Source: an uncultured Acidobacteriota bacterium (GTDB taxonomy: Bacteria > Acidobacteriota > UBA6911). Taken from it: a stretch of DNA of 64,000 bases. The notes beneath the pieces are model-generated. The model was not told the DNA's origin. It saw nothing but the letters and a program-made list of their open reading frames with translations, and did no database searches. The stretch lies in assembly GCA_964481255.1 (NCBI GenBank), contig CAYZTZ010000005.1:4922-68921 (forward strand), given 5' to 3'. The translations under genes and the position numbers were made by a program. Of this stretch, positions 1 through 64,000 are shown piece by piece; position 1 is the stretch's first letter; the number at the start of each line of letters is the position of its first letter.

Positions 1-243
1 GCCAGTAGCCTGCATCCCCAAATTTTCGACATACGGAAGAAGATTTTGTTGGAACCGGCAGCGAAGCGCACCGATGAATCCGTAAGCTTACGGAAAAATG
101 TGTCGTATGAGTCCATTACGTGGTTATCAAATTCTCAGCTGCTTCTAAAAGGCCGCATGTGGAATTGCATGAATGTTGAAGCCATTGATGAAGTCCCAAT
201 AGAGGCAATTGTTAATCTGGATGACAGCCCGGTTCAGCAATAG
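1..243 (+). CDS. 3' end of an unidentified protein-coding gene entering from upstream of the window (partial)
   Basis: Frame +1 is open from base 1 to TAG at 241-243; track ORF 46..243 is its tail. Visibly AT-richer than the following 33 kb. No motif recognised. Confidence 0.3.
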   Translation, partial: ASSLHPQIFDIRKKILLEPAAKRTDESVSLRKNVSYESITWLSNSQLLLKGRMWNCMNVEAIDEVPIEAIVNLDDSPVQQ

Positions 244-446
244 AGCTTAAATCCCGAACTCATAATATCGTCCTTTAAGAAATCTGATCCAATTCTTGGT
301 TTCCCTCAGGCCGTTTGCAGTGACACGCGATTACAGGCTCTAAAGTTAAAGAATTCCCGAGAGCTTACACAAGAGGACCTTACCGGAAATCCAGGGGCAA
401 ACCCGAGAAAGGGACCGATGGGCAGCCGATTGGACAAAACCGCCGC

Positions 447-530
447 TTGTTTTTCCTGTCGGCCGTGCGACGGGCGGAGGCAGCCGGTTATGACGGCGTT
501 CAACTTCATGCCGCCCGGGGTACGCTCTTC
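447..530 (+). pseudogene. Short relic resembling the Old Yellow Enzyme / NADH:flavin oxidoreductase active-site strand
   Basis: Translation RRAEAAGYDGVQLHAARGTL (468-527) resembles the OYE-family block A..AGFDGVE.H.AHGYL. The resemblance ends where the 33-bp repeat starts. No plausible full-length frame. Confidence 0.25.
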
Positions 531-557
531 AACATCCGGAGTTCGACATTCTGCGGT
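527..557. repeat. Copy A of a ~31-33 bp intergenic repeat (CTTCRACATYCGGAGTTCGACATTCTGCGGT)
   Basis: ttcaacatccggagttcgacattctgcggtc is nearly identical to 6034-6065. It contains an internal direct repeat TTCGACATTC x2 and lies just 3' of pdxA. Confidence 0.6.
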
Positions 558-638
558 CGGGGAGCGACTCTCCTGAACGCATTCGCGATGCGATGCATCG
601 CGCAGGAATCCGGGTATCTTCTGCGCCCCCGGCCTCTA

Positions 639-1652
639 TCAATCGGCCCGGCGCATGAGGCGCAAAGCCCAGAGCATCGCGTGAACCATGCTGTCGGGCC
701 GCGCAACCCCCTTCCCCGCGATATCGAAAGCCGTGCCGTGGTCCACGGAGGTGCGGATAAAAGGGAGCCCCAGCGTCACGTTGACCGCTTCGCCGAAACC
801 CATCAATTTGATCGGCGCCAGGCCCTGATCGTGATACATGGCCAGGATGACATCGAACTCGCCGTTGCCGGCTCTCCAGAACAGGGTGTCTGCGGGAAGC
901 GGCCCCTCGATCGCCGCGTCCGGGAAATCGGCGCGGGCCCTCCGAAGGCCTGGTTCCATGCATTCCGTCTCCTCGGCGCCGAGGATCCCAGATTCCCCCG
1001 CGTGCGGGTTGATCCCCGCGACCGCCACTCTCGAGCAGGGCAGACCCAGGCGCGGGAATTCCGTCAGGATGATGCGGAGTTTCCCATAGATCAGTTCGGG
1101 CGTGATGCTTTGCGCAACGGCGCGCAGAGGGATATGGATGGTCGCGAGCACCACTCTGAGCCGCTCCGTCAGAAAGCCCATGGCGAATTCCGAAACGCCC
1201 GAAAGATGGGCGAGGAATTCGGTGTGGCCCGGATAGGGGTAGCCCGCCTCTTGAAGGAATTTCTTGCTGATGGGCGCCGTGACCATCGCGTCGAGGCATC
1301 CTCTGGCACAGGCGGCGGCGCACTGCAATATATTCCGGGCGGCCGCGGAGCCCGTCGCCGCCGAACCCCTCCCGGCCGGCGCAGGCGCGGCGGGGATGTC
1401 GACGATGCCGAATTCCGGCAGATCCTCCCCCTTTTCAAGCGCTTCGGCGGGAATTCGGTGAAAATCGAACGGTATTCCGAGGTCCCGCGCCCTGGATTCG
1501 AGAATGTCCCAGCCGCCGAAAAGAATTTTACGGCACGATCCCGACAGACGAGGGTCACGGGCGGCACGCAGGGATATTTCCGGGCCGATGCCGGCCGGAT
1601 CCCCCGTTGTGATTCCCAGCCTGGGTGGAATGGTTCGAAGGGAGTTTGGCAA
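639..1652 (-). CDS. pdxA: 4-hydroxythreonine-4-phosphate dehydrogenase PdxA
   Basis: Blocks GITTGDPAGIGPEI, HTEFLA, NPHAGE and DHGTAFDIAGKG are typical of PdxA. Track ORF start 1721 adds an Arg-rich 35-aa extension; TTG at 1652 gives a canonical N-terminus (start uncertain). Confidence 0.85.
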   Translation of the reverse strand: MPNSLRTIPPRLGITTGDPAGIGPEISLRAARDPRLSGSCRKILFGGWDILESRARDLGIPFDFHRIPAEALEKGEDLPEFGIVDIPAAPAPAGRGSAATGSAAARNILQCAAACARGCLDAMVTAPISKKFLQEAGYPYPGHTEFLAHLSGVSEFAMGFLTERLRVVLATIHIPLRAVAQSITPELIYGKLRIILTEFPRLGLPCSRVAVAGINPHAGESGILGAEETECMEPGLRRARADFPDAAIEGPLPADTLFWRAGNGEFDVILAMYHDQGLAPIKLMGFGEAVNVTLGLPFIRTSVDHGTAFDIAGKGVARPDSMVHAMLWALRLMRRAD

Positions 1653-1735
1653 GATTGGCGACGTCCGCCGACAGCCGGGTAGGCGTCCGTTCGTTGCGCG
1701 CGACGCCCCCCTGCCCGGCATGCCGGGAATTCCTT

Positions 1736-2071
1736 TTATTCCATTTGCTCCAGATCCACCTCATCCGGCTCCTGATCCTCGTTCTGCTTGTACATATACT
1801 TGATCACGTGTTTCAGGATGAGAAGATTGGGTGCGTCGCTTCGATGCACCTTTATGCAGTTCTTGTCATACCACTCGATGACGCCCCGAATTTCCTCGCC
1901 GTCGATGAGTTTTACGATCATCGGGGTCTTCGCGGCCATCTGCTTGATATAGTAGTAATTTTCAGCGTTGGTCACTTCCGGCGGCACGCGTTTTCGAGGC
2001 ATCGGAGCATAACGGGGCATCTGATCCTTGATTTCAGACAAACTTGGACGAATTAGTTTTCGGTTCACCAT
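1736..2071 (-). CDS. Hfq-like Sm-fold RNA-binding protein
   Basis: 111 aa. Core [26 protein letters not shown]...LILKHVIKY aligns by eye with Hfq Sm1/Sm2 ([22 protein letters not shown]...YKHAIS). Acidic C-tail. Same strand, directly upstream of pdxA. Confidence 0.55.
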
Positions 2072-2203
2072 TTATAGTCCTCCAAGGGGAGGTGACAAAC
2101 CGGCTGGGCCGATCCTGCGAAAATGATCCCTTTTCAAAAGCACTTAGGAATTAATGAGATCGGTAGGCCGATGCAAGCTTTATTATAAACCGGTGTTGTT
2201 TTT

Positions 2204-2232
2204 TTGACAAGAAAAAAGTAATCCGCTAGATT
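2204..2232 (+). promoter_or_regulatory. Sigma70-type promoter TTGACA-17 nt-TAGATT
   Basis: ttgaca at 2204-2209, 17-nt spacer, tagatt at 2227-2232, in the AT-rich divergent gap between the Hfq-like gene and the TPR gene. Confidence 0.5.
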
Positions 2233-2238
2233 GTTCAT

Positions 2239-2709
2239 GTGTCTGTTCAAGTCCGCGAATCCGATACGCCGACGGCAAAAAGGGCCCTTCTCTGCCTTGC
2301 CGGCCTGGTTGTTTTCCTTCCGCCCCTGAGTCTCGAATCCTTCCCTCAATCCGGCCCGTCCCGAAAGCCCGCGCTTATCCGGGACACGGCCGCGGCGGAG
2401 GAAAAGGAAGAGGCCGAGGCCGAGCCGACGAAGGAATACAACCCCATGCTGGCCGAGCAAAATATCTCTATCGGAAACTTCTACCTGAAACGGAAGAACT
2501 ATGGCGCGGCGATCCAGAGATTTATTTCGGCATTGGAATACCAGCCGGATTCCGTCCCGGCCTGGGAAGCTTTAGCCCGTACTTACGAGAAGAGCGGGGA
2601 TCGCGCCAAGGCCATCCAGACCTACCGGGATTTTATAGAAAAAAACCCGGACTCGCCGAAATCGGCCCAATTCCGCGCCAGGCTGGCCAAGCTGGAAAAG
2701 AAGCCCTGA
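2239..2709 (+). CDS. Small exported TPR-repeat protein
   Basis: Hydrophobic N-terminal segment (ALLCLAGLVVFLPP) followed by TPR-like repeats (GNFYLKRKNYGAAIQRFISALEYQPD, AWEALARTYEKSGDRAKAIQTYRDFIEKNPD). GTG start at 2239 is uncertain. Confidence 0.6.
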   Translation: MSVQVRESDTPTAKRALLCLAGLVVFLPPLSLESFPQSGPSRKPALIRDTAAAEEKEEAEAEPTKEYNPMLAEQNISIGNFYLKRKNYGAAIQRFISALEYQPDSVPAWEALARTYEKSGDRAKAIQTYRDFIEKNPDSPKSAQFRARLAKLEKKP

Positions 2710-2727
2710 AGCAAGCGTCCGCCGCCT

Positions 2728-3831
2728 TCACGGACGCAGCGTCCCGGATTCGCCGGGAGAACCCCTGGTCAGGGCAATGAAAACGGCCTCCAGCGCCAGC
2801 TGACGGTTCACATTGACCCGCAGATCGTTCCTGAGTTTCGCAAAAGCCTCGATCGCGGCGACCACCGTCGACCGAGGCACGGCGCGGGCCAGCGGCTTCA
2901 GTTCGTCTGCGAGATCCCTCTGCCCGACGCGCCCGGGCCATATGGCGGCATAGTAGATATCCTGCAGGAGCGCCGTCGCGGCCTCCAGCCAGGCTTGAAA
3001 GATCTGCTTCTCTTTTGTCGCCCGCGCGATCAGGGCGCTCGCATCCGAAAAGCTTCCGCGCCTGAAGATCAGGCTCATGAACCGAAGAGCCTGTTGCCGA
3101 ATCTCCCGGTACTGCTGCGTGTTGAGATCAAGGGCGGCCGCGAGGCTTCCCCCGCTGAGGGCGGCCGCGAGACGCGCTTCCTCCGGCGCGCGACCCTCAT
3201 AGTCCACGAGATACCTCTCAATCTGATCCTGGGGGATTCCGCCGAACTGCAGTATTCGCGAGCGCGAACGGATCGTCTCCAGCAACATGTACGGGTTCGT
3301 GGTCACAAGGACGAGGACCGTGCGGCTGGGCGGCTCCTCCAGGGTCTTGAGCAGGCTGTTATGCGCCTCGATTTTCATCTGTTCCGCGGGATCGAAAATC
3401 ACCACGCGGCAGCGCGCTTCAAGAGGCTGGAAGGCGATTTCATTAATAAGGTCCCGGACCTGTTCGATGCTGATGGTCGTTTTTTCGGGCTCGACGAGCC
3501 GGATGTCCGGATGGCGCTTCGCCCTGGCCCTGCAGTTCGCGCAGTCGCCGCAAAATCCTTCGCCTTTCAAAGACAGGCATTCCAGGTGCCGTCCCTCGAT
3601 CATCGCCAGGATTCTCCTGCAGGCGGAGCACCTGCCGCAGGCCTCGCCCTGAACGGGAGAAAGGCAGTTCAGGGATTGGGCGACGAGGAGCGCCAGAGTG
3701 CATTTGCCGACTCCCGCGGGTCCCGCGAAAATCATGGCGTGGGGAAGACGGTCCCTCTCCATGGCGCGCTTCAGTATTTCCACCACGCGCGCGTTGCCCA
3801 AAAAGGTTCTCAGGCTCAGGGGAGTTTTCAT
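2728..3831 (-). CDS. holB: DNA polymerase III delta-prime subunit
   Basis: N-terminus LPHAMIFAGPAGVGKCTLALLVAQSLNC with a Cys-rich zinc module (CGRCSACRR) and an AAA+ clamp-loader layout. ATG at 3831 (MKTPLSL) sits 5 nt after the tmk stop; the longer track ORF overlaps tmk. Confidence 0.85.
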   Translation of the reverse strand: MKTPLSLRTFLGNARVVEILKRAMERDRLPHAMIFAGPAGVGKCTLALLVAQSLNCLSPVQGEACGRCSACRRILAMIEGRHLECLSLKGEGFCGDCANCRARAKRHPDIRLVEPEKTTISIEQVRDLINEIAFQPLEARCRVVIFDPAEQMKIEAHNSLLKTLEEPPSRTVLVLVTTNPYMLLETIRSRSRILQFGGIPQDQIERYLVDYEGRAPEEARLAAALSGGSLAAALDLNTQQYREIRQQALRFMSLIFRRGSFSDASALIARATKEKQIFQAWLEAATALLQDIYYAAIWPGRVGQRDLADELKPLARAVPRSTVVAAIEAFAKLRNDLRVNVNRQLALEAVFIALTRGSPGESGTLRP

Positions 3832-3835
3832 TCGG

Positions 3836-4474
3836 TCAGCGATGCCTCGCGATCCATTCGTCGAGCAGAAGCGCGATTCCTGAAAAAACCTCGTCCGGCG
3901 TTCCGGAAGCGCCGATGACGTGGATCCTCGCCGGATAGCGTGAAGCGAGCGCCAGATAGGCTTCCCGGACTCTGCGGTGAAACGCGATATCCTCCGCTTC
4001 AAATCTCCCTTCGGCGGCGGCCGACGGGCTGGCCGCGTTGCGCCGGCGCGCCCTTGAAAGACCCTCCGCGGGGTCCAGATCCAGAAGCACGGTCTTATCC
4101 GGTTCGATGATGCCCAGCAGCCGTCTCAGCTCCTCGACCTCGACTTCCGGGATTCCCCGCGCAGCCCCCTGGTAGGCCCTCGTCGCGTCCTGATAGCGAT
4201 CCGAAAGCACCCATTGACCGCGTCCCAGGGCGGGTTCGATCACTTCCTTCAAATGTTGATATCTGTCTGCAAGATACAGGAGCAGTTCGCACCGCGGCTG
4301 CCTCGGGACCCCGTCGGACGCAAGCAGGACTCGGCGGAGCGCGCGGCCGAATTCCGTGCCGCCGGGCTCCCTGGTGGCGACGCAGTCGATACCCCTCGCC
4401 CGCAGATAGTCGACGGAGCGCCCCAGCTGCAGGCTTTTACCCGATCCCTCCACTCCCTCAAACGTTATAAACAC
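3836..4474 (-). CDS. tmk: Thymidylate kinase
   Basis: MFITFEGVEGSGKS P-loop, DRY motif and ~210 aa length; in an operon with holB. Confidence 0.9.
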   Translation of the reverse strand: MFITFEGVEGSGKSLQLGRSVDYLRARGIDCVATREPGGTEFGRALRRVLLASDGVPRQPRCELLLYLADRYQHLKEVIEPALGRGQWVLSDRYQDATRAYQGAARGIPEVEVEELRRLLGIIEPDKTVLLDLDPAEGLSRARRRNAASPSAAAEGRFEAEDIAFHRRVREAYLALASRYPARIHVIGASGTPDEVFSGIALLLDEWIARHR

Positions 4475-4660
4475 CGAGGATCCTTGCCAGCTTTACAGAA
4501 GGCCGTTAGAATTGCAGTGAATTCGCGCCATGGAGCCGGCTCGGTCCCATAGCATATTCCAGAGTAGCAAAGGGACATCGGCAACTCAACGCGAATCATC
4601 GCGGTTTCCGCAAAATCCGGACTCGCGATTGCACGATGCCAACCGGGAGATTTCCGCCCC

Positions 4661-5362
4661 GTGGACGATATCGCCGTAAACATCCGGGAGGTCCGGGAAA
4701 GAATGGCGAAGGCCGCGGCCGCATGCGGCCGCGACCCGCAGGAGATCACCCTGCTCCCAGTATCCAAGACGTTCCCCGTGGAATCCATTTCAAGGGCGGT
4801 TGCGGCCGGGATCCGTCAGTTCGGAGAAAACCGGGTCCAGGAAGCCGAAGCCAAAATTCTCCATTTCAGGGGCGTCGACGATCTGGAGTGGCACCTGGTC
4901 GGACACCTGCAATCCAATAAGACACGCCGCGCCGCCGAGCTGTTCGACGTGATTCACTCCATCGACAGCGCCAGAGTGGCCGTCCGGCTCGATCAGGCCG
5001 CGAAGGAAAACAGGAAGATCCTTTCCGTCCTGCTGCAGGTCGACCTGGGGTCGGAGGAGACCAAATTCGGCGTACCGCCCGACAAGATCCGGGACCTGGT
5101 CGACGCGGTGTCGGGTCTGAAGCAACTGCGTCTCGACGGACTGATGACAATCCCTCCGTTTTTCGAAAACCCGCAGGAGACACGCCCCTATTTCGCCCGG
5201 TTGCGCCGACTGAGCGAGTCCCTGGAGAGCGAGAGGCCCCGCTGCCTCGGGCGGCGGCATCTGTCGATGGGCATGAGCCATGATTTCGAGGCGGCCATCA
5301 TGGAGGGGGCGACGATAATCAGGGTCGGCACGGCGATTTTCGGGGCGCGTCGGTATGCCTGA
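4661..5362 (+). CDS. yggS: YggS-family pyridoxal-phosphate homeostasis protein
   Basis: LLPVSKT (PLP-binding Lys), HLVGHLQSNK, LSMGMSHDFEAAI and RVGTAIFG blocks. Confidence 0.9.
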   Translation: MDDIAVNIREVRERMAKAAAACGRDPQEITLLPVSKTFPVESISRAVAAGIRQFGENRVQEAEAKILHFRGVDDLEWHLVGHLQSNKTRRAAELFDVIHSIDSARVAVRLDQAAKENRKILSVLLQVDLGSEETKFGVPPDKIRDLVDAVSGLKQLRLDGLMTIPPFFENPQETRPYFARLRRLSESLESERPRCLGRRHLSMGMSHDFEAAIMEGATIIRVGTAIFGARRYA

Positions 5363-5657
5363 AACGCAATTGCAGGTGCGGGAGACAGCGGAGGGGCTGG
5401 AAGTCCGCGTCCATGTCCAGCCACGCGCCGGCCGGCGCGGGATCGCGGGCGTATTCAACGGCGCGCTCAAAGTCAAGGTGACCGCGCCGCCCGTGGACGA
5501 CGCCGCAAACCGCGCGGTTGTGGAGCTTTTTGCGGATCTGCTGGGCATTCCCAAATCCGCCTGCAGGATTCTCTATGGGGAAAAATCACGGGATAAAACT
5601 CTGCTTATCCGCGGCATTTCCATTCAGGATTTTCTCAAGCGAACCCATGCCCTGTGA
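5355..5657 (+). CDS. yggU: DUF167 / YggU-family protein
   Basis: 100 aa. VHVQPRAGRRGI...LKVKVTAPPVDDAANRAVVELFADLLGI pattern of UPF0235. Overlaps the yggS stop by 8 nt. Confidence 0.8.
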   Translation: MPETQLQVRETAEGLEVRVHVQPRAGRRGIAGVFNGALKVKVTAPPVDDAANRAVVELFADLLGIPKSACRILYGEKSRDKTLLIRGISIQDFLKRTHAL

Positions 5658-5706
5658 GATTTTGGTCCCGGGACTCGGAGATAGAGGCCGAATAAGCATG
5701 AGGGTA

Positions 5707-5809
5707 TGTGGAAAACCTGTGAAAAAGCTGTGGAACGAGTACCCTTTATTTATTGCCGCAAAATGATTTAAAGCGCTTTTTCACAAGAGCCCCCGCCCTG
5801 TGGAAAACG
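5707..5809 (+). promoter_or_regulatory. Helically phased direct repeats TGTGRAAAA (3 copies at exact 11-bp spacing, plus a fourth copy 70 bp downstream) flanking an AT-rich tract
   Basis: tgtggaaaacc (5707), tgtgaaaaagc (5718), tgtggaacgag (5729), AT-rich 5741-5786, tgtggaaaacg (5799). Each is one mismatch or so from the reverse-complement DnaA box TGTGNATAA. Lies in a 500-bp gene-free convergent gap. Confidence 0.35.
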
Positions 5810-6033
5810 TGCGTGGGAGGAGGCGTTGGTTTAACAGAAGCCGGAGTGCGTCTTCTCCCCCCGCTCTTACGCAACCGGGAAGAAAGGCACGCGAAGCACC
5901 CGGTCAAGGAGCTTCGCCCCCTGAAATCCCCGCAAAGTGCCGGGGCCCCGGAGCATCGGGTGGGTCCTGCAGGCTGGAAGATCTCAAATCCCCAATATTT
6001 TTCCCCCGGGTGAAAATGCCGCACCGTACGCAC

Positions 6034-6065
6034 TTCGACATTCGGAGTTCGACATTCTGCGGTTC
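6034..6065. repeat. Copy B of the ~33-bp intergenic repeat
   Basis: ttcgacattcggagttcgacattctgcggttc. Looser similarity to copy A extends about 20 bp upstream (atgccgc..tacgc). Confidence 0.6.
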
Positions 6066-6157
6066 AGAAGGCTTATGAATCAAGAATAGCGCCGGACGCG
6101 GTCCCGCCTCCTTGAGTCGCCGGCAACCTCAAGGCAGGCGGCTTTGCCTGTGGACGC

Positions 6158-6889
6158 CTAATCCGGAAGCAGGCGGACCACGACGACGGTCACGTTGTCC
6201 GGCCCGCCGCCGGAGTTCGCCGCCGAAACGAGCATGTCGCTTATATCCTGAGGGCTTTGGGTCTTGATCGAAAGTATTTCCAGAATCTCACGGTCGGTGA
6301 GGACGTCGGTCAGACCGTCCGAGCAGACGAGGTAAATGTCCCCTTCCTTCGCGTCGCCGGCCTGCAGGTCCGCCTCCACTTCGGAGTGGGTGCCGATGGA
6401 ACGGGTAATCAGATTCTTTTGCGGATGCCGGGAGATATCGTCCTTCGAAATAACGCCGCTTTCGAACAGCGGCCAGACAAGGGAATGATCCTGCGTCAGC
6501 TGGCGAAGGACCCCGTCCCTGAGGAGGTACGCCCGAGAATCCCCAACCTGGGCGACAAAGTAGCGCCCGCCGCGGAAAGCCAGCACGGTCAGCGTGCTGC
6601 CCATGCCGCGGCATTCGGGCTGCACCCTCTGTGTTTCAAAAACACGGGCGTTGGCCAGCTTCACCGCGATCTGCAGGAGGGCGTCCATCTCGTCGTGGTT
6701 CCCGGCGCCGCCCGACACCACTTCCTCCACGGTCGAGGCGGTGATTCTGCTCGCGATTTCCCCGGCGGCGTGTCCGCCCATTCCGTCGGCAACGATGAAA
6801 AAGCCTCCGGTGCCGTCGGCGACACAGGCGTCTTCGTTCGATGTCCGAACCCTTCCCTGATCGCTGCGAATTCCGTATTCGATACGCAC
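6158..6889 (-). CDS. PP2C-family Ser/Thr protein phosphatase
   Basis: RTSNEDA, ADGMGGHAAGEIAS, VCSDGL and GGPDNVTVVVV motifs; 243 aa. Confidence 0.9.
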   Translation of the reverse strand: MRIEYGIRSDQGRVRTSNEDACVADGTGGFFIVADGMGGHAAGEIASRITASTVEEVVSGGAGNHDEMDALLQIAVKLANARVFETQRVQPECRGMGSTLTVLAFRGGRYFVAQVGDSRAYLLRDGVLRQLTQDHSLVWPLFESGVISKDDISRHPQKNLITRSIGTHSEVEADLQAGDAKEGDIYLVCSDGLTDVLTDREILEILSIKTQSPQDISDMLVSAANSGGGPDNVTVVVVRLLPD

Positions 6890-7124
6890 TTTGCGGCTCC
6901 AAAACGCAATGGGGCTGGAATAAGCGTCCCGGGGCCGTCCTGGAAGGAAAAGAACCCCTCCCGGCCCCTAAGGACTGAATTATGTTACTCCGCCGCCTTC
7001 ATCTTCCAGACCATTAATTGTATTCCGTCGGCCCGGATCCTCCGCAGCGCCGGGCTTTGATATCCGGATGCAGCGGCTCCAGCCTATGTTATCATTTATG
7101 TTTTAGGTTCTTTCGAGGAAATTC

Positions 7125-8906
7125 ATGAAGCTTGACCCGCAATCTTGCCGCCGGTTCCGGATCCTTTGTCTCGTGATGTCCATTCTGGGGCCGGCCCTCG
7201 GGGTTTTCGCCGGCGTCTCGCGCTCCATCCAGGAAGAGTACAAGCGGGACTATGAAAACAAGGCTTTGTTCCTGAAAACCCCCATCTACTCGGAAAAGCA
7301 GCGCGTTTACATCACGGGTCAGTCCTTCAGGACCGAGCGGGGGAGCGGCCCGCCCCGCTTCAAGGTGGGGGACCAGCTCCGCGTCCTGCTCGTCGATTTC
7401 GGCGGGGACGAAATAAGGTTCAGGATGAGCGGCATTGAAACAGCCGGCCTGGTGGAGCTCGGCTTCAAGTTCGACGCCGAACTCCAGGAGAATTTCCCGA
7501 ACAAGGATGTCTTCGACCGGGCGCTCCGGTCCACTTTCACCGAAGGTCTGAGATACACGGATATTGAAGACGCCAAACAGGCCTTTGTGGTGGAGCAGTT
7601 CGAGCGGTCGGTGAGCGAGATCGCGGGCTCGGCCTCGGTCAGCCGTGAAACGGTCCTGAAAAGCCTCGCGCCGCACGTCCCGGCCTACCAGGAAGCGCAG
7701 CGCGAGATCGAAAACCTGAGGGGCAGGCTCCAGGACGTCTCCGCGCAGCTCGCCCAGTCGCAGGCCGAAAACCGGAAACGGGAATCGGAGCTGAAGGCGC
7801 TGCAGGCGGAATTCTCGCGCTTGAAGAGTGCGCACGCGGCGCTGCAGGAAAAGATGGAGAATTCGGCGCTGCAGGTATCCAGACTGGGCGAGGAGCTTCG
7901 CGACGCCAGAGGAACCGCGCAAGGTTATCAGAAGGAACTGGCCAGTCTTCAGAGATCCCTGAACCTGAAGGTGGACCCGGCGCGCGATCTTTCCGCGCAA
8001 ATCGCGGACCTCGGTCTGGCGACGCGCAAGCTGCAGAAGGATAATGAGGGCCTCAAAGCCCAGCTCGAGTCGCTGCAGAACGGCTTTGACGCCCAGAGGA
8101 CGGCTCAGGAGCGTCTCGTCAAGGAAAATGAGGGGCTGAAATCCGCCAACCGCCAGATGCAAAGCACGATCCAGGCTCTGACCTCCAAGGAGGACTCGCT
8201 CGCCCGGCAATATCTCGATTTACGGAACACGAAAGAGAAGCTCGATCTCTTCGCCCGGACGGTGCGGGCCCTGCGCACGCGCGTCACGCAGGAGACGACC
8301 GCAAGGGGATTCCGCCGAGGCAAAGCCGAGGTGTACCTCGGGAACATTCCCCTGGGCTCCCTGGACTGGAGCCTGCCCGTTTTCCTGAATCACAACGCAA
8401 CCGCCGGCGGCGAGGCGGTTTTTTCGGCCGAATCGATCGACTACGTGCGCCTCGCGCCGGAGGAGAGGCAGGTCCTGCGTTCCCTCGGAGACCGTCTGAA
8501 AATGCGGCTGGAACTGTTCTCCGACACGGCCACGGTAAGCGCGACCCCGGTCCTGAAGGAACCCGTTCAGGAAATCGGAGAACGCGACCGCCGCGCCTGG
8601 AAGTGGGACATCCACAATCGCGGGACCCAGAACGCCCGGCTGGTCCTCACCGCCCGGCTGGTCAACGCGAACTCCGACGAAATTCCATTGCTGCAACAGC
8701 ATCATGCCGTCGCGTCCTCGAACATCGTTCGCCGGGCGCGAGGCTACCTCCAGCCCATCCCTCTGGCTGTGGGGATAATCCTCGGCTTCCTCCTGTTCGG
8801 CATCGCCGGGATATTCCGCCGCGCCAGGAGAGAACGCGGCGCCGCAAAACAGGATGCCGGCGGCCGACCCGATCCCCGCGGTCCCATGGGGCGGAAGCAG
8901 CTGTGA
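7125..8906 (+). CDS. Membrane-anchored coiled-coil protein, function unknown
   Basis: N-terminal TM (ILCLVMSILGPALGVFAGV), ~200-aa heptad-rich Q/E/L/K/R segment, C-terminal TM (IPLAVGIILGFLLFGIAGIF). No catalytic motif. Confidence 0.6.
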   Translation: MKLDPQSCRRFRILCLVMSILGPALGVFAGVSRSIQEEYKRDYENKALFLKTPIYSEKQRVYITGQSFRTERGSGPPRFKVGDQLRVLLVDFGGDEIRFRMSGIETAGLVELGFKFDAELQENFPNKDVFDRALRSTFTEGLRYTDIEDAKQAFVVEQFERSVSEIAGSASVSRETVLKSLAPHVPAYQEAQREIENLRGRLQDVSAQLAQSQAENRKRESELKALQAEFSRLKSAHAALQEKMENSALQVSRLGEELRDARGTAQGYQKELASLQRSLNLKVDPARDLSAQIADLGLATRKLQKDNEGLKAQLESLQNGFDAQRTAQERLVKENEGLKSANRQMQSTIQALTSKEDSLARQYLDLRNTKEKLDLFARTVRALRTRVTQETTARGFRRGKAEVYLGNIPLGSLDWSLPVFLNHNATAGGEAVFSAESIDYVRLAPEERQVLRSLGDRLKMRLELFSDTATVSATPVLKEPVQEIGERDRRAWKWDIHNRGTQNARLVLTARLVNANSDEIPLLQQHHAVASSNIVRRARGYLQPIPLAVGIILGFLLFGIAGIFRRARRERGAAKQDAGGRPDPRGPMGRKQL

Positions 8907-9044
8907 ACCTCGAATTCCACAAAGAAAGAACCGTTCGTCCAATGCGCGGTTATTCCGGCAATCACCTGCCGGCCGGGAGGAATCCGCCGTTGGCGGTCCG
9001 GGCGGAACGAACGGCCGCGCCCTTTGCCTTTCGGCGCGGAGGAA

Positions 9045-10862
9045 TCACTCGGGCCGGCCGGGCTGCATCCTGCCGGTGGACAGCCCCCAGGCCCGCACGC
9101 GGGCCGCGTCGCCGGCATTGAGAAAGCGGAAGTTGTACCTCTTGTTGTTGCGCGTTCGTATCGACAGCTCGCCCCCCTCGATCACAAAGGAGCGCAATTC
9201 CCGGTAGGACTCATAGAAGCTGTGATCCGTCTCGGCCGTCCTGTACTCGATGCCCTCGTCGCTCAAATAGAGATTCCCCCTGCAGCTGGAAAAGGCATGC
9301 CGATGTTCCACCGCGATGGGCGTCTGGACCAGGGCGCCGGCCTGAGCCCGGTCCCGCAGGTCCTGGATCATCGCCTGAATCCGCTCGGGTCCGTATCTTT
9401 CGGCCCCGCCGAGCTCCTTCGCCTTTTGAAGATGTTCCTCCGCCTGCTTGAGATTCCCCCGATGGTAATCGTAGAGCAGTCCCAGGTTCAGGTGCGCGAG
9501 CGTGTGGTTGGGATTGATGGAAAGGCATTTTTCGAAATGGAGGATGGCGGTGTCCAGCTGCTTCTGATCCTGGTAGTTGGCGCCCAGGTAGAAATACGCC
9601 TCGTCGCTGTTGGGTTCAAGCTTCAGGTACTCCTGCCATTCGGAGATGGATTTCTGATACAGCCCCGCGCGATAGGAGCCGATCGCGGCCTGCCGCAACG
9701 CCGAGATTCTCTGCCTCGACTGCTGTTCCTCCACCGTCCGCTGGAGCCGCTGTTGTTCCAGCTGAGCCGTCTCCGCGATTCTGGATTCAACGAACGCCAT
9801 CCTCGCCTTGCTGTAGCTGTCTTCGGGGAAGTACTGCAGCAGGAGCCTGAAATCATTCCGGGCGCCGCTCCAGTCGGAGGCCGCGATCTTGGTGTCGCCG
9901 CGGTTTTGAAGCAGCTCTTTGAGATGGGCTATAGCCTGCCTCGCGTAGATGTTGTTGCCGTCCAGGCGCTGGATGCTCCGGATGGCTTCATACGCGTTGT
10001 CTTTTTCCGGAGGCAGCAGGCTCCCCACTTTGATCGCGGCCTCGGCCTTCGTGATCCATTCCTGGATCTGCTTTTCCCGGTCCTTGACGCTCTGGTCGAT
10101 TTTGACCGCGACATCCGCAAGGCGTTCTCCGACGGAAGCATCGTCGGGATAGACCAGGGCGAGGTTCTTGTACTGCTTCTCGGACTCCAGCCAGTCCTCG
10201 CGGGCGTAGGCCGATTCCGCCAGCCTCCGGAACGTCTCGGCAAGTTTCGCCTTCGCCTCCGTCGCGTAGCTGTTGGCGGGATCGATGGAGAGGATCCTGT
10301 CGGCGAAAAAGAGCACGTTGTAATCCTCGGGAGGAGGAAGCAGGATATTCTCCTTCCGGGCGTTTTCCAGCTTTCGGCGCAACGCTTCCACTTCCGCCAG
10401 CTGTTCGTTGGTCAATTGCGGCACGATCGGCTCCAGGTTCCAGTGGAGATTCTCCGTGGAATAGGGCATGACCGCCACCTGCTGGACGACATCCTTGTAG
10501 CCTTCCTTGGCGCCTCGCACCGTGTGCGCGCCGCTGCGCAGACCCTGAAGAGTGAGGGGGGACGTGCCCCGCATCCGGCCGTCCACCCAGATGGCGGCGC
10601 CCGGAGGCGTCGTCTTGACGACCAGCCCGCCGTATTTCGGCTTCCAGTACTGGTAAAAGAAGACGGCGGTAAAAGCGAGGATGAAGCTGAGGACGAGAAC
10701 GGCGAAGCCGAGGATCAGGGTTCTAACGCGGATTTGCGCGGGCTCACGCCTTTGGGCCTGCGAAGCGTCGGCGGGCTCGCCTCCATCCAGCGGCGAACCG
10801 TCCACGGGGCAATAGAGATAGGTCTCGGGATAGGAATTCCGGCACCGTGGACACTCTTTCAT
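9045..10862 (-). CDS. Zinc-ribbon / TM / PEGA-like / TPR multi-domain protein, function unknown
   Basis: MKECPRCRNSYPETYLYCPVDGSPL zinc ribbon, one TM, PEGA-like VVKTTPPGAAIWVDGRMRGTSPLTLQGL, then multiple TPR repeats and a C-terminal ~90-aa beta-rich module. Confidence 0.65.
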   Translation of the reverse strand: MKECPRCRNSYPETYLYCPVDGSPLDGGEPADASQAQRREPAQIRVRTLILGFAVLVLSFILAFTAVFFYQYWKPKYGGLVVKTTPPGAAIWVDGRMRGTSPLTLQGLRSGAHTVRGAKEGYKDVVQQVAVMPYSTENLHWNLEPIVPQLTNEQLAEVEALRRKLENARKENILLPPPEDYNVLFFADRILSIDPANSYATEAKAKLAETFRRLAESAYAREDWLESEKQYKNLALVYPDDASVGERLADVAVKIDQSVKDREKQIQEWITKAEAAIKVGSLLPPEKDNAYEAIRSIQRLDGNNIYARQAIAHLKELLQNRGDTKIAASDWSGARNDFRLLLQYFPEDSYSKARMAFVESRIAETAQLEQQRLQRTVEEQQSRQRISALRQAAIGSYRAGLYQKSISEWQEYLKLEPNSDEAYFYLGANYQDQKQLDTAILHFEKCLSINPNHTLAHLNLGLLYDYHRGNLKQAEEHLQKAKELGGAERYGPERIQAMIQDLRDRAQAGALVQTPIAVEHRHAFSSCRGNLYLSDEGIEYRTAETDHSFYESYRELRSFVIEGGELSIRTRNNKRYNFRFLNAGDAARVRAWGLSTGRMQPGRPE

Positions 10863-11052
10863 CAGAGATTCACCTCAGCCTGGTTGAGCCCCTCCCGCCG
10901 GCGCGCCGCCCCCGGCCGCAAAGTCCGCGCATTTCCCGCAAATCCCTGCGTTCCGCTTTGAAAGCCCTATCGACCTGAGGCCGCCCGGCGGAGCTTCCGG
11001 GAGGCGCCCGCCGACGGGGGGCCGCTGAAGCGCGAGCCGGGCGGCCTGCGTC

Positions 11053-12429
11053 TTAAGGCATGGCGAACCTGGAGCGGGGCAGGAACTCGCCGCTTCCGGC
11101 GCGGCTCAGGACCCTGCCCTCGCGGGCGATCACCCTCCCCTTCTGCAGGACGAGCCACGTCGAGCCCCGCACCCTGATGCCCTCGTACGGCGTGTAATCC
11201 GAGCGGGACAGGCTCATGGATTTCGAGAGCGTGATCTCAGCCCTGGGATCAAAGATGACCATGTCGGCGTCACTCCCCACCGCCAGCGTCCCCTTCCTTG
11301 GGAAAAGCCCGAAAAGCTTGGCCGGGGTCGTGCATGCCAGGTCCACGAGCCGATTGGGCGACAGCTTCCCGCTTTGGATCCCGGCCGAGAAGAGCACGCC
11401 CAGCCGCTCCTGGATGCCGGGAAAGCCGCGCGGCGCCAGGGTGAAATTATCCCGGCCCAGGTCCTTCTGTCCCGCGTAATTGAAAGCCCAGTGATCGCTG
11501 CCGATCATATGGATGTCGCCGGCGGCGATCGCCTTCCAGAGGATTTCCTCATGCCATGCGGGGCGCAGGGGAGGCGCGCAGTAGTATTTGATCCCTTCCG
11601 GCTCCTCGTAGCGGTCGCTCCGCATCACGAGATAATGCGCGCAGGTTTCCGCGTAGACCACCTGTCCGCGGTCCCTGGCCGCCTTGACTTTTTCCACCGC
11701 GTGGGCGGACGAGAGACTCGTCAGGCACATCGGGGATTTCGCCATATCCGCCATGCTGATGGCGCGGGCCGTCGCCTGCGCCTCCACTTCCGGCGGCCGG
11801 GCTGCGGGGATATGCCTGGCCGCCGTCTTCCCTTCGGCGGCGAGCCGCCGCTCGAACAGATCGATGACCTCCCCGTTTTCCGCGTGGATGCAGGGGAGCG
11901 CGCCGGCGCCGCTTGCGCGCTGAAGGAATTCCAGAAGTTCGGCATCATTGATGTGCCGCTTCCCGCATCCGTCGAGCCTCAGGTGGAAACTGCTCACCCC
12001 CGCCTCGACCATGGCGGGAATCTCCCGCAGCAGGCCTTCGTTCACTTCGCTCAGGGCGATATGGAAACCATAGTCCACGATGGCCCGCGGCGCGGCCTTG
12101 GACTTCCACTCCTCGAGCGTTTGGGCCAGGGTCGCTCCCGGCGCCTGTTCCGCGAAATCGATGACGGTCGTGGTCCCGCCTGCGGCCGCCGCGGCCGTGG
12201 CCGTCTCGAAATCGTCCACGGTCGTCATTCCATCCGACTGCGTATCGATATGGGTGTGCATGTCCACGGCGCCGGGCAGAATCCATTTGTCCGCGGCGTC
12301 GATGATCTCGCTGGCTATCTTCGAGATCTCCCTGCCGATTTCCGATATGACGCCGTTCTTCACCAGAAGATCCGCCTTGTACGTGTCCGTGGCCGTGATG
12401 ATGGTTCCGTTCTTGATCAATGTCGTCAT
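11053..12429 (-). CDS. D-hydantoinase / dihydropyrimidinase homolog with a non-canonical metal site
   Basis: Near-collinear by eye with bacterial D-hydantoinases (MTTLIKNGTIITATDTYKADLLVKNG, DMHTH, IHAENGE, GSDH, VGSDADMVIFDP). It has His149 where the carboxylated Lys is expected and Ser238 where a His ligand is expected. Confidence 0.8.
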   Translation of the reverse strand: MTTLIKNGTIITATDTYKADLLVKNGVISEIGREISKIASEIIDAADKWILPGAVDMHTHIDTQSDGMTTVDDFETATAAAAAGGTTTVIDFAEQAPGATLAQTLEEWKSKAAPRAIVDYGFHIALSEVNEGLLREIPAMVEAGVSSFHLRLDGCGKRHINDAELLEFLQRASGAGALPCIHAENGEVIDLFERRLAAEGKTAARHIPAARPPEVEAQATARAISMADMAKSPMCLTSLSSAHAVEKVKAARDRGQVVYAETCAHYLVMRSDRYEEPEGIKYYCAPPLRPAWHEEILWKAIAAGDIHMIGSDHWAFNYAGQKDLGRDNFTLAPRGFPGIQERLGVLFSAGIQSGKLSPNRLVDLACTTPAKLFGLFPRKGTLAVGSDADMVIFDPRAEITLSKSMSLSRSDYTPYEGIRVRGSTWLVLQKGRVIAREGRVLSRAGSGEFLPRSRFAMP

Positions 12430-12706
12430 AAGCTCTCCCGCATGATGTTTCCGAGGGACGCCGGGAAAGGGTCCGTCCTTCCGTTTCCCCGACGCGCCGC
12501 GGGCCTCCCGCGGCCCTGCGCGCGGCTCGGGGATTCTTCGGCCTCATGAAGCGCCCCTCGCTCCGGACGCGAGCCAATGCGCCGATTATACCAGAGCCGG
12601 ACGCCGCTGTCTCTGCGGGCTCCGGGCCGCGGCGGGGATTTTATGCGCGCCGGGAGCGGGAATCCAGGGCTTTCCGGCCCGCGCGGATCGCGCGGCCTCG
12701 GGCGGC

Positions 12707-14002
12707 TCACCGTTCGAACACGCGGCTGAAAACGGCGTCGACGTTGCGCAGCTGAAGTTCCGGGTTCACCACGGAGCGGATCTCGTCGCGGGACAGGACC
12801 TTTGTAATGTCGGGGTCCTCGAGCAGGATCTCGATAAAGTCCCTGTCCTCGTCCCACACCTTCATGGAACAGCGCTGGACCCAGCGATAGGCCTCCTCCC
12901 GCGAGACTCCCCTGCGCGTAAGGTCCAGCAGCAGCTGCCCGGAGTAGGCCAGGCCCCGGGTCTGCTGGATGTTCCGGAGCATCCGTTCCGGATAGACGAC
13001 CATGGCCCCGATGATGCGCGTCATCGAGCGCAACATATAGGCGAGGACGGAGGTCGCGTCCGGCAGGATGACCCTTTCGGCCGAGGAGTGGGAAATATCG
13101 CGCTCGTGCCAGAGCGCGACATTCTCAAGGGCGGCGACCGCGTATCCCCGAAGCAGACGCGACAGGCCGGACACCTGCTCGCATTTCACCGGGTTCCTCT
13201 TGTGAGGCATGGCGGACGACCCCTTCTGACCCGCAGCGAACGGTTCTTCCACTTCCCGGACTTCGGTCCTCTGAAGATGGCGTATTTCGGTCGCGAACTT
13301 GTCGAGGGAACTCCCGATCACGGCGAGGGTGCACAGGTATTCCGCGTGCCGGTCCCGCTGCAGCGTCTGGGTGGACACGGGCGCGGCCTTCAACCCCAGA
13401 CGCTCGCAGACGCGCGCCTCCACGTCCGGGTCGAGGTGGGCGAAGGTTCCGACGGCGCCGGATATCTTGCCGACCGACACGGTCTCCGCCGCGCGCAGCA
13501 TCCGCTCGCGGTTGCGCCGCATCTCGTCGTACCAAACGGCAAGCTTCAGGCCGAAGGTGGTCACCTCGGCGTGCACCCCGTGAGTGCGGCCCATGATCAG
13601 GGTCTTGCGGTGCTCGCGCGCCCGGTCTCCCAGGACCATCCTGAGCTCGTCGATCGCGGCGATGATTTTTTCGCTGGCCTGCTTCAGCTGGAGGCCGCGC
13701 GCCGTGTCGATCACGTCGGTCGACGTGAGCCCCCAATGGATATAGCGGGCCTCGGGCCCGACGAATTCGGCGACGCTGGTCGTGAAAGCGATCAGGTCGT
13801 GGTGCGTCGTCTTCTCGATCTCCTTGATTCTCGCGACGGAAAAAGCGGCCTTCCTTTCGATCGTCTCCATCGCGTCCCCCGGGATCCAGCCTTTCTCGGC
13901 CAGAACCCGGCATACCTCCAGCTCGACCCGGAGCCAGGTCCGGAACATGTTCTCCTCGGACCAGATCTCCGCGAAATCTTCAGGCATGTACCGATCAATC
14001 AT
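12707..14002 (-). CDS. purB: Adenylosuccinate lyase
   Basis: 431 aa. HWGLTSTDV, GRTHGVHAE and fumarate-lyase signature SSAMPHKRNP. Confidence 0.92.
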   Translation of the reverse strand: MIDRYMPEDFAEIWSEENMFRTWLRVELEVCRVLAEKGWIPGDAMETIERKAAFSVARIKEIEKTTHHDLIAFTTSVAEFVGPEARYIHWGLTSTDVIDTARGLQLKQASEKIIAAIDELRMVLGDRAREHRKTLIMGRTHGVHAEVTTFGLKLAVWYDEMRRNRERMLRAAETVSVGKISGAVGTFAHLDPDVEARVCERLGLKAAPVSTQTLQRDRHAEYLCTLAVIGSSLDKFATEIRHLQRTEVREVEEPFAAGQKGSSAMPHKRNPVKCEQVSGLSRLLRGYAVAALENVALWHERDISHSSAERVILPDATSVLAYMLRSMTRIIGAMVVYPERMLRNIQQTRGLAYSGQLLLDLTRRGVSREEAYRWVQRCSMKVWDEDRDFIEILLEDPDITKVLSRDEIRSVVNPELQLRNVDAVFSRVFER

Positions 14003-14048
14003 GGCGTACCGTCCCCAGTCTCCGGTGAATCCAATTCAAGAGCCTGTT

Positions 14049-14834
14049 TCAATAGCGGTAGGTCCTGCTGACCCGGTCCTGCCCGGCCAGCTCCAGCCGC
14101 GTCTGGCAGGCCAGCAGGCTCGACCGTTCCTCGAGAGCCCTCTGCGCGGACAGCAGGGCGAGCTCCGGCAGATTGTTTTTCCGGCTGAGGTGGGCCAGGA
14201 CCACGTGCGCGGCGCGCCCGTCGAAATCCTTCGCGAGGTATTGCGCCACGGCATCGTTGGAAAGATGGCCCCGCCGGCTCATGACGCGCTGCTTCAGCGC
14301 CCAGGGATAGGGGCCCACCTTGAGCATCCGGACGTCGTGGTTGGATTCCAGGATGATGCCGTCACAGCCCTTCAGCCGCTCGACGACAAGATTGGATACA
14401 TAGCCCAGATCCATGACGATGCCGATTTTCACCCCGTCCTTCTCGATCAGGAAGGCGAGCGGATCGATGGCGTCATGAGGCACCGAGAAGCTGGTGAAAC
14501 GAAAGCCGTGCACTTCGAAGCACTCGCCGGAGCCGATCTTCCGGTGCCTGCGCGCGTCCAGAGACATCCCGAAACCGGCCCAGGCGGATTCCGTCATGAA
14601 AACCGGGATGTCCAGATCCTTCGCGAACGGCCCGACGCCGCGGCAGTGATCGCCGTGCTCGTGGGACACGACGATGGCCGAAACCTGATGCGGCTCAAGC
14701 CCGCATTCCCTCAGCCGCCGCGCGGTCTCGCGGCCGCTCAGTCCGACGTCCACCAGGATGTGCGTCGACCCGTCGCTCACCAGCGTGGTGTTGCCCGAAC
14801 TGCCGCTTCCCAGCAGAGTAAAACTGAGTCCCAT
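14049..14834 (-). CDS. MBL-fold metallo-hydrolase
   Basis: LLGSGSSGN, VSHEHGDH (HxHxDH) and a C-terminal HLS motif. Follows the M16 peptidase gene by 3 nt. Confidence 0.8.
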   Translation of the reverse strand: MGLSFTLLGSGSSGNTTLVSDGSTHILVDVGLSGRETARRLRECGLEPHQVSAIVVSHEHGDHCRGVGPFAKDLDIPVFMTESAWAGFGMSLDARRHRKIGSGECFEVHGFRFTSFSVPHDAIDPLAFLIEKDGVKIGIVMDLGYVSNLVVERLKGCDGIILESNHDVRMLKVGPYPWALKQRVMSRRGHLSNDAVAQYLAKDFDGRAAHVVLAHLSRKNNLPELALLSAQRALEERSSLLACQTRLELAGQDRVSRTYRY

Positions 14835-14837
14835 GGA

Positions 14838-16100
14838 TCACAGTCCCGTCTTCACCGAGTCCGGGCCCAGGCCGTCCGGACTTCCGAGCGCCGCCAGGGC
14901 CAGATGGGAACCATCAAATAATCCATTGGCGAGGCGCCGGATGTCCCGCGCCGTCACGCGCTCCACGGCCCTGAGGATTTCCTCCAGCCTGTAAAAGCGC
15001 CCGAAGTAGATCAGTTGCTGCGCAAGATGCGTCATGCGGCTGCTGGAGCTTTCGAGGCTCAGCATCAAGGAGCCCTTGATGCTCTCCTTGGCCCTTTTCA
15101 GTTCCCGGTGCGGCACGAGCTCCTCGCGCAGTCTCCGGAATTCCCTCAGCGTCAGGTCCACCACCTGCGCGGCCTTTTCGGGGGCCGTCCCGGCGTACAC
15201 CATCAGGGAACCCGCGTCGCGATAAAGGTTCAGCATCGAAAAAATCGAATAGACGAGGCCGCGCTTCTCGCGGATGTTCTGAAAGAGCCTGGAGCTCAGG
15301 CCGCCGCCGAGGATGCTGCTCAGGAGATGGCAGCAGTAGCGGTCCTCCGACGTGATGGGGGGGGAGACAGTCCCCAGGCAAAGGTGCGTTTGTTCCAGCT
15401 GGTCCTTCCGGCGCACGACAAGGCCGGCGTGCGCCCGGGGCGGCGGGCCCGGATCCGCCGCATCGCCCGGCTGCAGCGCCGAGAAATAGCGTTCGGCCAG
15501 CTCCTGCACCTCCCGGTGACGGATGTTGCCGGCGACCGCCACAATCATGTTTCCGGCGTTGTAGTTTTTTCTGAAGAACTCCAGGACGTCGCGGCGGCTG
15601 ATCCGACCGACGGTCTTTTTCGTCCCTGAAATGGGGCGGCCCAGCGGGTGGCCCTTCCAGAACTTCTCGAGGTAAATGTCGAGGATCAGCTCCTGAGGCG
15701 AGTCCTCCACCATGCGGATCTCTTCAAAAATCACCTCCCGCTCGCGTTTCATCTCGACAGGCGGGAACGCGGGATTCAAAACGATGTCGGACAGGAGTTC
15801 AAAAGCAAACGGGAGATGCTCATCCAGAACCTTGGCGTAAAAGCCCACGTACTCCTTTTCGGTGAAGGCGTTGAGCTGTCCGCCCACCGAATCGATGGCC
15901 TCGGCGATATCCTTGGCCGAACGCTTCCGCGTGCCCTTGAAAAGCAGGTGCTCGATAAAGTGGGACAGGCCCGTCTTGTCGGCCTCCTCGACGCGCGAAC
16001 CGCATTTTACCCAGACTCCCAGCGACACGGAACGCAGATGCGGCATAACCTCGGAAGCGATCGTGAGGCCGTTCTTCAGTACCTTTTTGCGGACATCCAT
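14838..16100 (-). CDS. M16-family (pitrilysin/insulinase-like) zinc peptidase
   Basis: GLSHFIEHLLFKGT (HxxEH zinc motif) and typical two-lobe length from ATG 16100 (MDVRKKVLKNGL). The 143-aa upstream extension of the track ORF has no peptidase similarity. Confidence 0.85.
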   Translation of the reverse strand: MDVRKKVLKNGLTIASEVMPHLRSVSLGVWVKCGSRVEEADKTGLSHFIEHLLFKGTRKRSAKDIAEAIDSVGGQLNAFTEKEYVGFYAKVLDEHLPFAFELLSDIVLNPAFPPVEMKREREVIFEEIRMVEDSPQELILDIYLEKFWKGHPLGRPISGTKKTVGRISRRDVLEFFRKNYNAGNMIVAVAGNIRHREVQELAERYFSALQPGDAADPGPPPRAHAGLVVRRKDQLEQTHLCLGTVSPPITSEDRYCCHLLSSILGGGLSSRLFQNIREKRGLVYSIFSMLNLYRDAGSLMVYAGTAPEKAAQVVDLTLREFRRLREELVPHRELKRAKESIKGSLMLSLESSSSRMTHLAQQLIYFGRFYRLEEILRAVERVTARDIRRLANGLFDGSHLALAALGSPDGLGPDSVKTGL

Positions 16101-16262
16101 GGGCTTATCGGGGCGCGGCCATTGTGCCAGCCGTATTACTACCACAGAGTATCCCATGCCAGGAAGACTCAAACGCAAAATCTTTGCCCGCGTTCGAATT
16201 CCTGTACTCGAAGACTCCCCCGGGGAAATGGTATTGTTGCAGCAGCGGATGCAGACGGAGCC

Positions 16263-17357
16263 ATGGAAGCCGTGAACCTGGTCGGGGCGTGTCTGGAGGA
16301 GATCGAGGAGGCGGTGCGCCGCCTGGGGGAGCCCGTCTACCGGGCGCGCCAGATTTACGCCGGCATCTACCGGCGGAGGCTCCGCCGCTGGGACGAGTTC
16401 TCCGATCTTGGGAAAGAGTTCCGCCGGAAACTTGCCGGGCGGTTCGTCCTGGAATACCCTCCCGTGCGCAAGGTCTTCGTCTCGCGGGACGGAACGCGCC
16501 GCTATCTGTTCGAGATCGACGGCGGACATAAGATCGAATCGGTTTTCATACCCGAAGAAAGGCGCGACACGGTCTGCGTCTCCACGCAGGTCGGATGCGC
16601 GGTCGGCTGCCTTTTCTGCGCGACCGGCAGGCTGCCCCTGAGGCGCAATCTGTCCGCAGGCGAGATTGTGGGACAGGTTCTGTCCCTGTCGGCGGACAGG
16701 GGGTCGGCCGCCCGGCGCCTGAACATCGTGATGATGGGAATGGGCGAGCCGCTCTACAACTACGACAACGTGATGAGGGCGATACGCCTGATGACGGACT
16801 CCCGCGGCATGTCCGTCTCGCCGCGGCGCGTGACCCTGTCCACTTCGGGCGTTGTCCCCGGCATCCGGAAGCTTTCGATGGAGCCCGTGATCCCCAACCT
16901 TGCCATTTCACTCAACGCCGCAACCGATGAGGTGCGCGACCGGATCATGCCGATCAATAAAAGGTGGAACCTCGAGGCCTTGCTGGACGCCTGCCGCGCC
17001 TTCCCTATGGACCGGAGACGGCGCATCACCTTCGAATATGTTCTGATAGAAGCAATCAACGATACGCCGGAGGACGCCCGGCGGCTGGCCAGCCTTCTGC
17101 GCGGGCTGAAGAAGAAGATCAACCTGATCCCGCTGAACCCGGACCCCTGGATCTCGCTGAAAACGCCGGATCCGGAACGGGTGCTGGAGTTCGAGAAGAT
17201 CCTCGCGTCGCAACACATTACCGTCAGCATCCGCCGTCCGCGCGGCGACGACATCTCGGCTGCGTGCGGGACACTGGCGGGCCGGGAGGCGGCTCAAGGC
17301 GAAAGCCTGCCGATGACGGCCATCATCCGTCCCGAGCGCTCCCCCTCCGCGCGATAG
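16263..17357 (+). CDS. rlmN: 23S rRNA / tRNA (adenine-C2)-methyltransferase RlmN
   Basis: Radical-SAM CAVGCLFCATG, MGMGEPL and C-terminal DDISAACGTL. ATG at 16263 (MEAVNL) is in frame with track ORF 15648..17357. Confidence 0.9.
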   Translation: MEAVNLVGACLEEIEEAVRRLGEPVYRARQIYAGIYRRRLRRWDEFSDLGKEFRRKLAGRFVLEYPPVRKVFVSRDGTRRYLFEIDGGHKIESVFIPEERRDTVCVSTQVGCAVGCLFCATGRLPLRRNLSAGEIVGQVLSLSADRGSAARRLNIVMMGMGEPLYNYDNVMRAIRLMTDSRGMSVSPRRVTLSTSGVVPGIRKLSMEPVIPNLAISLNAATDEVRDRIMPINKRWNLEALLDACRAFPMDRRRRITFEYVLIEAINDTPEDARRLASLLRGLKKKINLIPLNPDPWISLKTPDPERVLEFEKILASQHITVSIRRPRGDDISAACGTLAGREAAQGESLPMTAIIRPERSPSAR

Positions 17358-18103
17358 GAAAAGAACTCCTGCGGATTGCACCGCGTGCACAGGCCCAGAT
17401 CGTGCCGGTGCTGCGGGGCGACGCCGGAATCGTCCAGATCCCTCTCGAGCGCTCCGCCGAGGTCCAGCAGGTATTTCCCGGGGGCCGCCGCGGGACGGCT
17501 CAGGCGGCATCCCGGGAACTCTTTCTCGAAGAGTTCGGCCACTTCGGGCCCGACCTCGCAGCAACAGGCCCTTATTCCCGGACCCACGGCGACGAGCAGA
17601 TTCGACGGATCCGCGCCGAAAGTTCTCTGCATTTCCCGCACGGCCTCGCGGAGAACCCGGGCCAGAGTCCCCCTCCAGCCGGCGTGAACCGCCGCTATCG
17701 CCCTGGTCGCCGGATCCGCGATCAGGACCGGCAGACAATCGGCGACCTGCACCGCCAGGGCTATGCCGGGCAGACGGCAGATCAGGGCGTCGCCTTCCGG
17801 CGGGTTCCATTCCGCGGGCCTATCCTTTATGATATGGACACGATTGGAATGAACCTGACGCAAGACGGCAAGATGCGCCTCCATGAGACGGAGCGCGCGC
17901 AGGAAGCGGCGCCGGTTCGCATCGACCCGTTCCGGCGGGTCCCAGGACACATAGCCGAGGTTCAGGGAACTCCCGGCGGCGTCGGGCGTTCCGCCCCGGC
18001 GGGTCGAGAAGCCATGACAAAGGTTCGGCAGCTCTTCCAGCGCCCGGCAGCTGTAATACGCCGTCTCTCCTGCTTGGCGAAGAACGAACGCACCGTTTCG
18101 CAT
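17294..18103 (-). CDS. pgeF: Peptidoglycan editing factor PgeF (YfiH / DUF152 laccase-domain protein)
   Basis: QVHSNRVH, ADCLPVL, HAGWRG and CTRCNPQEFFSYR blocks. The 3' end overlaps the rlmN 3' end convergently by 64 nt. Confidence 0.85.
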   Translation of the reverse strand: MRNGAFVLRQAGETAYYSCRALEELPNLCHGFSTRRGGTPDAAGSSLNLGYVSWDPPERVDANRRRFLRALRLMEAHLAVLRQVHSNRVHIIKDRPAEWNPPEGDALICRLPGIALAVQVADCLPVLIADPATRAIAAVHAGWRGTLARVLREAVREMQRTFGADPSNLLVAVGPGIRACCCEVGPEVAELFEKEFPGCRLSRPAAAPGKYLLDLGGALERDLDDSGVAPQHRHDLGLCTRCNPQEFFSYRAEGERSGRMMAVIGRLSP

Positions 18104-18159
18104 AAATGGAATATTGAAAAGTCGCGCCGCCTTCTGTCAACCTGCTTTCGGAGCCTCCA

Positions 18160-18537
18160 ATGATCATCGGCACGGGCATTGATGTGGTGGATATCGCGCG
18201 GTTCCGCAGCGTCATGGACAGGCTGAAGGACCGTTTCGTCTTGAAGGTTTTCGCGCCCGCGGAAAGAGACTTCTGCCTCGGCCACCGGGACCCGGTTCCG
18301 CATTTCGCGGCGCGTTTCGCGGCGAAAGAGGCCCTGTTCAAGGCTCTCGGCACCGGCTGGACCCAGGGGGTGACCTGGCTGGACGCGGAAGTTCGCAGGG
18401 AAAGGGCCGGGGCTCCGGTTCTTTTGCTGCACGGGGAGGCGGAAAGACTCAGCCTGGGCAAGGGAACCACCCGGGTGCACCTCAGCCTTTCGCACACCAG
18501 CCAGTGGGCCGTCGCAACGGTAATTCTGGAGAAGTAG
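18160..18537 (+). CDS. acpS: Holo-[acyl-carrier-protein] synthase
   Basis: MIIGTGIDVVDIARF, FAAKEALFKALG and SLSHT blocks; 125 aa. Confidence 0.9.
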   Translation: MIIGTGIDVVDIARFRSVMDRLKDRFVLKVFAPAERDFCLGHRDPVPHFAARFAAKEALFKALGTGWTQGVTWLDAEVRRERAGAPVLLLHGEAERLSLGKGTTRVHLSLSHTSQWAVATVILEK

Positions 18538-18864
18538 TCTTGGCCGGGGACGCCGTCTTTTGCGGGAGCCTGCCCTCCCGCTCCTCGCCGCCGCCCTTGC
18601 CCGGGGAGGCCGGGACCTCCGCACGGAACATGGCGGCGCCGGATCCGCGGGCCGGCGGAAGCGGCGACGCCCCCGCGAGTGTTTGGATTGAAACTTGCTG
18701 ATTTTCGGATAAGCTATCCACTCAGGGAGTCCGGGGGCTAGATCCGCCGAAGCCCGAAAGATCCCTCGGCCCGATAGATTCGCACGGGGAGCTTCCGGGA
18801 TCGAAGAGGGCGCGGTTCTCCCGAGGGCGGTCTTTCGCGGGCTTTGGATCATTCGAGAGTCCTT

Positions 18865-19917
18865 ATGGCAAAACCTCACAGGAAATCCGTGCTTGCAGGG
18901 GCGGCCGTCGCTCTGTTTCTCTTCATGGGATGGGCGGACGCGAAAACGCGCATGGCGGAGTTTACGGCTTTTTCCCTGTCCATAGCGGAGGACCAGGGCG
19001 CCGGTGAATTCGAGAGTTTGCTCCAGGCGCTTCAGGGAAGCGACTCCTATGAGAGACATCGCGCCGCGATCGGCCTCGGGAGATCCGGAAACCCCAGGGC
19101 CGTGGATCCGCTCATCCGAGCTCTCGCCGACCAGGATCCTTTCGTTCGCAGTTTCGCGGCGACGGCCCTGGGGAATCTCGGAGACCGCAGGGCGGTGCCG
19201 TCTCTTATAAAGGCGCTGGCCGACCGGGAGATGATCGTGCGGCGCGCCGCCGTCGCGGCGCTGGGCGGCCTTAAAGATAAGGACGCCGTCGAGCCGCTGA
19301 TTCAGAAACTGGACGATGAAAGCCCCCTGGTGCAGCGCGCCGCGGCGGAGGCTCTGGGCGACCTTGGAGACCCGAGGGCGGTGCCTGCTCTTCTGAAGGC
19401 CTTGAAGAGCGGCGATATTTACATCAGGAACGGCGCTTCGCTCGCGCTTGCCAGAATCGGCGAAGCGGGAATCCCCAAGCTCGTGGAAGCGCTCGCAGAC
19501 TGGACGGCGGGCCCCGGAGCCGCGGATGCTTTGAAAAGCCTGAAATGGCAGCCTGCCTCCCAGGAAGAGAGAGTCCGGTTCGATGTCGCCGGGAGAGACA
19601 TCCGGGCCCTGCTGCAGACTTGGGACGCTGCCCGGAAAGTGCTGCTGTCCGACGCCGAGAGCGGCGAGGAACGGCGGGCCGAAAATGCCGTTTATGCCCT
19701 TATCGGAATCGGGCAGGAGGAAACCCTGGACGCGCTGGAAAGGATCCTGCAGGCAAAAGGCTCCGTGAAAATCGCGGCGGCGTTTCTTCAATCCGGCAAC
19801 GAACGCCTGTCGAAAGCCGCGGAGGCCTGGGCGAAGGAACAGGGAAAGGAAATCAAGCCCGAAAGCAACCCCGAACGGGTCCTCTGGGCGGGCTGGAAAA
19901 CTTCCGCGGGATCTTAG
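18865..19917 (+). CDS. HEAT-repeat (PBS-lyase-type) protein with N-terminal signal/anchor
   Basis: Reiterated ~31-aa units R..AA.ALG..GD.RAV.PLI.AL.D. ATG at 18865 is preferred over TTG at 18844. Confidence 0.7.
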   Translation: MAKPHRKSVLAGAAVALFLFMGWADAKTRMAEFTAFSLSIAEDQGAGEFESLLQALQGSDSYERHRAAIGLGRSGNPRAVDPLIRALADQDPFVRSFAATALGNLGDRRAVPSLIKALADREMIVRRAAVAALGGLKDKDAVEPLIQKLDDESPLVQRAAAEALGDLGDPRAVPALLKALKSGDIYIRNGASLALARIGEAGIPKLVEALADWTAGPGAADALKSLKWQPASQEERVRFDVAGRDIRALLQTWDAARKVLLSDAESGEERRAENAVYALIGIGQEETLDALERILQAKGSVKIAAAFLQSGNERLSKAAEAWAKEQGKEIKPESNPERVLWAGWKTSAGS

Positions 19918-19947
19918 GGAGGGCCGCGAAAGCCCCTGCGATGCCGT

Positions 19948-21282
19948 TTAATCCCCTGCCTTCGGCGGCGTCGGTTTTTCACCCCCTGCGGACCGGATCA
20001 CCAGATCAAAAGGTTTGCTGGCCTCGCCGAAATAGACGCTGACGTGCGGGAAAGGGATCTCGATTCCCCGGCTGTCGAAGGTGTTTTTGATGCGGCGGCG
20101 CAGCTCGCGCCCCACCATCCATTGCTTTTGAGGCGCCGTCTTGATACGGATCTTGATGGTCACCCGGGAATCGCCGAAGTCGTCGATTCCCATAATCTCC
20201 AGAGGCGCCAGAATATGCGGGCTGAAATCCGCATCCCCGGCAAGCTCCTCTCCAATGGACCGCAACACTTCCATGACCCCGTCTACGTTCTCCTTATATG
20301 CGACCGCGACATTGATGAGGGCATAGGAGAAATCCTTTGTCAAATTGGATACCTGTTTGATTTCACCGTTGGGGAAAATGTGAACCACGCCTTCCAGGTC
20401 GCGCAAGACCGTCGTCCGCAGCTTGATGGCTTCCACAAGCCCTCCGACTCCATTGATTCTTACGACGTCGCCCACCCGGAGCTGGTCTTCCAGGATCAGG
20501 AAGAATCCGCTGATGACGTCGCGCACGAGGTTTTGGGCCCCAAATCCGACGGCCAGTCCGGCGATGCCGGCGCCGGTTATGATCGGCATGATATTCATGC
20601 CGAATTCGCTGAGGATCATCATGACGGCGACGCCGATTATCAGAACAAATCCAACGCTGTTGATGATCTTCCCCAGAGTCTTCGCCCGCTTCTCGGCTTC
20701 GGACAGGCTTGTCTGATCCTCGTCCTCGACAAGGTGCTCCATGTGAGCGACCGCCAGTTTGAGGATTTTCAGCAGCACCAGCGCGCCCACCACAATGCCG
20801 ACGATGCGGACAATCCGTATCCCTTCGCCTGTCAGGTCGATGTGGAGGACCTTCAGAATCAGAGCCGCCGCAAACAGCGCCAAAAAGACGTTGGAGAGCG
20901 TCCGCAGCGGCGATAGAAATCGCTGAAGGTTCTCCCGGCGGGTTTGAAGGATTCCGAGAATGGACGATATCAGCTTCGCCGAATAGAGGGTCGTCAGAAG
21001 GACGGCGGCGGCAATAATGCCCTTCCGGATACCCCGGACAGCGCCGGCAGGAACGGGCAGCAGGGAGCTGAGGAAATACAAAACGGCCGCCAGAAGCAGC
21101 GGTGTCACCAGGCTTTCCAGATAGCCGATGAACCGATCGTCAATCCGGCTTTCGGTGCGCTTCGCCCATTTCCGCAGGTAAAAGTGGATCACAATCTTGA
21201 CCATTCCGCCTGCGGTCAGCGCGACAACGGGATAGACCACATACCGGGCCTCAAATCCGAACAGTTCCGTGAGTCTTTCCAT
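19948..21282 (-). CDS. MscS-family mechanosensitive ion channel
   Basis: Multiple N-terminal TM helices, pore-helix region GIAGLAVGFGAQNLVRDVISGFFLILEDQLRVGDVV and a C-terminal beta domain. Confidence 0.85.
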   Translation of the reverse strand: MERLTELFGFEARYVVYPVVALTAGGMVKIVIHFYLRKWAKRTESRIDDRFIGYLESLVTPLLLAAVLYFLSSLLPVPAGAVRGIRKGIIAAAVLLTTLYSAKLISSILGILQTRRENLQRFLSPLRTLSNVFLALFAAALILKVLHIDLTGEGIRIVRIVGIVVGALVLLKILKLAVAHMEHLVEDEDQTSLSEAEKRAKTLGKIINSVGFVLIIGVAVMMILSEFGMNIMPIITGAGIAGLAVGFGAQNLVRDVISGFFLILEDQLRVGDVVRINGVGGLVEAIKLRTTVLRDLEGVVHIFPNGEIKQVSNLTKDFSYALINVAVAYKENVDGVMEVLRSIGEELAGDADFSPHILAPLEIMGIDDFGDSRVTIKIRIKTAPQKQWMVGRELRRRIKNTFDSRGIEIPFPHVSVYFGEASKPFDLVIRSAGGEKPTPPKAGD

Positions 21283-21496
21283 CCTTTCTCCTTTATCCGG
21301 AAAAGAGAGTATGACGTTGCTGCAATCCTGGCAACAGGTTTAATCTCGCAGGACCTCCTCAGGACGGCGTCCTGCACCCAAGCCCAGGCCCGGCGAATGC
21401 TCCCACCGTCTACAGTCTTTTTCCCCGCAGAATCCCCCTCTCCGGGGATGCCTATAGCCGGCTGCTTTCTGCTAATAAGGGCCGAGGAGGTGCGCC

Positions 21497-22726
21497 ATGT
21501 CCGATTTTTATCAGACGGGAATGGTCGCCACGCTGCATCGCTTGAAACAGGACGGCACCGCCAGGCTGGAGGAAGGGCTGAACGAAATATCGAGACGCAC
21601 GGGAATAGCCCTCGTTCTGCCGGCGCTTTACCGGGAGTTCGAAACGCCTGCCATGGCGCGCATCGTGGAGGAACTGGCCCATGTCCGTTACATCCGCCGC
21701 ATCGTGCTGGCCCTGGGGGGCGCCGACGAGGCGGAATACCGCAAGGCCAAGTCCTTTTTCAAGGGCCTGCGCTGCCCCCTCGCCATCGTCTGGATGAACA
21801 GCGAGCCGATACAGGCTTTGCTGAAGCTTCTGGAGGACACCGGGATCCCGGCGGGCACCGACGGCAAGGGGCGCAGCTGCTGGATGGCCTACGGATATAT
21901 CCTTGCTCAGGGCGATTGCGACATCGTGGCCCTGCACGATTGCGATATCGTGAATTACGACCGGCGATTGCTCGCCCGGCTCGTCTACCCGGTGGCGCAC
22001 CCCAACCTCGGCTTCGAGTTCTGCAAGGGATACTACGCGCGCGTCACGGACCGGATGCACGGACGCGTCACGCGCCTTTTCATGACTCCGTTGATCCGCG
22101 CAATGGAGAACATGGCGCCCTCCGCCCATTTCCTCCGGTTCGTGGACAGCTTCCGCTACCCGCTGGCGGGGGAATTCGCCATGCAGGTCAACCTGGCGCG
22201 TATCAACCGCATCCCGTGGGACTGGGGTCTGGAGGTCGGGGTCCTCGCCGAAGTGTACCGGAACTGCTCCCTGTCGCGCATCTGCCAGGTGGACCTGGCG
22301 GATAACTATGAGCACAAGCACCAGGAGCTGTCCCACGAGGACCCCTCGCGGGGACTGAGGCGCATGGCGTGCGATGTCGCCAAATCGCTCATGCGCACGC
22401 TCGCCGCGGAGGGAGTCATTTTCACGCAGGACCACTTCCGGAGCCTTGAAGTGCGCTACGTGCGCATGGCGGAAGACACCATCGACCGCTACTGCGCGGA
22501 CGCGATGCTCAACGGCCTGGAATTCGACCGACACGCCGAGGAGCTCGCCGTCGCCACCTTCGCCCAGAGCCTCCACCAGGCGGCCCAGGAGTTCATCGAG
22601 AACCCTCTGGGCCTTCCGCTCATGCCCAGCTGGAACCGCGTCCTGGCGGCCGTTCCCGATTTCTTCAACCTCCTGTTCAACGCGGTGGAACCGGCCGCCG
22701 AACCGATCCCCAGGTTCGCCTTCTAA
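21497..22726 (+). CDS. Mannosyl-/glucosyl-3-phosphoglycerate synthase-like glycosyltransferase
   Basis: 409 aa. GKGRSCWMAYGYI and ALHDCDI (DxD) blocks with a layout like MpgS/GpgS-type enzymes. Clustered with an MpgP-like HAD phosphatase. Sugar specificity is not determinable by eye. Confidence 0.65.
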   Translation: MSDFYQTGMVATLHRLKQDGTARLEEGLNEISRRTGIALVLPALYREFETPAMARIVEELAHVRYIRRIVLALGGADEAEYRKAKSFFKGLRCPLAIVWMNSEPIQALLKLLEDTGIPAGTDGKGRSCWMAYGYILAQGDCDIVALHDCDIVNYDRRLLARLVYPVAHPNLGFEFCKGYYARVTDRMHGRVTRLFMTPLIRAMENMAPSAHFLRFVDSFRYPLAGEFAMQVNLARINRIPWDWGLEVGVLAEVYRNCSLSRICQVDLADNYEHKHQELSHEDPSRGLRRMACDVAKSLMRTLAAEGVIFTQDHFRSLEVRYVRMAEDTIDRYCADAMLNGLEFDRHAEELAVATFAQSLHQAAQEFIENPLGLPLMPSWNRVLAAVPDFFNLLFNAVEPAAEPIPRFAF

Positions 22727-22736
22727 GGGTCCGTAT

Positions 22737-24083
22737 ATGAGCGAGGGCTTGTTTTCGCGCGAGGCCGAGAAAGCAACCGAGAAAATCGGCGCCGCCGACA
22801 TCGTGGTCGGCGTCCCGAGTTACAACAACGGCCGAACCATCGGCCATGTGATCGCGGCGGCGCAGGCCGGCCTGGAAAAATATTTTCCGCAGTTCCGGAG
22901 CTTGATCCTCAACTCCGACGGCGGATCCAGCGACAACACGCGGGAAGCCGTCCTGCAGACCGGACTGGACAAGACGCGTCTTCTGCTTTTGACCACGCCC
23001 ATGTACCCCGTGCACAGGCTCTCCTTCCCCTACCACGGAGTCCCGGGCAAGGGGAGCGCGTTCCGGCTGATCTTTCAGATCGCTCAAAGGCTCGGCGCGC
23101 GGGCCTGCGCGGTCGTGGACTCGGATCTGAGGTCGATCACGCCGGAGTGGATCGACCTGCTGCTGAGGCCCGTCCTCCACGCCGATTTCGATTTTGTGGG
23201 GCCCTATTACCACCGGCACAAATACGACGGGACCATTACCAACAGCATCGTGTACCCGCTGACGCGCTCTCTTTACGGACTGCGCCTGCGCCAGCCGATC
23301 GGGGGCGATTTCGGAATCTCCCGTCGGATACTGGAGCGTTATCTCGCCAGAAAGGACTGGGAAACGGACACGGCCCGATTCGGCATCGACATCTGGATGT
23401 CGACCATCGCGATGGCGGAGGGCTATCGGGTCTGTCAGAGCTTCCTCGGAGCCAAGCTGCACGACGCCAAGGATCCCGGCCTTCATCTGAGCGACATGCT
23501 GTATCAGGTCGTGGGCAGCGTGTTCCGGCTCATGCAGGAATACGAGCCGGTATGGAGCGCCGTCACGGGCAGCCGTGAGGTGGATTTGTTCGGTTTCCGA
23601 TACGGAGTCGGCCTGGATCCTATCGAAGTCAACACAGAGCGCATGGTCGCGACGTTCCGGCGCGGCTGCGAGGAGCTGGGCGAAGTCTGGTCCGCGGCCC
23701 TCTCCCCGGAGACCTACGCGGCCGTCCTCAACATCGGATGCCGGAGCTCCGGCGCCGGCGGAACATTCAACATGGACGACGACCTGTGGTCCCGGGCGGT
23801 GCTCGATTTCGCCGTCGCCTATAAACGGCAGCCGGTGGAACGCGGCCATCTTCTGCGCGCTCTCACGCCCCTGTACCTGGCCCGCGTCGCGTCCTTCGTC
23901 CATCAGACGCGGGCCCTCGGCTCCGACGAAGTCGAGGAAAAAATCGAGCGTCTATGCTTGTCTTTCGAGCGGAAAAAACCGGATCTGATCCGGCGCTGGC
24001 GCAAAGAGCCGGATGCCGCGTCGCGGCCGCAGGCCGTCAGGCCTGATCGAGCAGCGGATCCGAAGCGGAGCATGGAGGTTTAA
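22737..24083 (+). CDS. GT-A-fold glycosyltransferase-like protein (second transferase of the glycosyl-glycerate cluster)
   Basis: ADIVVGVPSYNNGRTIGHVIAAAQ...NSDGGSSDNT is a GT2-like nucleotide-sugar binding start, with VVDSDL as a DxD-like motif. ATG 22737 lies 10 nt after the upstream stop. Confidence 0.55.
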   Translation: MSEGLFSREAEKATEKIGAADIVVGVPSYNNGRTIGHVIAAAQAGLEKYFPQFRSLILNSDGGSSDNTREAVLQTGLDKTRLLLLTTPMYPVHRLSFPYHGVPGKGSAFRLIFQIAQRLGARACAVVDSDLRSITPEWIDLLLRPVLHADFDFVGPYYHRHKYDGTITNSIVYPLTRSLYGLRLRQPIGGDFGISRRILERYLARKDWETDTARFGIDIWMSTIAMAEGYRVCQSFLGAKLHDAKDPGLHLSDMLYQVVGSVFRLMQEYEPVWSAVTGSREVDLFGFRYGVGLDPIEVNTERMVATFRRGCEELGEVWSAALSPETYAAVLNIGCRSSGAGGTFNMDDDLWSRAVLDFAVAYKRQPVERGHLLRALTPLYLARVASFVHQTRALGSDEVEEKIERLCLSFERKKPDLIRRWRKEPDAASRPQAVRPDRAADPKRSMEV

Positions 24084-24087
24084 GCTT

Positions 24088-24795
24088 ATGCTGGGTTTCC
24101 TGGAACAGATTTTAAAACAGGCGGTCGAGCGGGTTTCATCCGAGATCATGGCCTACGCGCCCGGTCTGCTGGCCGCTCTATTCATACTCCTGGTCGCCTA
24201 TTTGATCGCCCGGTTGGCGCGCTGGTGCATCGTCAAGATATTCAAGGGAGTAACCCTCGACCGCTTTTTGCGGCTGACGGGGATCACGTCGATGATCGAT
24301 CAGGCGGGCCGCCTGCAGACGACCACCATCGTGGCAAAATCGGTCTACTGGATTATCCTCATCGTGGGGATTCTTCTGGCGCTCGATTCCTTCAACTCCG
24401 ACCTTTCCTCGCGCTTGACCGAAACCCTCGTTCTTCTGTTCCCCAAGCTGCTGGTCGCGGCGGCCATCATCGTCGTCGGGGCCTGGGTCGGCAAATACCT
24501 CGGACGGACCATCCTGATCTGGGCGGTCAATGAAGGGATGCCGTGGCCGCGAAAGCTCGCCGCATTCGTCCGGGCTTTGTTCACTTTCGGGGGAGTGGTG
24601 GCGGCCGCGGATCACCTTAATTTCGCGAAAGATGTCTTCCTGGCGGCCTTTATTCTGGTCGGGGGAGGAATCGTGCTCACGGCCAGTCTCGCTCTGGGTC
24701 TGAGCGCAAGGGAATCCGTCCGCCGCTACCTGCAGGAGGGGAAAGGACGCGCCCAAGAGGATGCCGACGACAAGCCCCTATGGAAGCACCTGTAA
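24088..24795 (+). CDS. Multi-pass membrane protein with repeated conserved-TM-helix units (mechanosensitive-channel-related)
   Basis: Repeated pattern of a hydrophobic helix followed by a basic stretch (LLAALFILLVAYLIARLARWCIVKI; LLVAAAIIVVGAWVGKYLGRTI). ATG lies 4 nt after the upstream stop. Confidence 0.5.
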   Translation: MLGFLEQILKQAVERVSSEIMAYAPGLLAALFILLVAYLIARLARWCIVKIFKGVTLDRFLRLTGITSMIDQAGRLQTTTIVAKSVYWIILIVGILLALDSFNSDLSSRLTETLVLLFPKLLVAAAIIVVGAWVGKYLGRTILIWAVNEGMPWPRKLAAFVRALFTFGGVVAAADHLNFAKDVFLAAFILVGGGIVLTASLALGLSARESVRRYLQEGKGRAQEDADDKPLWKHL

Positions 24796-24805
24796 ACCCG
24801 GGCCC

Positions 24806-25669
24806 CTATCGGCCGCCGGCGTGGAATTCGAACCGCGGGGGCGCCGCCGAATCGCCGTACCGCCGCTCATCCCGAAGACGCCGGAGGACGGTATCCAGGA
24901 CGGCTGCGTTCCAGGCTTCGGGGCCTCCGCCCGAGCACAGGCGCCCGCGCGGGACGGCGGACGCGAGCTGCCCGCTGACGCGGGACTCGAGAAGGAGAGC
25001 CTCGTCCACCAGTCGCAAAAAGCCCGCGTCGTTGAGCCCGTCGCCGAGCCCGACCGTGGTGATACGGCCGAAAGCCCTGCGGTAATAGTGAATCAGAAGG
25101 TTGACGCAGTGCGCCTTGTCGTTGGCTCCCAGGACGTGATAGAAGCGCCCGCCGCGCGTCCAGCGTTTCTTTTGCCTCTCGATCGCCGAAAGGAGACTCG
25201 GCGCGTCTCCGTCCAGAATCTCGAAAGGCTCGTCGTATTCGCGTTGCTTCGCAAGACGGGCGATTTCAGGAGGCATATTGCAGCACAGTGCGACTTCCTC
25301 GGCGCTCATCTGATGAAAACCCTTCACGGCGCACCGGCTTTCATCCGCCGCCAGGCGCAGGCTTTCAACAAGTTCCGGATACCTGCTGCCGAATTCGATC
25401 ACCGCGTATCCGCCCCGGCGCACGGGGGTCTGGATCTCGACGGGAAAATAACCTTCAGGGATATAGAGAGCCCCTCCGTTTTCAACAATAAAGGGATCGC
25501 GGTTGCCGAGACGGCGGCGGACCGCCTCCACCTCGGAGCGGGTCTTGCTGGTGCACAGCACCAGCGGCACGCCCAGCTCCTCGAGGAGCACCAATGCAGG
25601 GACGGCGGCCTTGCAGGAGTAGTCGCCGTCCAGGAGCGTTCCATCAAGATCTGTGATAAAGACCAGCAT
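24806..25669 (-). CDS. HAD-IIB mannosyl-3-phosphoglycerate phosphatase family protein
   Basis: MLVFITDLDGTLL (DxDGT), LCTSKT, and GLGDGLND at the C-terminal end; ~285 aa like MpgP/YedP. Confidence 0.75.
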   Translation of the reverse strand: MLVFITDLDGTLLDGDYSCKAAVPALVLLEELGVPLVLCTSKTRSEVEAVRRRLGNRDPFIVENGGALYIPEGYFPVEIQTPVRRGGYAVIEFGSRYPELVESLRLAADESRCAVKGFHQMSAEEVALCCNMPPEIARLAKQREYDEPFEILDGDAPSLLSAIERQKKRWTRGGRFYHVLGANDKAHCVNLLIHYYRRAFGRITTVGLGDGLNDAGFLRLVDEALLLESRVSGQLASAVPRGRLCSGGGPEAWNAAVLDTVLRRLRDERRYGDSAAPPRFEFHAGGR

Positions 25670-25759
25670 ACGCTTATAATTAAACCAGGCAGCCGTCGAA
25701 TGGTATCCCCTGGATAAGGGAATTTCCGTCAGAAAAGCCTTGAGCCGGGGCGGGACAGC

Positions 25760-27106
25760 ATGAAATATCGAACGATTCTTATCCTGCTGATCGGATTCGG
25801 AAGCCTGCTCGCGCTGATCGGCATCCTGGGTTTCGGCGGATTACGAAGAGCCGAACGCATCTACAATGAAGTCGCCGCCATACACGAAGCCCATCGAGAA
25901 ACGGCTCTCATGCTGGAGGATATTCAGAGCGATAACTACCTTTCCGGAATTCTCGTGCGCGATTATCTCCTGGACCCGACTCCGGGAACCGGCCCCCAGT
26001 ACCGCAAGGAGCTACTGGAACTCCGCTCCGCCCTCTCCAAACACCTTACGGCCCTCAGTCGGTCCCTGAGCCATGACGAGGGCAGAGTTCTGGAACGGCT
26101 GCGCCGGGAAATGGACATCTACTGGGAATCGCTGGATCCGGTCTTCGAATGGACTCCCCAGGAAAAGGCCGCCCGAGGCTCGGCTTTTCTAAGGAGGCAG
26201 GTGATCCCGCGGCGCTACGCCATCGTATCCATTACCCGCGAAATAGATGATCTGAACGCGAAGAACCTCCGCCGGGAGGAGGAGAGAATACGCCTCAACC
26301 GTGTCGAGCTTCGGGCCTATTTCCTGAAACTGTTCGCGTTCTCCGCGATGGTCGCCGCGGCGGTGGCCGGCATGAGCATCTTCCGCGTATTGCGTCTGGA
26401 GCAGCGTTCGGAGGAGCAGCGCCGCAGGGCGGAGCGCGCGGAGAGGGAGCTTCGATACCTCTCTCAAAAGCTTGTGCAGGCTCAGGAAGAAGAACGGAAG
26501 TCGATCTCGCGCGAGCTGCACGACGAGATCGGCCAGCTCCTGACCGCCCTTAAAATGGAATTGGGCAACCTTTCCCAGCTCCGCGAAAGCTCCGGCAACG
26601 AATTTCAGGAGCACCTGGCCGAGGCGAAGGCTGTGACGGAAAGGACGATGCGGGCCGTGCGCGATCTGGCGATGGGATTGCGCCCCTCCATGCTTGACGA
26701 CCTTGGGCTCGGGCCGGCGCTGCAGTGGCAGGTCCGCGAGTTCTCAAGCCGAAGCAGCATTCCCGTGTCGCTCGAGATCGACGGAGATCCCGGCGGCATT
26801 CCCGAGAGCGTGAGCACCTGCATCTACCGAGTCACCCAGGAAGCTCTGACGAACTGCGCGCGCCACGCCCAGGCGCAGAACGTCCGGATCACGGTTCACG
26901 GGAGCACGGACCGGATCTTCCTGACCGTGACCGACGACGGAGTAGGCTTTGATTTTTCCGACTCCGTCGGCGCGGGCCTGGGCCTGATCGGAATGGAGGA
27001 AAGGGTGAAAAAACTGGGCGGCACTTTATCCATCTCCTCCCGGGCCCAGAGGGGCACCGTCCTGGAAGTGCAGCTTCCCCTGAAGGAACCGGAGGCGGAA
27101 CCATGA
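25760..27106 (+). CDS. Sensor histidine kinase, HisKA_3 (NarX/LiaS-like) type
   Basis: Two TM segments, coiled-coil linker, H-box SRELHDEIGQLLTAL, N-box EALTNCARHA, G-box DDGVGF..GLGLIGMEERV. Confidence 0.85.
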   Translation: MKYRTILILLIGFGSLLALIGILGFGGLRRAERIYNEVAAIHEAHRETALMLEDIQSDNYLSGILVRDYLLDPTPGTGPQYRKELLELRSALSKHLTALSRSLSHDEGRVLERLRREMDIYWESLDPVFEWTPQEKAARGSAFLRRQVIPRRYAIVSITREIDDLNAKNLRREEERIRLNRVELRAYFLKLFAFSAMVAAAVAGMSIFRVLRLEQRSEEQRRRAERAERELRYLSQKLVQAQEEERKSISRELHDEIGQLLTALKMELGNLSQLRESSGNEFQEHLAEAKAVTERTMRAVRDLAMGLRPSMLDDLGLGPALQWQVREFSSRSSIPVSLEIDGDPGGIPESVSTCIYRVTQEALTNCARHAQAQNVRITVHGSTDRIFLTVTDDGVGFDFSDSVGAGLGLIGMEERVKKLGGTLSISSRAQRGTVLEVQLPLKEPEAEP

Positions 27107-27753
27107 GCGATACCCGCATTTTGCTGGCCGATGATCACGGTGTTGTGAGGAAGGGGCTCCGCTTCCTGTTGGAGCGGCAACCTGGAATGGAGGTTGTCGG
27201 CGAGGCCTCGGACGGCCGCGAGGCCGTGAAGCTGGCCGGGGAGCTCGCGCCGCATGTCGTCATCATGGACGTCGCCATGCCGCTTCTCAACGGGATAGAC
27301 GCAACCGCCCAGATCGTCAAGAGCAATCCGAGAACGGGCGTCATCATGCTCAGCATGCACTCCGACGAGGCCTACCTGGTGCGGGCCCTGAGCGCCGGCG
27401 CCAAAGGTTATCTGTTAAAAGACTCCGCAGAGACGGATCTTGTCAGGGCTGTCCAGGTTGTGGCCCAGGGGCGCCCCTTTTTCAGTCCCCAGATCGCCCA
27501 GACCCTGCTCGAAGACTATATGCGGACGCTGCAGCAGAGGGGGCTCGAGGATTCCTATGATATCCTGACGGAGCGCGAGCGGGAGGTGCTCCAGCTTCTC
27601 GCGGAAGGGAAGTCCAACAAGGAAGTCGCGTCGATCCTCAACCTGAGCCCCTATACCGTCGAAACGCACCGCACCAACCTCATGCAGAAACTCAACCTCC
27701 ACAATACCGCGGAGATCGTGCTTTACGCCGTGCGCAAAAAGATCATCGCCTGA
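27103..27753 (+). CDS. NarL/LuxR-family response regulator
   Basis: Receiver domain (ILLADDH...VIMDVAMP), C-terminal HTH TEREREVLQLLAEGKSNKEVASILNLSPYTVETHR. ATGA overlap with the kinase gene. Confidence 0.9.
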   Translation: MSDTRILLADDHGVVRKGLRFLLERQPGMEVVGEASDGREAVKLAGELAPHVVIMDVAMPLLNGIDATAQIVKSNPRTGVIMLSMHSDEAYLVRALSAGAKGYLLKDSAETDLVRAVQVVAQGRPFFSPQIAQTLLEDYMRTLQQRGLEDSYDILTEREREVLQLLAEGKSNKEVASILNLSPYTVETHRTNLMQKLNLHNTAEIVLYAVRKKIIA

Positions 27754-27847
27754 GCCGCACTCCGCACGGAACAACGCGGCGCGATAGCGCCCATCGGACC
27801 GGTTTTCGAACCGCGAAGGGGGCGTCCCTATCTCCCGCGCTCCGAAA

Positions 27848-27872
27848 TTCGATATTCGACATTCTGAGGGTC
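27848..27872. repeat. Copy C (partial, diverged) of the intergenic repeat
   Basis: ttcgatattcgacattctgagggtc shares TTCGACATTCTG and the preceding half-repeat with copies A and B. Lies in the convergent gap between the response regulator and mtaB. Confidence 0.45.
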
Positions 27873-27969
27873 AATGCCGCGTTACGAAAGCTCACCGGCT
27901 ATGCGGCCCTTTGAGCGATTATCCGATGGGCGATGAGCTCCTGCGTCTTCGCACCCGCAGGCCGGAGCT

Positions 27970-29289
27970 TCAGGCGCATACGCCGTCCTGCTCGATGCTC
28001 GCGAGTGTAGCGTCCGCGCGGACGTCCTCGATGCGGACGTTCACCAGGCGGTTGGGAGGCACCATGAGGCGGGGCACGCGCGCGTGGATGTAGTTTCCGG
28101 TGAGCACCACTCCGGCGCCGAGGTCTTCCTCTTTCGCCAGGGTGATCGCGGGCAGAACCTTCCCGAGAAAGCGGCGTCGGAAGGCGAGACTCTTGGAGCG
28201 GGAGATTTCAAGCAATTGAGCGAGGCGCCGCTTCACCACCGCCGGCGGGACGCGGCCCGGCATGGAACAGGCTTCCGTTCCCTCCCGCGGCGAGAAGGGG
28301 AAGACGTGGAGATACGCCAGCGGCGACTCCTCAATCAGAGCGCACGTCTCGGAAAAATCCTGGTCCGTCTCTCCGGGAAATCCTACAAGGACATCCGTGC
28401 CGAGCCCGACATCCGGTATCGCTTCCCGGATCGACCGCAGCAGGGCGCGGAAGCGCGCGGCGGTGTAAGGCCGGCGCATGCGGCGCAGCAAGCGGTCGCT
28501 GCCGCTCTGCAGCGGAATATGAAAGTGACGGGCGAAAAGCGGACTCCCGGCCGCGAGGCCGATGAGCTCGAGGTCAAAATGCATCGGCTCAATACTGCTC
28601 AGACGTATTCGCCCGAGACCGGGGACCTTCAGAATCCGCCGAAGCAGATCGGCCAGTCGCGGGTGGCCCTTGATCTTGAGCCCGTAGGCCCCGAGGTGAA
28701 CCCCGGTGAGGACTATTTCCTGAAAGCCCCTGCCGACGAGAGCGCGGATTTCGGCCAGAACCTCCCCGGGCCGGGCGCTTCTCCCGGGCCCGCGGACATG
28801 CGGGACGATGCAGTAGGAACAACACGCGTCGCACCCGTCCTGCAGTTTGACCAGGGGGCGCGTTTTCCCTCCCGTCCGCGCCATGGGCGGGAGGCTAAAA
28901 GCGGGTTCCGTTCCGAAAGGGGAATGAAAAATCCCGTTCGTGGAAGGCGGCGCGTGGTCTCCAATAATCTCCGGCAGGCGATCCCTGTCGGCGTTTCCCG
29001 CGACGATACTCACGCCGGGGACGGCGGCCAGTGTCTCCGGATCGCGCTGGGCGTAGCATCCTGTCACGGCCAGGCGCGCCGCGGGATTTTCGCGATGCAG
29101 GCGCCTCAAGGCCTGGCGCGCCTGCTGATCCGAACGGTGCGTGACGGTGCATGTATTGACGATAATCCAGTCCGCGTCGCGCGCGCTTTCGCATTCCGTC
29201 ATGGCCGCACGGCAGAGACCTTCGCGGATCGCGGCGCTGTCGGCCTGGTTGCAGCGGCATCCGAAAGTCCGGACGCAAAACCTAGACAT
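27970..29289 (-). CDS. mtaB: MiaB-like tRNA methylthiotransferase (MtaB type)
   Basis: MSRFCVRTFGCRCNQADS, VNTCTVT, radical-SAM DGCDACCSYCIVP and a C-terminal TRAM-like domain. ATG 29289 overlaps the purE stop by 8 nt; the longer track ORF runs antisense through purE. Confidence 0.85.
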   Translation of the reverse strand: MSRFCVRTFGCRCNQADSAAIREGLCRAAMTECESARDADWIIVNTCTVTHRSDQQARQALRRLHRENPAARLAVTGCYAQRDPETLAAVPGVSIVAGNADRDRLPEIIGDHAPPSTNGIFHSPFGTEPAFSLPPMARTGGKTRPLVKLQDGCDACCSYCIVPHVRGPGRSARPGEVLAEIRALVGRGFQEIVLTGVHLGAYGLKIKGHPRLADLLRRILKVPGLGRIRLSSIEPMHFDLELIGLAAGSPLFARHFHIPLQSGSDRLLRRMRRPYTAARFRALLRSIREAIPDVGLGTDVLVGFPGETDQDFSETCALIEESPLAYLHVFPFSPREGTEACSMPGRVPPAVVKRRLAQLLEISRSKSLAFRRRFLGKVLPAITLAKEEDLGAGVVLTGNYIHARVPRLMVPPNRLVNVRIEDVRADATLASIEQDGVCA

Positions 29290-29812
29290 TTTTCGCCTTC
29301 TTGAGCTCGGCGTCCTGCCGCGCGACCCTGTCCGCCAGCTTTTTTTTGTACTGATGCAGGCTTTCCGCCAGAGCGGGATCGCTTCGGGCGAGGATTTGCG
29401 CCGCCAGCACGGCGGCGTTGGAGGCGCCCATTTTGCCGATGCCCATGGTCGCCACGGGGACACCCGCGGGCATCATGGAGGTCGACAGCAGTGCGTCCAG
29501 CCCTTTCAACGGCGAGGAATCGATCGGGACGCCGATCACGGGCAGAATCGTATGCGCGGCGATCACGCCGGCAAGGTGGGCGGCGGCGCCGGCGCAGGCG
29601 ATAACGGCCTGGACGCCCCGCTTCTCGAGTGCGGCCGCGTACCGGCGCGTCCGGTCCGGGGACCTGTGGGCGCTTGCAACCGTCCATTCGAACGCAATGT
29701 TGAAATCCTTCAGGATTTGAATCATGTCCTGAATGACAGGGTAGTCGGATTCGCTTCCGAGAACGATTGCGACCTTGGGTTGAGTCACCGCTGCCTCCAT
29801 TAGGATGGACAC
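29282..29812 (-). CDS. purE: N5-carboxyaminoimidazole ribonucleotide mutase
   Basis: KVAIVLGSESDYPV, SAHRSP and AGAAAHLAGV blocks. Confidence 0.92.
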   Translation of the reverse strand: MSILMEAAVTQPKVAIVLGSESDYPVIQDMIQILKDFNIAFEWTVASAHRSPDRTRRYAAALEKRGVQAVIACAGAAAHLAGVIAAHTILPVIGVPIDSSPLKGLDALLSTSMMPAGVPVATMGIGKMGASNAAVLAAQILARSDPALAESLHQYKKKLADRVARQDAELKKAKNV

Positions 29813-29826
29813 GCCGGGCGCCGTTT

Positions 29827-31125
29827 CTAGTTGAGCTTCGGGACCCGACCGGCGCCCAGACCCTTGGCCCCGATATCCCGGCGGTAGTGCATTCCCTCAA
29901 AGTGAATCTTATTGACGGCATCGTAAGCCGCCATCATGGCCGATGCAAGATTCCTGTCCGTCGCCGTCACGCCCAGGACCCTGCCGCCGTCGGTCAGCAA
30001 TCTGCCGTTTTCCAGACGGGTGCCCGCGTGAAACACGGCGACGCGGGGATCTTCCTCCGCCATTTCGAGCCCCGTAATGACCTTGCCTTTGGCGTAGGAT
30101 CCCGGGTAGCCGCCCGAGGCCAGCACCACGCAGACGGCGGCGCCGTCGTCCCAGACGGCCCTGTAATCCTTCAGGCGACCTTCGCAGAGGGCTTCGCCAA
30201 GCTCCCCGAAATCGCTCTTCAGCCGCGGCAGGATCACCTGGCATTCCGGGTCGCCCATCCGGACATTAAATTCCAGGACTTTCACCCCGCCGGGGGTCAG
30301 CATCAGGCCCGCGTACAGAATCCCCTGAAAAGGGGACCCCTCGTCGCGCATCCCATGGATCACGGGCTTTATGACCCTCGCGAGAATCTCGCTCTCGAGC
30401 CGCGGGCCAAGGATATCGTCGGTCGAATAAGCCCCCATACCCCCCGTATTGGGCCCCTGGTCGGCGTCAAAAACGGCCTTGTGATCGCGGGCGGCGACGG
30501 CCGGCAGAATCGTTTCACCGTCGGTGAACACGATATAGGAGGCCTCTACCCCCTCCAGGCATTCCTCGATGATGACGCGGTCCCCGGAATCGCCGAACTC
30601 CCTGTCGATCATGATCCGCCGGACGGCATCCCGCGCTTCGTCCCGGGTGCGCGAGACCACCACTCCCTTACCCGCCGCCAGCCCGTCGGCCTTGACGACG
30701 AGGGGGTAGCGCGCCTCCTGCGAGTCCAGATACGCGAGCGCGTCCCGCGCCCCGCCGAAAACGGCATAGGCGGCGGTGGGGACTCCATGCCGGGCCATGA
30801 AATCCTTGGCGAAGACCTTGCTGGATTCCAGACGGGCGGCCTCCCGCGTCGGGCCGAGAACCCTGATGCCGGCCGCCTTCAGCTGATCCGCCAAACCCGC
30901 GGCAAGAGGCGCCTCGGGACCGACGATGACGTAGTCGATCCTTTCCCGCAGCGCGAGATCGCGGACGGCGGCGGAATCGTGCGGCTGTACGGGCACGCAC
31001 CGGGCGTCGCGCGAGATCCCGCCGTTGCCCGGCGCGCAGAAAACCGCCTGGACGCGCGGGCTCCGCCGGAGTTTCCACGCGAGCGTGTGTTCTCTCCCCC
31101 CGGAGCCGATGACAAGTATTCTCAT
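29827..31125 (-). CDS. purD: Phosphoribosylamine-glycine ligase
   Basis: MRILVIGSGGREH, ATP-grasp blocks, and PNTGGMGAYS with EFNVRMGDPE. Confidence 0.93.
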   Translation of the reverse strand: MRILVIGSGGREHTLAWKLRRSPRVQAVFCAPGNGGISRDARCVPVQPHDSAAVRDLALRERIDYVIVGPEAPLAAGLADQLKAAGIRVLGPTREAARLESSKVFAKDFMARHGVPTAAYAVFGGARDALAYLDSQEARYPLVVKADGLAAGKGVVVSRTRDEARDAVRRIMIDREFGDSGDRVIIEECLEGVEASYIVFTDGETILPAVAARDHKAVFDADQGPNTGGMGAYSTDDILGPRLESEILARVIKPVIHGMRDEGSPFQGILYAGLMLTPGGVKVLEFNVRMGDPECQVILPRLKSDFGELGEALCEGRLKDYRAVWDDGAAVCVVLASGGYPGSYAKGKVITGLEMAEEDPRVAVFHAGTRLENGRLLTDGGRVLGVTATDRNLASAMMAAYDAVNKIHFEGMHYRRDIGAKGLGAGRVPKLN

Positions 31126-31213
31126 AAAAATCCTCGGCCTAATTCACGCGTTTTTCCAGAACAAAATTCGTATCCCGCGCCGGCCCTCGATCCGGCGCCG
31201 GGAAGGACGGGCG

Positions 31214-32131
31214 CTAAAACCTGTCGAGGTCCAGGCTTTTCAGGTAGGAACGCAGGGCGGGCCCCAGTTCCTCGTTGGCCAGGGCGACCTCGATCGTCGC
31301 CCGCAGGAAGCCGAGTTTGTCGCCCGCGTCGTGCCGTTTCCCCTGAAACCTGCAGGCCAGGACCCTTTCGCGGCCAAGCAGGCGGCGGAGCCCGTCCGTC
31401 AGCTGTATCTCCCCGCCGCTGCCCGTCTCGGTTTCCTCAAGGGCGTTAAAGATCGACGGCGTCAGGACATACCTCCCGATAATGGCCAGGTTGGAGGGCG
31501 CTTCCTCCGGTCTCGGCTTCTCCACCATATCGCGGACATCAAACAGCCTGCCCGCGCTCCCCGGCACCGGCCGGCCCTGAATGATCCCGTACCTCCCCGC
31601 TTCCTGAACGGGGATCTCCGTGATCGCCACAACGCTGGTCCCGTACCGCTCATAAACGTCCATCAGCTGGCGGATGCAGGGCACCTCGGACACGATGACG
31701 TCGTCGCCGAGGAGCACCGCGAAAGGCTCGTCGTTCATCAGATTGCGGGCCACAAGAACGGCGTGCCCGAGCCCGAGAGCCTCTTTCTGCCGCACATACG
31801 CGATATGGACCATTTCGGATACGGCGCGCACGCGGTTCAGCAGATCGGATTTGCCCCGCTCCTCGAGAGTCTTTTCCAGTTCATAGGAAACATCGAAATG
31901 GTCCTCGATGGCGTTTTTCCCGCGCCCGGTCACGATGACAAGGGTTTCGAGCCCCGAGGCGACGGCCTCCTCCACCACGTACTGGATGATGGGCTTGTCC
32001 ACCAGAGGCAGCATCTCCTTGGGCTGAGCTTTTGTCGCCGGGAGAAACCGGGTGCCCAAACCCGCGGCGGGGAAAACGGCTCTCCGGATCGGCGTCCTCT
32101 TGTATTTCCTGCCCGGCGGTCTGTCTTTCAT
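31214..32131 (-). CDS. galU: UTP-glucose-1-phosphate uridylyltransferase
   Basis: AVFPAAGLGTRFLPATKAQPKEMLPLVDKPIIQYVVEEA. ATG 32131 is preferred over the 19-aa longer track ORF. Confidence 0.9.
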   Translation of the reverse strand: MKDRPPGRKYKRTPIRRAVFPAAGLGTRFLPATKAQPKEMLPLVDKPIIQYVVEEAVASGLETLVIVTGRGKNAIEDHFDVSYELEKTLEERGKSDLLNRVRAVSEMVHIAYVRQKEALGLGHAVLVARNLMNDEPFAVLLGDDVIVSEVPCIRQLMDVYERYGTSVVAITEIPVQEAGRYGIIQGRPVPGSAGRLFDVRDMVEKPRPEEAPSNLAIIGRYVLTPSIFNALEETETGSGGEIQLTDGLRRLLGRERVLACRFQGKRHDAGDKLGFLRATIEVALANEELGPALRSYLKSLDLDRF

Positions 32132-32370
32132 AGGCCTCTTCCCGATATTCGGCAAGCTTTTTTCCCTTCTAAAACGTGATTGAAACAACGGCCTTCGGCA
32201 ATGTCAATGGAAGAATGCAAACACCCCTGCAGGCGGGCCGGCGGTCCAGGCGCGCAGAACCCCGGGCTTCCAATTGCCGGCCCTTTTCGGGCGCAGGGGG
32301 AACGCATTCGCCGCGAGGCCGGGAAAAGGAGGCGTTTCAATGATAGAATGCCGGATGGGGGAGAGCGCTT

Positions 32371-33648
32371 ATGCTGGACAAAAACTTTATTCGCGAGAAC
32401 CTGGACTATGTGCGCGAAAGGCTGGCCGCGCGCGGAGGCCGGTATCCCTTGGACGAGCTCATGGCGGCCGACGCGGAGTGGAAAGGCGTCCTTCTTCGCT
32501 GCGAAGAGCTCCGCCGGCAGCGCAACGAAGCCTCCGAAGCCATCGGAAGGATGAAGCGCGCCGGAGAAGACACCGCCAACCAGCAGGCGAAGGTGAAGGA
32601 GATTTCGAACGAGATCAAATCGCTGGAAGAGGCGGCGCGCCTTCTCGAGGAACGCCTGAATTCCTTTCTCCACAACATCCCCAACCTGCCGCACAGCTCG
32701 GTTCCCGTGGGGTGCGACGAAACCGTAAACCGGGAAGTCCGGCGCTGGGGGAGCGCCCCGGAGTTCGACTTCGAGCCGCTGGACCACGTGGATATCGGAA
32801 CTTCCCTGGGAATCCTGGACATGGAGCGGGCGGCCAAGATCGCGGGCGGGCGTTTTTCGCTCCTGCGCGGGGCCGGGGCCCTCATGGAAAGGGCCCTGAT
32901 CAACTTCATGCTGGACGTCCACACCAGGCATCACGGGTATCAGGAAGTGCTCCCGCCTTTTATGGCCAATTCCGCCAGCCTGTTCGGGACGGGGAACCTC
33001 CCCAAGTTCGCCGAGGATCTCTTCAAGGTCGAAGGGACGGACTATTACCTCATCCCCACGGCCGAGGTCCCCGTCACCAACATCTACCAGAACGAAGTCC
33101 TGGAGAAGGCGGAGCTGCCGAAAAAATTCGCGGCCTACACCCCCTGCTTCCGCAGCGAGGCCGGTTCCTACGGCAAGGACGTGCGCGGTCTCATACGCCA
33201 GCATCAATTCAACAAGGTGGAGCTCGTCAAGTTCGCCGAGCCGTCCGTTTCCTACGATGAGCTGGAGTCCCTGACCCGCGACGCGGAGGACATCCTTCAG
33301 CGCCTGGGCCTGCACTACCGCGTCGTGGTCCTCTGCACGGGGGATATGGGATTCGCAAGCGCCAAGACCTACGACCTGGAAGTGTGGCTGCCGAGCCAGC
33401 GGCGCTTCCGCGAGATCTCCTCCTGCAGCAATTTCGAGGCCTTTCAGGCCAGGCGCGCCAACATCCGGTTCCGGGGCGAAGACGGTAAACGGCACTATGT
33501 GCACACCCTGAACGGCTCGGGCGTCGCCATCGGGAGGACCTGGCTTGCCATCGTCGAAAACTACCAGCAACGGGACGGCTCCGTCGTTATTCCGGAAGCC
33601 TTGAGACCGTATATGGGGGGCATGGAGGTCATTCGGAAAGGAGATTAG
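32371..33648 (+). CDS. serS: Seryl-tRNA synthetase
   Basis: [13 protein letters not shown]-terminal coiled-coil arm, and class II motifs ([34 protein letters not shown]). Confidence 0.95.
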
Positions 33649-33975
33649 GCGATCCGTCACCTGCCATCGCCGCCGGACTCCGCCGACGAGCTTGCCCAGG
33701 CCGCTTCGCAGGAAAATTAGAGAGACCACGGGGTTATGGAGGTCGTGCAGCTGCCGCCAGTGACGGGCGTCCGGGCGCCCCATCATGGAATGAGGTGAGC
33801 CCATAATGACATCCCCCGCTGAGATGGAAAAGTACCGGAAAGAGTCCGAGGGGGACGACGCGGATACGGCGAGAGAATAAAATTTATCTGAAGAACTGCA
33901 GGGCGGGCGCAGGAATACCTGTCCGGACCTCTTGCGGGCCGGATCCTGCCGCTCCACTGTCTATAGAGCGAACTG

Positions 33976-34896
33976 ATGAGCCATTCGGAAGATGGAATCA
34001 TATTCAACATCCAGGGCTATTGCCTCCACGACGGCCCCGGCATTCGCACGACGGTGTTTCTGAAAGGATGCCCTCTGCGCTGCCTTTGGTGCCAGAATCC
34101 GGAATCTCATTCCTTCAGTCCCGAACTTCTCTTTACGGAGGAAAGGTGCACGGCGTGCGGGAAGTGCGTCCAGGCCTGCCCCGAGCATGCAATCCGCCTG
34201 CACGGGAAAGCGTCGCAAACCGACCGAAGGCTCTGCAAAGGCACAGGGTTGTGTGTCGATGCCTGTCCCAACGAAGCCAGAGCCATAATCGGGCGCCGGG
34301 CAACGGCCGACGAGGTTTTCAAAGAGATCGCCGCCGATTCATTGTTCTACCAGGCGTCGGGCGGCGGCGTGACATTGAGCGGAGGAGAGCCTCTGGCGCA
34401 ACCTGAGTTCGCGGCCGGCATTCTAAAGAAATGCCGGGACGCAGGGTTTCACACCGCGCTGGACACTTGCGGACACGCCGACTGGACGGCGGCACGAGAG
34501 GTCCTGCGCTATGTCGACCTTGTGCTCTTTGATTTCAAGCACATGAATCCCGAAATGCATAGGAGACATACAGGGGTAACCAATGAACGGATCCTGCAGA
34601 ACGCGGAAAAGATCCACCATGAGATGTCGATACCGATGCAAGCCCGCGTGACCCTCGTTCCCGGTTTCAACGATTCCCCTGAAAACCTCGAGGCCACCGC
34701 CCGATTCATCGCCGGCACACTCTCGAACGCCGTCCCTGTTCATCTGCTTCCCTACCACCGCCTTGGAGAGGCAAAATGGGAGAGGTTGGGAAGGAAAAAT
34801 GAGACCGCGGCCATCGAGATTCCCGGCGAGCGGCAGTTGATGGAATGCCGCCGGATTTTTGAGTCCTTCGGCCTGACTGTAACGACGGGCGGTTGA
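33976..34896 (+). CDS. Glycyl-radical enzyme activating protein (radical SAM, with two auxiliary ferredoxin-like clusters)
   Basis: HDGPGIRTTVFLKGCPLRCLWCQNPES (Cx3Cx2C), CTACGKCVQACP, CKGTGLCVDACP and GGVTLSGGEPL. Confidence 0.9.
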   Translation: MSHSEDGIIFNIQGYCLHDGPGIRTTVFLKGCPLRCLWCQNPESHSFSPELLFTEERCTACGKCVQACPEHAIRLHGKASQTDRRLCKGTGLCVDACPNEARAIIGRRATADEVFKEIAADSLFYQASGGGVTLSGGEPLAQPEFAAGILKKCRDAGFHTALDTCGHADWTAAREVLRYVDLVLFDFKHMNPEMHRRHTGVTNERILQNAEKIHHEMSIPMQARVTLVPGFNDSPENLEATARFIAGTLSNAVPVHLLPYHRLGEAKWERLGRKNETAAIEIPGERQLMECRRIFESFGLTVTTGG

Positions 34897-34946
34897 TCCG
34901 CAATTCCGGCATTGGGATTCCATGTCGGGAACAGGAGAGGCGTCTT

Positions 34947-37337
34947 ATGGAAACACCGGCAGACAGAATACGCAGGAGAGGCTTTCCCTTATGTATAGAG
35001 AAGGCCCGCCTGATTACCGAATCCTATCAACAAACGGAAGGCGAGCCGCCCATCCTCCGGTGCGCCAAGGCGTTCTCCCATATGCTGGAGAATATGCCCG
35101 TATTGATAGATAAAGACGAGCTTTTCGTCGGCGAAGGAGCCAGCAAACCCTGGGGGGCCGAAATGGACCCATTTCTGGGGGTGTGGCGGGAAGAGGAGGT
35201 CCGGGCTGCAGCGGAGGAGGGGATTATCACCGTTGACGAAATGGACTGGCCCCTGTTCAGAGAGCTCGGCAGGTACTGGGAAAGGAAGTGCTCGGAGTAC
35301 GTTCAATCGAAGCTGTACGACGAGAGAATATTCCGATACCTGCAGCTCGGCATTACGCTTCCGCCGATGAAAAGAAAGGACGAATTCCGAGGAGCCTACG
35401 CCGGAAGCGGACTCTGCCTGTCCTTTGCCTTTACCGATTGCTATACGGACTTCTCCAGGTGGCTGAACGGATTGAATCCGATAATTCTGGAAGCGGAAGA
35501 AGAACTCCGGAACCTGAGGTTTTTCAATCTGGACGACGTGGGGAAAAAACTGTTTTTGGAATCGGCCATCATGGTCCTTAAAGCCGTCATCCGGCTGGCC
35601 GAAAGATATGCCGAGGCCGCCGAGGCACTGGCGGAAAAAGAGGGAAACTCCCGGCGGAAAGAAGAGCTGCGGAGAATTGCGCAAGCATGCCGTCGGACGC
35701 CGGCGCATCGTCCCGACGGATTTTACCAGGCGATGCAGTCGCTATGGTTCAATCAACTCCTGTCCGCCCCCACCTCGACCCATAATCTGGGCCGATTCGA
35801 TCAGTATATGTACCCGTTTTATAAAAAGGACATCGAGGAAGGCCGCATCGACAATGAGGAAGTCTTGCGCCTGTTGTGCGAATTGCGCATCAAATGCATG
35901 CGGCCGGAGAATATAAAGCTCTCAAGCGCCAAGCGATCGCAGCATGCAGGCTTTGCCAAATGGCGGAACATGACCATCGGGGGCGTCACAGCGGACGGGA
36001 AAGACGCCGGCAATGAATTGACCTACCTGGTCCTGGAGGCGGCCTGCAGGCTCAGAACGGCGCATCACACCATTACGCTGCGAGTTCACGAAGAAACGCC
36101 GGAAGACCTGCTGATAAAGGCCCTGGAGGTCGTCAAAACGGGCATCGGCATGCCGGCCCTGGCGCTGGACAAATCCTTCCTGGATTATCTGACCTCCGGG
36201 GGCGTACCGGCGGAGGATGCCCGGAATTACCACCTTGCCGGGTGTGTGGATCCGGCCATTCCGGGAAAAGCGAGTTTCCTGGCGGGCGGTTTTTTCGTGG
36301 TGCCCAAGGTTCTGGAAATCTTCCTCTATGACGGAGTGGATCCGCGCACAGGCCTGGAAGCCTATTCCGTCAAGCGCCCGGTTGAGGATATTGAAACGTT
36401 CGAAGAGTTCTACGAGGCGTTCAAAAACGCTCTGTCCTATTTTATCGGTCTGTGGCATGAACACAGCTTCCTCAGCGGACATCCCCAGGACTACTACGAT
36501 GCGGTTGAAATTCTGGAAACGGTCCTTCTGCAGGATGGAATCAAGACCGGCAAGCCCCTGTCGAGGAGAAGGCCGGTCCCGCCGTATGACTTCAGGGCGG
36601 CGATGGTGCCTGTCGGCGCCATCAATGCGGCGGACTCTCTGGCGACTATCAGGATGCTGGTCTTCGACGAAAAGAAGTTTTCCATGAAGGCGCTGAAACA
36701 GGCATTGTCTGCGAACTGGGAAGGACACGAAAATATCAGGAAAATGTGCCTGCAGGCGCCCAAGTATGGAAACGACGACGACTTTGCGGACTCCATCGCC
36801 AGGGAACTCTACAGGTTTCTTATCGACGAGGAAGCGAAATATCTCACCTTCGGCCGCCCCGAACATGGAAAAATCCGGGGGATTGGAGGAGCCTCCATCT
36901 CATCCATGTTTGCAGGCGGCACCATCGTCGGAGCAACTCCCGACGGCAGATACGCCGGAACAACCTTGGCCGATGGAACAGCCTCTCCCGCCCAGGGCCG
37001 GGACACCCGCGGGCCCACCGCAATGCTCCGGAGCGCGGCCAAGATCGACCAGTCTCTGTGCGCATCCACGCTGCTGAACGTAAAGCTTCACCCGTCGTGC
37101 CTGTCAAGCCGGGAGGACCTGAAAAAACTGGGGAGCCTCGTCAAGGCCTACGCTGCCATGGGAGGCAAATGGATTCAGTTCAACGTCGTCGGAAACGACC
37201 AGCTGCTCGAAGCCCAGAAGTTCCCCGAAAAGCATCGCGACTTGATTGTGAGAGTGGCCGGATACAGCGCCTATTTTGTGGACCTGAATAAAGGCGTCCA
37301 GGATGACATTATCCGGCGAATGGAGGTCAGCATTTAA
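34947..37337 (+). CDS. Glycyl radical enzyme, PFL2 / dehydratase-eliminase-like clade, substrate unknown
   Basis: ~797 aa. Thiyl loop HLAGCVDPAIPGK (Cys codon 36243-36245), glycyl-radical motif RVAGYSAYF (Gly codon 37260-37262), YGNDDD block. ATG 34947 (METPADR) lies inside track ORF 34893..37337. Confidence 0.9.
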   Translation: METPADRIRRRGFPLCIEKARLITESYQQTEGEPPILRCAKAFSHMLENMPVLIDKDELFVGEGASKPWGAEMDPFLGVWREEEVRAAAEEGIITVDEMDWPLFRELGRYWERKCSEYVQSKLYDERIFRYLQLGITLPPMKRKDEFRGAYAGSGLCLSFAFTDCYTDFSRWLNGLNPIILEAEEELRNLRFFNLDDVGKKLFLESAIMVLKAVIRLAERYAEAAEALAEKEGNSRRKEELRRIAQACRRTPAHRPDGFYQAMQSLWFNQLLSAPTSTHNLGRFDQYMYPFYKKDIEEGRIDNEEVLRLLCELRIKCMRPENIKLSSAKRSQHAGFAKWRNMTIGGVTADGKDAGNELTYLVLEAACRLRTAHHTITLRVHEETPEDLLIKALEVVKTGIGMPALALDKSFLDYLTSGGVPAEDARNYHLAGCVDPAIPGKASFLAGGFFVVPKVLEIFLYDGVDPRTGLEAYSVKRPVEDIETFEEFYEAFKNALSYFIGLWHEHSFLSGHPQDYYDAVEILETVLLQDGIKTGKPLSRRRPVPPYDFRAAMVPVGAINAADSLATIRMLVFDEKKFSMKALKQALSANWEGHENIRKMCLQAPKYGNDDDFADSIARELYRFLIDEEAKYLTFGRPEHGKIRGIGGASISSMFAGGTIVGATPDGRYAGTTLADGTASPAQGRDTRGPTAMLRSAAKIDQSLCASTLLNVKLHPSCLSSREDLKKLGSLVKAYAAMGGKWIQFNVVGNDQLLEAQKFPEKHRDLIVRVAGYSAYFVDLNKGVQDDIIRRMEVSI

Positions 37338-37753
37338 GGAGCGTGGCCCTTATTCTTCGAAAGGGCTGAGGGGTCGTGCGCCGGTATCCTTGCGCCGAGG
37401 AGCCGCCGGCAGCGCGCAGGCCGATCTTTGACGGCTGTTTCCCCGCCAGGCAAAACCGGGGCTGCAACAACCGGCAAAATTCATTCGTCGTAAAAGGGAG
37501 GGCCCGCGGTCCGGCCCGCAGAGGCCGTTCACCGGCTTGATCGGCCGTCGAAGGGAAAACGGACGGAAGGCGGTTGGTTCCCCGCCGCAGATTGCCGCTT
37601 GCGCCGCGATACACGCCGGACCGCCGGGCAGTTCGTCCAGCCTCGATCCAGAAGCGGGATGAAGGAATAAGTCTTTCGGAGCTACGGCTCCTCAACCCCA
37701 GCCGGTGCGGATTCCGCGAAACAATCTCCCGCATCATCCGGCGGCAAGTCCGC

Positions 37754-38689
37754 CTATTTGCAGATCGGCTCGCTCGGCCAGCCCATGGATTTGGAGCCGG
37801 CGCCGACGACGGCTTGGATCAAATCCACTTTGCCGTTTCTCATCCGGAACATATGGAAATCCGGCAGGCTGCCCGCGAAATGCACATAGGCGACAACCGT
37901 TCCCGCTTCGACATCCACCAGGAAGCGCCGCGGGCCGTGGTTGGTAATAACCAAGCCCTTCGGAGAGCAATCATGGGCCGTCATCTTGACGCCGCCCATC
38001 ATTCCCCCGCCTCTGGTGGTCTGAAAGCCGTTCTCCCAGCGATCACAAACCTCGGCAAACGGCGTGTGCACCTTGGGATTTTGGGCGAACATATCAAAAT
38101 AATCGTCCGCGGCCGCCATCATGGCCAGCCGGCTGCTTCGCTGTTCCTCGGGGATGATGCTTTCCCAATCCTGGTCTCTGGTTTCCAGCACGTTTGCGGC
38201 ATTGAACGCAAATTCCGTCTCCCGGGCGACGAATGTTTCAATTTCCGTAATCTGCCGGTCTTCAACCTTGAGCCGGACCCCGTAGAGAATGGGCCGGATG
38301 GCGCCGTCTGCAGGCGGTTTCGCCGAAAGGCCGGCAAAAGGTGATTTGGAGGCCGGCGCGGGTGTCTTGGGGGCTGTGTATTTCTCTTCAATCACGACGT
38401 TGGAATGGGTGCCGCACTTATAGGTGTCGATCAGATCGCGCTTGAGAAGAGTTTTTCCTGCGGTTTTCCAAAAGCCCTCTCCTACGGGCATCTCGACGCC
38501 GTTTTCCGTGAATCTCACCCTGGCGGCGAGCGGGAGACTCGATGGATTGTGCGCCTCGAGGGCGCGGAAATACTGTCCGATAATTTCCTTCAGGCCGTCG
38601 CGTGTGCAGGCCGATTGCGCGTAGGCAGAGACGAGACTGCCGCAGGCCATCATTGCTAAAACCCAAGAGTATCGTGCAATTTGTTTCAT
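37754..38689 (-). CDS. Exported protein of unknown function (possibly tandem NTF2/SnoaL-like folds)
   Basis: Signal peptide MKQIARYSWVLAMMACGSLVSAYAQ. LKEIIGQYFRALEAHNP and MMAAADDYFDMF resemble SnoaL-like N-terminal helices. No catalytic motif recognised. Confidence 0.45.
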   Translation of the reverse strand: MKQIARYSWVLAMMACGSLVSAYAQSACTRDGLKEIIGQYFRALEAHNPSSLPLAARVRFTENGVEMPVGEGFWKTAGKTLLKRDLIDTYKCGTHSNVVIEEKYTAPKTPAPASKSPFAGLSAKPPADGAIRPILYGVRLKVEDRQITEIETFVARETEFAFNAANVLETRDQDWESIIPEEQRSSRLAMMAAADDYFDMFAQNPKVHTPFAEVCDRWENGFQTTRGGGMMGGVKMTAHDCSPKGLVITNHGPRRFLVDVEAGTVVAYVHFAGSLPDFHMFRMRNGKVDLIQAVVGAGSKSMGWPSEPICK

Positions 38690-38753
38690 TCCCTAATTCT
38701 CCTGAAAAAAGTTGACAGAGCCGTCATGGATTATTCCCTGCCCTATTGCCGGT

Positions 38754-39056
38754 TTATGCCATTCCCCTAGCTACTATATCACAGCAAGAGTGAACTCCGA
38801 GGGAGGCATTCCCGGCTTCCAGGCAGGACCCTCGGACCTCGCCCCGGCCCATTTTTGAAACAATCAGGAAACGGCCATCCGGGGTCCTTTCAAAGTCTTC
38901 CGGCGCAATCGTGCCGCAGATAATCTCAACCTCGCCATGCCGGCCGCATTCAAGCAGCGAGGGATTGAACGCCCCCGGTTGGGCGGCGGGCGGCGTTCGA
39001 ACCGGTACGAGGCACAAGAATAGAAACAGAGCGTATGGAGCAGCTTTCATAACCAT
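38754..39056 (-). pseudogene. Truncated N-terminal fragment (~100 aa) of an SMP-30 / arylesterase-like exported beta-propeller
   Basis: AAGGAG RBS plus ATG and a signal peptide (MKAAPYALFLFLCLVPV). APEDFERTPDGRFLIVSKMG parallels AEDIQPLGDSQWLVTSGLNG of the full-length 359-aa homolog at 59888..60967. Stops after ~100 aa. Confidence 0.35.
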
Positions 39057-39409
39057 CTCCTTCTCTAGGACGGACGTCCGTTGCTCTGCCGGTACCGATC
39101 TCGCCTGAACACAGAGAAAAACCGTCGTCCCCGCATGAATAGAATGGAACCGGCCATCGCAAAGGCCGGGGCGGCTCCTGGCAGAATCCCATCCTTTTTC
39201 CATGGTTGACTTCCATGCATTCCTGAGTCAGCATGTTCGTCATACATCTATGGCGCCCATTATCCGGCAAATACTCCTGCTTTTCCACCTCCGCTTCGCA
39301 TGCCCCGGCTGTCCCTTCGGATTCGGCAGGCACATCGGAGATTCATGCCCAAATATATTTCATGACGGATCGAGTTAAATGCAAAATCCATCTGCAGGGA
39401 AAATCCATC

Positions 39410-39862
39410 ATGGCACAAACCAATGATTGCCGCTGCACCGTGAAATCCAGATGGAGCCTGCCGGCTGTGCTCACCGCTTTGGTATTTATAGCCGCCTTTC
39501 CCGGAGCGCCTGCAACGCCGCAGCCTCAACTGACGGAGCTGGCGGGCCGCGCCGCTATCGAGGACCTTTTCAACGACTACTACTCGCAGTTCGGGCCGGA
39601 CAGCAAGCATGATTTTGCGTCCTTCTTTACCGCCGACGGCAGACTCGAGGTCAACGGGCTGGTCGCGAATAATCCTGAAGAGATCAAAGCCATGTATGCC
39701 CTGGCCGGAGCAGGCAGGGAGGGAAGAGAGAAGAAGGCTGAAGGCGCCGTGCCGGAGGGCGTATCCGGGATGATGGACACGAATCCGAGGATCCGGTTGG
39801 AGGGCGACAGGGCTGTGGCAACCCTGCTTTGGCACAGCGTCAGGTCGGACCCGTGGAGATGA
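39410..39862 (+). CDS. SnoaL/NTF2-like domain protein with N-terminal signal/anchor
   Basis: AAIEDLFNDYYSQFG...FFTADGRLEVNG...RIRLEGDRAVATLLWH is typical of SnoaL-like folds. ATGA overlap with the next gene. Confidence 0.5.
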   Translation: MAQTNDCRCTVKSRWSLPAVLTALVFIAAFPGAPATPQPQLTELAGRAAIEDLFNDYYSQFGPDSKHDFASFFTADGRLEVNGLVANNPEEIKAMYALAGAGREGREKKAEGAVPEGVSGMMDTNPRIRLEGDRAVATLLWHSVRSDPWR

Positions 39863-40683
39863 ATATGAAATACCAAGAAGGCCATGTCGTCATCGATGGG
39901 ATAAAAATCCACTATTACCGTTCCGGCGGGAACAAGCCGCCTATGGTGTTGCTGCACGGCGCAACGGACGACGGGCTCTGCTGGGGGCGGACGGCGCAAG
40001 AACTTGCCGAACGATATGACGTCATCATGCCGGACGCGCAAGGGCATGGACTTTCCGACAGATTAGGCCCCGATTTTTCTTTCGAAAACCATACGAAACA
40101 GACCGTCGGCCTGGTCAAGAAACTGGGGCTTCAAAAGCCGATCCTTATGGGGCATTCCATGGGTGCCGGGACAACCTGCAACGTCGCGATGGAATACCCC
40201 GACTTGCCCAAAGCCATTGTCCTGGAAGACCCGGCCTGGGGCATGTTTCCGCCAAAGCCGGAAAATGCGGCCGCCGTAAGAAAAAATCACGAGGAAATAC
40301 GGGCTTATCAAATGGAAGTAGCCCGGCTGCCCCTGGAAGATATTAAAGCCAGATGCCGCAAGGACAACCCGGCCTGGCCCGAGGATGAAGTCATGACCTG
40401 GGCCAATTCCAGAAAACTGTGGGACAAGGCTCTTTTTGACAGGATCGGCTTCCCCTCACGCCCCTATGAAGAGATCGTCACCCGGATTGATTGCCCTGCA
40501 TTACTCATCATTGCGGAAAGGGGCATCGTGTCCAGAGAAACGGCGGAAAATGCGGCCAAGCTCTGGAAGTCCAAGGCGCCGTTTAAGTGGGTCTACATCC
40601 AGGATGCGGGACATAGCATACGCCGTGAGCAGTACGCGGCTTTCAAAAAGGCGCTCCATGACTGGCTGGATACGCTGAAATAG
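39859..40683 (+). CDS. Alpha/beta-fold hydrolase
   Basis: PPMVLLHGATDD (oxyanion HG), nucleophile elbow GHSMGAG and C-terminal DAGHSI (catalytic His). Confidence 0.8.
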   Translation: MNMKYQEGHVVIDGIKIHYYRSGGNKPPMVLLHGATDDGLCWGRTAQELAERYDVIMPDAQGHGLSDRLGPDFSFENHTKQTVGLVKKLGLQKPILMGHSMGAGTTCNVAMEYPDLPKAIVLEDPAWGMFPPKPENAAAVRKNHEEIRAYQMEVARLPLEDIKARCRKDNPAWPEDEVMTWANSRKLWDKALFDRIGFPSRPYEEIVTRIDCPALLIIAERGIVSRETAENAAKLWKSKAPFKWVYIQDAGHSIRREQYAAFKKALHDWLDTLK

Positions 40684-40972
40684 CCGGCAGCCGGGTTACA
40701 GCGAGGGCAAACATGCCCCGGGGGCAGACAGAGTGCCCTCCAATTCGGGAAACAACGCCAAGCTCCACAGCGCGACCCGCCGCGGCTTTGGCGCGAAAGC
40801 GTTGGAGCCGCCTGCGCCGGCAAGCCGGCGACCTCAAAACGCCTCAAACGGATTCAGCAGCCCTGCCGAGGGCACATGCCTAACGGGATGCATTATCGCC
40901 CGGGCCAGGATTGATATTTCCTATCTTGCTTCCTGGAAATACAAAACCTGCAAACACTGCTCCTGCGGTGTA

Positions 40973-42808
40973 TCAATAACCCCATAAATCTTTGATGACT
41001 TCCTCAAGACCCAAGCTTGACAATGTGCTTCTATAAGGTTTCCCGGTTTTTGAGTCCCATCCCATAAGTCTATAATAATCATATATCATTGCTTTTATGG
41101 GTACGACCCTTCCCTTGGAACCCCCATCAGGAAGCGGCACCGCCGTATATTTATGCGGAAGGGTATCATCTTCCGGTCTCAGACCGTGTCGAATGTTGAA
41201 TCCCCGGCGCAGGTTAATGACCCTTCGAGCCGTCATCCTCGCTTCCTTTTCGTCAATTTGCAGCCCCGTCGCAGCGGCGAGGGTTTCAACTATCTTCGCC
41301 AACGGAACGCCGATGGTTCCAAAGGCACAGATTCCTAAAGTGTTAATAAAGCATCTCGCCTCCTGACCGCGTATCACAGCTTCTGCTTTCCCCGCGACTG
41401 AAAACCTAGGCAATTCTCCCGTTAGCTCAAGTCGAAGCGGGCCTCCTTCGTGGGCGGGACCGGCGCTTCCCACGGCATACTGCAACGCGTATCCCCAGGC
41501 ACTGCGATGATCATGCATGGGAAGAGGCATTCCTTTGACCTGCACCACAAGATCCTCCGCACCCTGCCCGATATATCGTGCCGCGAACAAAGGGCCCTCC
41601 GCCAAAACCCGGCCGATTCCTTCCCTTTTCGCGGTTCTTTCTATCAACTTCCATGCAACTTCGTAATTGCCAAAGGTTGCTTCCAGTCCCTCCACGTCCG
41701 CAGCCGAAATGAGGCCTTTCTCATAACACTCCATCAGAAGGGCTATCCCATTGCCCATCCCTAATCCATCAAGACCTAATCGATCCGCCAGTTCCGTCAG
41801 TCTAGCGACCACCGTTGGATCCGTGACCCCGATATTGCTTCCCATAGCGCTCATCAACTCGTATTCGGGTGATTCACACTCCCCCTCAAAGGCACCGTTT
41901 TTCAGATTTAGAAGCTTGCCATGACGGATCGTGCAACCAGGGCATGTGATATCCCGCTTGAACATACTTTCGACAACGTATTCACCGGTCAACTTTTCCC
42001 AACCCTTCAGCGTGCCATATCCCCAGTTCTTTATGGGCAGATCCCCCGCTGTATAGCACATTTGAACCAACGCAGCCGTGCCGAACTTACTGAAAGCTTG
42101 AGCCTCTAAATGCTGCATGTTTAACCTGCGCCACTCACGTGCAAGCTTCGCAAACGGACCCGGATGCGCAATGGGCACTGAGCGGTCGCCGCCGATCGCT
42201 ATCGCCTTCAGTCTCTTTGCTCCCATTACAGCCCCAAGCCCACCCCTGCCCGCTACATGGGAGCCATCGTTCACTATGGAGGAAATCATGACCCCATTTT
42301 CACCCGCCGGCCCGATACACAGGCAGCTCGTCCGGCTCTTGCCGGACTCTCGCCTCAAGATTTCCTGCGTTTCCACCGTGTCCCTTCCCCACAGTAACGA
42401 CGCATCAAGCAATTGGGCTTTGCCGTTGTCTATCACCAGGTTCACAGGCTCTTCCGAAGCCCCCTCAACCACGATGGCATCATAACCGGCAAATTTCAGC
42501 ATGCGCGCAAAATTGCCGTTCGAATGTGCATCATATACTGTAAAGCCCGTAACTGGGGATTTTGCCGCAACGGAGACATTACACGAGGCCTGGACCGACG
42601 TACCGGCCAGGGGGCCGGCGGATATCACAAGTTTGTTACCGGGTTCGAGAGCTCCGATACCGGGCGGAACTTCGTCGTAAAGGATTCTTGCCGCTATCCC
42701 ATCTCCCCCGATATATTTTTCAATATAGGAGCCATGCAGTTCTTCATCCTTCAGAGTCCCATCCGTCAGGTTCACACGCAAAAGTTTGCCCATAACACCT
42801 GAATACAT
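40973..42808 (-). CDS. Aldehyde:ferredoxin oxidoreductase family (tungstopterin) enzyme
   Basis: GKLLRVNLTDGTL N-terminus, SPEYELMSAMGSNIGV and LGICAFG blocks. Cluster motif reads CPGCTIRH. Strong RBS AAGGAGG upstream of ATG 42808. Confidence 0.9.
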   Translation of the reverse strand: MYSGVMGKLLRVNLTDGTLKDEELHGSYIEKYIGGDGIAARILYDEVPPGIGALEPGNKLVISAGPLAGTSVQASCNVSVAAKSPVTGFTVYDAHSNGNFARMLKFAGYDAIVVEGASEEPVNLVIDNGKAQLLDASLLWGRDTVETQEILRRESGKSRTSCLCIGPAGENGVMISSIVNDGSHVAGRGGLGAVMGAKRLKAIAIGGDRSVPIAHPGPFAKLAREWRRLNMQHLEAQAFSKFGTAALVQMCYTAGDLPIKNWGYGTLKGWEKLTGEYVVESMFKRDITCPGCTIRHGKLLNLKNGAFEGECESPEYELMSAMGSNIGVTDPTVVARLTELADRLGLDGLGMGNGIALLMECYEKGLISAADVEGLEATFGNYEVAWKLIERTAKREGIGRVLAEGPLFAARYIGQGAEDLVVQVKGMPLPMHDHRSAWGYALQYAVGSAGPAHEGGPLRLELTGELPRFSVAGKAEAVIRGQEARCFINTLGICAFGTIGVPLAKIVETLAAATGLQIDEKEARMTARRVINLRRGFNIRHGLRPEDDTLPHKYTAVPLPDGGSKGRVVPIKAMIYDYYRLMGWDSKTGKPYRSTLSSLGLEEVIKDLWGY

Positions 42809-43360
42809 CGTTGTTTCCTCCTTCATTCTTTCTGACACCGGAATTCCCCTCGGGCATGAAATCCGCCAAGGCCCGCGGACCCAACGGCTTCGTACCCCTC
42901 CACATGATCCTGCCTCTCCATATCACAGTCCTGGCCAAACCCTTGAACCGCCGGACCGAATAGATTCTGAAGCCGCCGGTGCACCGGTAGAGATCTTCTG
43001 TCACCGGAACCTACTTTTCCGGATCTAAAAGGCTGATATCTCAGGCCGGACAACCGCCGCTTCCATCGATTGCGGCGCTGGTCGATTACATTTGGGGCCG
43101 GGTAGCGGCCAATTTGCATTACAGTCAGAGATCCCTGGAAAAAGAGACGCCTCCGAAATGCGTAAAACCCGCGTCGCTGCGGTAAACAAGGACGCTTCTC
43201 GCTGCTTGTCGCATTTTGCCGCAATCGAATCAAAAGTCAGGTATCGGCGAAAACCATAAGGCTATGCGAATGGCATGTCCATACTGCGTTGTTGTCGAAA
43301 TGCGCCGGGATAAAGTCCCGTGAATGGCCGACAGCATATTGCCATCCCGCCATAGCGGCT

Positions 43361-44587
43361 CTAGGAAGTCACTGGACCGAATGCGCCGGCCATAAGATAC
43401 CGATCATATTCGGCCTCTGACATCCCCAAAATCTCAAGACAGATGTATTCATTATGCTCTCCCAAAAGGGGAGCCTCCCGATAAAGCCTCGCGGGAGTCC
43501 TTGACAATCGGGACGGCTGCCCTAAATAGGAGAAACTTCCCAGTTCCCTATGATTTCCTTTCCAGAAACACTCTCTTTCCTGCAGCTGCACATCCCTGCA
43601 AATATCTCTTGCATCCTGCACAACGCCCGCGGCAACTCCTTCCTGCTGCAGCAGAAACATGACATGTTCCGGTTCGAACCGGGATGTCCATTGCTCCACA
43701 AGATGGTTTAGCCTTACTTCATTTTTCTTCCTTGCCGGAAGCGTCGAGAATTCAGGATCTTTTGTCCATTCAGGATCTCCCATGGCTTTACACATGGATT
43801 GCCACTCGGCGTCCGTAAAGACAGTGATTGCGCACCAACGATCCTCCCCTTTGCAGCGAAAAACCCCATGCGGGGCGGCATATTCACAGGAGTTGCCGCT
43901 GGCCTGTGCCTGCGTGCCGCTCGTTGCATAATCAAGCAGAAGCGGGGCTATGAGCTGCAAACCGGCTTCGAATTGAGACACGTCAATCAGCTGGCCTTTG
44001 CCCGTTTTGTCCCTGTGATCGAGGGCGCTTAGGAGGGCGCTGGCTGCAAAGTGAGGGACGCAATAATCCGTATAGGCCACCATCGGGGATATCGGTTCTT
44101 CGTCGGGGAAGCCCACAAGATTGACGATTCCTCCCAACCCGTTAATATGGTGTCCCAGGCCGGGCTGAGTGGCCGAAGGGCCTGTTAATCCCTGATTGGA
44201 GCTTCGAATCACGACAATATCCGGCTTGATTCTGCTCAATTCATCATAGCCCAAGCCCCAGCTTTCCAGCACGCCGGGCCTGTGGCTGTCGGCCACAATA
44301 TCCGCCAGGGCCACCAATTTTATCGCGATCTCCTTCCCCGCCGCATTCTTTAAATCGAGGCTGATGCTGTATTTATTGGCTGCAAGATAGCTGAAGAACC
44401 CGGCCCGGTTTATGTTTGTTACACCATCCTTGAAAGGAGCGGAAGTCCGCAATAAGTCCGGCCTCTCCATGGATTCGACGCAGATCACGGTTGCTCCGTA
44501 ATCGGCCAAGTATTTGAGAGTCAGCGGACCGGCAATCGCCCACCCGAAATCAATCACATGAATTCCGGCAAAGACCTTTGGATCCAA
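43361..44587 (-). CDS. Family III (CaiB/BaiF-type) CoA-transferase
   Basis: GIHVIDFGWAIAGPLTLKYLADYGATVICVE N-terminal Rossmann block, Asp-containing TDYCVP at the catalytic position, C-terminal PLLGEHN. Confidence 0.85.
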   Translation of the reverse strand: MDPKVFAGIHVIDFGWAIAGPLTLKYLADYGATVICVESMERPDLLRTSAPFKDGVTNINRAGFFSYLAANKYSISLDLKNAAGKEIAIKLVALADIVADSHRPGVLESWGLGYDELSRIKPDIVVIRSSNQGLTGPSATQPGLGHHINGLGGIVNLVGFPDEEPISPMVAYTDYCVPHFAASALLSALDHRDKTGKGQLIDVSQFEAGLQLIAPLLLDYATSGTQAQASGNSCEYAAPHGVFRCKGEDRWCAITVFTDAEWQSMCKAMGDPEWTKDPEFSTLPARKKNEVRLNHLVEQWTSRFEPEHVMFLLQQEGVAAGVVQDARDICRDVQLQERECFWKGNHRELGSFSYLGQPSRLSRTPARLYREAPLLGEHNEYICLEILGMSEAEYDRYLMAGAFGPVTS

Positions 44588-44614
44588 GCGAATCCCTTCC
44601 TTTCACCAAAACAT

Positions 44615-45868
44615 CTAGATAGTTCCGGATTGCTGTAAGAGCTCCAGATCTCCTTTTGAAAAGCCGAGCTCCCCTTCATAAATGTCCCGGTTGTGCTCTC
44701 CCGGCAAAGGAGCTTTCCTCAACATCGTGAGCGGCGTTTCCGATAATTTTGCGAATGGGCCGGGATAGGTGATCCGTGCCTGAATTTCCGGATGATCAAC
44801 CTTGACCCAGAAGTCCCTGGCCTTTAATTGTGTGTTTTCAAAAATGTCTCGAGCTGTGGACACCGGGCAAAGCATGATCTTTCTTTCCAGGGCCTGGCTA
44901 TACAATTCAGCCTTTGTGTATCTCAAAAAAAGCTCCGCGATGGGGGCCTCCATTTGATCCTGCATTTCCTGGGTCTGACAGGACATGTCGAACACCGTCC
45001 AATCAAAATTTTCCATAAGCCCCGAAGCTAGACCCTCTTCCTGCAGCCACGCCGCCATGGCTCGATTGGTTTTAAGGCCGAAATCGCCGCCCAAAATATA
45101 AAAAATGACGTATCCATCCTTGCACCGCCATAACAGCTTCTGTTTTGTGTCCGTCCATCGGCCTGTGAGATAGGACCCCACGCGCCTGAGAATTTTATGA
45201 TTTAACTCCCACAGCGGAACTGCATTGGAGAGCTCCCATAGGACACACTCCTGCGCCGATACATCAACAAATTGCCCTTGCCCGGTCTTTTCACGATGGA
45301 AATAGGCGATAAGGCTCGCAGCGGCCGCATGGGCGCTGGCTAACATAAAGGACTGAGGAAAACTGATCCTCACGGGAGGCGCCTCCGGTCTTCCCGTGAT
45401 ATACAACAAGCCGCTCATAGCCATGACCACGAGGTCGGATGCTTTGAAGTTCCTGTAAGGTCCCGTTTGTCCAAACGGACTAATGGAGGTATAAATCATG
45501 CGCGGATTGAGCCCCTGGAGATCGGCGTACCCTAGTCCCAACGCATCCATATGTCCGGGAGGAAACGATTCAATGACAAAGTCGGCCTTGCTTGCCAGAG
45601 TTTTGAAAATTAGCCGTCCATCTCCGGAATCCAGATTTAAAGTAATCCCTCTTTTGCTCGCATTGTACGCGAACCATATAAGGCTTCTTTCCGGATCCGG
45701 GGTGTGACCATAGAAGGGACCGACACGCCTGTCCGGATCGCCTCCGGGCCTTTCGATTTTTATGACATCCGCTCCCAGGTCGGCCAGAATCCTGCCGCAC
45801 AGGTAGCCGTTCCCGTTCGTCAGATCCAGCACCCGCGGCGATCGAACCAGGCATTTCTTCTCTTCCAT
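44615..45868 (-). CDS. Family III CoA-transferase paralog (catalytic Asp position appears to be Ser)
   Basis: RVLDLTNGNGYLCGRILADLGADVIKIERPGGD, C-terminal PLPGEHN. The by-eye catalytic position reads PQSFMLAS. Confidence 0.8.
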   Translation of the reverse strand: MEEKKCLVRSPRVLDLTNGNGYLCGRILADLGADVIKIERPGGDPDRRVGPFYGHTPDPERSLIWFAYNASKRGITLNLDSGDGRLIFKTLASKADFVIESFPPGHMDALGLGYADLQGLNPRMIYTSISPFGQTGPYRNFKASDLVVMAMSGLLYITGRPEAPPVRISFPQSFMLASAHAAAASLIAYFHREKTGQGQFVDVSAQECVLWELSNAVPLWELNHKILRRVGSYLTGRWTDTKQKLLWRCKDGYVIFYILGGDFGLKTNRAMAAWLQEEGLASGLMENFDWTVFDMSCQTQEMQDQMEAPIAELFLRYTKAELYSQALERKIMLCPVSTARDIFENTQLKARDFWVKVDHPEIQARITYPGPFAKLSETPLTMLRKAPLPGEHNRDIYEGELGFSKGDLELLQQSGTI

Positions 45869-45872
45869 CCGC

Positions 45873-47057
45873 TCAATTTCCTTTACGGCCTAATCGTTTA
45901 TCCAGCGGGGAGGCATTATTCCGCCTGGATGGCAGAGCCACAATGGCATAGCCCGGCATTACGTTTTCCTGCCTTTGATTGATCGCAGATCGTTCGATAC
46001 GAACGCAGTAATCTCCATCTGCATCCATGTACTTGTCGGTAACCTTGCCCTTGACCCAAACGACGTCCGACAAATAGACGAACTTGTGGTACTCCGTATA
46101 ACTTCTCTTCAGCCAGCCGTCGTCTCCCATCCAATTCGTGATTAAATGAATACCCCAGCAGTGCCTTTGAACACCCACATCATAGGAATGTGGAAGTCCC
46201 ATTGCCTTTGCCGCCGCCCTGTTATAATGAACGGCAAAAATCGGTTCCAGCGCCGAGGTGTTGGGATCCCGGAAAGCCCAGGCCGGGTGTTTTCGATAGG
46301 ACCGCAAGGCCACGCCATGAGCCTGCAATCTCGGGATAGGAACCCCTCCGCCGATCACATAGGCTATCTCATCCGTGACTCCGAGCGGCCCTTTCACTAC
46401 CGGTTTCAGCTCATCTCCGATTTCAACGTCTTCCCAATACCGCGGCGTGGAACCTCGGACCTCCTCAGAAAGAATCTCCTGCTCAATCTGCCGCAATTGT
46501 TCCTCGGTCCAAGGATGCGGCAATTCAAGGTTGGCATACTTTTTTTTCTCGCGGGCCTTCGCTCTGGCGAAATGTACCACCCACCAATGATACCGGGCGA
46601 TCAGATCTCCGTGCTGGTTCCAATATTGATTTTGAAAATGGTCTATTACGGTCTCCTCAGCGTAGCTGCTTTTCTTTGGCCCGTCAAAGCTCTTGAATAC
46701 GCACTCTGCCGATATTTTATCCCCCATAAAAATCGGTTTCATGAATTCCACGTCGCAGCCGGCGTGAAATCCGCCCAGTCCCCTCCAGCCAAATATCACA
46801 TGAGAAAAACAGGCCCAGACGAACGAGGGGGGGGCGACAATACAGCCATACCGGCTCTTTTTTGCATATTCCGCATTACTCCACAGGGGATTCCAATCTC
46901 CTATTCCTTCGCTGAATTTTAGAATCGCCATTCTGGTCGCATACTCATTGTGCGTGCTTTCGTCCACGCGCAGTTTGAAGCCCAGTTTGGCGCGCATGTC
47001 CTCTATCATGTCTTGAGTGATTGTCGAATCGGGCATCACCACTTTTTTCTCGGGCAT
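45873..47057 (-). CDS. Double hot-dog (MaoC-like) acyl-CoA hydratase/dehydratase
   Basis: 394 aa, two hot-dog-sized halves. The N-terminal half (YATRMAILKFSEGIGDWNPLWSNAEYAKKSRYGCIVAPPSF) resembles the MaoC/FAS1-like dehydratase N-domain. Embedded between CoA-transferase genes with 4- and 49-nt gaps. Confidence 0.7.
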   Translation of the reverse strand: MPEKKVVMPDSTITQDMIEDMRAKLGFKLRVDESTHNEYATRMAILKFSEGIGDWNPLWSNAEYAKKSRYGCIVAPPSFVWACFSHVIFGWRGLGGFHAGCDVEFMKPIFMGDKISAECVFKSFDGPKKSSYAEETVIDHFQNQYWNQHGDLIARYHWWVVHFARAKAREKKKYANLELPHPWTEEQLRQIEQEILSEEVRGSTPRYWEDVEIGDELKPVVKGPLGVTDEIAYVIGGGVPIPRLQAHGVALRSYRKHPAWAFRDPNTSALEPIFAVHYNRAAAKAMGLPHSYDVGVQRHCWGIHLITNWMGDDGWLKRSYTEYHKFVYLSDVVWVKGKVTDKYMDADGDYCVRIERSAINQRQENVMPGYAIVALPSRRNNASPLDKRLGRKGN

Positions 47058-47106
47058 CCGTCACCTCTTTGGCTCGGTCGGACCGTTCCGGCCTTATGCC
47101 GCCGGG

Positions 47107-48465
47107 CTACCCCTCGCCAATTCCAATACCAAAGTGTTTTCTCAGTTCGGTGAGATAGTCCGGATCCATGGACCCTGCCTGTTGTTTTTCCAACAAATCA
47201 AGCCGCGTGGGCCTTCCGGGTGGAAAATCCGGAGTTCTGGAAATGACCTTATCCTTCTCCAGACGCACGAGCTCCTGCTTCGACATGCCCAACAATGAAC
47301 AAAAAACGTATTCGTTGTCCTCTCCGAAATGAGGAGCTCGCGTCAGGGCCAATTCCCTAAATCCTCGGAACTTTGCCGGCATCTGGCTGGGGATGGGCCT
47401 TGGACCGATGGCTTCTCCATGATCGATACACTGAAAGAAGCCTCGCTTCTTGAGGTGAGGATTCAGGTTGATTTCTTTCATGTTGAGCACGGCTCCGGCC
47501 GGGATCCTCAACCTCTGCAGGGTGTTCATTATTTCGAATTTGTCCCGGCGCATGGTCCATTGTTCCATCAGACAATCCAATTCAGGCTGTCGCGCAAGCC
47601 TGCCCTCCCTCGATGCGAACGCCCGGTCCCTTAACGCCTCAGGTTCATGGATCTCCCGGACAAAGCGCTTCCACTGGCCGTCGGTCTCTATAGCAATCGC
47701 CACCCACTCGTCGTCTCCCTTACAGCGATAACAGCCGTGAGGGGCGCATCCCGGATGCCGATTGCCCATGCGCCGGCGCTCGCGCTTATTCAGGATGCAA
47801 TCGAGAACTATGTCGCCCAGGTGGCAAAGAGTGGCTTCTCTTCCGGAAACATCCACGTACTGTCCCTTGCCGGTTATCTTCTGGTGGAATAGTGCGGTGA
47901 CCAGCGCCATGGCGGCATTGGCGCCTGTGACCCAGTCCCCGTAAGCGAAACCGGATAGAAGAGGCGGCTCATCCGGGTTGCCGGTGTTGTGCGTCAAACC
48001 GCTCATCCCCTCCATGCCCGGCACGTACATGTAGTAGTCCTTAAGCGGGCCGTCGTGTCCCAAGCCGCTCACCGAAACCATGATGATTCGAGGATTGATC
48101 TTCTTCAGGCGTTCGTAATTCAATCCCCAATGGGTCATTACCCTGGGCGAATAATTCTCGATGACCGCGTTGCTTATTCTTAAAAGCTGCCGGAAGATAT
48201 CGCGTCCCTTTTCGGTAGCCATATTGAGAGAGATGGCCCGTTTCCCTGCATTGAGGGAGTGAAACAGGCAGCCGCGATTCCAGGGATCGGCCCCCGGGTT
48301 GTTTTCGGGATAGACATTGGCTCGCGTAAATACATCCGGGCGTTGCCATGATTCTATCTTGAGAACCTCCGCTCCCAGTTCCGCCAATATCTTTGTGGCA
48401 ACGGGCCCGGCAAAAACCATGGTCAGATCGATAATTCTTATGCCGTCTAATATCTTGTATGCCAT
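47107..48465 (-). CDS. Family III CoA-transferase
   Basis: IRIIDLTMVFAGPVATKILAELGAEVLKIE, catalytic-position GDWVTG, C-terminal PHFGEDN. Confidence 0.85.
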   Translation of the reverse strand: MAYKILDGIRIIDLTMVFAGPVATKILAELGAEVLKIESWQRPDVFTRANVYPENNPGADPWNRGCLFHSLNAGKRAISLNMATEKGRDIFRQLLRISNAVIENYSPRVMTHWGLNYERLKKINPRIIMVSVSGLGHDGPLKDYYMYVPGMEGMSGLTHNTGNPDEPPLLSGFAYGDWVTGANAAMALVTALFHQKITGKGQYVDVSGREATLCHLGDIVLDCILNKRERRRMGNRHPGCAPHGCYRCKGDDEWVAIAIETDGQWKRFVREIHEPEALRDRAFASREGRLARQPELDCLMEQWTMRRDKFEIMNTLQRLRIPAGAVLNMKEINLNPHLKKRGFFQCIDHGEAIGPRPIPSQMPAKFRGFRELALTRAPHFGEDNEYVFCSLLGMSKQELVRLEKDKVISRTPDFPPGRPTRLDLLEKQQAGSMDPDYLTELRKHFGIGIGEG

Positions 48466-48480
48466 TATCGTTCCGATCGT

Positions 48481-49686
48481 TTATAGGATACCGGCACTCC
48501 GCAATCTCTCGATATCTTTTTGGGTGTACCCCAATCCTCGATAGATCTCACGGTTGTGTTCTCCCAGCAAAGGGGCTCGTCCGGAAAGCCATGGCGTCCT
48601 GCATAGTCTGGCAGGCGGGCCCGGGCTGGTGAATTCACCTAAACGTGGATGACGGATCGTGTCGAAGAACTTCCTGGCTCTCAATTGCGGGTCCTCTAAG
48701 AGTTCATGGACGCTCAAAACGGGAGTAAAAGCGAGCCGCAATTGCTGGGCTTCCGCCGTAATGTCCCATTTGTTGCGACTTATCAGCCACGGAATGACCA
48801 GGGCATCAAATCCTTCAGGATCGGCCATGCGGGTTCTTGGGTCGGTAAAAAACTCGCTGTCCTGTAATTCAGGTTTGTTGATCAGAAAAGGAATATTCGG
48901 CGCCCCTCCGATCCCGGGGGTGAGGCTGATCCAGCCATCCTTGCAGGGAACGCTGTAGCCGACGGGGTAACCGTGGATGGCAAACGGATTGGTCCGTCTG
49001 CTGAATCCCAGGTATGAATATTCCGTAATATGTCCCATGAGGGTGCTGGCGACACACTCCATCATTCCCACATCGATCGAAACGATATCCGGATTATTCG
49101 CTCGGCCCAGAAGCGCCGCCACCGTTGCTATATAGCTCAGCAGCCCCGTCGAGAATTCCGCCTGCACCCCCCCCAGCACGGAAGGTCTTGTTTTGGGTTT
49201 AGTCCCGGGTCTCATCGGATAGATCGCCCCGCCGAGGGCCGATACGGTGAGATTATTCGCGCGATAGCGGCGGTACGGCCCGGTTTTGCCAAAGGCTGAA
49301 ATTGAAGTCACAAGGATGCGGGGATTGATCTTCCGCAGTTTCTTCCTGGATAAACCCAATCTTCGGAGCCCTCCGGGGGCATAGCTTTCCACAAGGATAT
49401 CCGCGGTTTTCAGAATCCGCTTTGCTATTTCAATCCCCCTTTTGCTGTTGAGGTTTAAGGTAATGCTCTTCTTATTGGTGTTCAGATAGTGGAAAGTACC
49501 GCTCTTCTCGAGGTCATACTGATCATTGGGGAATGGTCCTATTTTCCGGGTGATATCCCCTTTGTTCGGTCTTTCAACTTTAATGACTTCGGCGCCGAAA
49601 GAACCGAACAGTTTTGTGCAATAGGGGCCTGCAATCCCCTGAGTCAGGTCCAGTATTCGCACCCCGCTGAATACCCGTTCGCCCAT
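48481..49686 (-). CDS. Family III CoA-transferase paralog (Glu at the catalytic Asp position)
   Basis: VRILDLTQGIAGPYCTKLFGSFGAEVIKVERP, catalytic-position QAEFSTG, C-terminal PLLGEHN. ATG 49686 (MGERVF) is preferred over the 23-aa longer track ORF. Confidence 0.8.
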   Translation of the reverse strand: MGERVFSGVRILDLTQGIAGPYCTKLFGSFGAEVIKVERPNKGDITRKIGPFPNDQYDLEKSGTFHYLNTNKKSITLNLNSKRGIEIAKRILKTADILVESYAPGGLRRLGLSRKKLRKINPRILVTSISAFGKTGPYRRYRANNLTVSALGGAIYPMRPGTKPKTRPSVLGGVQAEFSTGLLSYIATVAALLGRANNPDIVSIDVGMMECVASTLMGHITEYSYLGFSRRTNPFAIHGYPVGYSVPCKDGWISLTPGIGGAPNIPFLINKPELQDSEFFTDPRTRMADPEGFDALVIPWLISRNKWDITAEAQQLRLAFTPVLSVHELLEDPQLRARKFFDTIRHPRLGEFTSPGPPARLCRTPWLSGRAPLLGEHNREIYRGLGYTQKDIERLRSAGIL

Positions 49687-50345
49687 AAAATCACGCCCTT
49701 CTGCCAACGTGCGATGGATGCGTATCCCAAGACGCACACGTCCATGAGGACTCAAAACAAGTTTCCTGCACTTTGCTTGATCTCATGTTGCACACCGTTG
49801 ATATTTGACGATATTATTCCGCCGACAGAATCTGTTTCCAGTTTGCCGGCAATTGGATCCGTTGGCTGACCGGGAGCCCCTGCTGCGATTTCGGCCGGAG
49901 TCGCCGAGAGCGCAATCCAATACGCCCTTCCGCTCCTATTCCCTCCTTGAGCGGGGCAAAACAATATTATCATTGCAGGCAAAGCGTCGGACGCTCCAAT
50001 TCCACAACGGAAGGAGCTTATTGACGGATCGCTAACAGGCAACAGAAATTGCTTTATCTCCACAAAAATGATGCACCTAAACGCAGTTGCACATGAATTT
50101 ATTTGTAACATGGCGAAGCTTGTTTTAAAATGAAAAAAGAAGAACTGACCATCAGGCAAAGCAGGTCTTAGTTCTGGGAACCATTATGTTTATTGCTGCC
50201 AGGTTTCCCTCAAATGGTTGGGCTGTCTTGCCGTCCCCAATAGAAGGATTCGAAATGACAGCCGCGGATGAAGGTCAAAGCAAAACGCCGGAGGAGCGAG
50301 GCTTAAGGAATACTTGGGTTCCATAGAGCGTGGAGGGCGGAACAG

Positions 50346-51398
50346 ATGGCGGAATTTTCCAAGGATGAAGCCAAGGCCTGGGCAAAAAAGAACTTGAAAG
50401 GACTGGAAGCAGTAATTTTCCCGTCCTTTACACCGGATTTGAAAGAACTCGACGAAGAGGGTATTCGATATGATGTCAATCACCTCATTGCCAACGGTTT
50501 TACGTCCGTATTGGCAGCGCCGGAAGTTTGCGGAATGACCTTTGAAGAGCGAAAAAGGCTTGTCGAAATAGTATGCGACGAAGCAAAGGGTAAAATGCAC
50601 ACGTCGGTCGCTGTGATGCAGGATACCGTCGAGGAAGATATCGAGATGCTGCAGCATCTCGAAAAAGTCGGAGGAACTTTCGCCCTGCTCGGCCATCCGG
50701 TACAGTACCATCCCTGGTCGGTCGAGGATATTTTCCGGATGTATAAACACATGTGCGATTCGACAAATATCGCGATAGTGTTTTACGCCGGTCGACTCCA
50801 CACCAGGAAATTTCATCCGAGCTATTTTCCTCCGCAGCTCCTGCCACGTATAGCTGATATCCCTAACGTCGTGGCTATGAAAGTCGGCGGAGGGAGTTCG
50901 ATGGCCATTACGGTGATGTCTTTTCGTCTGTGCGGCGATAAAATCCTGGTCAACGACCCGACGCCTGAGAGGTGGTTTGTTACCGTGCCCCAATACGGTC
51001 AGCAATGGGCAGGCGCCGGCCCTTATTACGGAATGCAAACTCCCGAAAGACCGCGTATGGTCCATATGTTTAATCTGCTGGTGAAGGGTGAAATAGATAA
51101 AGCAATGGATATTTACTGGGAGGCGGCTCCTCCGGCAGAAGGCGGAGAAGGGCCGGCCGACTCCTATTTTCATACGGGCATTGTTACCGCTCTGAGCGAT
51201 AAATATTCACACTGGTGCAACGGGGGCAACGGCGGTACCGTCAGGCAACCTACAGGCCGGCTCCACGACTACCAGAAAGAGAGAATAAGGGCGGGGCTGA
51301 GAGCGCTGGGATTCACTCCTCGCGAACCCGAAGAAGAATTTTACGTCGGCAGGGTTAACTACGCCAAGGGAGCCAGATTGAAAAAATACAGTTCATAG
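50346..51398 (+). CDS. Divergent DHDPS/NAL-family (class I aldolase-like) protein, paralog 1
   Basis: TIM-barrel-sized (350 aa). Lys context IPNVVAMKV matches the DapA Schiff-base lysine strand. The GTTGE loop is replaced by PEVCGMT. RBS GGAGGG upstream. Confidence 0.7.
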   Translation: MAEFSKDEAKAWAKKNLKGLEAVIFPSFTPDLKELDEEGIRYDVNHLIANGFTSVLAAPEVCGMTFEERKRLVEIVCDEAKGKMHTSVAVMQDTVEEDIEMLQHLEKVGGTFALLGHPVQYHPWSVEDIFRMYKHMCDSTNIAIVFYAGRLHTRKFHPSYFPPQLLPRIADIPNVVAMKVGGGSSMAITVMSFRLCGDKILVNDPTPERWFVTVPQYGQQWAGAGPYYGMQTPERPRMVHMFNLLVKGEIDKAMDIYWEAAPPAEGGEGPADSYFHTGIVTALSDKYSHWCNGGNGGTVRQPTGRLHDYQKERIRAGLRALGFTPREPEEEFYVGRVNYAKGARLKKYSS

Positions 51399-51481
51399 CG
51401 GCAGATTGAATGAACGTATACCATATATATATATGCGGGACACCCGCCTCTATCCCGCACTATAAAGGAAGGGAGTTAACA

Positions 51482-52510
51482 ATGGAATTTACGAAATCAG
51501 AGGCCAAACAGTGGGCGAAAGAAAATTATAAGGGACTCGAGGGAGTATTAAGCCCTTCCTTTACGCCGGACCTGAGTCGACTGGACGAAGAAGGAATCCG
51601 ATATGATGTCCGGCATAACATAGACAAGGGGATGTTCAGCTTCCTTTGCCAGACAGAAGTTTGCGCAATGACTATGGAGGAGCGCAAGAGGTTCGTAGAA
51701 ATAGCCTGTGACGAAGCCAAAGGCAAGGTCCTGGTCTCCATGTTCACCGGCATCGATACTATGGAGCAGGATATCGAATTGTTACAGCATTTCGAGAAGG
51801 TCGGGGGAACTCATACCTTGCTTGGCTGGCCGGGAATGTTTTACGCTACGTCGGAAGAAGATATTTACCAGGCAACCAAAAAAGTATGCGATGCGACTAA
51901 TGTCGCCGTAGACCTCTGGCCAAAACCCAAGTTCGATTTCGGCAGATTTCATCCCAGCCATTTTAATCCCGAGCTGGTAGAAAGAATAACCGAAATACCC
52001 AACGTGGTTTCCATAAAAGCCTATATAAGCGACGGACTTGGAAAGTGGGCCGATATTCAACACCGTGTCGGCGATAAAGTTCTGCTACAGTCGGCTGAAG
52101 TAGAAGAGTGGCCTATTACAGTTGCAAAATATAAGCAGCAGTGGGCCGGACCGATAGATTACGTTATTTTCGATGAAACCGCCGATAATCCGCGCATCGT
52201 CAGAATGTTCAACCTGTTCAGGGAAGGCGAATTTTCAAAGGCGATGGAGCTTTACTGGGAACTGGCCCCGATAACGATTGGAGCCCGGGCTGCAATGCTT
52301 CAATCAGGTATGATGGGCGTGAAATACATGCAGTGGTTAACTGGGGGCAACGGCGGAATGTACAGACAGCCGACAATGCCGATATTTCAGCGCCAGAAAG
52401 ACGCAATGAGAGCGGGTCTGAAAGCCGCCGGTATCACCCCGCGGGAGCCCGAGGAAGAGTTCTATGTAGGAAGACTAAATTACGCCAAAGGCGCGAGGCT
52501 AAAGTATTAG
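51482..52510 (+). CDS. Divergent DHDPS/NAL-family protein, paralog 2
   Basis: About half the residues are identical by eye to paralog 1 (SEAKQWAKENYKGLEGV, LDEEGIRYDV, IPNVVSIK, TPREPEEEFYVGRLNYAKGARLK). ATG 51482 has a GGAAGGGAG RBS. Confidence 0.7.
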   Translation: MEFTKSEAKQWAKENYKGLEGVLSPSFTPDLSRLDEEGIRYDVRHNIDKGMFSFLCQTEVCAMTMEERKRFVEIACDEAKGKVLVSMFTGIDTMEQDIELLQHFEKVGGTHTLLGWPGMFYATSEEDIYQATKKVCDATNVAVDLWPKPKFDFGRFHPSHFNPELVERITEIPNVVSIKAYISDGLGKWADIQHRVGDKVLLQSAEVEEWPITVAKYKQQWAGPIDYVIFDETADNPRIVRMFNLFREGEFSKAMELYWELAPITIGARAAMLQSGMMGVKYMQWLTGGNGGMYRQPTMPIFQRQKDAMRAGLKAAGITPREPEEEFYVGRLNYAKGARLKY

Positions 52511-52627
52511 ACTACATTCCCACATTTCCCATAGATACAGCGTATACGTACGGCAATTCTTTTATTCCTGACACCGTATGCTCTGCATGGGAACAGGGAC
52601 GGAATAACGACGAGGAGACGGTCAAAA

Positions 52628-55129
52628 ATGGCGCTTAATTCCGGCGGCAAGTATGCCAAAGAAGTTGGGTCATGGCAGGAGATTTTTAAACCTGTCCGTT
52701 CCGCGCGGGTGGAAAAGGCCAGGGAAAGAGTGCGCAAAGAAGCCGAAATCTGCCTGGAACGCATTCGAGCCGAACTCAAAGCCTGTAACCAGTATAAAGA
52801 CCAGCCCTCCATCATTCGGCGAGCCCGCTTTCTTGAGACTTTCCTGAGGGAGAAAAGCATACTTATCCAGGAGGATGAACTCATTGTAGGCACCGTAGGA
52901 AGTAAGCCTCGCTCCGCTTTTATAACAACGGCGAATATCGCCTCCATCGAACAAGAGCTGGACGATCCCGTCAAGGACTTCTCCACTCGGCCATATGACA
53001 GGATTTTAGTTCATCCTGAGGAGAGAAAAGAATTAAGGGAAGAAATCATTCCGGCGGTTAAAGGCGGGGCCATCTCTCTTTTCGAACATAATTTGAAAAC
53101 TGTCGACCGGGATATTCTCGAACATACCGCTCCCGGAGTCTCATCCTGTCCGCATATACCCATTATCGGCGACGTATCGATGGCAAGAGAGGCCGGCCAC
53201 ATGTTCCTCAACTTTGAAAAGGCCCTTTATAAAGGGCTTCGAGGAATCAAGGATGAGGTCAGGGAGAAGATGGCGGAACTCGACCAGCCCTATCGCGGAT
53301 TTGACCGAAAACAGAGACGAGAGTTTTACGAATCCGTGCTCATCACCCTTGATGCGGCTACGGAATATTTCCAGAAATATGCCGGACGGGCGCGTGAGAT
53401 GGCGGCAAAAGAAGCCGCGCCGAATCGAAAGACGGAACTGGAACGTATCGCCGAGGTATGCGACCGGGTACCGGAAAATCCCGCTCGGGATTGGTGGGAA
53501 GCTCTACAGTCCATTTGGTTCCTGTTCACTCTGAGCTGGATGGAACACGCCACTTTTGCAGTACATTTTCTCGGCCGAATCGACCAGATTCTGTATCCCT
53601 TCTACAAGAAAACCGTGGAAGATGAGAAGAAAATGACCCGGGAAGAAGCCCTGGAGCTTCTGGAGTGTTTCCTGGTGAAATTCAACGAACCGGCCTGGGC
53701 GCTCAACTACGAGTGGTCGCAATGGGCAACCGGCCAGGGACTTTCCCAGACAATGGTCATCGGCGGACAGACCAGAGAGGGCAAAGATGCCTGCAACGAG
53801 GTGACCATGCTCGTGCTGGAAGCCATGGAGCAATTGCGTCTGAATCAGCCGGAATTCGCCATGAGGATATGGGAAGGGACCCCCGATAGATATCTTAAAA
53901 AGGCAACCCAGCTTATCCGCCTCGGGCTCGGCTATCCGAAATTCATCGGCGACCGGAAAGGAATTCAGATGGCAGCCAGGGGCTATCCGGACCTGGCCAT
54001 CGAGGACTGGCGCCAGTTCGCTGTTGCCGGATGTTCGGAGATAGGCCTGCCTTATATCACTATGGATAACGGCTATGAAGCCATCGCGCTGGCCTCCAAG
54101 TGGATAGAGCTGGTCTTGAGCAACGGCAAGTGCGCGGTATGCGGCAAGCAGATCGGACTTGAAACTGGCGATCCCAGGAAATTTAAAACCATGGAACAGG
54201 TGAAAGACGCCTACCGCAAACAGGTATTCTACTGGGGCGAGTATATGGCAAAAGCCGAGAGGATTTTCAAGGAAGCCCAGAGCGAATGGTATCCTGCTCC
54301 ATTCTGCTCGGCCCTTGCCGAGGGACCACTCGACAGGGGGCGAGATATTACCCGGGGCGGCGCCTGGTACACCGTGTACGGTCTTTTGCTGGCCAGCCTC
54401 GCTGACGCGGCGGATTCTCTGGGAGTAATAGACAAGCTTATCTACTGTGATAAAAAGATCACCTGGGATCAGTTGATTGAAGCGGTGAACGCCAACTGGG
54501 AAGGTTATGAAAACTTAAGACAGCTATGCGTCAACGGTGTCCCGAAATACGGGAATGACGACGATTACGCCGACGGTTGGGCCATCTGGGTAGCCGATGT
54601 CTGGGCCGACCTGATAGACTGGCTCAATACCCGAAAAGACCTTATGCCGAAGTGGGGAGGCAGATATCTGGCAGGAGGCCTGGTAGCAATAGCCAGTACC
54701 CAGTTCGGAGAATCGGTCGGCGCCACACCCAACGGGCGTAAACATCCCCAGCCGGTGGCCGATACCTGCTCTCCTGTACAGGGTGTCGACCGGAACGGTC
54801 CCAGCGCCGTCGTCAAGTCATTCAGTAAATTGCCTACTCACCGATGGGCGCTCTGCAGTCTTATAAACCTCCGGTTAAATCCGAATCTGTTTACATCCGA
54901 TGCTGACCTTGAGAGGTTTGCAGCTTTTATTCGAGCATGTGAAGAGTTAGGTTTGTACCATTTTCAGTTCAATATAATTTCTGCGGAACTGCTGCGTCAT
55001 GCAATGAAAGAACCCGAAAAACACCGGGATCTGCTGGTCCGGGTGGCCAGCTATGTCGCTTATTTTGTTGAGTTGAGTCCGAACCAGCAGATGGACATCA
55101 TCCATAGAACCGAGCACCAGGGCTGGTAA
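52628..55129 (+). CDS. Glycyl-radical-enzyme homolog (PFL2-like clade) whose radical-site Gly codon reads Ser
   Basis: 833 aa. Thiyl loop FAVAGCSEIG (Cys codon 54032-54034; the C-x-E arrangement is kept), YGNDDDYAD block, C-terminal RVASYVAYF where GREs have RVxG(Y/F). AGC at 55049-55051. Confidence 0.85.
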   Translation: MALNSGGKYAKEVGSWQEIFKPVRSARVEKARERVRKEAEICLERIRAELKACNQYKDQPSIIRRARFLETFLREKSILIQEDELIVGTVGSKPRSAFITTANIASIEQELDDPVKDFSTRPYDRILVHPEERKELREEIIPAVKGGAISLFEHNLKTVDRDILEHTAPGVSSCPHIPIIGDVSMAREAGHMFLNFEKALYKGLRGIKDEVREKMAELDQPYRGFDRKQRREFYESVLITLDAATEYFQKYAGRAREMAAKEAAPNRKTELERIAEVCDRVPENPARDWWEALQSIWFLFTLSWMEHATFAVHFLGRIDQILYPFYKKTVEDEKKMTREEALELLECFLVKFNEPAWALNYEWSQWATGQGLSQTMVIGGQTREGKDACNEVTMLVLEAMEQLRLNQPEFAMRIWEGTPDRYLKKATQLIRLGLGYPKFIGDRKGIQMAARGYPDLAIEDWRQFAVAGCSEIGLPYITMDNGYEAIALASKWIELVLSNGKCAVCGKQIGLETGDPRKFKTMEQVKDAYRKQVFYWGEYMAKAERIFKEAQSEWYPAPFCSALAEGPLDRGRDITRGGAWYTVYGLLLASLADAADSLGVIDKLIYCDKKITWDQLIEAVNANWEGYENLRQLCVNGVPKYGNDDDYADGWAIWVADVWADLIDWLNTRKDLMPKWGGRYLAGGLVAIASTQFGESVGATPNGRKHPQPVADTCSPVQGVDRNGPSAVVKSFSKLPTHRWALCSLINLRLNPNLFTSDADLERFAAFIRACEELGLYHFQFNIISAELLRHAMKEPEKHRDLLVRVASYVAYFVELSPNQQMDIIHRTEHQGW

Positions 55130-55162
55130 CAGACCGAAAGCGTACCGGGTAGAGGCATCGGC

Positions 55163-56092
55163 TTGACGAATCCATCGGCTTCCTCTGCAAAGAAACGATC
55201 TGTCCTTAGCATTGCCCGGATGACAGTTCATAACGGACCCGGAATACGAACCTTGATACTTCTGAAAGGCTGTCCCTTACGCTGCATCTGGTGTTCCACG
55301 CCTGAATCCTGGGAGGAGTCCCCGGAAATCGCCTTCCACCCGGATAAGTGTATCCTATGTAACGACTGTCTTCCGGTTTGTCCGAAGAATGCGATAACAA
55401 CCGGCGATAAAGCGGTGGTCCTAGACAGGGAGTTATGCGATAAATGCGGAAGGTGTGCCGATGTATGCCATACGGAAGCCCTGAGACTCCTGGGACGGCA
55501 ATATACAGCAGACGAATTGGTCTACGAGGTGAAGAAGGACGAAATTATCTATAAACATTCCGGAGGCGGCGTAACCGTTTCGGGAGGAGAGCCCCTGCTT
55601 GAACCGGAGTTTGCCGCGGAATTGCTCCGCGCTCTTAAACAGAACGGAATGAATACCGGAGCGGATACCTGCGGTTTTGTCCCCCGGAAAAATATCGAGG
55701 CCGTCCTCCCCTATGTCGACTTTTTTCTCTGGGATATCAAGCACATGGATGAGGATACCCACCGCAAACTAACCGGAGTATCCAACCGTCTCATCCTGGA
55801 CAACCTGCTTTTTGTCTCGGGTAATAATATACCCGTCTATCTGAGAATACCGGTGATACCCGGCTGCAATGATTCGGAGGAAAACCTGAGGGCCGTCTGT
55901 GATTTCGCCGCAGACCTGCCCTCGCTGGTTGAGATAAACATCCTGCCGTTGCACCACCTGGGCAAGGCAAGATATGTCGCTCTGGGCCTCGAATACCCCA
56001 TAGACGATATTCCTCTAGTTAAGGATGGTGTTCTCACGGAGATGCAACGCCTGGTGGAATCATTCGGCTTAAAGTGCAGCATAATCGGCTAA
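55163..56092 (+). CDS. Glycyl-radical enzyme activating protein
   Basis: HNGPGIRTLILLKGCPLRCIWCSTPES (Cx3Cx2C), CILCNDCLPVCP, CDKCGRCADVCH, GGVTVSGGEPL. TTG start at 55163 is uncertain. Confidence 0.9.
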   Translation: MTNPSASSAKKRSVLSIARMTVHNGPGIRTLILLKGCPLRCIWCSTPESWEESPEIAFHPDKCILCNDCLPVCPKNAITTGDKAVVLDRELCDKCGRCADVCHTEALRLLGRQYTADELVYEVKKDEIIYKHSGGGVTVSGGEPLLEPEFAAELLRALKQNGMNTGADTCGFVPRKNIEAVLPYVDFFLWDIKHMDEDTHRKLTGVSNRLILDNLLFVSGNNIPVYLRIPVIPGCNDSEENLRAVCDFAADLPSLVEINILPLHHLGKARYVALGLEYPIDDIPLVKDGVLTEMQRLVESFGLKCSIIG

Positions 56093-56104
56093 AGAAGAAG
56101 AAAG

Positions 56105-56341
56105 GTGCTGAATCCCAATATCGACGAATTGTTTTCCGGCTCGATAGACATTCAACTTCATTCCGGTCCGGACCGGACGCCGGAGCGCGTGGATGCCGTT
56201 GAAGCCGCTGAACAGTCTGCCGATTTCGGAATGAAAGCCATCGTGCTGAAAAACCACAGTCATCCCACCGCTCCGGCGGCTATCATCGCCCGGGAGATGG
56301 TGCCTGAAGTTGAGATGTTCGATTTTTGCAACTGTTCATAG
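56105..56341 (+). pseudogene. N-terminal ~70-aa fragment of a metal-dependent (amidohydrolase/PHP-like) hydrolase
   Basis: IDIQLHSGPDRTPERVDAVEAAEQSADFGMKAIVLKNHSHPTA resembles the first beta-strands/HxH region of amidohydrolase-fold proteins of ~290 aa. Ends at 78 aa, 30 nt before the next gene. Confidence 0.4.
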
Positions 56342-56370
56342 AGAATAAAGTGAAAGAAAGGAGGGAAATC

Positions 56371-58209
56371 ATGCGACGTTTTAAAACGGCGTTAATCTGT
56401 TTATGTGCTCTGGTGATCGCGTTGGCCGCAAGCGTGGTGATCCAGGGAAATATAAAGAACACCATGACAAGCGAAAAAGTAACAGTGCTGAACCCTAGAG
56501 GCATACCTCCTCCAATAGAAATGATACCCATGGCCCCCCGGCTCGATACCCTGGAGGGCAAAACAATATACGTCGCAGGTATAAATTTCCAACCGTTGCA
56601 TCAAGGCATGATAGAAATCCACAGAATACTCACCGAAAAATATCCCAAAACCACATTTATACTCAAGGTCAAAAAAGGCTCTTACTTAGTTAATGACCAG
56701 GAGCTGTGGGATGAAATCAAAGAAAAAGGCGACGCAGCGATAGTCGGCATCGGGCAACTGGATACCAATGCGCCGGCGACCGTCATCTTCTCCTCCATAC
56801 TGGAAAAAATGGGGATACCCACGGCGCCTGTTGTCACCGCGGGGTTTCCGAATCTCACGAGAAGCTTCGCCTACAAGAAGGGAATGCCTGAACTGCGATT
56901 GACTTTTATTCCCCATCCTTTCACGGCCAGGCCAGTCGAAGTACAACGGGAATATATAAGGGGTAAAGATCCGATAAGCGGCAAACCAATCATTGAACAA
57001 ATCGTTGAGGCCCTTACCAAACCGCTGACTGATAAAGAACGAAAGACAGGTACCATAGAAAGACCGATACAAAGAGTGCTGGGACCTGATACTCCCGAGA
57101 AACTGGCCAAGCTCTTTCTTGAAAAAGGATGGACCGATGGTCTTCCGATAATTCTTCCTACGGAAGAAAGAGTCGCCGAAATGCTCAAGGGAACAGGCCA
57201 CAAGCCGGATGAGGTCATCGGCACGATGCAGCCCACTCCTCCTAACGAGGCATGGGAAGGCTCTCTAAGGCAACTTGGCAGTAGTCAGGCGAAAGGAGGA
57301 CCTGAATTACCGGTAACTATGCAGCCCTCCCCTCCCTATGAGTCCTGGGAATATACTGTAAAGCACGTCGCTATCAATGCCGTGATGGCGGGAGCCGGTA
57401 AAGAGCATTTCCCTGTAATACTTGCTATAGCATCCACAGGAGTAACCTCATTATTCAGTTCCTGTTCCTCTTTCGCCAGAATGGTTGTCGCCAACGGGCC
57501 AATTCGCAAAGAGATAAACATGAATTCCGGACTGGCCGCGTTGGGCCCCTTCAATCATGCCAATTCCGTCATCGGCAGGGCGTGGACGTTGATATCCAAG
57601 AATCTGGGAGGCTCGATACCGGGCGAAACATATCTGGGGGATCTGGGCAATGCCCTCAACTACAACAATTTGTGTTTTGCGGAGAATGAAGAGTCTCTGC
57701 CTAAAGGATGGAATCCTCTGCATGTGCAAAAGGGCTATAAAGCAAAAGAAAGCGTAGTTAGCATATTCAGCGGATGGAGCTTGATTAATTATGGTGCTTT
57801 TAAGCCGTACCCGATTCACGAGGTCATCAGGAAATTGTTGATAAGCTTTGAAACCAGCGGCCCCGGCAGTTGCAGGCCGACTCTGTTATTAAGCCCGGTA
57901 ACGGCCGAAGATCTTAGGAATGAAGGCTTCGAAAGCAAGGAGAAGTTGAGCCATTGGCTCAAGGAAAACACCTATATGAGCCTCTGGAACTATTGGGCAA
58001 CGAGGCCTGAGGACCTGGCGTCTGCAAAAGCAGGGCGCGAGCCATTCGCGTCTATGCTGAAGCAGCCTCCCGGGGCGGACTCACCACAAAAGGCTATGAT
58101 GCCCTTCACCCAGGCTGAGATTCTGGTTGTGGGTGGGGGAACCGAGGTCTCCTGGCAGGCCGGAGATTTCGGGTACGTGGTATCAGCATCAGTGGATAAG
58201 TGGAGGTAG
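56371..58209 (+). CDS. Exported ~610-aa protein of unrecognised family, paralog P1
   Basis: RBS AAAGGAGGG plus ATG 56371. Signal/anchor MRRFKTALICLCALVIALAAS. Blocks shared with P2: VLNP, PRL..L..K.I, GW.DGLP...PT, A(I/V)NAVMAGA, FPVI.A, NGPI/SGPI, AEN(E/D)E. Confidence 0.6.
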   Translation: MRRFKTALICLCALVIALAASVVIQGNIKNTMTSEKVTVLNPRGIPPPIEMIPMAPRLDTLEGKTIYVAGINFQPLHQGMIEIHRILTEKYPKTTFILKVKKGSYLVNDQELWDEIKEKGDAAIVGIGQLDTNAPATVIFSSILEKMGIPTAPVVTAGFPNLTRSFAYKKGMPELRLTFIPHPFTARPVEVQREYIRGKDPISGKPIIEQIVEALTKPLTDKERKTGTIERPIQRVLGPDTPEKLAKLFLEKGWTDGLPIILPTEERVAEMLKGTGHKPDEVIGTMQPTPPNEAWEGSLRQLGSSQAKGGPELPVTMQPSPPYESWEYTVKHVAINAVMAGAGKEHFPVILAIASTGVTSLFSSCSSFARMVVANGPIRKEINMNSGLAALGPFNHANSVIGRAWTLISKNLGGSIPGETYLGDLGNALNYNNLCFAENEESLPKGWNPLHVQKGYKAKESVVSIFSGWSLINYGAFKPYPIHEVIRKLLISFETSGPGSCRPTLLLSPVTAEDLRNEGFESKEKLSHWLKENTYMSLWNYWATRPEDLASAKAGREPFASMLKQPPGADSPQKAMMPFTQAEILVVGGGTEVSWQAGDFGYVVSASVDKWR

Positions 58210-58431
58210 AACAGCCGGGAGAGATTGATATGGCAATGATGGGCCTGTCTTCCCGCCACCAACCGGCCAGAAACCTCGATAGATTATGGTGTTCCTATTC
58301 GGGCACGCAGCCGGAAACGGCCGATACAGACAAAGCCACACCTAAAGACCTATCGTGGCCTCCCCTGCTCGGCGGGTCAAGATGGCAGCGTGTATTAGCT
58401 GGGAAGTCGGACACGAAGAAAGGAGAAGCTG

Positions 58432-59670
58432 ATGTCTGAAGAAAAGAAAATAACGGCAATAACCAACGGCTTATTAATCGATGGTACGGGCGCCGACCCT
58501 GTTAAGAACGCGACAGTCCTTATCGAGGGATCGATAATCAAGAAAGTGGGAAAGCGTCAAGATATTCCCAGGGGTGCGACAGTCCTGGATGTTTCCGGGA
58601 AGACGGTGATGCCGGGGCTGATAAACGCGCATATGCACCTGGCGGGAGGCAGTTCCGGGATCGGACCGTCTCCGTACCGCCCCAGAGAAGTCGCAATGTT
58701 CAAAGCGGCGGATGATGCCAAGAATATGCTGGCCTCGGGATACACGACCGTGAAGGACTGCGCCGGGAGAAACGCCCCTTTCCTGAAGCAGGCCGTCAAA
58801 GAGGGCGTCCTGACAGGGCTTCCTCGCATCGTGGCTGCCTGTTGTGTATTGAGCCAGACAGGTGGTCCGCAGGATCAAGCATCCAAAGCTGGGAAATCTC
58901 GGGATGCACGGGAGAATGATGAAGCAGAGTTTCTCATTTGTGATGGCGTGGACGAGTGTATTAAGGCGGCTCGCTACTCTCTGCGGTTGGGTGCGGACTT
59001 CATTAAGGTCTTTGCCAGCATGAGTTTCTGGAATGCGGATCACGATTCTCCAAGCGGTGTCACATTCAGTATGGATGAGATGGAGGCTTTTGTGAAGACA
59101 GCCGCCCAGGTTGGCAAATTCGTTACGGTTCATTCTCAGAATCGCCATAGTTCGAAGATTGCCATACTTGCCGGGGTAAAGACCATAGACCACGCCAGCG
59201 GCTCGGATGACGAAGTCGTGTCGTTGGGGAAGGCGCACGGTGCGATTTTCGTATCGACTCTCGCATATCTCAGGGTGATGCTTGATGGAAAACTGGCCTC
59301 TCAAGCCTCCGCAATGATACAAAAGGAGTGGGATGCTTCCGTTGAGGCATACAGGAAAATGCACGATGCAGGAGCTGTCCTGGCCGCCGGCACGGATAGC
59401 TTCGGAGATGCAAGAGAAGGTGCGATGGAAATTGAATTGTTGAAGAAATATTGCGGTTTCACCCCGATGGAAGCCATTGTAGCAGCGACCAAACACGGCG
59501 CCGAAGCTTGTTTTATGGGTGATAAAACGGGGACGATAGAAGCAGGTAAGTACGCCGATATTATCGTTGTCGATGGCAACCCGCTGGCGGACATAAAGAT
59601 ACTGCAGGATGTCAATAAGATTAAAATAGTGATGTTGGAAGGCGACATCTGTGTCCATCGAGGGCTTTAG
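58432..59670 (+). CDS. Amidohydrolase-superfamily metal-dependent hydrolase
   Basis: ITNGLLIDGTG...VLIEGSIIKKVG...VMPGLINAHMHL (HxH), HSQN, DHAS and GTDS blocks. RBS AAAGGAGAAG. Confidence 0.8.
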   Translation: MSEEKKITAITNGLLIDGTGADPVKNATVLIEGSIIKKVGKRQDIPRGATVLDVSGKTVMPGLINAHMHLAGGSSGIGPSPYRPREVAMFKAADDAKNMLASGYTTVKDCAGRNAPFLKQAVKEGVLTGLPRIVAACCVLSQTGGPQDQASKAGKSRDARENDEAEFLICDGVDECIKAARYSLRLGADFIKVFASMSFWNADHDSPSGVTFSMDEMEAFVKTAAQVGKFVTVHSQNRHSSKIAILAGVKTIDHASGSDDEVVSLGKAHGAIFVSTLAYLRVMLDGKLASQASAMIQKEWDASVEAYRKMHDAGAVLAAGTDSFGDAREGAMEIELLKKYCGFTPMEAIVAATKHGAEACFMGDKTGTIEAGKYADIIVVDGNPLADIKILQDVNKIKIVMLEGDICVHRGL

Positions 59671-59887
59671 CCCTAAAAACGAGAAAAACCAACATCATAG
59701 AGAATGAGCCTGCCGAGATCATCCAGGTCGGGCGAGAGGCTCTCGACAGCACGCCTGATTTTTGAAGATCTGAGATGTGCCGATATTCGAAGAGCTGGAT
59801 CTTGGGAGGATGATAAAGACACTCCGGGACAGTGGAAGACCAGGCACTGTATGAAAGGAATATATCCATCCATGGGAGGAACCACAG

Positions 59888-60967
59888 ATGAAAAATCTAA
59901 GGTTAAACAATATGCAAAAACTGCTGATATTCATCAGCTATATCCTAATTGTTTGCGGGAGCGCCGCTATCGCCGATGATCGTCCGGACTCGGGGGGCAT
60001 TAAATATCTTCACGGTCCCCGGAATGCCGAGGATATCCAACCGCTTGGTGATTCTCAATGGTTGGTTACCTCCGGCTTGAACGGTCAGGCTTCAAAAACC
60101 GATGATAACGGCCATATCTACCTGGTCCATCGCAAAGAGAAGACATTCGAAGAATTATTTCCGGGGGCAACGCCAAAATTTGATCATGATAAGGCATTGT
60201 TCAATGCCTGCCCAGGCCCGATAAACCCTAACAAGTTTTCCGCCCATGGACTGGCCGTGCAGCAACGGTCCTCAGGGCTGTATCGCCTGTACGTCGTCAA
60301 TCATGGAGAAAGGGAAGCCATAGAAGTATTTAATATCGACGCTCAAGGAACAAAGCCGGCGATCACTTGGGCGGGTTGTGTATTATTACCCAGAGAAGTC
60401 ATGGCGAACGGTGTCGCGATCCTGCCAGATGGCGGCTTTTTGACAACCAATTATTTCGATCCGACTGTGCCGAATTCCATAAGAGATCTCATCCAGGGCA
60501 AGATCAGCGGTGCCGTTTATGAATGGCATCCCGGCGGAAATGTAAAAGGCATACACGGTACCGAGCTATCAGGTCCAAACGGGATCGCGTTATCGCCGGA
60601 TAATGAATGGGTCTATGTGACGGCCTTTGGCACACGCGAGATAGCCCGGTTTAACCTTACAAAAAGCCCCATTACAATGGAGAGAGTTAAAATCGACATC
60701 ATGCCTGATAACATCCGTTGGGGTGATGATGGCATGCTTTACGTCGCGGGCAATAACTATGTGCCGCCGGAGCAATGCCCAAAACCACCATGTCGGACCG
60801 GATGGTCCGTTTATAGTGTCCATCCCCGAACCCTGGAATTGAAACGAGTCACCGGTGTTGATCAAACGGCAGCTCTGCAGAATGGCACGACGGCACTTGT
60901 CGTGGGCCATGAGATATGGGTCGGAACCTACTCGGGTGATAGGATTTGTTATTTGCCGAAGCCTTAA
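59888..60967 (+). CDS. Exported SMP-30/gluconolactonase/arylesterase-like beta-propeller protein
   Basis: Signal peptide (MQKLLIFISYILIVCGSAAIA). NGIALSPDNEWVYVTAFGTREIARFNL and PDNIRWGDDGMLYVAG are typical six-blade propeller repeats. Confidence 0.7.
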   Translation: MKNLRLNNMQKLLIFISYILIVCGSAAIADDRPDSGGIKYLHGPRNAEDIQPLGDSQWLVTSGLNGQASKTDDNGHIYLVHRKEKTFEELFPGATPKFDHDKALFNACPGPINPNKFSAHGLAVQQRSSGLYRLYVVNHGEREAIEVFNIDAQGTKPAITWAGCVLLPREVMANGVAILPDGGFLTTNYFDPTVPNSIRDLIQGKISGAVYEWHPGGNVKGIHGTELSGPNGIALSPDNEWVYVTAFGTREIARFNLTKSPITMERVKIDIMPDNIRWGDDGMLYVAGNNYVPPEQCPKPPCRTGWSVYSVHPRTLELKRVTGVDQTAALQNGTTALVVGHEIWVGTYSGDRICYLPKP

Positions 60968-61017
60968 ACTTCCTGAATCATGCGGATTAAAGGCAGTTCA
61001 CTATAATGGGAGGCCTT

Positions 61018-61356
61018 ATGAGCCTTAACACATCGAGGAGGACATTTCTAAAGGCTGCGGGTGCGGGAGTATTGCTGCCTGCCGCCGGACGTGCTTCAAC
61101 AACAGGCCCTAAAGCCGCATTTCAACCGCATACAGATGTTGTCAAGAACACTTTAGGCAAAACAGGCCCGAAGGTTTGCGGAATAGCCTGCGGAATCGGG
61201 TTCGTGCCTCTGACGGAAGAGGTTTCCCGCGCATTGGATATGGGGATTAATTATTTCGATACGTCACCGGATTGCGGTGACTGCGAAAAGATCCTTTCAG
61301 ACATTACAAGAAGCCGGAACCGGATGTGCGCCCCGTATTACATGATATATTCTTGA
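61018..61356 (+). pseudogene. Truncated Tat-signal aldo/keto reductase (N-terminal ~100 aa only)
   Basis: SRRTFLKAAGAG twin-arginine signal, then LGKTGPKVCGIACGIG...ALDMGINYFDTSPDCGDCEKIL (AKR N-terminal block LGKTG..VS..G.G / GIN.FDTA..YG). Stops after ~112 aa and is followed by 250 nt of non-coding DNA. Confidence 0.5.
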
Positions 61357-61604
61357 AGTTATAGTGTATTTCATTACCTGGAACGACGTAGATGCGTGCA
61401 GGAGACCAATGTCTATTCTCTCCATAAAGGCAGGCACGTGGCACGAAGCCGCCATAATACGTGCTTCGGGAATGAGTCCATGGCATTATGTGGGAAGTCT
61501 ATCCCCAAACGGGGTTGAGAGTCCAGAGATAGAGTCTAGGTACTATAAAGCCGCCACAGCAAAAAACCGTTCTCAATCTTCAGGCTATATAGAAGGAGGA
61601 AGAA

Positions 61605-63425
61605 ATGGGAAAGTTTAATGCAGTTGGGTTAAGATCATTAATAGGTTTTTTTGTCTGCCCTATAATCCTGGTGCATGCAAATACTTTTACTGCCGAGCCT
61701 GCACGGAAGGCAGAAGGTGTTTCGTTTGAAGTGCTTAATCCTGAGACCGAGATGATTATGCCATCTGAAATCTCACTGATTTCTCCGCGGCTTAAGGACC
61801 TGTCGCAGAAGAAGATCGGATTGCTCTACGCCGGCAAATCGGGTGGAGAGTTTTTTCTGGATGCGTTAGAGGTGCTTCTGAAGAAGAAATATCCTTCGAT
61901 CACCATCACCAGATATACCCGGTGGGTGGATAATGCAGAGGAGAGGATAGTGAAGGAAGAAGATGCCTTTGTTTATGCGGTGGGAGATGCCGGCCAGGCG
62001 GCCTGGGACAGCATAACCTGGACGGTAAAACTGGAAAAGCGCGGTAAACCCGGTGTCGCTGTTTTTGGCGACCGCGTGTTATATAACGCAAAAGTGGCCG
62101 CTACCCGTCTCGGCATGCCGTCGGTACGTATGGTGCCGCTGCCCAGCATGGAATTCTACCCGAACAGGGCAAGCGCAAAGAGCATGATACCTTGTGCCGA
62201 AATGGTTCTGGACGATATCATAAATGCGTTGACCCGCCCGATACAGCCTTCAGAGAAAAATGCCGTTTTGATACCGAAAAAGATGATGCCGGATTTTGTC
62301 AGAATTACAGGCGACAGCCTGGAATCCGCCTATGAGAAATTCTACCAGCTATTCATGGATTATGGCTGGGGCGACGGACTACCATTGGTCCCTCCCACAC
62401 GCCATAATGTCGAACAGATGCTAAAGGCAACCAGCCTTCCGCCTGATACGATCCTGGGTACAATACAAGTGCATGACGGGAGTTGCGACCTGGTGAATGT
62501 CACTGTGAAGAAGGTTGCTGTCAATGCTGTGATGGCCGGCGCCAAACCGGAATATTTCCCGGTTATTATCGCCGCCATGAAAGGGATATCCGATAAGGGA
62601 TTTTCCAGTCACGTGTTTTCTTCAGACGCCTCCTTTAACCTTTTGATAGCCGTGTCCGGTCCCATTGCGAAAAAAATCGGTATGCACTCCGGAACAGGTC
62701 TGTTGGGGCACGGATGGCGGGCCAACAATACCATTGGACGCGCTGTGAGGCTGTGCATGAACAATATCGGCAATTTGAAACCGGCAAAGCTGGATACGGC
62801 ATTAACCGGCAGGGCGTCATCCCATACTTTTTATGTGCTGGCTGAAAATGATGAATTAAGTCCCTGGGCTCCTTACCACACGGTTCATGGTTACCGGGCG
62901 GAAGACAGTTGTGTTACGGTGTCCGGTATAGGTTTGGGCGGCGATTTCACGGATTACGGCGGCGGAACCGGAGCCGCCTGGACAGTTGAGAGCGTTCTGG
63001 AAAGAATCGTTAAAAGAATAGCTTCCAACCGCAATATGTTTGCGGGAGCCGGTGTCAGGCCTCTCAACTATATTTTCGTATTGAGTCCCGATACGGCACA
63101 GGAACTGAAAAAACGGGGCTTTTCCAGGCAGAGCCTCCAGGATTACATTATCGACAAAACATCCGTACCCTATGAGGAGCTGAGCAAAGCTGAGATAGAA
63201 GGGCTTAAAAAGAAACTTTCGGAAAGGTCCGAAGCCTGGGGAGGAACCGGTAATATTCCTGAAGACCGCATCCCTGTGTTCTGGGAAAACCTTAAACCCG
63301 GAGGCAAAATACCTATTATCGTTTCACCGGACAACCTTAACATTTTTGTGTCGGGTGATGTGTCAGGCTATAATTTTGGAGCGGTTTATCTGCTCGGGGG
63401 CCACTCGATTAAACCCGTTCAATAA
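61605..63425 (+). CDS. Exported ~606-aa protein of unrecognised family, paralog P2
   Basis: RBS GAAGGAGGAAG plus ATG. Signal peptide MGKFNAVGLRSLIGFFVCPIILVHA. Collinear with P1 (GWGDGLPLVPPT, AVNAVMAGAKPEYFPVIIAA, SGPIAKKIGMHSG, LAENDE). Confidence 0.6.
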   Translation: MGKFNAVGLRSLIGFFVCPIILVHANTFTAEPARKAEGVSFEVLNPETEMIMPSEISLISPRLKDLSQKKIGLLYAGKSGGEFFLDALEVLLKKKYPSITITRYTRWVDNAEERIVKEEDAFVYAVGDAGQAAWDSITWTVKLEKRGKPGVAVFGDRVLYNAKVAATRLGMPSVRMVPLPSMEFYPNRASAKSMIPCAEMVLDDIINALTRPIQPSEKNAVLIPKKMMPDFVRITGDSLESAYEKFYQLFMDYGWGDGLPLVPPTRHNVEQMLKATSLPPDTILGTIQVHDGSCDLVNVTVKKVAVNAVMAGAKPEYFPVIIAAMKGISDKGFSSHVFSSDASFNLLIAVSGPIAKKIGMHSGTGLLGHGWRANNTIGRAVRLCMNNIGNLKPAKLDTALTGRASSHTFYVLAENDELSPWAPYHTVHGYRAEDSCVTVSGIGLGGDFTDYGGGTGAAWTVESVLERIVKRIASNRNMFAGAGVRPLNYIFVLSPDTAQELKKRGFSRQSLQDYIIDKTSVPYEELSKAEIEGLKKKLSERSEAWGGTGNIPEDRIPVFWENLKPGGKIPIIVSPDNLNIFVSGDVSGYNFGAVYLLGGHSIKPVQ

Positions 63426-63504
63426 GGAAGGCGAATTATAGAATCAGGTCATACCATCTCCTCATTATCGTCCGCATTATGTCCGTGTAGCTCCGCGTAT
63501 AAGC

Positions 63505-63801
63505 TTGTGCATGTATGGCCTTGTCGCTTCAACTTCCCCGGCCGGAGCGCACACGATGCAGCAGGACGGTTCCGACAGCAGCGCGGAATTCTCGCGCAAC
63601 CGCCGGCGCTCGTGGGCACGGTTGATCAAAAAAGTGTACGAAGCTGACCCCCTGGTTTGTCCCCGCTGCTCGGGTCCACTGAAAATCATCAGCCTGATCG
63701 GCGATGGCCCGGTCATAGAAAAGATCCTGCGCCACTTGAAGATTTGGGACCGCCCTGAGCGTCCGCCCCCCCTCTCCGCCTCCAGCGACTTTTCATTATG
63801 A
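63505..63801 (+). mobile_element. C-terminal remnant of an IS91-family (Y2/rolling-circle) transposase
   Basis: RRRSWARLIKKVYEADPLVCPRCSGPLKIISLIGDGPVIEKILRHLKIWDRPERPPP matches the conserved IS91-type C-terminal zinc-ribbon tail. The frame is open only from 63442, so about 300 aa of N-terminal catalytic region are absent. Confidence 0.6.
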
Positions 63802-64000
63802 GTTCGATCCGGATGCCGCCTGACAGGACGGCCCGCCGATGCATTCGTGAGCATGAAGGTTAGAAGCGCCCGCTATTTCAACTGCCGCGCGGCCGGGAAG
63901 CCTCTCTCCCGCCCAATTTGCGTATTTCGGAATCATTGGCGGCTCCAATCGCAGCGTAAAGTGACCCCCTTCACCGACCGCCGGCAGAATTCAGTTCGAT

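Follow-up and report, generated by a model that had tools for sequence, protein, structure and literature searches.

A predicted serinyl radical enzyme and its conserved gene neighbourhood in an uncultured Acidobacteriota bacterium

The window analysed here is a stretch of 64,000 nucleotides from an uncultured Acidobacteriota bacterium, and an initial annotation had proposed that the genes between positions 40,973 and 63,425 make up a single bidirectional locus for an undescribed anaerobic catabolic pathway. All of the genes on which this proposal was built are present, positions included, each being a long open reading frame with a matching family hit. The locus comprises the following features:

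40973..42838, minus strand: tungsten-type aldehyde:ferredoxin oxidoreductase (AOR), 621 aa (Pfam AFOR_N/AFOR_C; 1aor, 388 bits)
43361..44587, minus strand: family III CoA-transferase subunit CoAT_a (Pfam CoA_transf_3)
44615..45868, minus strand: family III CoA-transferase subunit CoAT_b (Pfam CoA_transf_3)
45873..47057, minus strand: double hot-dog MaoC/FAS1-DH-type (R)-hydratase, 394 aa (Pfam FAS1_DH_region and MaoC)
47107..48465, minus strand: family III CoA-transferase subunit CoAT_c (Pfam CoA_transf_3; best PDB hit 9fn0_B, 201 bits)
48481..49755, minus strand: family III CoA-transferase subunit CoAT_d (Pfam CoA_transf_3)
49756..50345, no strand: intergenic region from which the two gene sets diverge, without an open reading frame with a family hit
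50346..51398, plus strand: DHDPS-like protein 1, 350 aa (Pfam DHDPS, 33.6 bits; cut-off 22.1)
51482..52510, plus strand: DHDPS-like protein 2, 342 aa (Pfam DHDPS, 61 bits)
52628..55129, plus strand: predicted serinyl radical enzyme (SRE) with the glycyl radical enzyme (GRE) fold, 833 aa (Pfam PFL-like and Gly_radical)
55163..56092, plus strand: predicted SRE-activating radical SAM enzyme, 309 aa (TIGR02494, 337 bits)
56326..58209, plus strand: P1, a UGSC-domain protein (Pfam UGSC, PF24696)
58432..59670, plus strand: Amidohydro_1 metallohydrolase (Pfam and NCBIfam)
59888..60967, plus strand: SGL/strictosidine-synthase-like propeller with a signal peptide (Pfam SGL, 34.7 bits)
61605..63425, plus strand: P2, a paralogue of P1 (Pfam UGSC, PF24696)

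The gene set is thus divergent, with the AOR, the four CoA_transf_3 genes and the hydratase on the minus strand and everything from the DHDPS-like pair through P2 on the plus strand. The intergenic region between them yielded no Rfam match and no notable repeats, and its promoter-like matches are weak only. Some gene starts call for comment: the Pfam match in CoAT_d starts at residue 30, and the true start of this gene is probably an internal Met near 49686; the open reading frame of DHDPS-like protein 2 opens at 51410, and the Met at 51482 was used as its start; and the database places the start of P1 at 56371.

The protein encoded at 52628–55129 had been called a GRE, a name that does not apply in the strict sense because its radical-site motif is RVASY instead of RVxGY, with Ser808 (codon AGC, 55049–55051) in place of the radical glycine. 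Its alignment with the RVAGY of solved GREs is ungapped at the radical position. Of 120 listed homologues, 114 could be scored, and each of these has serine at this site, as do the two closest clusters at 50% identity and all metagenome loci with a readable C-terminus; every homologue examined, to as low as 47% identity, keeps it, and its codon is AGC or AGT without exception (51 distinct loci; 20 loci). The GCxE loop provides Cys469 (54032–54034) and Glu471, and among 39 homologues with 47–86% identity S808 and C469 are invariant and E471 is nearly so. Like the GRE 1,2-eliminases and dehydratases (CutC, the glycerol and propanediol dehydratases, HypD, the N-methyl-hydroxyproline dehydratases and IslA), the window enzyme has a ten-stranded barrel (TM 0.83–0.85 by Foldseek, with an AF2 model in which confidence is low, pLDDT mostly below 50, for the radical domain at residues 694–833), the Cys-x-Glu loop and the remainder of the radical fingerprint downstream of the serine. 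Unlike them, it has Ser for the radical Gly, shares 29–32% identity with the solved eliminases and has altered CutC substrate residues (D216 to Ser, Y208 to His, F395 to Ser and T502 to Met). It falls below every NCBIfam equivalog cut-off, and together with these differences this bears out the proposal that the radical enzyme is not orthologous to any of the characterised GREs.

The adjacent activase retains an intact CX3CX2C motif plus two ferredoxin-like cluster motifs, and it carries the signature HN-GPGIR and WC-ST-PES, which includes the substitutions Asp16→Asn and Asn38→Thr in PFL-AE numbering. In PFL-AE, Asp16 and Asn38 hydrogen-bond Gly734 (PMC9326890). The Asn/Ser-Thr signature was found in 53 of 58 SRE-adjacent activases, and a canonical activase encoded elsewhere in the same window has Asp/Gln-Asn instead. 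Because serine stands at the radical site and both substitutions occur in the neighbouring activase, the 52628–55129 protein is, judged by its sequence, an SRE of the already known aminoacyl radical enzyme class.

SREs are part of this class as described in 2024 (Fu et al. 2024, PMC11528403), and according to a June 2026 review a function has been assigned to no member of the class. Activation by the partner activase yields a stable serinyl radical at the C-alpha of SREs, and formation of a thiyl radical is viable; eliminases are their nearest relatives, they use AGY codons only, and their clade adjoins that of the TREs (PMC11528403). The characterised example is DaSRE with DaSRE-AE from Dethiosulfatibacter aminovorans (PMC11528403). 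The window protein resembles DaSRE and the other SREs in its GRE fold, its AGY-coded Ser at the RVx[G]Y position and its conserved catalytic Cys, as well as in its adjacent dedicated radical SAM activase, DaSRE-AE showing the same HN-GPGIR/WC-ST-PES signature (PMC11528403). Moreover, the SRE clade adjoins the Thr clade in the tree made here, as in the published one. The published list contains 21 SREs in varied contexts, with the activase as the sole shared neighbour (PMC11528403), and it includes (Table S2) metagenome-assembled genomes with the isolate names of our loci L017 (83% identity) and L018 (58%). In contrast, the environmental clade found here has far more members, and its neighbourhood of several genes is conserved. 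The original view that the set matches nothing recognised stands for the pathway but not for the enzyme class.

In canonical PFL-AE geometry, it is the side chain of an L-residue and not H-alpha that would face the 5'-deoxyadenosyl radical (PMC9326890), as might be expected if the Ser protein were a non-radical pseudo-enzyme or if its Ser were converted (to formylglycine, to dehydroalanine or to a glycyl radical after side-chain loss) with no C-alpha radical being formed. We consider this very improbable, because DaSRE gave the four-line EPR signal of a C-alpha serinyl radical and only its wild type and Ser-to-Gly variant were activatable (PMC11528403), and because both Cys469 and Glu471, and also the cluster motifs of the activase, are conserved.

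Among the remaining plus-strand genes, the two DHDPS-like paralogues share 52% identity. Protein 1 keeps a putative Schiff-base Lys179 together with Tyr147 (column analysis of 33 homologues), and protein 2 keeps the Lys and has Trp for the catalytic Tyr (alignment to 2yxg; columns). P1 and P2, which are 30% identical, had been assigned to an unknown family; this does not wholly hold, because the N-terminal region of each, ~155 residues long, hits Pfam UGSC (PF24696) with 64 and 56 bits (cut-off 25). P1 consists of an N-terminal hydrophobic helix, a UGSC-like domain without Cys and a C-terminal domain of ~400 aa for which no fold relative was detectable; P1 has no sequence hit in PDB, and its AF2 model (pLDDT 81) has no PDB match, with TM at most 0.17. 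The P1-type family has 5,964 database hits at E ≤ 1e-10, far more than the 531 hits of the SRE at E ≤ 1e-50, so P1 and P2 are probably not dedicated to SREs. The P2 signal peptide and the P1 hydrophobic helix are confined to this lineage. Homologues in other lineages begin right at the conserved domain and have no signal peptide; therefore, the extracytoplasmic first step suggested earlier has no general support. The order of steps proposed with it, from ring opening through the aldolase-like proteins and the GRE to the AOR and lastly CoA activation, is hypothetical.

Gene neighbourhoods were counted in 25 SRE loci flanked on each side by 5 kb or more. The activase is found near the SRE in 23 of these, the double hot-dog hydratase in 21, family III CoA-transferase pairs in 19, DHDPS-like proteins in 17, the UGSC-domain pair in 12 and the AOR in eight, all of the latter in one subclade (8/15 within the 54–60% subclade). 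In this distant subclade, DHDPS-like proteins occur in 7 of 15 and UGSC proteins in 6 of 15 well-flanked loci. The MaoC and CoA-transferase genes adjoin the SRE in both subclades in varying arrangements; the order d-c-MaoC-b-a is repeated in L048 and L058, and paired P1-type and P2-type genes are present in L053, L060, L061, L069, L074, L099 and L111. As controls, we used five fetched loci, corresponding to four distinct places, of Thr-, Ala- and Gly-type relatives (L022, L024, L105, L107 and L108/L109), and none of them contains DHDPS-like, UGSC, MaoC or CoA-transferase genes. A peat/bog metagenome subclade (L003, L064, L072, L085 and L088–L098) has no activase or partner gene within the available flanks. 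Co-localisation of the SRE, activase, DHDPS-like pair, P1/P2 and CoA-transferase/hydratase genes thus recurs across lineages, as the initial annotation anticipated, with the AOR limited to one subclade. Chance does not account for the gene set, which recurs around SRE homologues in independent genomes and metagenomes, and it is this conserved multi-gene neighbourhood, not the SRE class itself, that is new here. Its conservation across many uncultured anaerobes could help to find the function of SREs.

The window MaoC and CoAT proteins score 730 bits and 560–700 bits, respectively, against genes beside distant SREs (54–60% identity). The window SRE is closest to the Dehalococcoidales type, yet the MaoC of that type scores only ~190 bits. 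Because the accessory genes and the SRE have different closest relatives, this mosaic suggests that modules move independently, and GC content drops from 0.57–0.65 to 0.49–0.54 from ~38–40 kb onward. Both observations would suit two unrelated operons lying back to back, SRE/DHDPS/P1 and CoA-transferase/hydratase/AOR, that serve different pathways and became adjacent via island assembly; however, the frequency of the hydratase and CoA-transferases beside SREs of both subclades, in different arrangements, and their absence from all control loci make such an origin quite unlikely.

The closest solved relatives of CoAT_a and CoAT_b are chain B (9fn0_B, 277 bits; next hit 164) and chain A (9fn0_A, 246 bits; next hit 139) of benzylsuccinate CoA-transferase, and the hydratase has weak PDB hits only, to MaoC and ChsH1/2. 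As in BbsEF of the anaerobic toluene pathway (9fn0), two different family III subunits are encoded side by side, and a GRE-superfamily radical enzyme is encoded in the BbsEF gene cluster too; unlike that cluster, the window lacks the rest of the Bbs beta-oxidation set, has a hydratase of MaoC type and has a second transferase pair. The clear preference of CoAT_a and CoAT_b for these two subunits, the position of the hydratase between the transferase pairs and an acyl-CoA dehydrogenase near the SRE in some relatives (L002) would all fit fumarate addition, in which an X-succinate synthase-like SRE adds a C–H substrate to fumarate and the substituted succinate, once activated by the transferases, enters a shortened form of Bbs-type oxidation. 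We nevertheless regard this as unlikely, because the SRE scores 360–443 bits against eliminases and only 270 against TutD and 304 against MasD, and because it retains the Cys-x-Glu loop that eliminases and decarboxylases typically have. In addition, none of the called genes in the loci is annotated as a BssB/C-like small subunit, the window has no BbsG, BbsCD or BbsAB homologues, and BbsH is of crotonase rather than MaoC type.

A family III CoA-transferase and a MaoC-type hydratase also act together on unsaturated dicarboxylates in the Ict/Ich and Mct/Mch modules (3-hydroxypropionate bi-cycle, methylaspartate cycle). Similarly, a family III CoA-transferase adjoins the double hot-dog hydratase in the window, the CoA-transferases have weak NCBIfam hits to succinyl-CoA:mesaconate CoA-transferase, and MmgE/PrpD pairs occur in related loci. 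Unlike these itaconate/mesaconate modules, the window proteins score far below the family cut-offs (~180 against 700 bits), and the locus has no citramalyl- or malyl-CoA lyase.

We favour, with a probability of roughly 60%, the interpretation that these genes form a cluster for anaerobic catabolism with the SRE at its centre. The activase would abstract the C-alpha hydrogen of Ser808 to give a stable serinyl radical, an activation demonstrated experimentally for the homologue DaSRE (PMC11528403). The radical would then move to Cys469, and the resulting thiyl radical would take a hydrogen from the substrate. With Glu471 as a base, the reaction is most likely a 1,2-elimination or dehydration of the GRE-eliminase type, as suggested by the GCxE loop and the closest folds. 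Judging by the partner genes, namely the BbsEF-like CoA-transferases, (R)-hydratase, AOR, DHDPS-like pair and P1/P2, the candidate substrate would be a substituted dicarboxylic or hydroxy acid akin to succinate, itaconate or citramalate. It may be handled partly as a CoA ester by the two heteromeric CoA-transferases that flank the hydratase, with the AOR oxidising an aldehyde intermediate and the Lys-retaining DHDPS-like pair representing aldolase or dehydratase homologues. The BbsEF-like transferases would fit a fumarate-addition pathway equally well.

The amidohydrolase and the lactonase-like propeller had also been counted as parts of the system, but they are not conserved, as L014, the closest relative of the window locus, is the only other locus that has them. 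Like the export signals of P1 and P2, these two genes are lineage-specific additions.

The radical enzyme at the center of the locus (833 aa, 52628–55129, plus strand) matches Pfam models PF02901 (527 bits) and PF01228 (80 bits), and its radical fingerprint reads LLVRVASYVAYF. The initial annotation had described it as a glycyl radical enzyme (GRE); its identification as a radical enzyme holds, but not the radical glycine, as the annotation missed that the position occupied by Gly in the strict glycyl radical motif RVxG[FWY] is taken by Ser808 (codon AGC, 55049–55051). Aligned without gaps to PflD, IslA, IseG, HpsG, and others, RVASY places its Ser at the very position that the radical Gly has in RVAGY. 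All 114 homologs with a readable motif among the best 120 database homologs (54–100% identity) have RVAS[YF], and Ser is also present in both of the closest 50%-identity clusters and in every fetched locus with a readable C-terminus (roughly 100 loci). The codon is AGC or AGT in all 51 distinct loci. Because the Ser is kept across homologs, clusters, and loci, and its codon is always AGC or AGT, it is neither an error nor a private mutation.

Fu et al. (JACS 2024) reported aminoacyl radical enzymes (AAREs), whose radical site holds Ala, Ser, or Thr. In the serinyl radical enzymes (SREs) the Ser is encoded by no codons other than AGY, and they found by EPR, for the SRE of Dethiosulfatibacter aminovorans (DaSRE) only, a stable C-alpha serinyl radical that is generated by the partner activase (PMC11528403). 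AAREs changed the earlier view that backbone radical cofactors need glycine. As the class had already been described in that work, we dropped the Gly-to-Ser replacement as an unreported new cofactor. A second candidate, attack of the activase on the Ser side chain to give formylglycine or, by loss of formaldehyde, a glycyl radical, was rejected because the EPR-assigned C-alpha serinyl radical argues against it (PMC11528403).

The nearest relatives of AAREs are the GRE eliminases (PMC11528403), and the predicted fold of the window SRE matches these eliminases with TM scores of 0.83–0.85 at 29–32% identity (Foldseek), with low AF2 confidence in the radical domain. The catalytic Cys is present on the Cys loop (C469). 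Across an alignment of 39 homologs (47–86% identity), Ser808 and Cys469 never vary and Glu471 rarely does. Cys469 and Glu471 align with C489 and E491 of CutC, whereas CutC D216, Y208, F395, and T502 (D. alaskensis numbering) are replaced by Ser, His, Ser, and Met (5faw alignment). The score against the CutC model TIGR04394 is 486 bits with a cut-off of 1050, and none of the NCBIfam equivalog cut-offs is reached. In our neighbor-joining tree of 147 sequences, from which DaSRE was left out, the Ser and Thr sequences group together to the exclusion of all others; likewise, SREs and TREs form neighboring clades in the published tree (PMC11528403). A tblastn comparison of the window SRE with DaSRE gave about 30% identity in broken pieces, a figure that we do not use because the supplement sequence has many dropped bases. 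Two of the SREs in the published Table S2 are from Dehalococcoidia isolate W403 and Deltaproteobacteria isolate Zod_Metabat.1351 (PMC11528403), and metagenome-assembled genomes (MAGs) matched by these isolate names yielded loci L017 and L018, whose enzymes are 83% and 58% identical to that of the window. On these sequence comparisons we assign the window enzyme to the SREs of the AARE class, with radical formation predicted from DaSRE.

The SRE family has four more invariant cysteines, C174, C278, C502, and C505 (window ~53147, 53459, 54131, and 54140). They include a CxxC (NGKCAVCGK), which is aligned with residues other than Cys in CutC and may be a family-specific metal or disulfide site.

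The activase gene follows directly (55163–56092, plus strand), and its product matches TIGR02494 with 337 bits and retains an intact CX3CX2C motif (CPLRCIWC), the GGE motif, and two ferredoxin-like cluster motifs. It carries a signature, HN-GPGIR and WC-ST-PES, in which the residues corresponding by spacing to Asp16 and Asn38 of PFL-AE are Asn24 and Thr46 (numbering of the window activase), respectively, and 53 of the 58 activases encoded beside Ser-type enzymes have this Asn plus Ser-Thr combination. The DaSRE activase shares it (KNGPGLR and CIWC-STPES; PMC11528403 supplement), whereas the activase of a Gly-type partner elsewhere in the window reads HD-GPGIR and WC-QN-PES, and the Gly-type sister activase and the published Ala-type activase are also canonical. 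Activases of Thr-type relatives differ again in that they keep the Asp and have WCC[S/N/D]PE with an extra Cys past the cluster motif. In simulations of PFL-AE, Asp16 and Asn38 are anchor residues that hydrogen-bond Gly734, and the H-alpha of an L-alanine at the Gly734 site faces away from the 5'-deoxyadenosyl radical (PMC9326890). The Asn/Thr signature offers a testable explanation of how L-serine may be recognized, and it is a simple marker with which to find SRE activases.

All genes that the initial annotation listed were found in the region, and they are arranged as two divergent sets separated by a gap of ~590 bp. The minus-strand set comprises

40973–42838, minus strand: aldehyde:ferredoxin oxidoreductase (AOR), matching AFOR_N (236 bits) and AFOR_C (361 bits) over its full length
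43361–44587 and 44615–45868, minus strand: first adjacent pair of family III CoA-transferase genes (CoAT_a and CoAT_b)
45873–47057, minus strand: double hot-dog MaoC/FAS1-DH protein of 394 aa, between the CoA-transferase pairs
47107–48465 and 48481–49755, minus strand: second adjacent pair of family III CoA-transferase genes (CoAT_c and CoAT_d)

The plus-strand set begins with two DHDPS-family paralogs (52% mutual identity), followed by the PFL-like/Gly_radical protein that we identify as the SRE, the radical SAM activase, and P1 (56326–58209); downstream of P1 are genes for an Amidohydro_1 protein, an SGL-type propeller, and a short open reading frame (ORF) with a Tat signal, and then P2 (61605–63425), a paralog of P1 with 30% identity. 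Rfam searches of the window gave no match to any RNA family, riboswitches included, and it contains no tRNAs. Promoter and repeat scans of the divergent region gave weak promoter-like matches only and nothing above background. The 520 bp between AOR and CoAT_a (42839–43360) contain no credible gene, and the corresponding spacing is ~20 bp in related loci L053 and L061. At 61006–61618 (plus strand), the 116-aa ORF with the Tat signal has a short part similar to the beginning of an aldo/keto reductase and is followed by an 84-aa ORF without a family match; this region may be what is left of a gene for an exported oxidoreductase that was disrupted. GC content falls from 0.57–0.65 to 0.49–0.54 at about 38–40 kb and stays low throughout the cluster. 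The cluster is a mosaic, with an SRE closest to Dehalococcoidales versions and CoA-transferases, MaoC, and AOR closest to those beside distant (54–60% identity) SREs. Together, the fall in GC and the mosaic composition suggest acquisition and reshuffling of modules.

In the published work, AARE genomic contexts were varied with almost only the activase shared, functions were unassigned, and the article and its supplement make no mention of CoA-transferases, aldolases, or DHDPS (PMC11528403); a review of June 2026 contains no AARE with an assigned reaction (PMC13450708). We scanned the ORFs of all fetched loci with the window proteins and counted neighbors in the nonredundant loci with sufficient flanks.

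Genes encoded near SREs in 25 nonredundant loci in which each flank of the SRE gene spans at least 5 kb. Close subclade: at least 78% identity to the window SRE, mostly Dehalococcoidales (n = 10); distant subclade: 54–60% identity (n = 15).
Gene; close subclade; distant subclade
Activase; 10/10; 13/15 (total 23/25)
DHDPS-like; 10/10; 7/15
MaoC; 9/10; 12/15
CoA-transferases; 8/10; 11/15
UGSC-type; 6/10; 6/15
AOR; 0/10; 8/15

The order CoAT_d-CoAT_c-MaoC-CoAT_b-CoAT_a with AOR nearby recurs in L048 and L058, and P1-type and P2-type genes are paired in many loci. In five fetched control loci representing four distinct places and encoding Thr-, Ala-, or Gly-type enzymes, we found no DHDPS-like, UGSC, MaoC, or CoA-transferase genes. 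The initial annotation had proposed an uncharacterized system of co-localized genes, and conservation of the neighborhood across subclades together with its absence from the control loci bears this out; the amidohydrolase and propeller, which it had counted as parts of that system, are confined to the window and its closest relative L014 (93% identity, binned as Acidobacteriota) and do not belong to it. Most relatives are Dehalococcoidales MAGs. Several genes that the window lacks recur in relatives: DUF6282 lies directly 3' of the activase and a MarR gene lies upstream, and there are also MmgE/PrpD pairs and genes for a type-B carboxylesterase and a URO-D-like protein. In a peat/bog subclade (L064, L072, L085, and L088–L098) and in L003 no activase or partner genes are present in the available flanks of up to 10 kb. 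Some peat/bog Ser-type members adjoin an MFS transporter or AOR only.

P1 and P2 have UGSC-like N-terminal domains, with Pfam scores of 64 and 56 bits and an NCBIfam score of 46 bits against a cut-off of 125. The UGSC family, known in the literature as a predicted selenoprotein family only, has ~150 aa and a U/C-G-S-C redox motif, whereas P1 and P2 have ~600 aa with an extra domain and lack Cys in the UGSC-like domain (residues 54–207 in P1). Their C-terminal domain of ~400 aa had no sequence relative in a profile search of PDB sequences, and the AF2 model of P1 (pLDDT 81) had no structural match (best TM 0.17). Homologs from other lineages begin at the conserved domain without a signal peptide; therefore, the export signals of P1 and P2 are lineage-specific, and export is not a general feature. 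An internal repeat in P1 (57190–57330, residues ~290–335), TMQPTPPNEAWE ... TMQPSPPYESWE with a low-confidence linker between, is present in the consensus of P1-type homologs and absent from P2.

AOR aligns with P. furiosus AOR (1aor) over residues 14–613 with 388 bits. The putative Schiff-base Lys of the DHDPS-like proteins is present in 30 of 33 homologs, the catalytic Tyr is retained in type 1 but is Trp in type 2, the GTTGE motif is replaced, and Pfam scores are over the cut-off but low. The MaoC-type hydratase has weak solved relatives only (MaoC and ChsH1/2). The best PDB match of CoAT_a is chain B of benzylsuccinate CoA-transferase (9fn0_B, 277 bits vs. 164 for the next) and that of CoAT_b is chain A (9fn0_A, 246 bits vs. 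139), CoAT_c also matching chain B best, so that the window encodes, as in BbsEF, two distinct CoA_transf_3 subunits each nearest to one Bbs subunit. From these matches, substituted succinates or related dicarboxylates are the predicted substrates, and succinyl-CoA is the likely CoA donor.

By analogy with DaSRE, the activase would form a C-alpha radical on Ser808, which would pass to Cys469 as shown elsewhere. A 1,2-elimination or dehydration of a hydroxylated carboxylic acid or derivative, with Glu471 as base, could then yield unsaturated or carbonyl products that would enter a module of CoA-transfer, hydration, and CoA-transfer; AOR would oxidize an aldehyde and the DHDPS-like pair would perform an aldol-type cleavage or dehydration. 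The main rival is a fumarate-addition pathway, to which BbsEF-like transferases would be equally suited, and it is disfavored because the SRE is nearer to eliminases (360–443 bits) than to the X-succinate synthases TutD (270 bits) and MasD (304 bits), retains the Cys-x-Glu loop, and is accompanied by none of the remaining Bbs set; genes for X-succinate synthase small subunits were also absent among the called genes of related loci. Our most far-reaching joint reading, to which we assign a probability slightly below one half (about 0.45), is that the conserved set of SRE, activase, DHDPS-like pair, UGSC pair, BbsEF-like CoA-transferases, MaoC, and AOR, with DUF6282, URO-D-like protein, and carboxylesterase in most relatives, may represent the first recognizable AARE pathway. 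It would be a so far undescribed way in which anaerobes process a hydroxy acid or a substituted dicarboxylic acid, would be common among Dehalococcoidales and other anaerobes of sediments, aquifers, and peat, would contain one or more new enzyme folds (the C-terminal domain of P1/P2), and would depend on the activase Asn/Thr for activation of L-serine. The class of the core enzyme is already known from 2024 (PMC11528403); new are the conserved neighborhood, the activase signature, and the environmental breadth, with relatives encoded on >470 metagenome stretches compared with 21 SREs in the discovery paper (PMC11528403). The window and about 100 related loci show that anaerobes in the environment commonly encode SREs. 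The defined partner set restricts the candidate substrates to carboxylic acids that are processed as CoA esters and aldehydes, and by supplying concrete proteins it makes the question of AARE function more approachable.

The window also encodes a second pair ~15 kb upstream (plus strand), an activase with canonical Asp/Asn (33976–34896) and an 814-aa GRE (34893–37337) with canonical RVAGY and a GGA codon, which reaches no NCBIfam equivalog cut-off; serS (32371–33648) and galU (31214–32188, minus strand) flank this pair. Several Ala-type clusters have RVAAY (P0245, P0292, and P0478), and two clusters of Thr-clade relatives (P0461 and P0509) have RVGAY, that is, Gly one position early and Ala at the site. 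The Thr-type enzymes form a sizeable family, with RV[AS]T[YW] in 41 of the best 120 matches of P0276, and are encoded in loci L022/L023 and L105/L106, L105 also having an AOR gene 7 kb off.

Follow-up and report, generated by a model that had tools for sequence, protein, structure and literature searches.

Four genes of CoA-transferase family III (PF02515) lie with a MaoC-like hydratase gene in a 6.3 kb segment of an uncultured Acidobacteriota genome, which raises the question of how many enzymes they encode and which reaction these enzymes serve. The segment is part of the window (the whole 64,000-nt stretch of DNA that was analysed), and its genes are named here E1, F1, E2, and F2 for the transferases and HYD for the hydratase. 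The reading favoured by the sequence comparisons, with a probability of roughly two in three, is that E1F1 and E2F2 are two separate two-subunit CoA-transferases of the BbsEF type flanking a distinctive double-hotdog MaoC-like (de)hydratase. The two-subunit design is already known, but the cassette as a conserved unit is uncharacterised, as are its substrate and its recurring association with a serine-radical GRE homologue (SRE), and the hydratase is unstudied.

Layout and 5' boundary of the cassette

The five-gene arrangement reported in the earlier note, with gaps of 4-49 nt, was reproduced; the intergenic gaps are 15, 49, 4, and 27 nt in order (Table 1). PF02515 was matched by all four transferases over profile positions 1-366, with E-values from 3.5e-77 to 1e-100. 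Because 4 of the 19 PF02515 genes in the genome sit within the cassette and the same block was found again in many unrelated assemblies, the arrangement is far from chance. All five genes are under purifying selection (dN/dS = 0.07-0.13). The E1 open reading frame reaches a TTG at 49755, but the likely start is the ATG at 49686, since orthologues and fusions align from there (ORF residue 24); a GAAGGG motif precedes this ATG. The 5' leader is 74-96% identical to eight related loci by blastn and tblastx. Within the leader, the distal stretch (about 49815-49906) aligns with the 3' end of the UGSC-family gene found ahead of E1 in relatives, which places a rearrangement breakpoint near 49906.

Table 1. 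Coordinates of the cassette and of neighbouring features in the window.
Feature	Coordinates	Strand	Basis
Conserved 5' leader of cassette	49687-49906	-	blastn/tblastx against relatives' loci
E1, putative BbsE-type non-canonical subunit, pair 1	48481-49686	-	PF02515 3.5e-77; best PDB match 9fn0_A 6.5e-47
F1, putative BbsF-type catalytic subunit, pair 1	47107-48465	-	PF02515 1.3e-98; best PDB match 9fn0_B 1.9e-58
HYD, double-hotdog MaoC-like (de)hydratase, cassette anchor	45873-47057	-	PF13452 + PF01575
E2, putative BbsE-type non-catalytic subunit, pair 2	44615-45868	-	PF02515 4.1e-82; best PDB match 9fn0_A 3.5e-72
F2, putative BbsF-type catalytic subunit, pair 2	43361-44587	-	PF02515 1e-100; best PDB match 9fn0_B 2e-81
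Aldehyde:ferredoxin oxidoreductase (AOR), downstream of F2	40973-42838	-	PF01314, PF02730
Divergent operon	50346-56092	+	Pfam, NCBIfam
Two DHDPS-like genes of divergent operon	50346-51398, 51410-52510	+	Pfam, NCBIfam
SRE	52628-55129	+	RVASY; Pfam, NCBIfam
SRE activase	55163-56092	+	Pfam, NCBIfam

Probable pairing of the transferase subunits

BbsEF (succinyl-CoA:(R)-benzylsuccinate CoA-transferase; PDB 9fn0, 9fol, and 9fun) is built, like the pairs of the cassette, from paralogous family III subunits in the order E then F. The best PDB matches were chain-specific, E1 and E2 matching the Asp-less chain 9fn0_A, and F1 and F2 the Asp-bearing chain 9fn0_B. The same division was recovered with IQ-TREE, which placed E1, E2, and 9fn0_A on one side (support 98) and F1, F2, and 9fn0_B on the other, with support of 94-98 for the split and with congruent E and F subtrees that mirror each other. 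In both analyses the subunits grouped with the corresponding BbsEF chain and not with homodimeric enzymes. NCBIfam equivalogs for characterised homomeric enzymes (Frc, YfdE, CaiB, succinate-glutarate CoA-transferase, succinyl-CoA:mesaconate CoA-transferase, and Mct) gave 32-239 bits with the four proteins, against cut-offs of 413-750.

The catalytic column was set by MAFFT alignment with YfdW (Asp169), two further Frc/CaiB-type structures, SUGCT, and both chains of 9fn0, which have Tyr (chain A) and Asp (chain B) at this position. The family III catalytic Asp is present in F1 (Asp177, codon 47935-47937, aligned with YfdW Asp169) and F2 (Asp174, codon 44066-44068), and is absent from E1, which has Glu (codon 49156-49158), and from E2, which has Phe174 (codon 45347-45349). 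Three of the residues called by eye in the earlier note thus stand, while the Ser that it assigned to E2 (Ser173) falls one column earlier. In a HMMER pairwise alignment of E2 with 9fn0_B this Ser was set opposite the Asp via an insertion, so the E2 call is uncertain by one column, with an acidic residue absent either way. When the column was tallied over 133 unique sequences, Asp was found in 33/33 F1 and 32/32 F2 proteins, and E1 carried Glu in 26 of 27 and Asp in one. E2 was aromatic throughout (34/34; F 29, Y 4, W 1), comparable to the Tyr of 9fn0_A, and its Ser173 position was variable (S/V/A/T).

Gene order gives the same pairing. Close transferase adjacencies in about 70 related loci were E1 to F1 (n = 22) or E2 to F2 (n = 33), with no other pairing; the E1-F1 spacer was almost constant at about 15 nt, and many loci carry one pair only. 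In two Acidobacteriota MAGs pair 1 is read as a single frame, about 870 residues long, in which a linker of about 25 residues joins E1 to F1 (the AF2 model of this natural fusion was uninformative, with a pLDDT of 28). Two-domain fusions also make up 134 of the 150 best 50%-identity cluster representatives among wider E1 relatives, 129 of the 134 having the Asp in the C-domain, and another transferase fusion is found on contig C1 of the genome (943-aa frame). Fused family III enzymes of about 800-870 aa, of which DddD is a named example likened here by architecture alone, join a degenerate N-half to an Asp-bearing C-half as in E-F; in the window, by contrast, each half has its own gene, with about 15 nt (E1-F1) and 27 nt (E2-F2) between the two. 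The earlier proposal of two heteromeric enzymes as in BbsEF is strongly supported by the chain-specific matches, the E/F tree, the adjacencies, the E1-F1 fusions, and the purifying selection, and physical E-F heteromers are predicted.

Family III also includes non-transferases such as alpha-methylacyl-CoA racemase (MCR), and a racemase or intramolecular-transferase role had been offered previously for the Asp-less genes. Four independent homodimers, the Asp-less ones having drifted to an MCR-like racemase or epimerase or to a binding protein, would agree with the presence of MCR among the weak PDB matches, but are very improbable: that match is distant (1e-17 to 1e-24), MCR retains its own Asp/His pair, no E gene was seen lacking its cognate F directly downstream, and the natural E1-F1 fusions and the congruent subtrees argue against independence. 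Nothing suggests the proposed role for the Asp-less genes, which always accompany an Asp-bearing partner. A different rival concerns E1, whose Glu might be a working nucleophile, so that E1F1 would have Asp and Glu sites, one for each half of the CoA relay. Such a role would fit the acidic residue in 27/27 E1 orthologues and the retention in E1 of the CoA-binding-domain motifs AGP and ERP, yet it is unlikely by a wide measure. At the same column of the 150 closest 50%-identity cluster representatives, fusion N-domains read Q 26, E 26, D 19, H 11, S 11, Y 11, A 10, and others, and single-domain relatives read Q 10, E 2, L 2, P 1, and D 1. Because the column varies so widely, the Glu, although fixed in the orthogroup, is probably not a nucleophile, and the many Gln residues in this column point to a role in structure or hydrogen bonding. 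In addition, E1 has the fewest family-conserved columns (30/53) and has lost the TGxGQ motif, and Frc Asp169 variants, D169E included, were reportedly found to be essentially inactive by Jonsson et al. in 2004. Under the two-pair reading, only the F subunit of each pair bears the Asp that forms the acyl-enzyme anhydride, and the E subunit would most likely be an obligatory interlocking partner completing a single active site.

The hydratase and its partners

The hydratase gene is single-copy in the genome and highly conserved, with more than 2500 homologues, the best 120 of which are all at least 68% identical. PF13452 and PF01575 cover residues 41-154 only, and a Pfam search of the C-terminal half returned no family match. 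The N-terminal hotdog motif reads GDWNPLW, in which the invariant Trp59 replaces the His of canonical hydratase-2 proteins (GDxNPxH), comparable to the His-less sequence (GDRNPIY) of ChsH1, itself a match of the hydratase. The C-terminal half contains invariant D264, E271, and H277 at atypical spacing. An AF2 model (pTM 0.72, pLDDT 64) was of moderate to low confidence in the C-terminal half, and the most conserved stretch, residues 224-298, was modelled at very low confidence. Foldseek with this model retrieved 5i7n, 4v12, 8hgn (MeaC), 4e3e, and PaIch; about 390 columns were aligned with the double-hotdog structures 5i7n, 4v12, 8hgn, and 4e3e at TM 0.43-0.61, and the modelled chain is one with two hotdog domains. 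Sequence orthology to mesaconyl- or itaconyl-CoA hydratases was not indicated by any NCBIfam or PDB sequence match, the resemblance being at the level of fold, with 12-15% identity. Given the lack of the canonical Asp/His motif and the low-confidence conserved stretch, 'hydratase' is a family-level assignment.

Among 30 hydratase loci visible on both sides, an E/F pair was directly adjacent in 22 (both pairs in 8, E2F2 alone in 10, and E1F1 alone in 4), a transferase pair lay elsewhere in the locus in 3, and no transferase was present within 10 kb in 5. Judging from these last five loci, the hydratase is able to function with partners other than the transferases.

Proposed reaction and genomic neighbourhood

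Recurrent neighbours of the cassette were MarR, UGSC, DHDPS-like, AOR, SDR, OYE-like, and PrpD-like genes, and no acyl-CoA dehydrogenase, thiolase, CoA-ester lyase, or crotonase was among the recurrent neighbours identified. A neighbourhood without the first three of these fits a transfer-plus-(de)hydration module, in which a carboxylic acid is most likely activated by CoA transfer and then (de)hydrated as the thioester. Neighbouring enzymes would deliver the acid, probably a dicarboxylate or a hydroxy or enoic acid, the likeliest source being an aldehyde oxidised by the adjacent AOR downstream of SRE and the DHDPS-like pair. The CoA of a donor thioester would be moved onto this acid with no ATP spent, the hydratase would add or remove water at the thioester level, and the CoA would then be handed to succinate or to a further molecule of substrate by the second transferase, or by the only one in loci with a single pair. 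The reaction directions, the CoA donor, and the substrate in this scheme are putative.

By analogy, the whole may be a CoA-recycling (de)hydration module like CaiB/CaiD. CaiB/CaiD (carnitine), AcuN/AcuK (acrylate), and FldA/FldBC are CoA-recycling modules of a transferase and a (de)hydratase, and from this established knowledge they share with the cassette a family III transferase beside a (de)hydratase, the absence of a ligase, dehydrogenase, thiolase, and lyase, the addition or removal of water at the thioester level, and the passing of CoA from product to substrate. Unlike the cassette, they use homodimeric transferases whose subunits all carry the Asp, and hydratases that have a crotonase fold or are radical [4Fe-4S] enzymes instead of double hotdogs; NCBIfam CaiB scored 84-114 bits with the window's transferases (cut-off 413).

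Two narrower substrate assignments were weighed against this general scheme. Interconversion of C4/C5-dicarboxylate CoA esters (itaconate, mesaconate, citramalate, or malate), a possibility put forward in the earlier note, one pair activating the acid and the other re-positioning the CoA or freeing it after hydration, would place the cassette with SmtAB/Mch/Mct/Meh of the Chloroflexus 3-hydroxypropionate bi-cycle or with Ict/Ich of itaconate degradation. These modules act on such esters and likewise combine family III transferases, SmtAB having two subunits, with double-hotdog MaoC hydratases. The assignment draws on the fold matches of the window's hydratase to mesaconyl-CoA hydratases (8hgn, MeaC; 4e3e, Mch) and itaconyl-CoA hydratase (PaIch), on the use of dicarboxylates by the nearest characterised transferases (BbsEF and SUGCT), on MmgE/PrpD-family genes and a TRAP DctP binding protein that recur in some related loci, and on the common occurrence of the cassette in Chloroflexota. 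It is nevertheless rather unlikely, as the succinyl-CoA:mesaconate CoA-transferase and mesaconyl-CoA isomerase equivalogs reached only 32-192 bits against cut-offs of 700-725, the hydratase is as distant from those structures as stated above, and a partner lyase of the CitE/Mcl type was not found among the recurrent neighbours.

The other assignment, which the earlier note had raised as succinate-adduct processing, is a true Bbs-like pathway, in which the substrate would be an aryl- or alkyl-succinate made by fumarate addition. In its favour, none of the four subunits has a solved relative closer than BbsEF, and a GRE-superfamily radical enzyme lies next door; however, SRE is far nearer to eliminases (CutC, 1e-131) than to benzylsuccinate synthase (4pkc, 3e-79) or MasD (2e-89), which match only its C-terminal two thirds. 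Moreover, Ser replaces the radical Gly (RVASY) in the window's SRE and in all SRE homologues adjoining the hydratase. No genes of the BbsG, BbsH, BbsCD, or BbsAB type, that is, no Bbs-type dehydrogenase, crotonase, or thiolase, were found among the recurrent neighbours; neither bss/bbs pathway genes nor a fumarate-adding enzyme accompany the cassette, and the partner enzyme is a MaoC-type hydratase in place of BbsG and the crotonase BbsH. The window's subunits are also only 33-37% identical to BbsE/BbsF, Glu occupies the catalytic column of E1, and there are two pairs per operon. A fumarate-addition product is thus a most improbable substrate, and, judged by sequence, the pairs are not BbsEF orthologues, because SRE is eliminase-like and the recurrent neighbours are not Bbs enzymes.

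The link to SRE and AOR recurs with differing gene order. AOR follows F2 in at least nine loci, and the linked AORs are differing paralogues, with 33-35% as against 62% identity to that of the window. The 62% identical AOR belongs to locus L060, where it lies upstream of E1 in the order SRE, activase, AOR, an unrelated transposase-like ORF, E1, F1, HYD, a metallo-beta-lactamase-fold gene, E2, and contig end. In locus L061 the order is SRE, activase, E1, F1, HYD, the same beta-lactamase-fold gene, E2, and F2, and in both loci the cassette and SRE genes are co-directional.

Gene calls and the catalytic column

The cassette comprises five genes, E1, F1, HYD, E2 and F2 (see table), separated by gaps of 15, 49, 4 and 27 nt, in which E and F denote the Asp-less and Asp-bearing subunits of family III CoA-transferases and HYD denotes the hydratase. 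The reading frame of E1 is open from a TTG at 49755, but alignments with orthologues and natural fusions begin only at the ATG at 49686, upstream of which lies a GAAGGG motif; the end coordinate given for this gene in the earlier note was therefore retained. PF02515 was matched over its full length by all four transferases (E = 1e-77 to 1e-100), and PF13452 and PF01575 were both matched in the N-terminal half of HYD. None of the four transferases came near the cut-off of an NCBIfam equivalog (best scores 32-239 bits, cut-offs 413-750), and orthology to Frc, YfdE, CaiB, Mct, SUGCT, or the succinate-glutarate or succinyl-CoA:mesaconate transferases, all of them characterised homomeric enzymes, was thus rejected. 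Promoter and terminator scans of 42.7-50.4 kb gave results no better than chance.

Genes of the cassette and residues aligned with the catalytic Asp169 of YfdW (window positions)
Gene	Position	Strand	Pfam	Residue in Asp169 column	Codon	Residues in orthologues
E1	48481-49686	minus	PF02515	Glu	49156-49158	E 26, D 1
F1	47107-48465	minus	PF02515	Asp177	47935-47937	D 33/33
HYD	45873-47057	minus	PF13452 + PF01575
E2	44615-45868	minus	PF02515	Phe174	45347-45349	F 29, Y 4, W 1
F2	43361-44587	minus	PF02515	Asp174	44066-44068	D 32/32

Catalytic residues were assigned by alignment to references rebuilt from HMMER alignments, namely both chains of the benzylsuccinate CoA-transferase (BbsEF) structure (9fn0_A and 9fn0_B), E. 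coli YfdW, a second Frc, SUGCT, and 4ed9. The alignment contained these references, the four window proteins and their orthologues; MCR, CaiB and Mct appeared only as weaker PDB matches. The column of YfdW Asp169 holds Tyr in 9fn0_A and Asp in 9fn0_B. Three of the four residues previously called by eye (Asp in F1 and F2, Glu in E1) were recovered, and the fourth, a Ser in E2, proved to be residue 173, one column before the Asp column, where S, V, A or T is found among orthologues. The substance of that observation, two genes with the Asp and two without it, stands after alignment. Out of 53 columns conserved in Asp-bearing members, 47 are kept in BbsF, 40 in F1, 39 in F2, 36 in E2, 33 in BbsE and 30 in E1, a pattern such as would be expected for catalytic as opposed to auxiliary subunits. 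The naming of the 9fn0 chains as BbsE and BbsF follows gene order and alignment, and is to be read as an assignment from these.

An acidic residue is fixed at the E1 column within its orthogroup (27/27), which could be taken to mean that the Glu acts in catalysis. In the wider set of E1-like domains, this column is among the most variable, with Q 26, E 26, D 19, H 11, S 11, Y 11, A 10 and others in the N-terminal domains of fusions, and Q 10, E 2, L 2, P 1 and D 1 in single-domain relatives. This variability rules out the Glu as a family-wide catalytic feature, and the frequent Gln argues against a nucleophile, so that a catalytic role for the E1 Glu appears very improbable.

Proposed pairing of the transferase subunits

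The proposal of the earlier note that the four transferases form two heteromeric enzymes of the BbsEF type is borne out, as a prediction, by chain-specific matches, phylogeny, adjacency, gene fusion, more distant fused relatives and selection, all of which agree. The best solved relative of E1 and E2 is 9fn0_A (6.5e-47 and 3.5e-72), and that of F1 and F2 is 9fn0_B (1.9e-58 and 2e-81), with the other chain scoring far lower in each case. An IQ-TREE phylogeny of 80 sequences placed E1, E2 and 9fn0_A on one side and F1, F2, 9fn0_B and the homodimeric enzymes on the other, with E2 and F2 lying nearer than E1 and F1 to the Bbs chains. The mirrored topology of the E and F subtrees indicates that both pairs stem from duplication of an ancestor that was already heteromeric. 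The close transferase adjacencies in about 70 unique related loci, drawn from both genomes and metagenomes, were 22 of E1 followed by F1, nearly always with a spacer of about 15 nt, and 33 of E2 followed by F2, with no other pairing. Natural in-frame fusions of E1 and F1, of about 870 residues with a linker of about 25 residues, are present in two Acidobacteriota MAGs (L009:7386-9998 and L011:7383-10001); locus L010 carries the same fusion with the E1 part truncated. An AF2 model of the natural fusion, built from a two-sequence alignment, was uninformative (pLDDT 28). dN/dS against four relatives was 0.07-0.13 for all five genes, and pseudogenisation of E1 or E2 was ruled out on this basis. 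Two E/F gene pairs, each bearing one Asp, are thus co-inherited with one hydratase.

Both window pairs share with BbsEF the combination of an Asp-less and an Asp-bearing subunit, but are only 33-37% identical to the Bbs chains and are relatives in design, not orthologues. To our knowledge, BbsEF of anaerobic toluene degradation is the single characterised split family III CoA-transferase with one active site. The split or fused design is very common, since two-domain fusions make up 134 of the 150 cluster representatives (50% identity) nearest to E1, with Asp in the C-terminal domain of 129 of the 134, and the genome itself contains 19 PF02515 genes that include six Asp-less/Asp-bearing pairs, two of them in the cassette. 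In the four further pairs (contigs C61:4256-6830, C17:25105-27661, C22:24264-32238 and C1:23456-25753), the catalytic column of the Asp-less partner reads W, A, C or T. The pair on C1 lies in one open frame of 943 aa. On C22, an E-type gene, an OYE-like reductase gene and an F-type gene are interleaved, with two AOR (aldehyde:ferredoxin oxidoreductase) genes upstream and, judged by eye from its N-terminus, a likely PrpD-family gene downstream.

By analogy with BbsEF and Frc, the E and F chains of each pair would interlock as a heteromer whose only catalytic site lies on F, where the Asp would form a mixed anhydride and then a thioester intermediate, and E would supply the complementary half of the ring.

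The hydratase and the arrangement of the cassette

HYD is the anchor of the cassette. Among 30 loci in which 2.9 kb or more could be seen on each side of the hydratase, both pairs directly adjoin it in eight, only E2-F2 in ten (HYD-E2-F2) and only E1-F1 in four (E1-F1-HYD); in three a pair lies elsewhere in the locus, and in five no transferase is found within 10 kb of the hydratase. Since many loci have one pair only, loading and unloading of CoA can presumably be done by the same pair, and the presence of two would be a specialisation, for instance for different donors, regio-isomers or stereo-isomers.

HYD is single-copy in the genome. Its homologues number more than 2500, and identity is 68% or higher for each of the best 120, whose source names say only 'acyl dehydratase' or 'MaoC family'. 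An AF2 model of HYD was only moderately good (pLDDT 64, pTM 0.72) and poor at residues 224-298, so no active-site geometry could be read from it. The model aligns over its full length, at 12-15% identity, to the double-hotdog dehydratases 5i7n and 4v12, the mesaconyl-CoA hydratases 8hgn and 4e3e, MFE-2 hydratase 2 and itaconyl-CoA hydratase. In sequence comparisons, the N-terminal hotdog alone can be recognised: a Pfam search of the C-terminal half gave no match, and a PDB profile search with the HYD alignment matched solely N-terminal single-hotdog proteins. The N-terminal motif, GDWNPLW, has an invariant Trp at the His position of catalytic hydratases and so lacks the His, as does the matched GDRNPIY of ChsH1. 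Invariant residues of the C-terminal half, D264, E271 and H277, are probably the catalytic set. Residues 224-298 are the most invariant stretch of the protein (G223-P-L, D264, E271, H277-Y); they match no family, are modelled by AF2 with very low confidence, and may form a novel element of the active site or a lid.

In some relatives the hydratase gene is separated from the following transferase gene by an additional hydrolase gene, either of metallo-beta-lactamase fold with HxHxDH (L060:11217-11963 and L061:11317-12063) or cyclase/formamidase-like, PF04199 (L004:11211-12062), a hint that the precursor may be a lactone or an amide. The window has genes for an SMP-30/lactonase-like protein and an amidohydrolase at 58432-60967.

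Neighbourhood, proposed pathway and mobility

An AOR gene follows F2 in at least nine related loci, and other recurrent neighbours include two DHDPS-like genes, several UGSC-family genes, and a GRE homologue together with its activase. Acyl-CoA dehydrogenases, thiolases, crotonases and CitE-type lyases were all missing from the recurrent neighbours identified. Every GRE homologue found adjoining the hydratase (window 52628-55129, L001, L013, L015, L039, L045, L049, L050, L052, L053, L059, L060, L061 and L068) reads RVASY, with Ser at the position of the radical Gly, which assigns these proteins to the serine-radical enzymes (SRE) of the class of Fu et al. 2024 (PMC11528403). The second GRE of the window (34893-37337) and its orthologues in L009 and L011 read RVAGY. 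Two loci have all genes co-directional: L060 in the order SRE, activase, AOR (62% identical to that of the window), an unrelated transposase-like ORF, E1, F1, HYD, a metallo-beta-lactamase-fold gene, E2 and contig end, and L061 in the order SRE, activase, E1, F1, HYD, the same metallo-beta-lactamase-fold gene, E2 and F2. A fumarate-adding enzyme next door was rejected, as the radical enzyme resembles eliminases (CutC, 1e-131) and matches benzylsuccinate and alkylsuccinate synthases much less well.

From this context, an acid, whose likeliest source would be AOR acting on an aldehyde made by the SRE and the DHDPS-like enzymes, may be activated by CoA transfer, its CoA ester hydrated or dehydrated by HYD, and the CoA then handed on; a ligase, dehydrogenase or lyase would not be needed. 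The same logic of transfer plus (de)hydration is known from CaiB/CaiD, AcuN/AcuK and FldA/FldBC. A dicarboxylate or a hydroxy or enoic acid is our best guess for the substrate. The cassette and AOR may tentatively be read (probability roughly 0.3) as the conserved downstream half of a so far unknown anaerobic catabolic pathway started by the SRE, in which the SRE yields the aldehyde, AOR the acid, and the transferases and hydratase process the CoA esters. If this were true, the neighbourhood would offer the first practical clue to what an aminoacyl-radical enzyme acts on, a group whose genomic contexts were considered too varied for reaction prediction (Fu et al. 2024, PMC11528403).

The enzymology itself is unsurprising, its catalytic logic being that of BbsEF together with CaiB/CaiD. 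As an example of the split design, the cassette is well defined, strongly conserved and horizontally mobile, and it is tied to a new hydratase family. Its neighbourhood is found widely among sediment and peat MAGs of Dehalococcoidia, Acidobacteriota and Desulfobacterota, and the cassette is abundant in uncultured anaerobes of these habitats. Its frequent linkage to SRE, AOR and UGSC-family (seleno)proteins suggests that an entire pathway of anaerobic carbon turnover has gone unrecognised, and its proteins are concrete expression targets for finding the substrate. Neither the cassette, its hydratase family nor its link to serine-radical enzymes was found described in the literature searched. 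A highly expressed cluster of two CoA-transferases and a dehydratase-domain protein in the benzene degrader BzS1 (PMC13416013) may be analogous, judging by its description.

The cassette is accessory. Among the other genomes searched, the hydratase turned up in 6 of 29 from the same genus and in none of 31 from elsewhere in the family and class; the nearest cassette relatives are in Acidobacteriota MAGs (83-89% identity), and in the subunit trees the Acidobacteriota copies are nested inside Chloroflexota sequences. Because of this patchy presence, the nesting, and a fall in GC from about 0.62 to about 0.52 from about 38 kb onward, the region at about 38000-64000 is probably a horizontally acquired island. 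A MarR regulator gene adjoins the cassette in at least 12 related loci (L001:9180-9704, L006-L011, L013-L015, L024, L028 and L042), and no homologue was detected in this genome by tblastn at 1e-3. In the same genome, tblastn found 12 or more AOR paralogues, over a dozen paralogues of the UGSC family and a second DHDPS-like pair (C15:14363-16556) adjoining UGSC genes and another CoA-transferase gene, and the organism appears rich in anaerobic acid and aldehyde metabolism of this kind.

Relative to its nearest relatives, the block is rearranged, with only about 45 nt conserved downstream of F2 (43314-43360) and only about 220 nt still matching upstream of E1. A remnant of the 3' end of the relatives' upstream UGSC-family gene, of about 90 nt, is located at 49815-49906, and the upstream homology ends at about 49906, which looks like the breakpoint at which a co-directional locus was converted to the present divergent one.

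Follow-up and report, generated by a model that had tools for sequence, protein, structure and literature searches.

To our knowledge, every glycyl radical enzyme (GRE) was once thought to need glycine at the radical site. The presence of Ser in place of Gly was a real paradigm shift, made and experimentally verified in 2024. The aminoacyl radical enzymes (AAREs), which include seryl radical enzymes (SREs), were described by Fu et al. (JACS 2024, PMC11528403). In particular, a C-alpha seryl radical was shown by EPR for the SRE of Dethiosulfatibacter aminovorans (DaSRE) with its activase: the spectrum was explained by a radical centered on C-alpha and coupled to two beta protons, the spin amounting to 13% per monomer; the S801G substitution yielded a normal glycyl doublet, and the corresponding Ala and Thr variants were silent (PMC11528403). 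In SREs, the codon of the radical-site Ser is AGY, which differs from GGY by a single change (PMC11528403). No reaction of any AARE is known so far (PMC13450708). On the activase side, residues Asp16 and Asn38 of PFL-AE are the anchors of Gly734 (PMC9326890).

The window (the whole analyzed stretch of DNA, 64,000 nucleotides) contains on the plus strand an 833-aa ORF with an ATG start (52628..55129), assigned as a probable SRE gene from the ORF list, Pfam, homology and a structural model. Its product matches the Pfam domains PFL-like (1.4e-157) and Gly_radical (2.2e-22), and the PDB sequence search aligns it over its full length with CutC and with further GRE structures (E=1e-131). At the position where canonical GREs have Gly in the RVxG[FWY] finger, this protein has Ser808: the R-V-A-S-Y finger (55040..55054, plus strand) is encoded by cgg gtg gcc AGC tat, with the Ser808 codon AGC in positions 55049-55051 of the same strand. 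The phmmer alignment with CutC crystal-structure sequences places Ser808 in the same column as the radical Gly of CutC (SRE llvrvasyvayfvel over CutC lvvrvagysaffvel), and the finger contains no Gly at all (LLVRVASYVAYFVELS). The thiyl loop G468-C469-S470-E471 (54029..54040, plus strand; A-G-C469-S-E471-I-G, with C469 to E471 at 54032-54040) includes the catalytic Cys and, in position +2, the Glu that is typical of GRE eliminases. Neither stops nor frameshifts were found across the 833 codons. The sequence-only reading had pointed to the RVASY finger with AGC in this GRE homolog, to the lack of an alternative Gly nearby, to the Cys and Glu of the AGCSEIG loop, and to a complete activase gene 33 nt downstream; the codons, the CutC alignment and the data below agree with it in all these points.

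The adjoining gene encodes the 309-aa cognate radical-SAM activase (55163..56092, plus strand), with a TTG start located 33 nt past the SRE stop codon and preceded by AGAGG approximately 7 nt upstream; a shorter call of 191 aa exists for the same gene. The ORF is intact, contains the CX3CX2C motif (C37/C41/C44; 55271-55294), two ferredoxin-type Cys motifs and GGEPL, matches the Radical_SAM and Fer4 Pfam domains and passes TIGR02494 (337 bits, the cutoff being 174). Both residues corresponding to the PFL-AE anchors are replaced: Asn24 (55232-55234) stands in place of Asp16, and Thr46 (55298-55300) in place of Asn38. The same N16/T38 signature is observed in all 39 SRE-linked activases of related loci, in 120/120 best database homologs, and in the activase of DaSRE (DaSRE-AE). 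The same loci also contain six activases linked to Gly-containing GREs; Asp16 is retained in every one of them and Asn38 in five. Thus, with both anchor residues replaced, the SRE activase appears to be specialized for Ser, and the covariation suggests a functional role of the Asn/Thr switch.

Homologs of the SRE were collected from JGI, ENA, NCBI and Logan. The matches listed form 120 clusters (1,234 member sequences), one of them shortened, and among these matches all 119 full-length clusters, down to 54% identity, have Ser at the radical site. In alignment A2, Ser is invariant in 45/45 SRE rows, and it is kept throughout a family whose divergence goes down to 47% identity. At the DNA level, 34 of 54 radical-site Ser codons are AGC and 20 are AGT, with no TCN codon. 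The catalytic C469 is invariant in 150/150 aligned SRE and GRE sequences, and E471 is conserved in at least 90% of the SRE set. The edge of the family is sharp: the two Ser-containing representatives reach 891 bits (59% identity) and 859 bits (48% identity), while the next match is a Gly enzyme with 549 bits and 39% identity. Ala-containing paralogs are present in three loci (L039, L040 and L042), where Ala might have arisen a second time within the SRE clade. Moreover, the SRE clade is monophyletic in the neighbor-joining tree, a distance tree without bootstrap, and 39 positions are SRE-specific compared to 98 Gly enzymes; among them, Trp415 replaces His and Pro567 replaces Cys. In genome assemblies, SRE relatives are mostly found in Dehalococcoidia. 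Judging by these sequences, the SRE family is far larger than the 21 published sequences. One relative, MBN2062047.1, is 79% identical to the window SRE and is itself an SRE entry in Table S2 of Fu et al. (PMC11528403). Current annotations of SREs, "formate C-acetyltransferase" or "glycyl radical protein", are misleading.

One explanation of the Ser codon would be a sequencing or assembly error, or a minor population variant, the true codon being GGC in an ordinary GRE. Indeed, AGC is a single G-to-A change away from GGC, as stated in the sequence-only reading and in agreement with the published codon argument (PMC11528403). However, two JGI metagenome contigs that were assembled independently (L001 and L002) encode the identical protein with the same AGC, Ser occupies the site in each of the full-length clusters among the matches listed, the 54 codons vary synonymously between AGC and AGT, and the partner activase has a clade-specific signature, so that the probability of such a variant is negligible. 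Hardly more credible is a GRE that lost its function recently and is turning into a pseudogene within a decaying island. Some decay is indeed seen, as the adjoining DUF6282 gene is cut down to a 72-aa remnant, the gene call for one close ortholog (P0017 in locus L017) gives a truncated protein of 771 aa, and there are apparent signs of damage in the activase adjoining another ortholog (L012). Still, the SRE gene itself has an undisturbed reading frame and no sign of relaxed selection, with dN/dS of 0.05-0.08 against 11 orthologs (dS 0.7-1.9), whose ORFs are all intact, while Ser is retained over the whole divergence of the family, Cys469 never varies, and the activase encoded alongside is likewise conserved and intact. 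Both of these explanations, considered in the sequence-only reading, are thus refuted, and its third option, a genuine Ser-containing paralog, is correct. That such a paralog would be unprecedented does not hold, since SREs were published in 2024 (PMC11528403), with the 79%-identical protein in their table. The non-radical chemistry proposed for it is unlikely because a C-alpha seryl radical was demonstrated in the characterized member of the family.

A real Ser paralog might nevertheless function without a C-alpha radical, as a pseudoenzyme or scaffold, or with Ser808 modified in some other way (abstraction of C-beta hydrogen leading to formylglycine or dehydroalanine). In this case one could refer to the side chain of L-Ser, which takes the place of the pro-S hydrogen that PFL-AE removes from Gly (PMC11528403), to the two auxiliary Fe-S motifs of the activase, and to the identity of only about 44% between the window protein and the one SRE tested. 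On the other hand, the EPR spectrum of DaSRE fits a C-alpha radical and the S801G variant gives the glycyl doublet (PMC11528403), the thiyl Cys is invariant, the pairing of the enzyme and the activase is kept under strong purifying selection, and auxiliary clusters are common in activases of ordinary GREs; hence we consider this explanation improbable, if less so than the previous two. In particular, the published EPR assignment speaks against Ser808 as a formylglycine precursor, which we regard as unlikely. A functional SRE with chemistry other than 1,2-elimination, e.g. decarboxylation, C-C cleavage or addition, is a more serious possibility, though not the favored one. No AARE reaction is known (PMC13450708), Cys-x-Glu is found in GRE decarboxylases too, and the SRE pocket may be remodeled, because the 39 SRE-specific positions include Trp415 and Pro567. 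Against it, eliminases account for all of the best matches in sequence and in structure (CutC, propanediol/glycerol dehydratases, hydroxyproline dehydratases), and Fu et al. tentatively regard SREs as eliminases as well (PMC11528403). Overall, the gene very probably encodes a functional SRE of the AARE branch of the GRE superfamily.

The AF2 model of this SRE, based on a 150-sequence alignment, has pLDDT 93.5 (the model from a 10-sequence alignment, with pLDDT 56.6, was unusable) and is similar to propanediol/glycerol dehydratase and CutC (1r8w, 5i2g, 5fau) with TM 0.90-0.91. In the model, Ser808 is at the tip of a hairpin between strands E803-806 and E809-812. By analogy, the activase would cleave SAM reductively to produce the 5'-deoxyadenosyl radical, which would attack Ser808 at the finger tip and remove its C-alpha hydrogen, leaving a stable C-alpha seryl radical; this step, seen in the homolog DaSRE, is likely for the window SRE too, given about 44% identity between them. 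In turnover the radical would move to Cys469, and the resulting thiyl radical would abstract hydrogen from the substrate, as may be expected from the GRE and AARE precedent and the invariant Cys. A 1,2-elimination of the dehydratase or lyase type is suggested by the Cys-x-Glu loop and by the nearest relatives in structure, and, as no AARE reaction is known, it is from these two features only that the eliminase assignment is made. By eye, in the CutC alignment, Tyr208 and Asp216 of CutC pair with His176 and Ser184 of the SRE. In addition, the SRE scores below every NCBIfam equivalog cutoff (CutC, 486 against 1050; HypD, 466 against 1100; HpsG, 498 against 1000).

The genomic context of the SRE was compared with that of 51 non-redundant SRE loci, many of which are short contigs. 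The activase is present in 33/51 loci, and each of the other neighboring families in 14-23/51. Directly upstream of the SRE gene there are two tandem divergent genes of the DHDPS/aldolase family (50346-51398 and 51410-52510, plus strand; Pfam DHDPS 2e-8 and 9e-17), weakly matching DapA, NanA and KdgD; this family is found in 20/51 loci. A full-length DUF6282 gene (about 290 aa) follows the activase in 21/51 loci. In the window, tblastn with the DUF6282 protein of locus L004 identified only an N-terminal remnant of about 72 aa (56117..56320, plus strand; 47% identity, residues 5-72 only), where the gene caller gives a 78-aa product; since this usually adjacent gene is so reduced, the local pathway may be incomplete. 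Next comes a 627-aa ORF encoding a UGSC-family protein (56326..58209, plus strand; Pfam UGSC 2.4e-17), observed in 14/51 loci. A UGSC paralog is located in the window at 61605-63425. Several further window ORFs of about 600 aa were considered as UGSC-family relatives and rejected, as they formed no family with the UGSC genes and may be spurious.

On the minus strand, four genes of family-III CoA-transferases flank a MaoC-like double-hotdog hydratase gene (45873-47057), the whole group, defined by Pfam, spanning 43361..49755. The NCBIfam families nearest to these CoA-transferases, none of them scoring above its cutoff, are the succinate-glutarate, formyl-CoA and succinyl-CoA:mesaconate CoA-transferases. 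CoA-transferases occur in 20/51 and MaoC-like proteins in 23/51 SRE loci, and AFOR is also among the recurring neighbors. NCBIfam and PDB searches yielded sub-threshold or generic matches for the DHDPS-like, MaoC-like and CoA-transferase proteins, and none for DUF6282. The scan of positions 49500-58500 for promoters and terminators yielded the same counts as in shuffled sequences, and thus it does not inform on the operon structure. The neighbors weakly suggest that the substrate might be a hydroxylated carboxylic or dicarboxylic acid, with the product handled as an aldehyde or acid and a CoA thioester.

As the Ser anomaly was published and experimentally verified in 2024, this window adds a further member to the already known Ser-for-Gly radical enzymes and is not a discovery of them. 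The value of the locus and its approximately 50 relatives is in the recurring neighbor genes, which can seed substrate hypotheses for AAREs. The two-residue signature of the activase (Asn for Asp16, Thr for Asn38) could explain the discrimination between Ser and Gly; it might also be useful as a marker in annotation. Tentatively, all this can be combined in one reading, which we regard as possible rather than probable: SREs would form a large, mainly Dehalococcoidia radiation, the Asn/Thr pair would be the determinant of Ser specificity, and the gene neighborhood would offer the first tractable pathway context for an AARE.

Comparison with described systems places the window SRE closest to DaSRE. 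Both have the 10-stranded barrel fold of GREs, Ser encoded by AGY in the RVxG[FWY] finger, and the conserved thiyl Cys, and both have an adjoining radical-SAM activase with CX3CX2C and the Asn16/Thr38 signature. The identity is approximately 44% for the enzyme and 46% for the activase. As the DaSRE and DaSRE-AE sequences were available as codon-optimized DNA from the PDF supplement of PMC11528403, OCR-damaged and with many indels, these approximate values come from a home-made frameshift-tolerant alignment, the 30% given by plain tblastn on such DNA being misleading. C-alpha radical formation by the window protein, transferred from DaSRE at this level of identity, should be regarded as probable by analogy. 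DaSRE comes from a Firmicute isolate, while the assembly relatives of the window SRE are mostly environmental Dehalococcoidia/Chloroflexota, and the gene neighborhoods of the two differ. The genome-contig pattern scan with PAR[DN]WWEA and CG[KR]QIG[PL]xTG did not retrieve Dethiosulfatibacter.

Threonyl and alanyl radical enzymes (TREs and AREs) resemble the window SRE in having a non-Gly C-alpha radical introduced by a dedicated activase, but the radical-site residue is other than Ser, the published AREs form a clade separate from SREs, and the examined ARE and TRE activases, unlike the SRE activase, retain Asp16 and Asn38. GRE 1,2-eliminases (CutC, B12-independent glycerol/1,2-propanediol dehydratases, HypD, IslA, HpsG) have the same fold (TM 0.87-0.91), 29-32% structure-based identity to the SRE (Foldseek alignment), and, as in the SRE, the Cys-x-Glu thiyl loop and an activase with a ferredoxin domain; they differ in Gly being the radical residue, while the SRE has Ser and 39 clade-specific substitutions. 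Finally, the same genome fragment encodes a canonical GRE, not a part of the SRE system (34893-37337, plus strand; RVAGY, with GGA at 37260-37262), and its activase (33976-34896, plus strand), which has the canonical anchors (HDGPGIRT...WCQNPES). This pair, a same-genome control, belongs to the same superfamily and shows the same pairing of enzyme and activase, but the GRE is a distant paralog of the SRE, and the neighbor-joining tree groups it with the Gly enzymes and not with the SRE clade.

The SRE gene of the window, predicted to encode a seryl radical enzyme, is an uninterrupted ORF of 833 codons (52628-55129, + strand). Its product matches the Pfam domains PFL-like (1.4e-157) and Gly_radical (2.2e-22), and phmmer aligns it over its full length with PDB chain sequences of glycyl radical enzymes (GREs), choline TMA-lyase among them (best E = 1.5e-131). 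The radical finger reads cgg gtg gcc AGC tat in the window sequence (RVASY, 55040-55054, +), and in the phmmer alignment with these chains Ser808 falls exactly in the column of the radical Gly ("llvrvasyvayfvel" over "lvvrvagysaffvel"). Codon and alignment column agree with the sequence-only reading, which had described Ser at the radical-Gly position of an 833-aa GRE homolog. The thiyl Cys and the following Glu, also described there, are present in the loop G468-C469-S470-E471 (54029-54040, +), and the complete activase gene noticed downstream is a 309-aa ORF whose product has GGEPL, two Cys clusters of the ferredoxin type and CX3CX2C (C37/C41/C44). Its start codon, TTG at 55163 (+), is separated from the SRE stop codon by 33 nt, with AGAGG about 7 nt before it; the product passes the cutoff of an NCBIfam GRE-activase subfamily (337 vs 174 bits). 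Public gene calls begin the activase at an internal ATG (191-196 aa; window 55163-55516, homologous loci L001 4306-4881 and L003 12857-13447), so that HNGPGIR, CX3CX2C and the ferredoxin domain are lost; the N-terminal part of the full ORF (from TTG 55163) is 63-86% identical across loci.

Three explanations of the Ser had been offered: a sequencing, assembly or population variant, a recent inactivation, or a real Ser-containing paralog, which would be unprecedented. An error or variant is rejected by the residue in the closest homologs, a check proposed together with the three explanations: among the best 120 clusters from a collection of 5.8 billion proteins (1,234 member sequences; JGI, ENA, NCBI and Logan assemblies), all 119 full-length ones have Ser in the radical position, down to 54% identity, and two JGI metagenome contigs, assembled independently, encode the identical protein with the same AGC. 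Moreover, at all 54 Ser sites of the fetched loci the codon is AGC (34) or AGT (20), never TCN, a mix implying that Ser has been kept through synonymous turnover. Inactivation is likewise rejected, as dN/dS, also proposed as a check and calculated here against 11 orthologs (Nei-Gojobori; 82-88% amino acid identity, dS 0.7-1.9), is 0.05-0.08, indicating purifying selection, and the ORF is intact in all of them. An exhaustive search of 50%-identity representatives yields two Ser representatives (891 bits, 59% identity; 859 bits, 48%), the next match being a Gly enzyme (549 bits, 39%); at the sequence level, the SRE clade has a sharp boundary.

Aminoacyl radical enzymes (AAREs) are homologs of GREs whose radical position holds Ala, Ser or Thr, and each AARE gene adjoins a dedicated radical-SAM activase gene (a 2026 review, PMC13450708; Fu et al., J Am Chem Soc 2024, PMC11528403). 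Activation of the SRE from Dethiosulfatibacter aminovorans (DaSRE) produces an EPR signal of four lines with 13% spin per monomer, which was ascribed to a C-alpha seryl radical; the S801G variant yields a glycyl doublet, and S801A and S801T are not activated (Fu et al. 2024, PMC11528403). Table S2 of the same paper contains 21 SREs, including proteins from Chloroflexi, Dehalococcoidia and Deltaproteobacteria MAGs. One of its entries, MBN2062047.1 (P0027 among our homologs), shares 79% identity with the window SRE, and in the neighbour-joining tree a single Ser clade holds the window SRE, apart from Gly, Thr and Ala neighbours. Therefore the third explanation, a real Ser-containing paralog, is right, but "unprecedented" is wrong, SREs having been published in 2024 (PMC11528403): judged by its sequence, the window gene is a further member of an already published family.

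In the PFL activase (PFL-AE), the substrate loop is hydrogen-bonded at Gly734 and Ala736 by Asp16, which lies in the DGxGxR loop, and by Asn38, following CX3CX2C (PMC9326890). The window SRE activase reads H-N-GPGIR ... C-I-W-C-S-T-P-E, with Asn24 for Asp16 (55232-55234, +) and Thr46 for Asn38 (55298-55300, +). The Asn16/Thr38 pair is found in all 39 activases adjoining SRE genes in the fetched loci (L003-L053; motif variants HNSPGIR in L012 and HNGPGFR in L042); Gly-enzyme-linked activases of the fetched loci, including the second one of the window, have Asp16 in 6/6 and Asn38 in 5/6 cases, the exception being L056 (WCSSPQT). Among database homologs of the window SRE activase, the best 120 (59-87% identity) all have HNG.G.R and C-S-T-P-E; 117 were matched by a regular expression, and in the other three, truncated or offset, the motif is visible. 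In their main text, Fu et al. make no mention of Asp or Asn (PMC11528403). From the covariation and the structure-based PFL-AE literature, we infer that the Asn/Thr pair is a putative determinant of Ser specificity.

The AlphaFold model of the window SRE (pLDDT 93.5, pTM 0.93; 150 aligned sequences) carries Ser808 at the tip of the hairpin E803-806/E809-812, and its Foldseek matches are 1,2-propanediol dehydratase, glycerol dehydratase, CutC, HypD and related eliminases (TM 0.87-0.91, rmsd about 2 Å). All closest relatives by sequence and fold are 1,2-eliminases, whose Cys-x-Glu loop is kept, and no cutoff of an NCBIfam equivalog is approached. Thirty-nine positions are SRE-specific (at least 90% in SREs, at most 5% in 98 Gly enzymes), among them Cys174 (codon 53147-53149), Trp415 for His, Trp461 for Ala, Pro567 for the usual Cys, Met793 for Gln, and positions 389 and 505; the SRE-specific features include a C-P-H-I-P motif (Cys174/His176), in which His176 aligns with Tyr208 of CutC. 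These substitutions may be adaptations, either to a new pocket or to the seryl radical. By analogy with DaSRE, for which this step has been shown, the activase would cleave SAM and take the C-alpha hydrogen of Ser808, leaving a stable seryl radical. The radical would then move to Cys469, as suggested by the invariance of this Cys, by a model in which the finger and Cys loop are GRE-like, and by thiyl evidence obtained on a threonyl radical enzyme variant (Fu et al., PMC11528403). Substrate hydrogen abstraction and Glu471-assisted 1,2-elimination might follow, a low-confidence proposal made because the nearest relatives are eliminases, with downstream processing by neighbouring enzymes as a speculative last step.

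The closest genome-resolved relatives come overwhelmingly from Dehalococcoidales/Dehalococcoidia MAGs, and several single Dehalococcoidia MAGs have two to four diverged SRE paralogs, 53-60% identical to the window SRE (L033, L035, L037 and L054 in MAG fen_1014; L028, L030 and L043 in LABRr1A1B1C bin_136; L006/L051; L020/L032; L012/L025). Variation in the residue after the thiyl Cys among these paralogs (CSE, CTE, CVE) suggests that each organism has several substrates. Three loci also encode Ala paralogs (GCC, RVAAY) with Ser partners: L039 (Ala 7981-10581, Ser 1557-4085), L040 (3619-6129, 917-3409) and L042 (10270-12819, 7701-10247). The pairs are in tandem in L040 and L042, followed by one SRE-type (Asn/Thr) activase, and about 4 kb apart in L039, where no activase was detected at the locus. 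The Ala paralogs, about 50% identical to the window SRE, nest inside the SRE clade of the neighbour-joining tree, suggesting that alanyl enzymes arose a second time, independently of the published ARE clade. A few fingers of the SRE clade have Gly just before Ser or lack the following aromatic residue, the variants being RAGSY (P0038, P0053), RVASS (P0055, P0074), RVAST (P0087, L025, L032) and RVGSF (L033). Some close orthologs or their activases seem disrupted: in L017 (10001-12500; P0017, 771 aa; contig of a MAG labelled Acidobacteriota) the match spans 2,500 nt, as a 1-nt indel would give, in L041 (10001-12654) it is split, and for the HNSPGIR activase of L012 (4391-4558) the alignment stops early; either faulty assembly or sporadic decay could be the cause.

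Directly upstream of the window SRE gene lie two divergent DHDPS-family genes (50346-52510); its surroundings also include an amidohydrolase, an SGL-type protein and a gene of the UGSC family. Between the activase and UGSC genes there is a DUF6282 remnant (first ~72 residues, 56117-56320, +), collinear in the closest relative, L017 (90% nucleotide identity); in most related loci a full-length DUF6282 gene (~290 aa) follows the activase. Upstream, on the opposite strand, four family-III CoA-transferases surround a MaoC-like double-hotdog hydratase (43361-49755, -), close to an aldehyde:ferredoxin oxidoreductase (AFOR; 40973-42838, -). In NCBIfam, the CoA-transferases come closest to the succinate-glutarate, formyl-CoA and mesaconate types, all scores being under the cutoff. 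In 51 non-redundant SRE loci the neighbours are activase (33), MaoC-like (23), DUF6282 (21), DHDPS-like (20), CoA-transferase (20), UGSC (14), MarR (12), AFOR (11) and URO-D (6), these counts being lower bounds since many loci are short contigs. This hints at catabolism of hydroxylated carboxylic or dicarboxylic acids via aldehyde/acid and CoA thioesters, no particular substrate being singled out. The window also encodes a canonical GRE (814 aa, 34893-37337, +; RVAGY with GGA at 37260-37262, Cys451-V-D loop) and, immediately upstream with a 4-nt overlap, its activase (HDGPGIRT...WCQNPES, 33976-34896, +), a convenient same-genome control for the SRE pair. Six ORFs of 560-645 aa (7125-8906, 9024-10961, 17962-19791, 22374-24083, 29767-31449, 32128-33957) have no Pfam match at 1e-5 and no similarity to each other or to UGSC genes; they could encode novel proteins, or such long ORFs could be spurious in DNA of 58% GC.

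Until October 2024, a GRE homolog with Ser in the radical site would have been a remarkable discovery. Interest now centres on the function of the family (no reaction assigned to any AARE was found in the literature searched as of mid-2026, including PMC13450708), the activase anchor switch, family size and Dehalococcoidia bias, the recurring neighbourhood and the nested Ala paralogs. The window SRE and its activase are about 44% and 46% identical to DaSRE and its activase DaSRE-AE, respectively (approximate values from frameshift-tolerant alignment with OCR-damaged codon-optimised DNA). Like the window SRE activase, DaSRE-AE has both changes, Asn and Thr, whereas DgARE-AE and FpTRE-AE, activases of an alanyl and a threonyl radical enzyme, keep both Asp and Asn.
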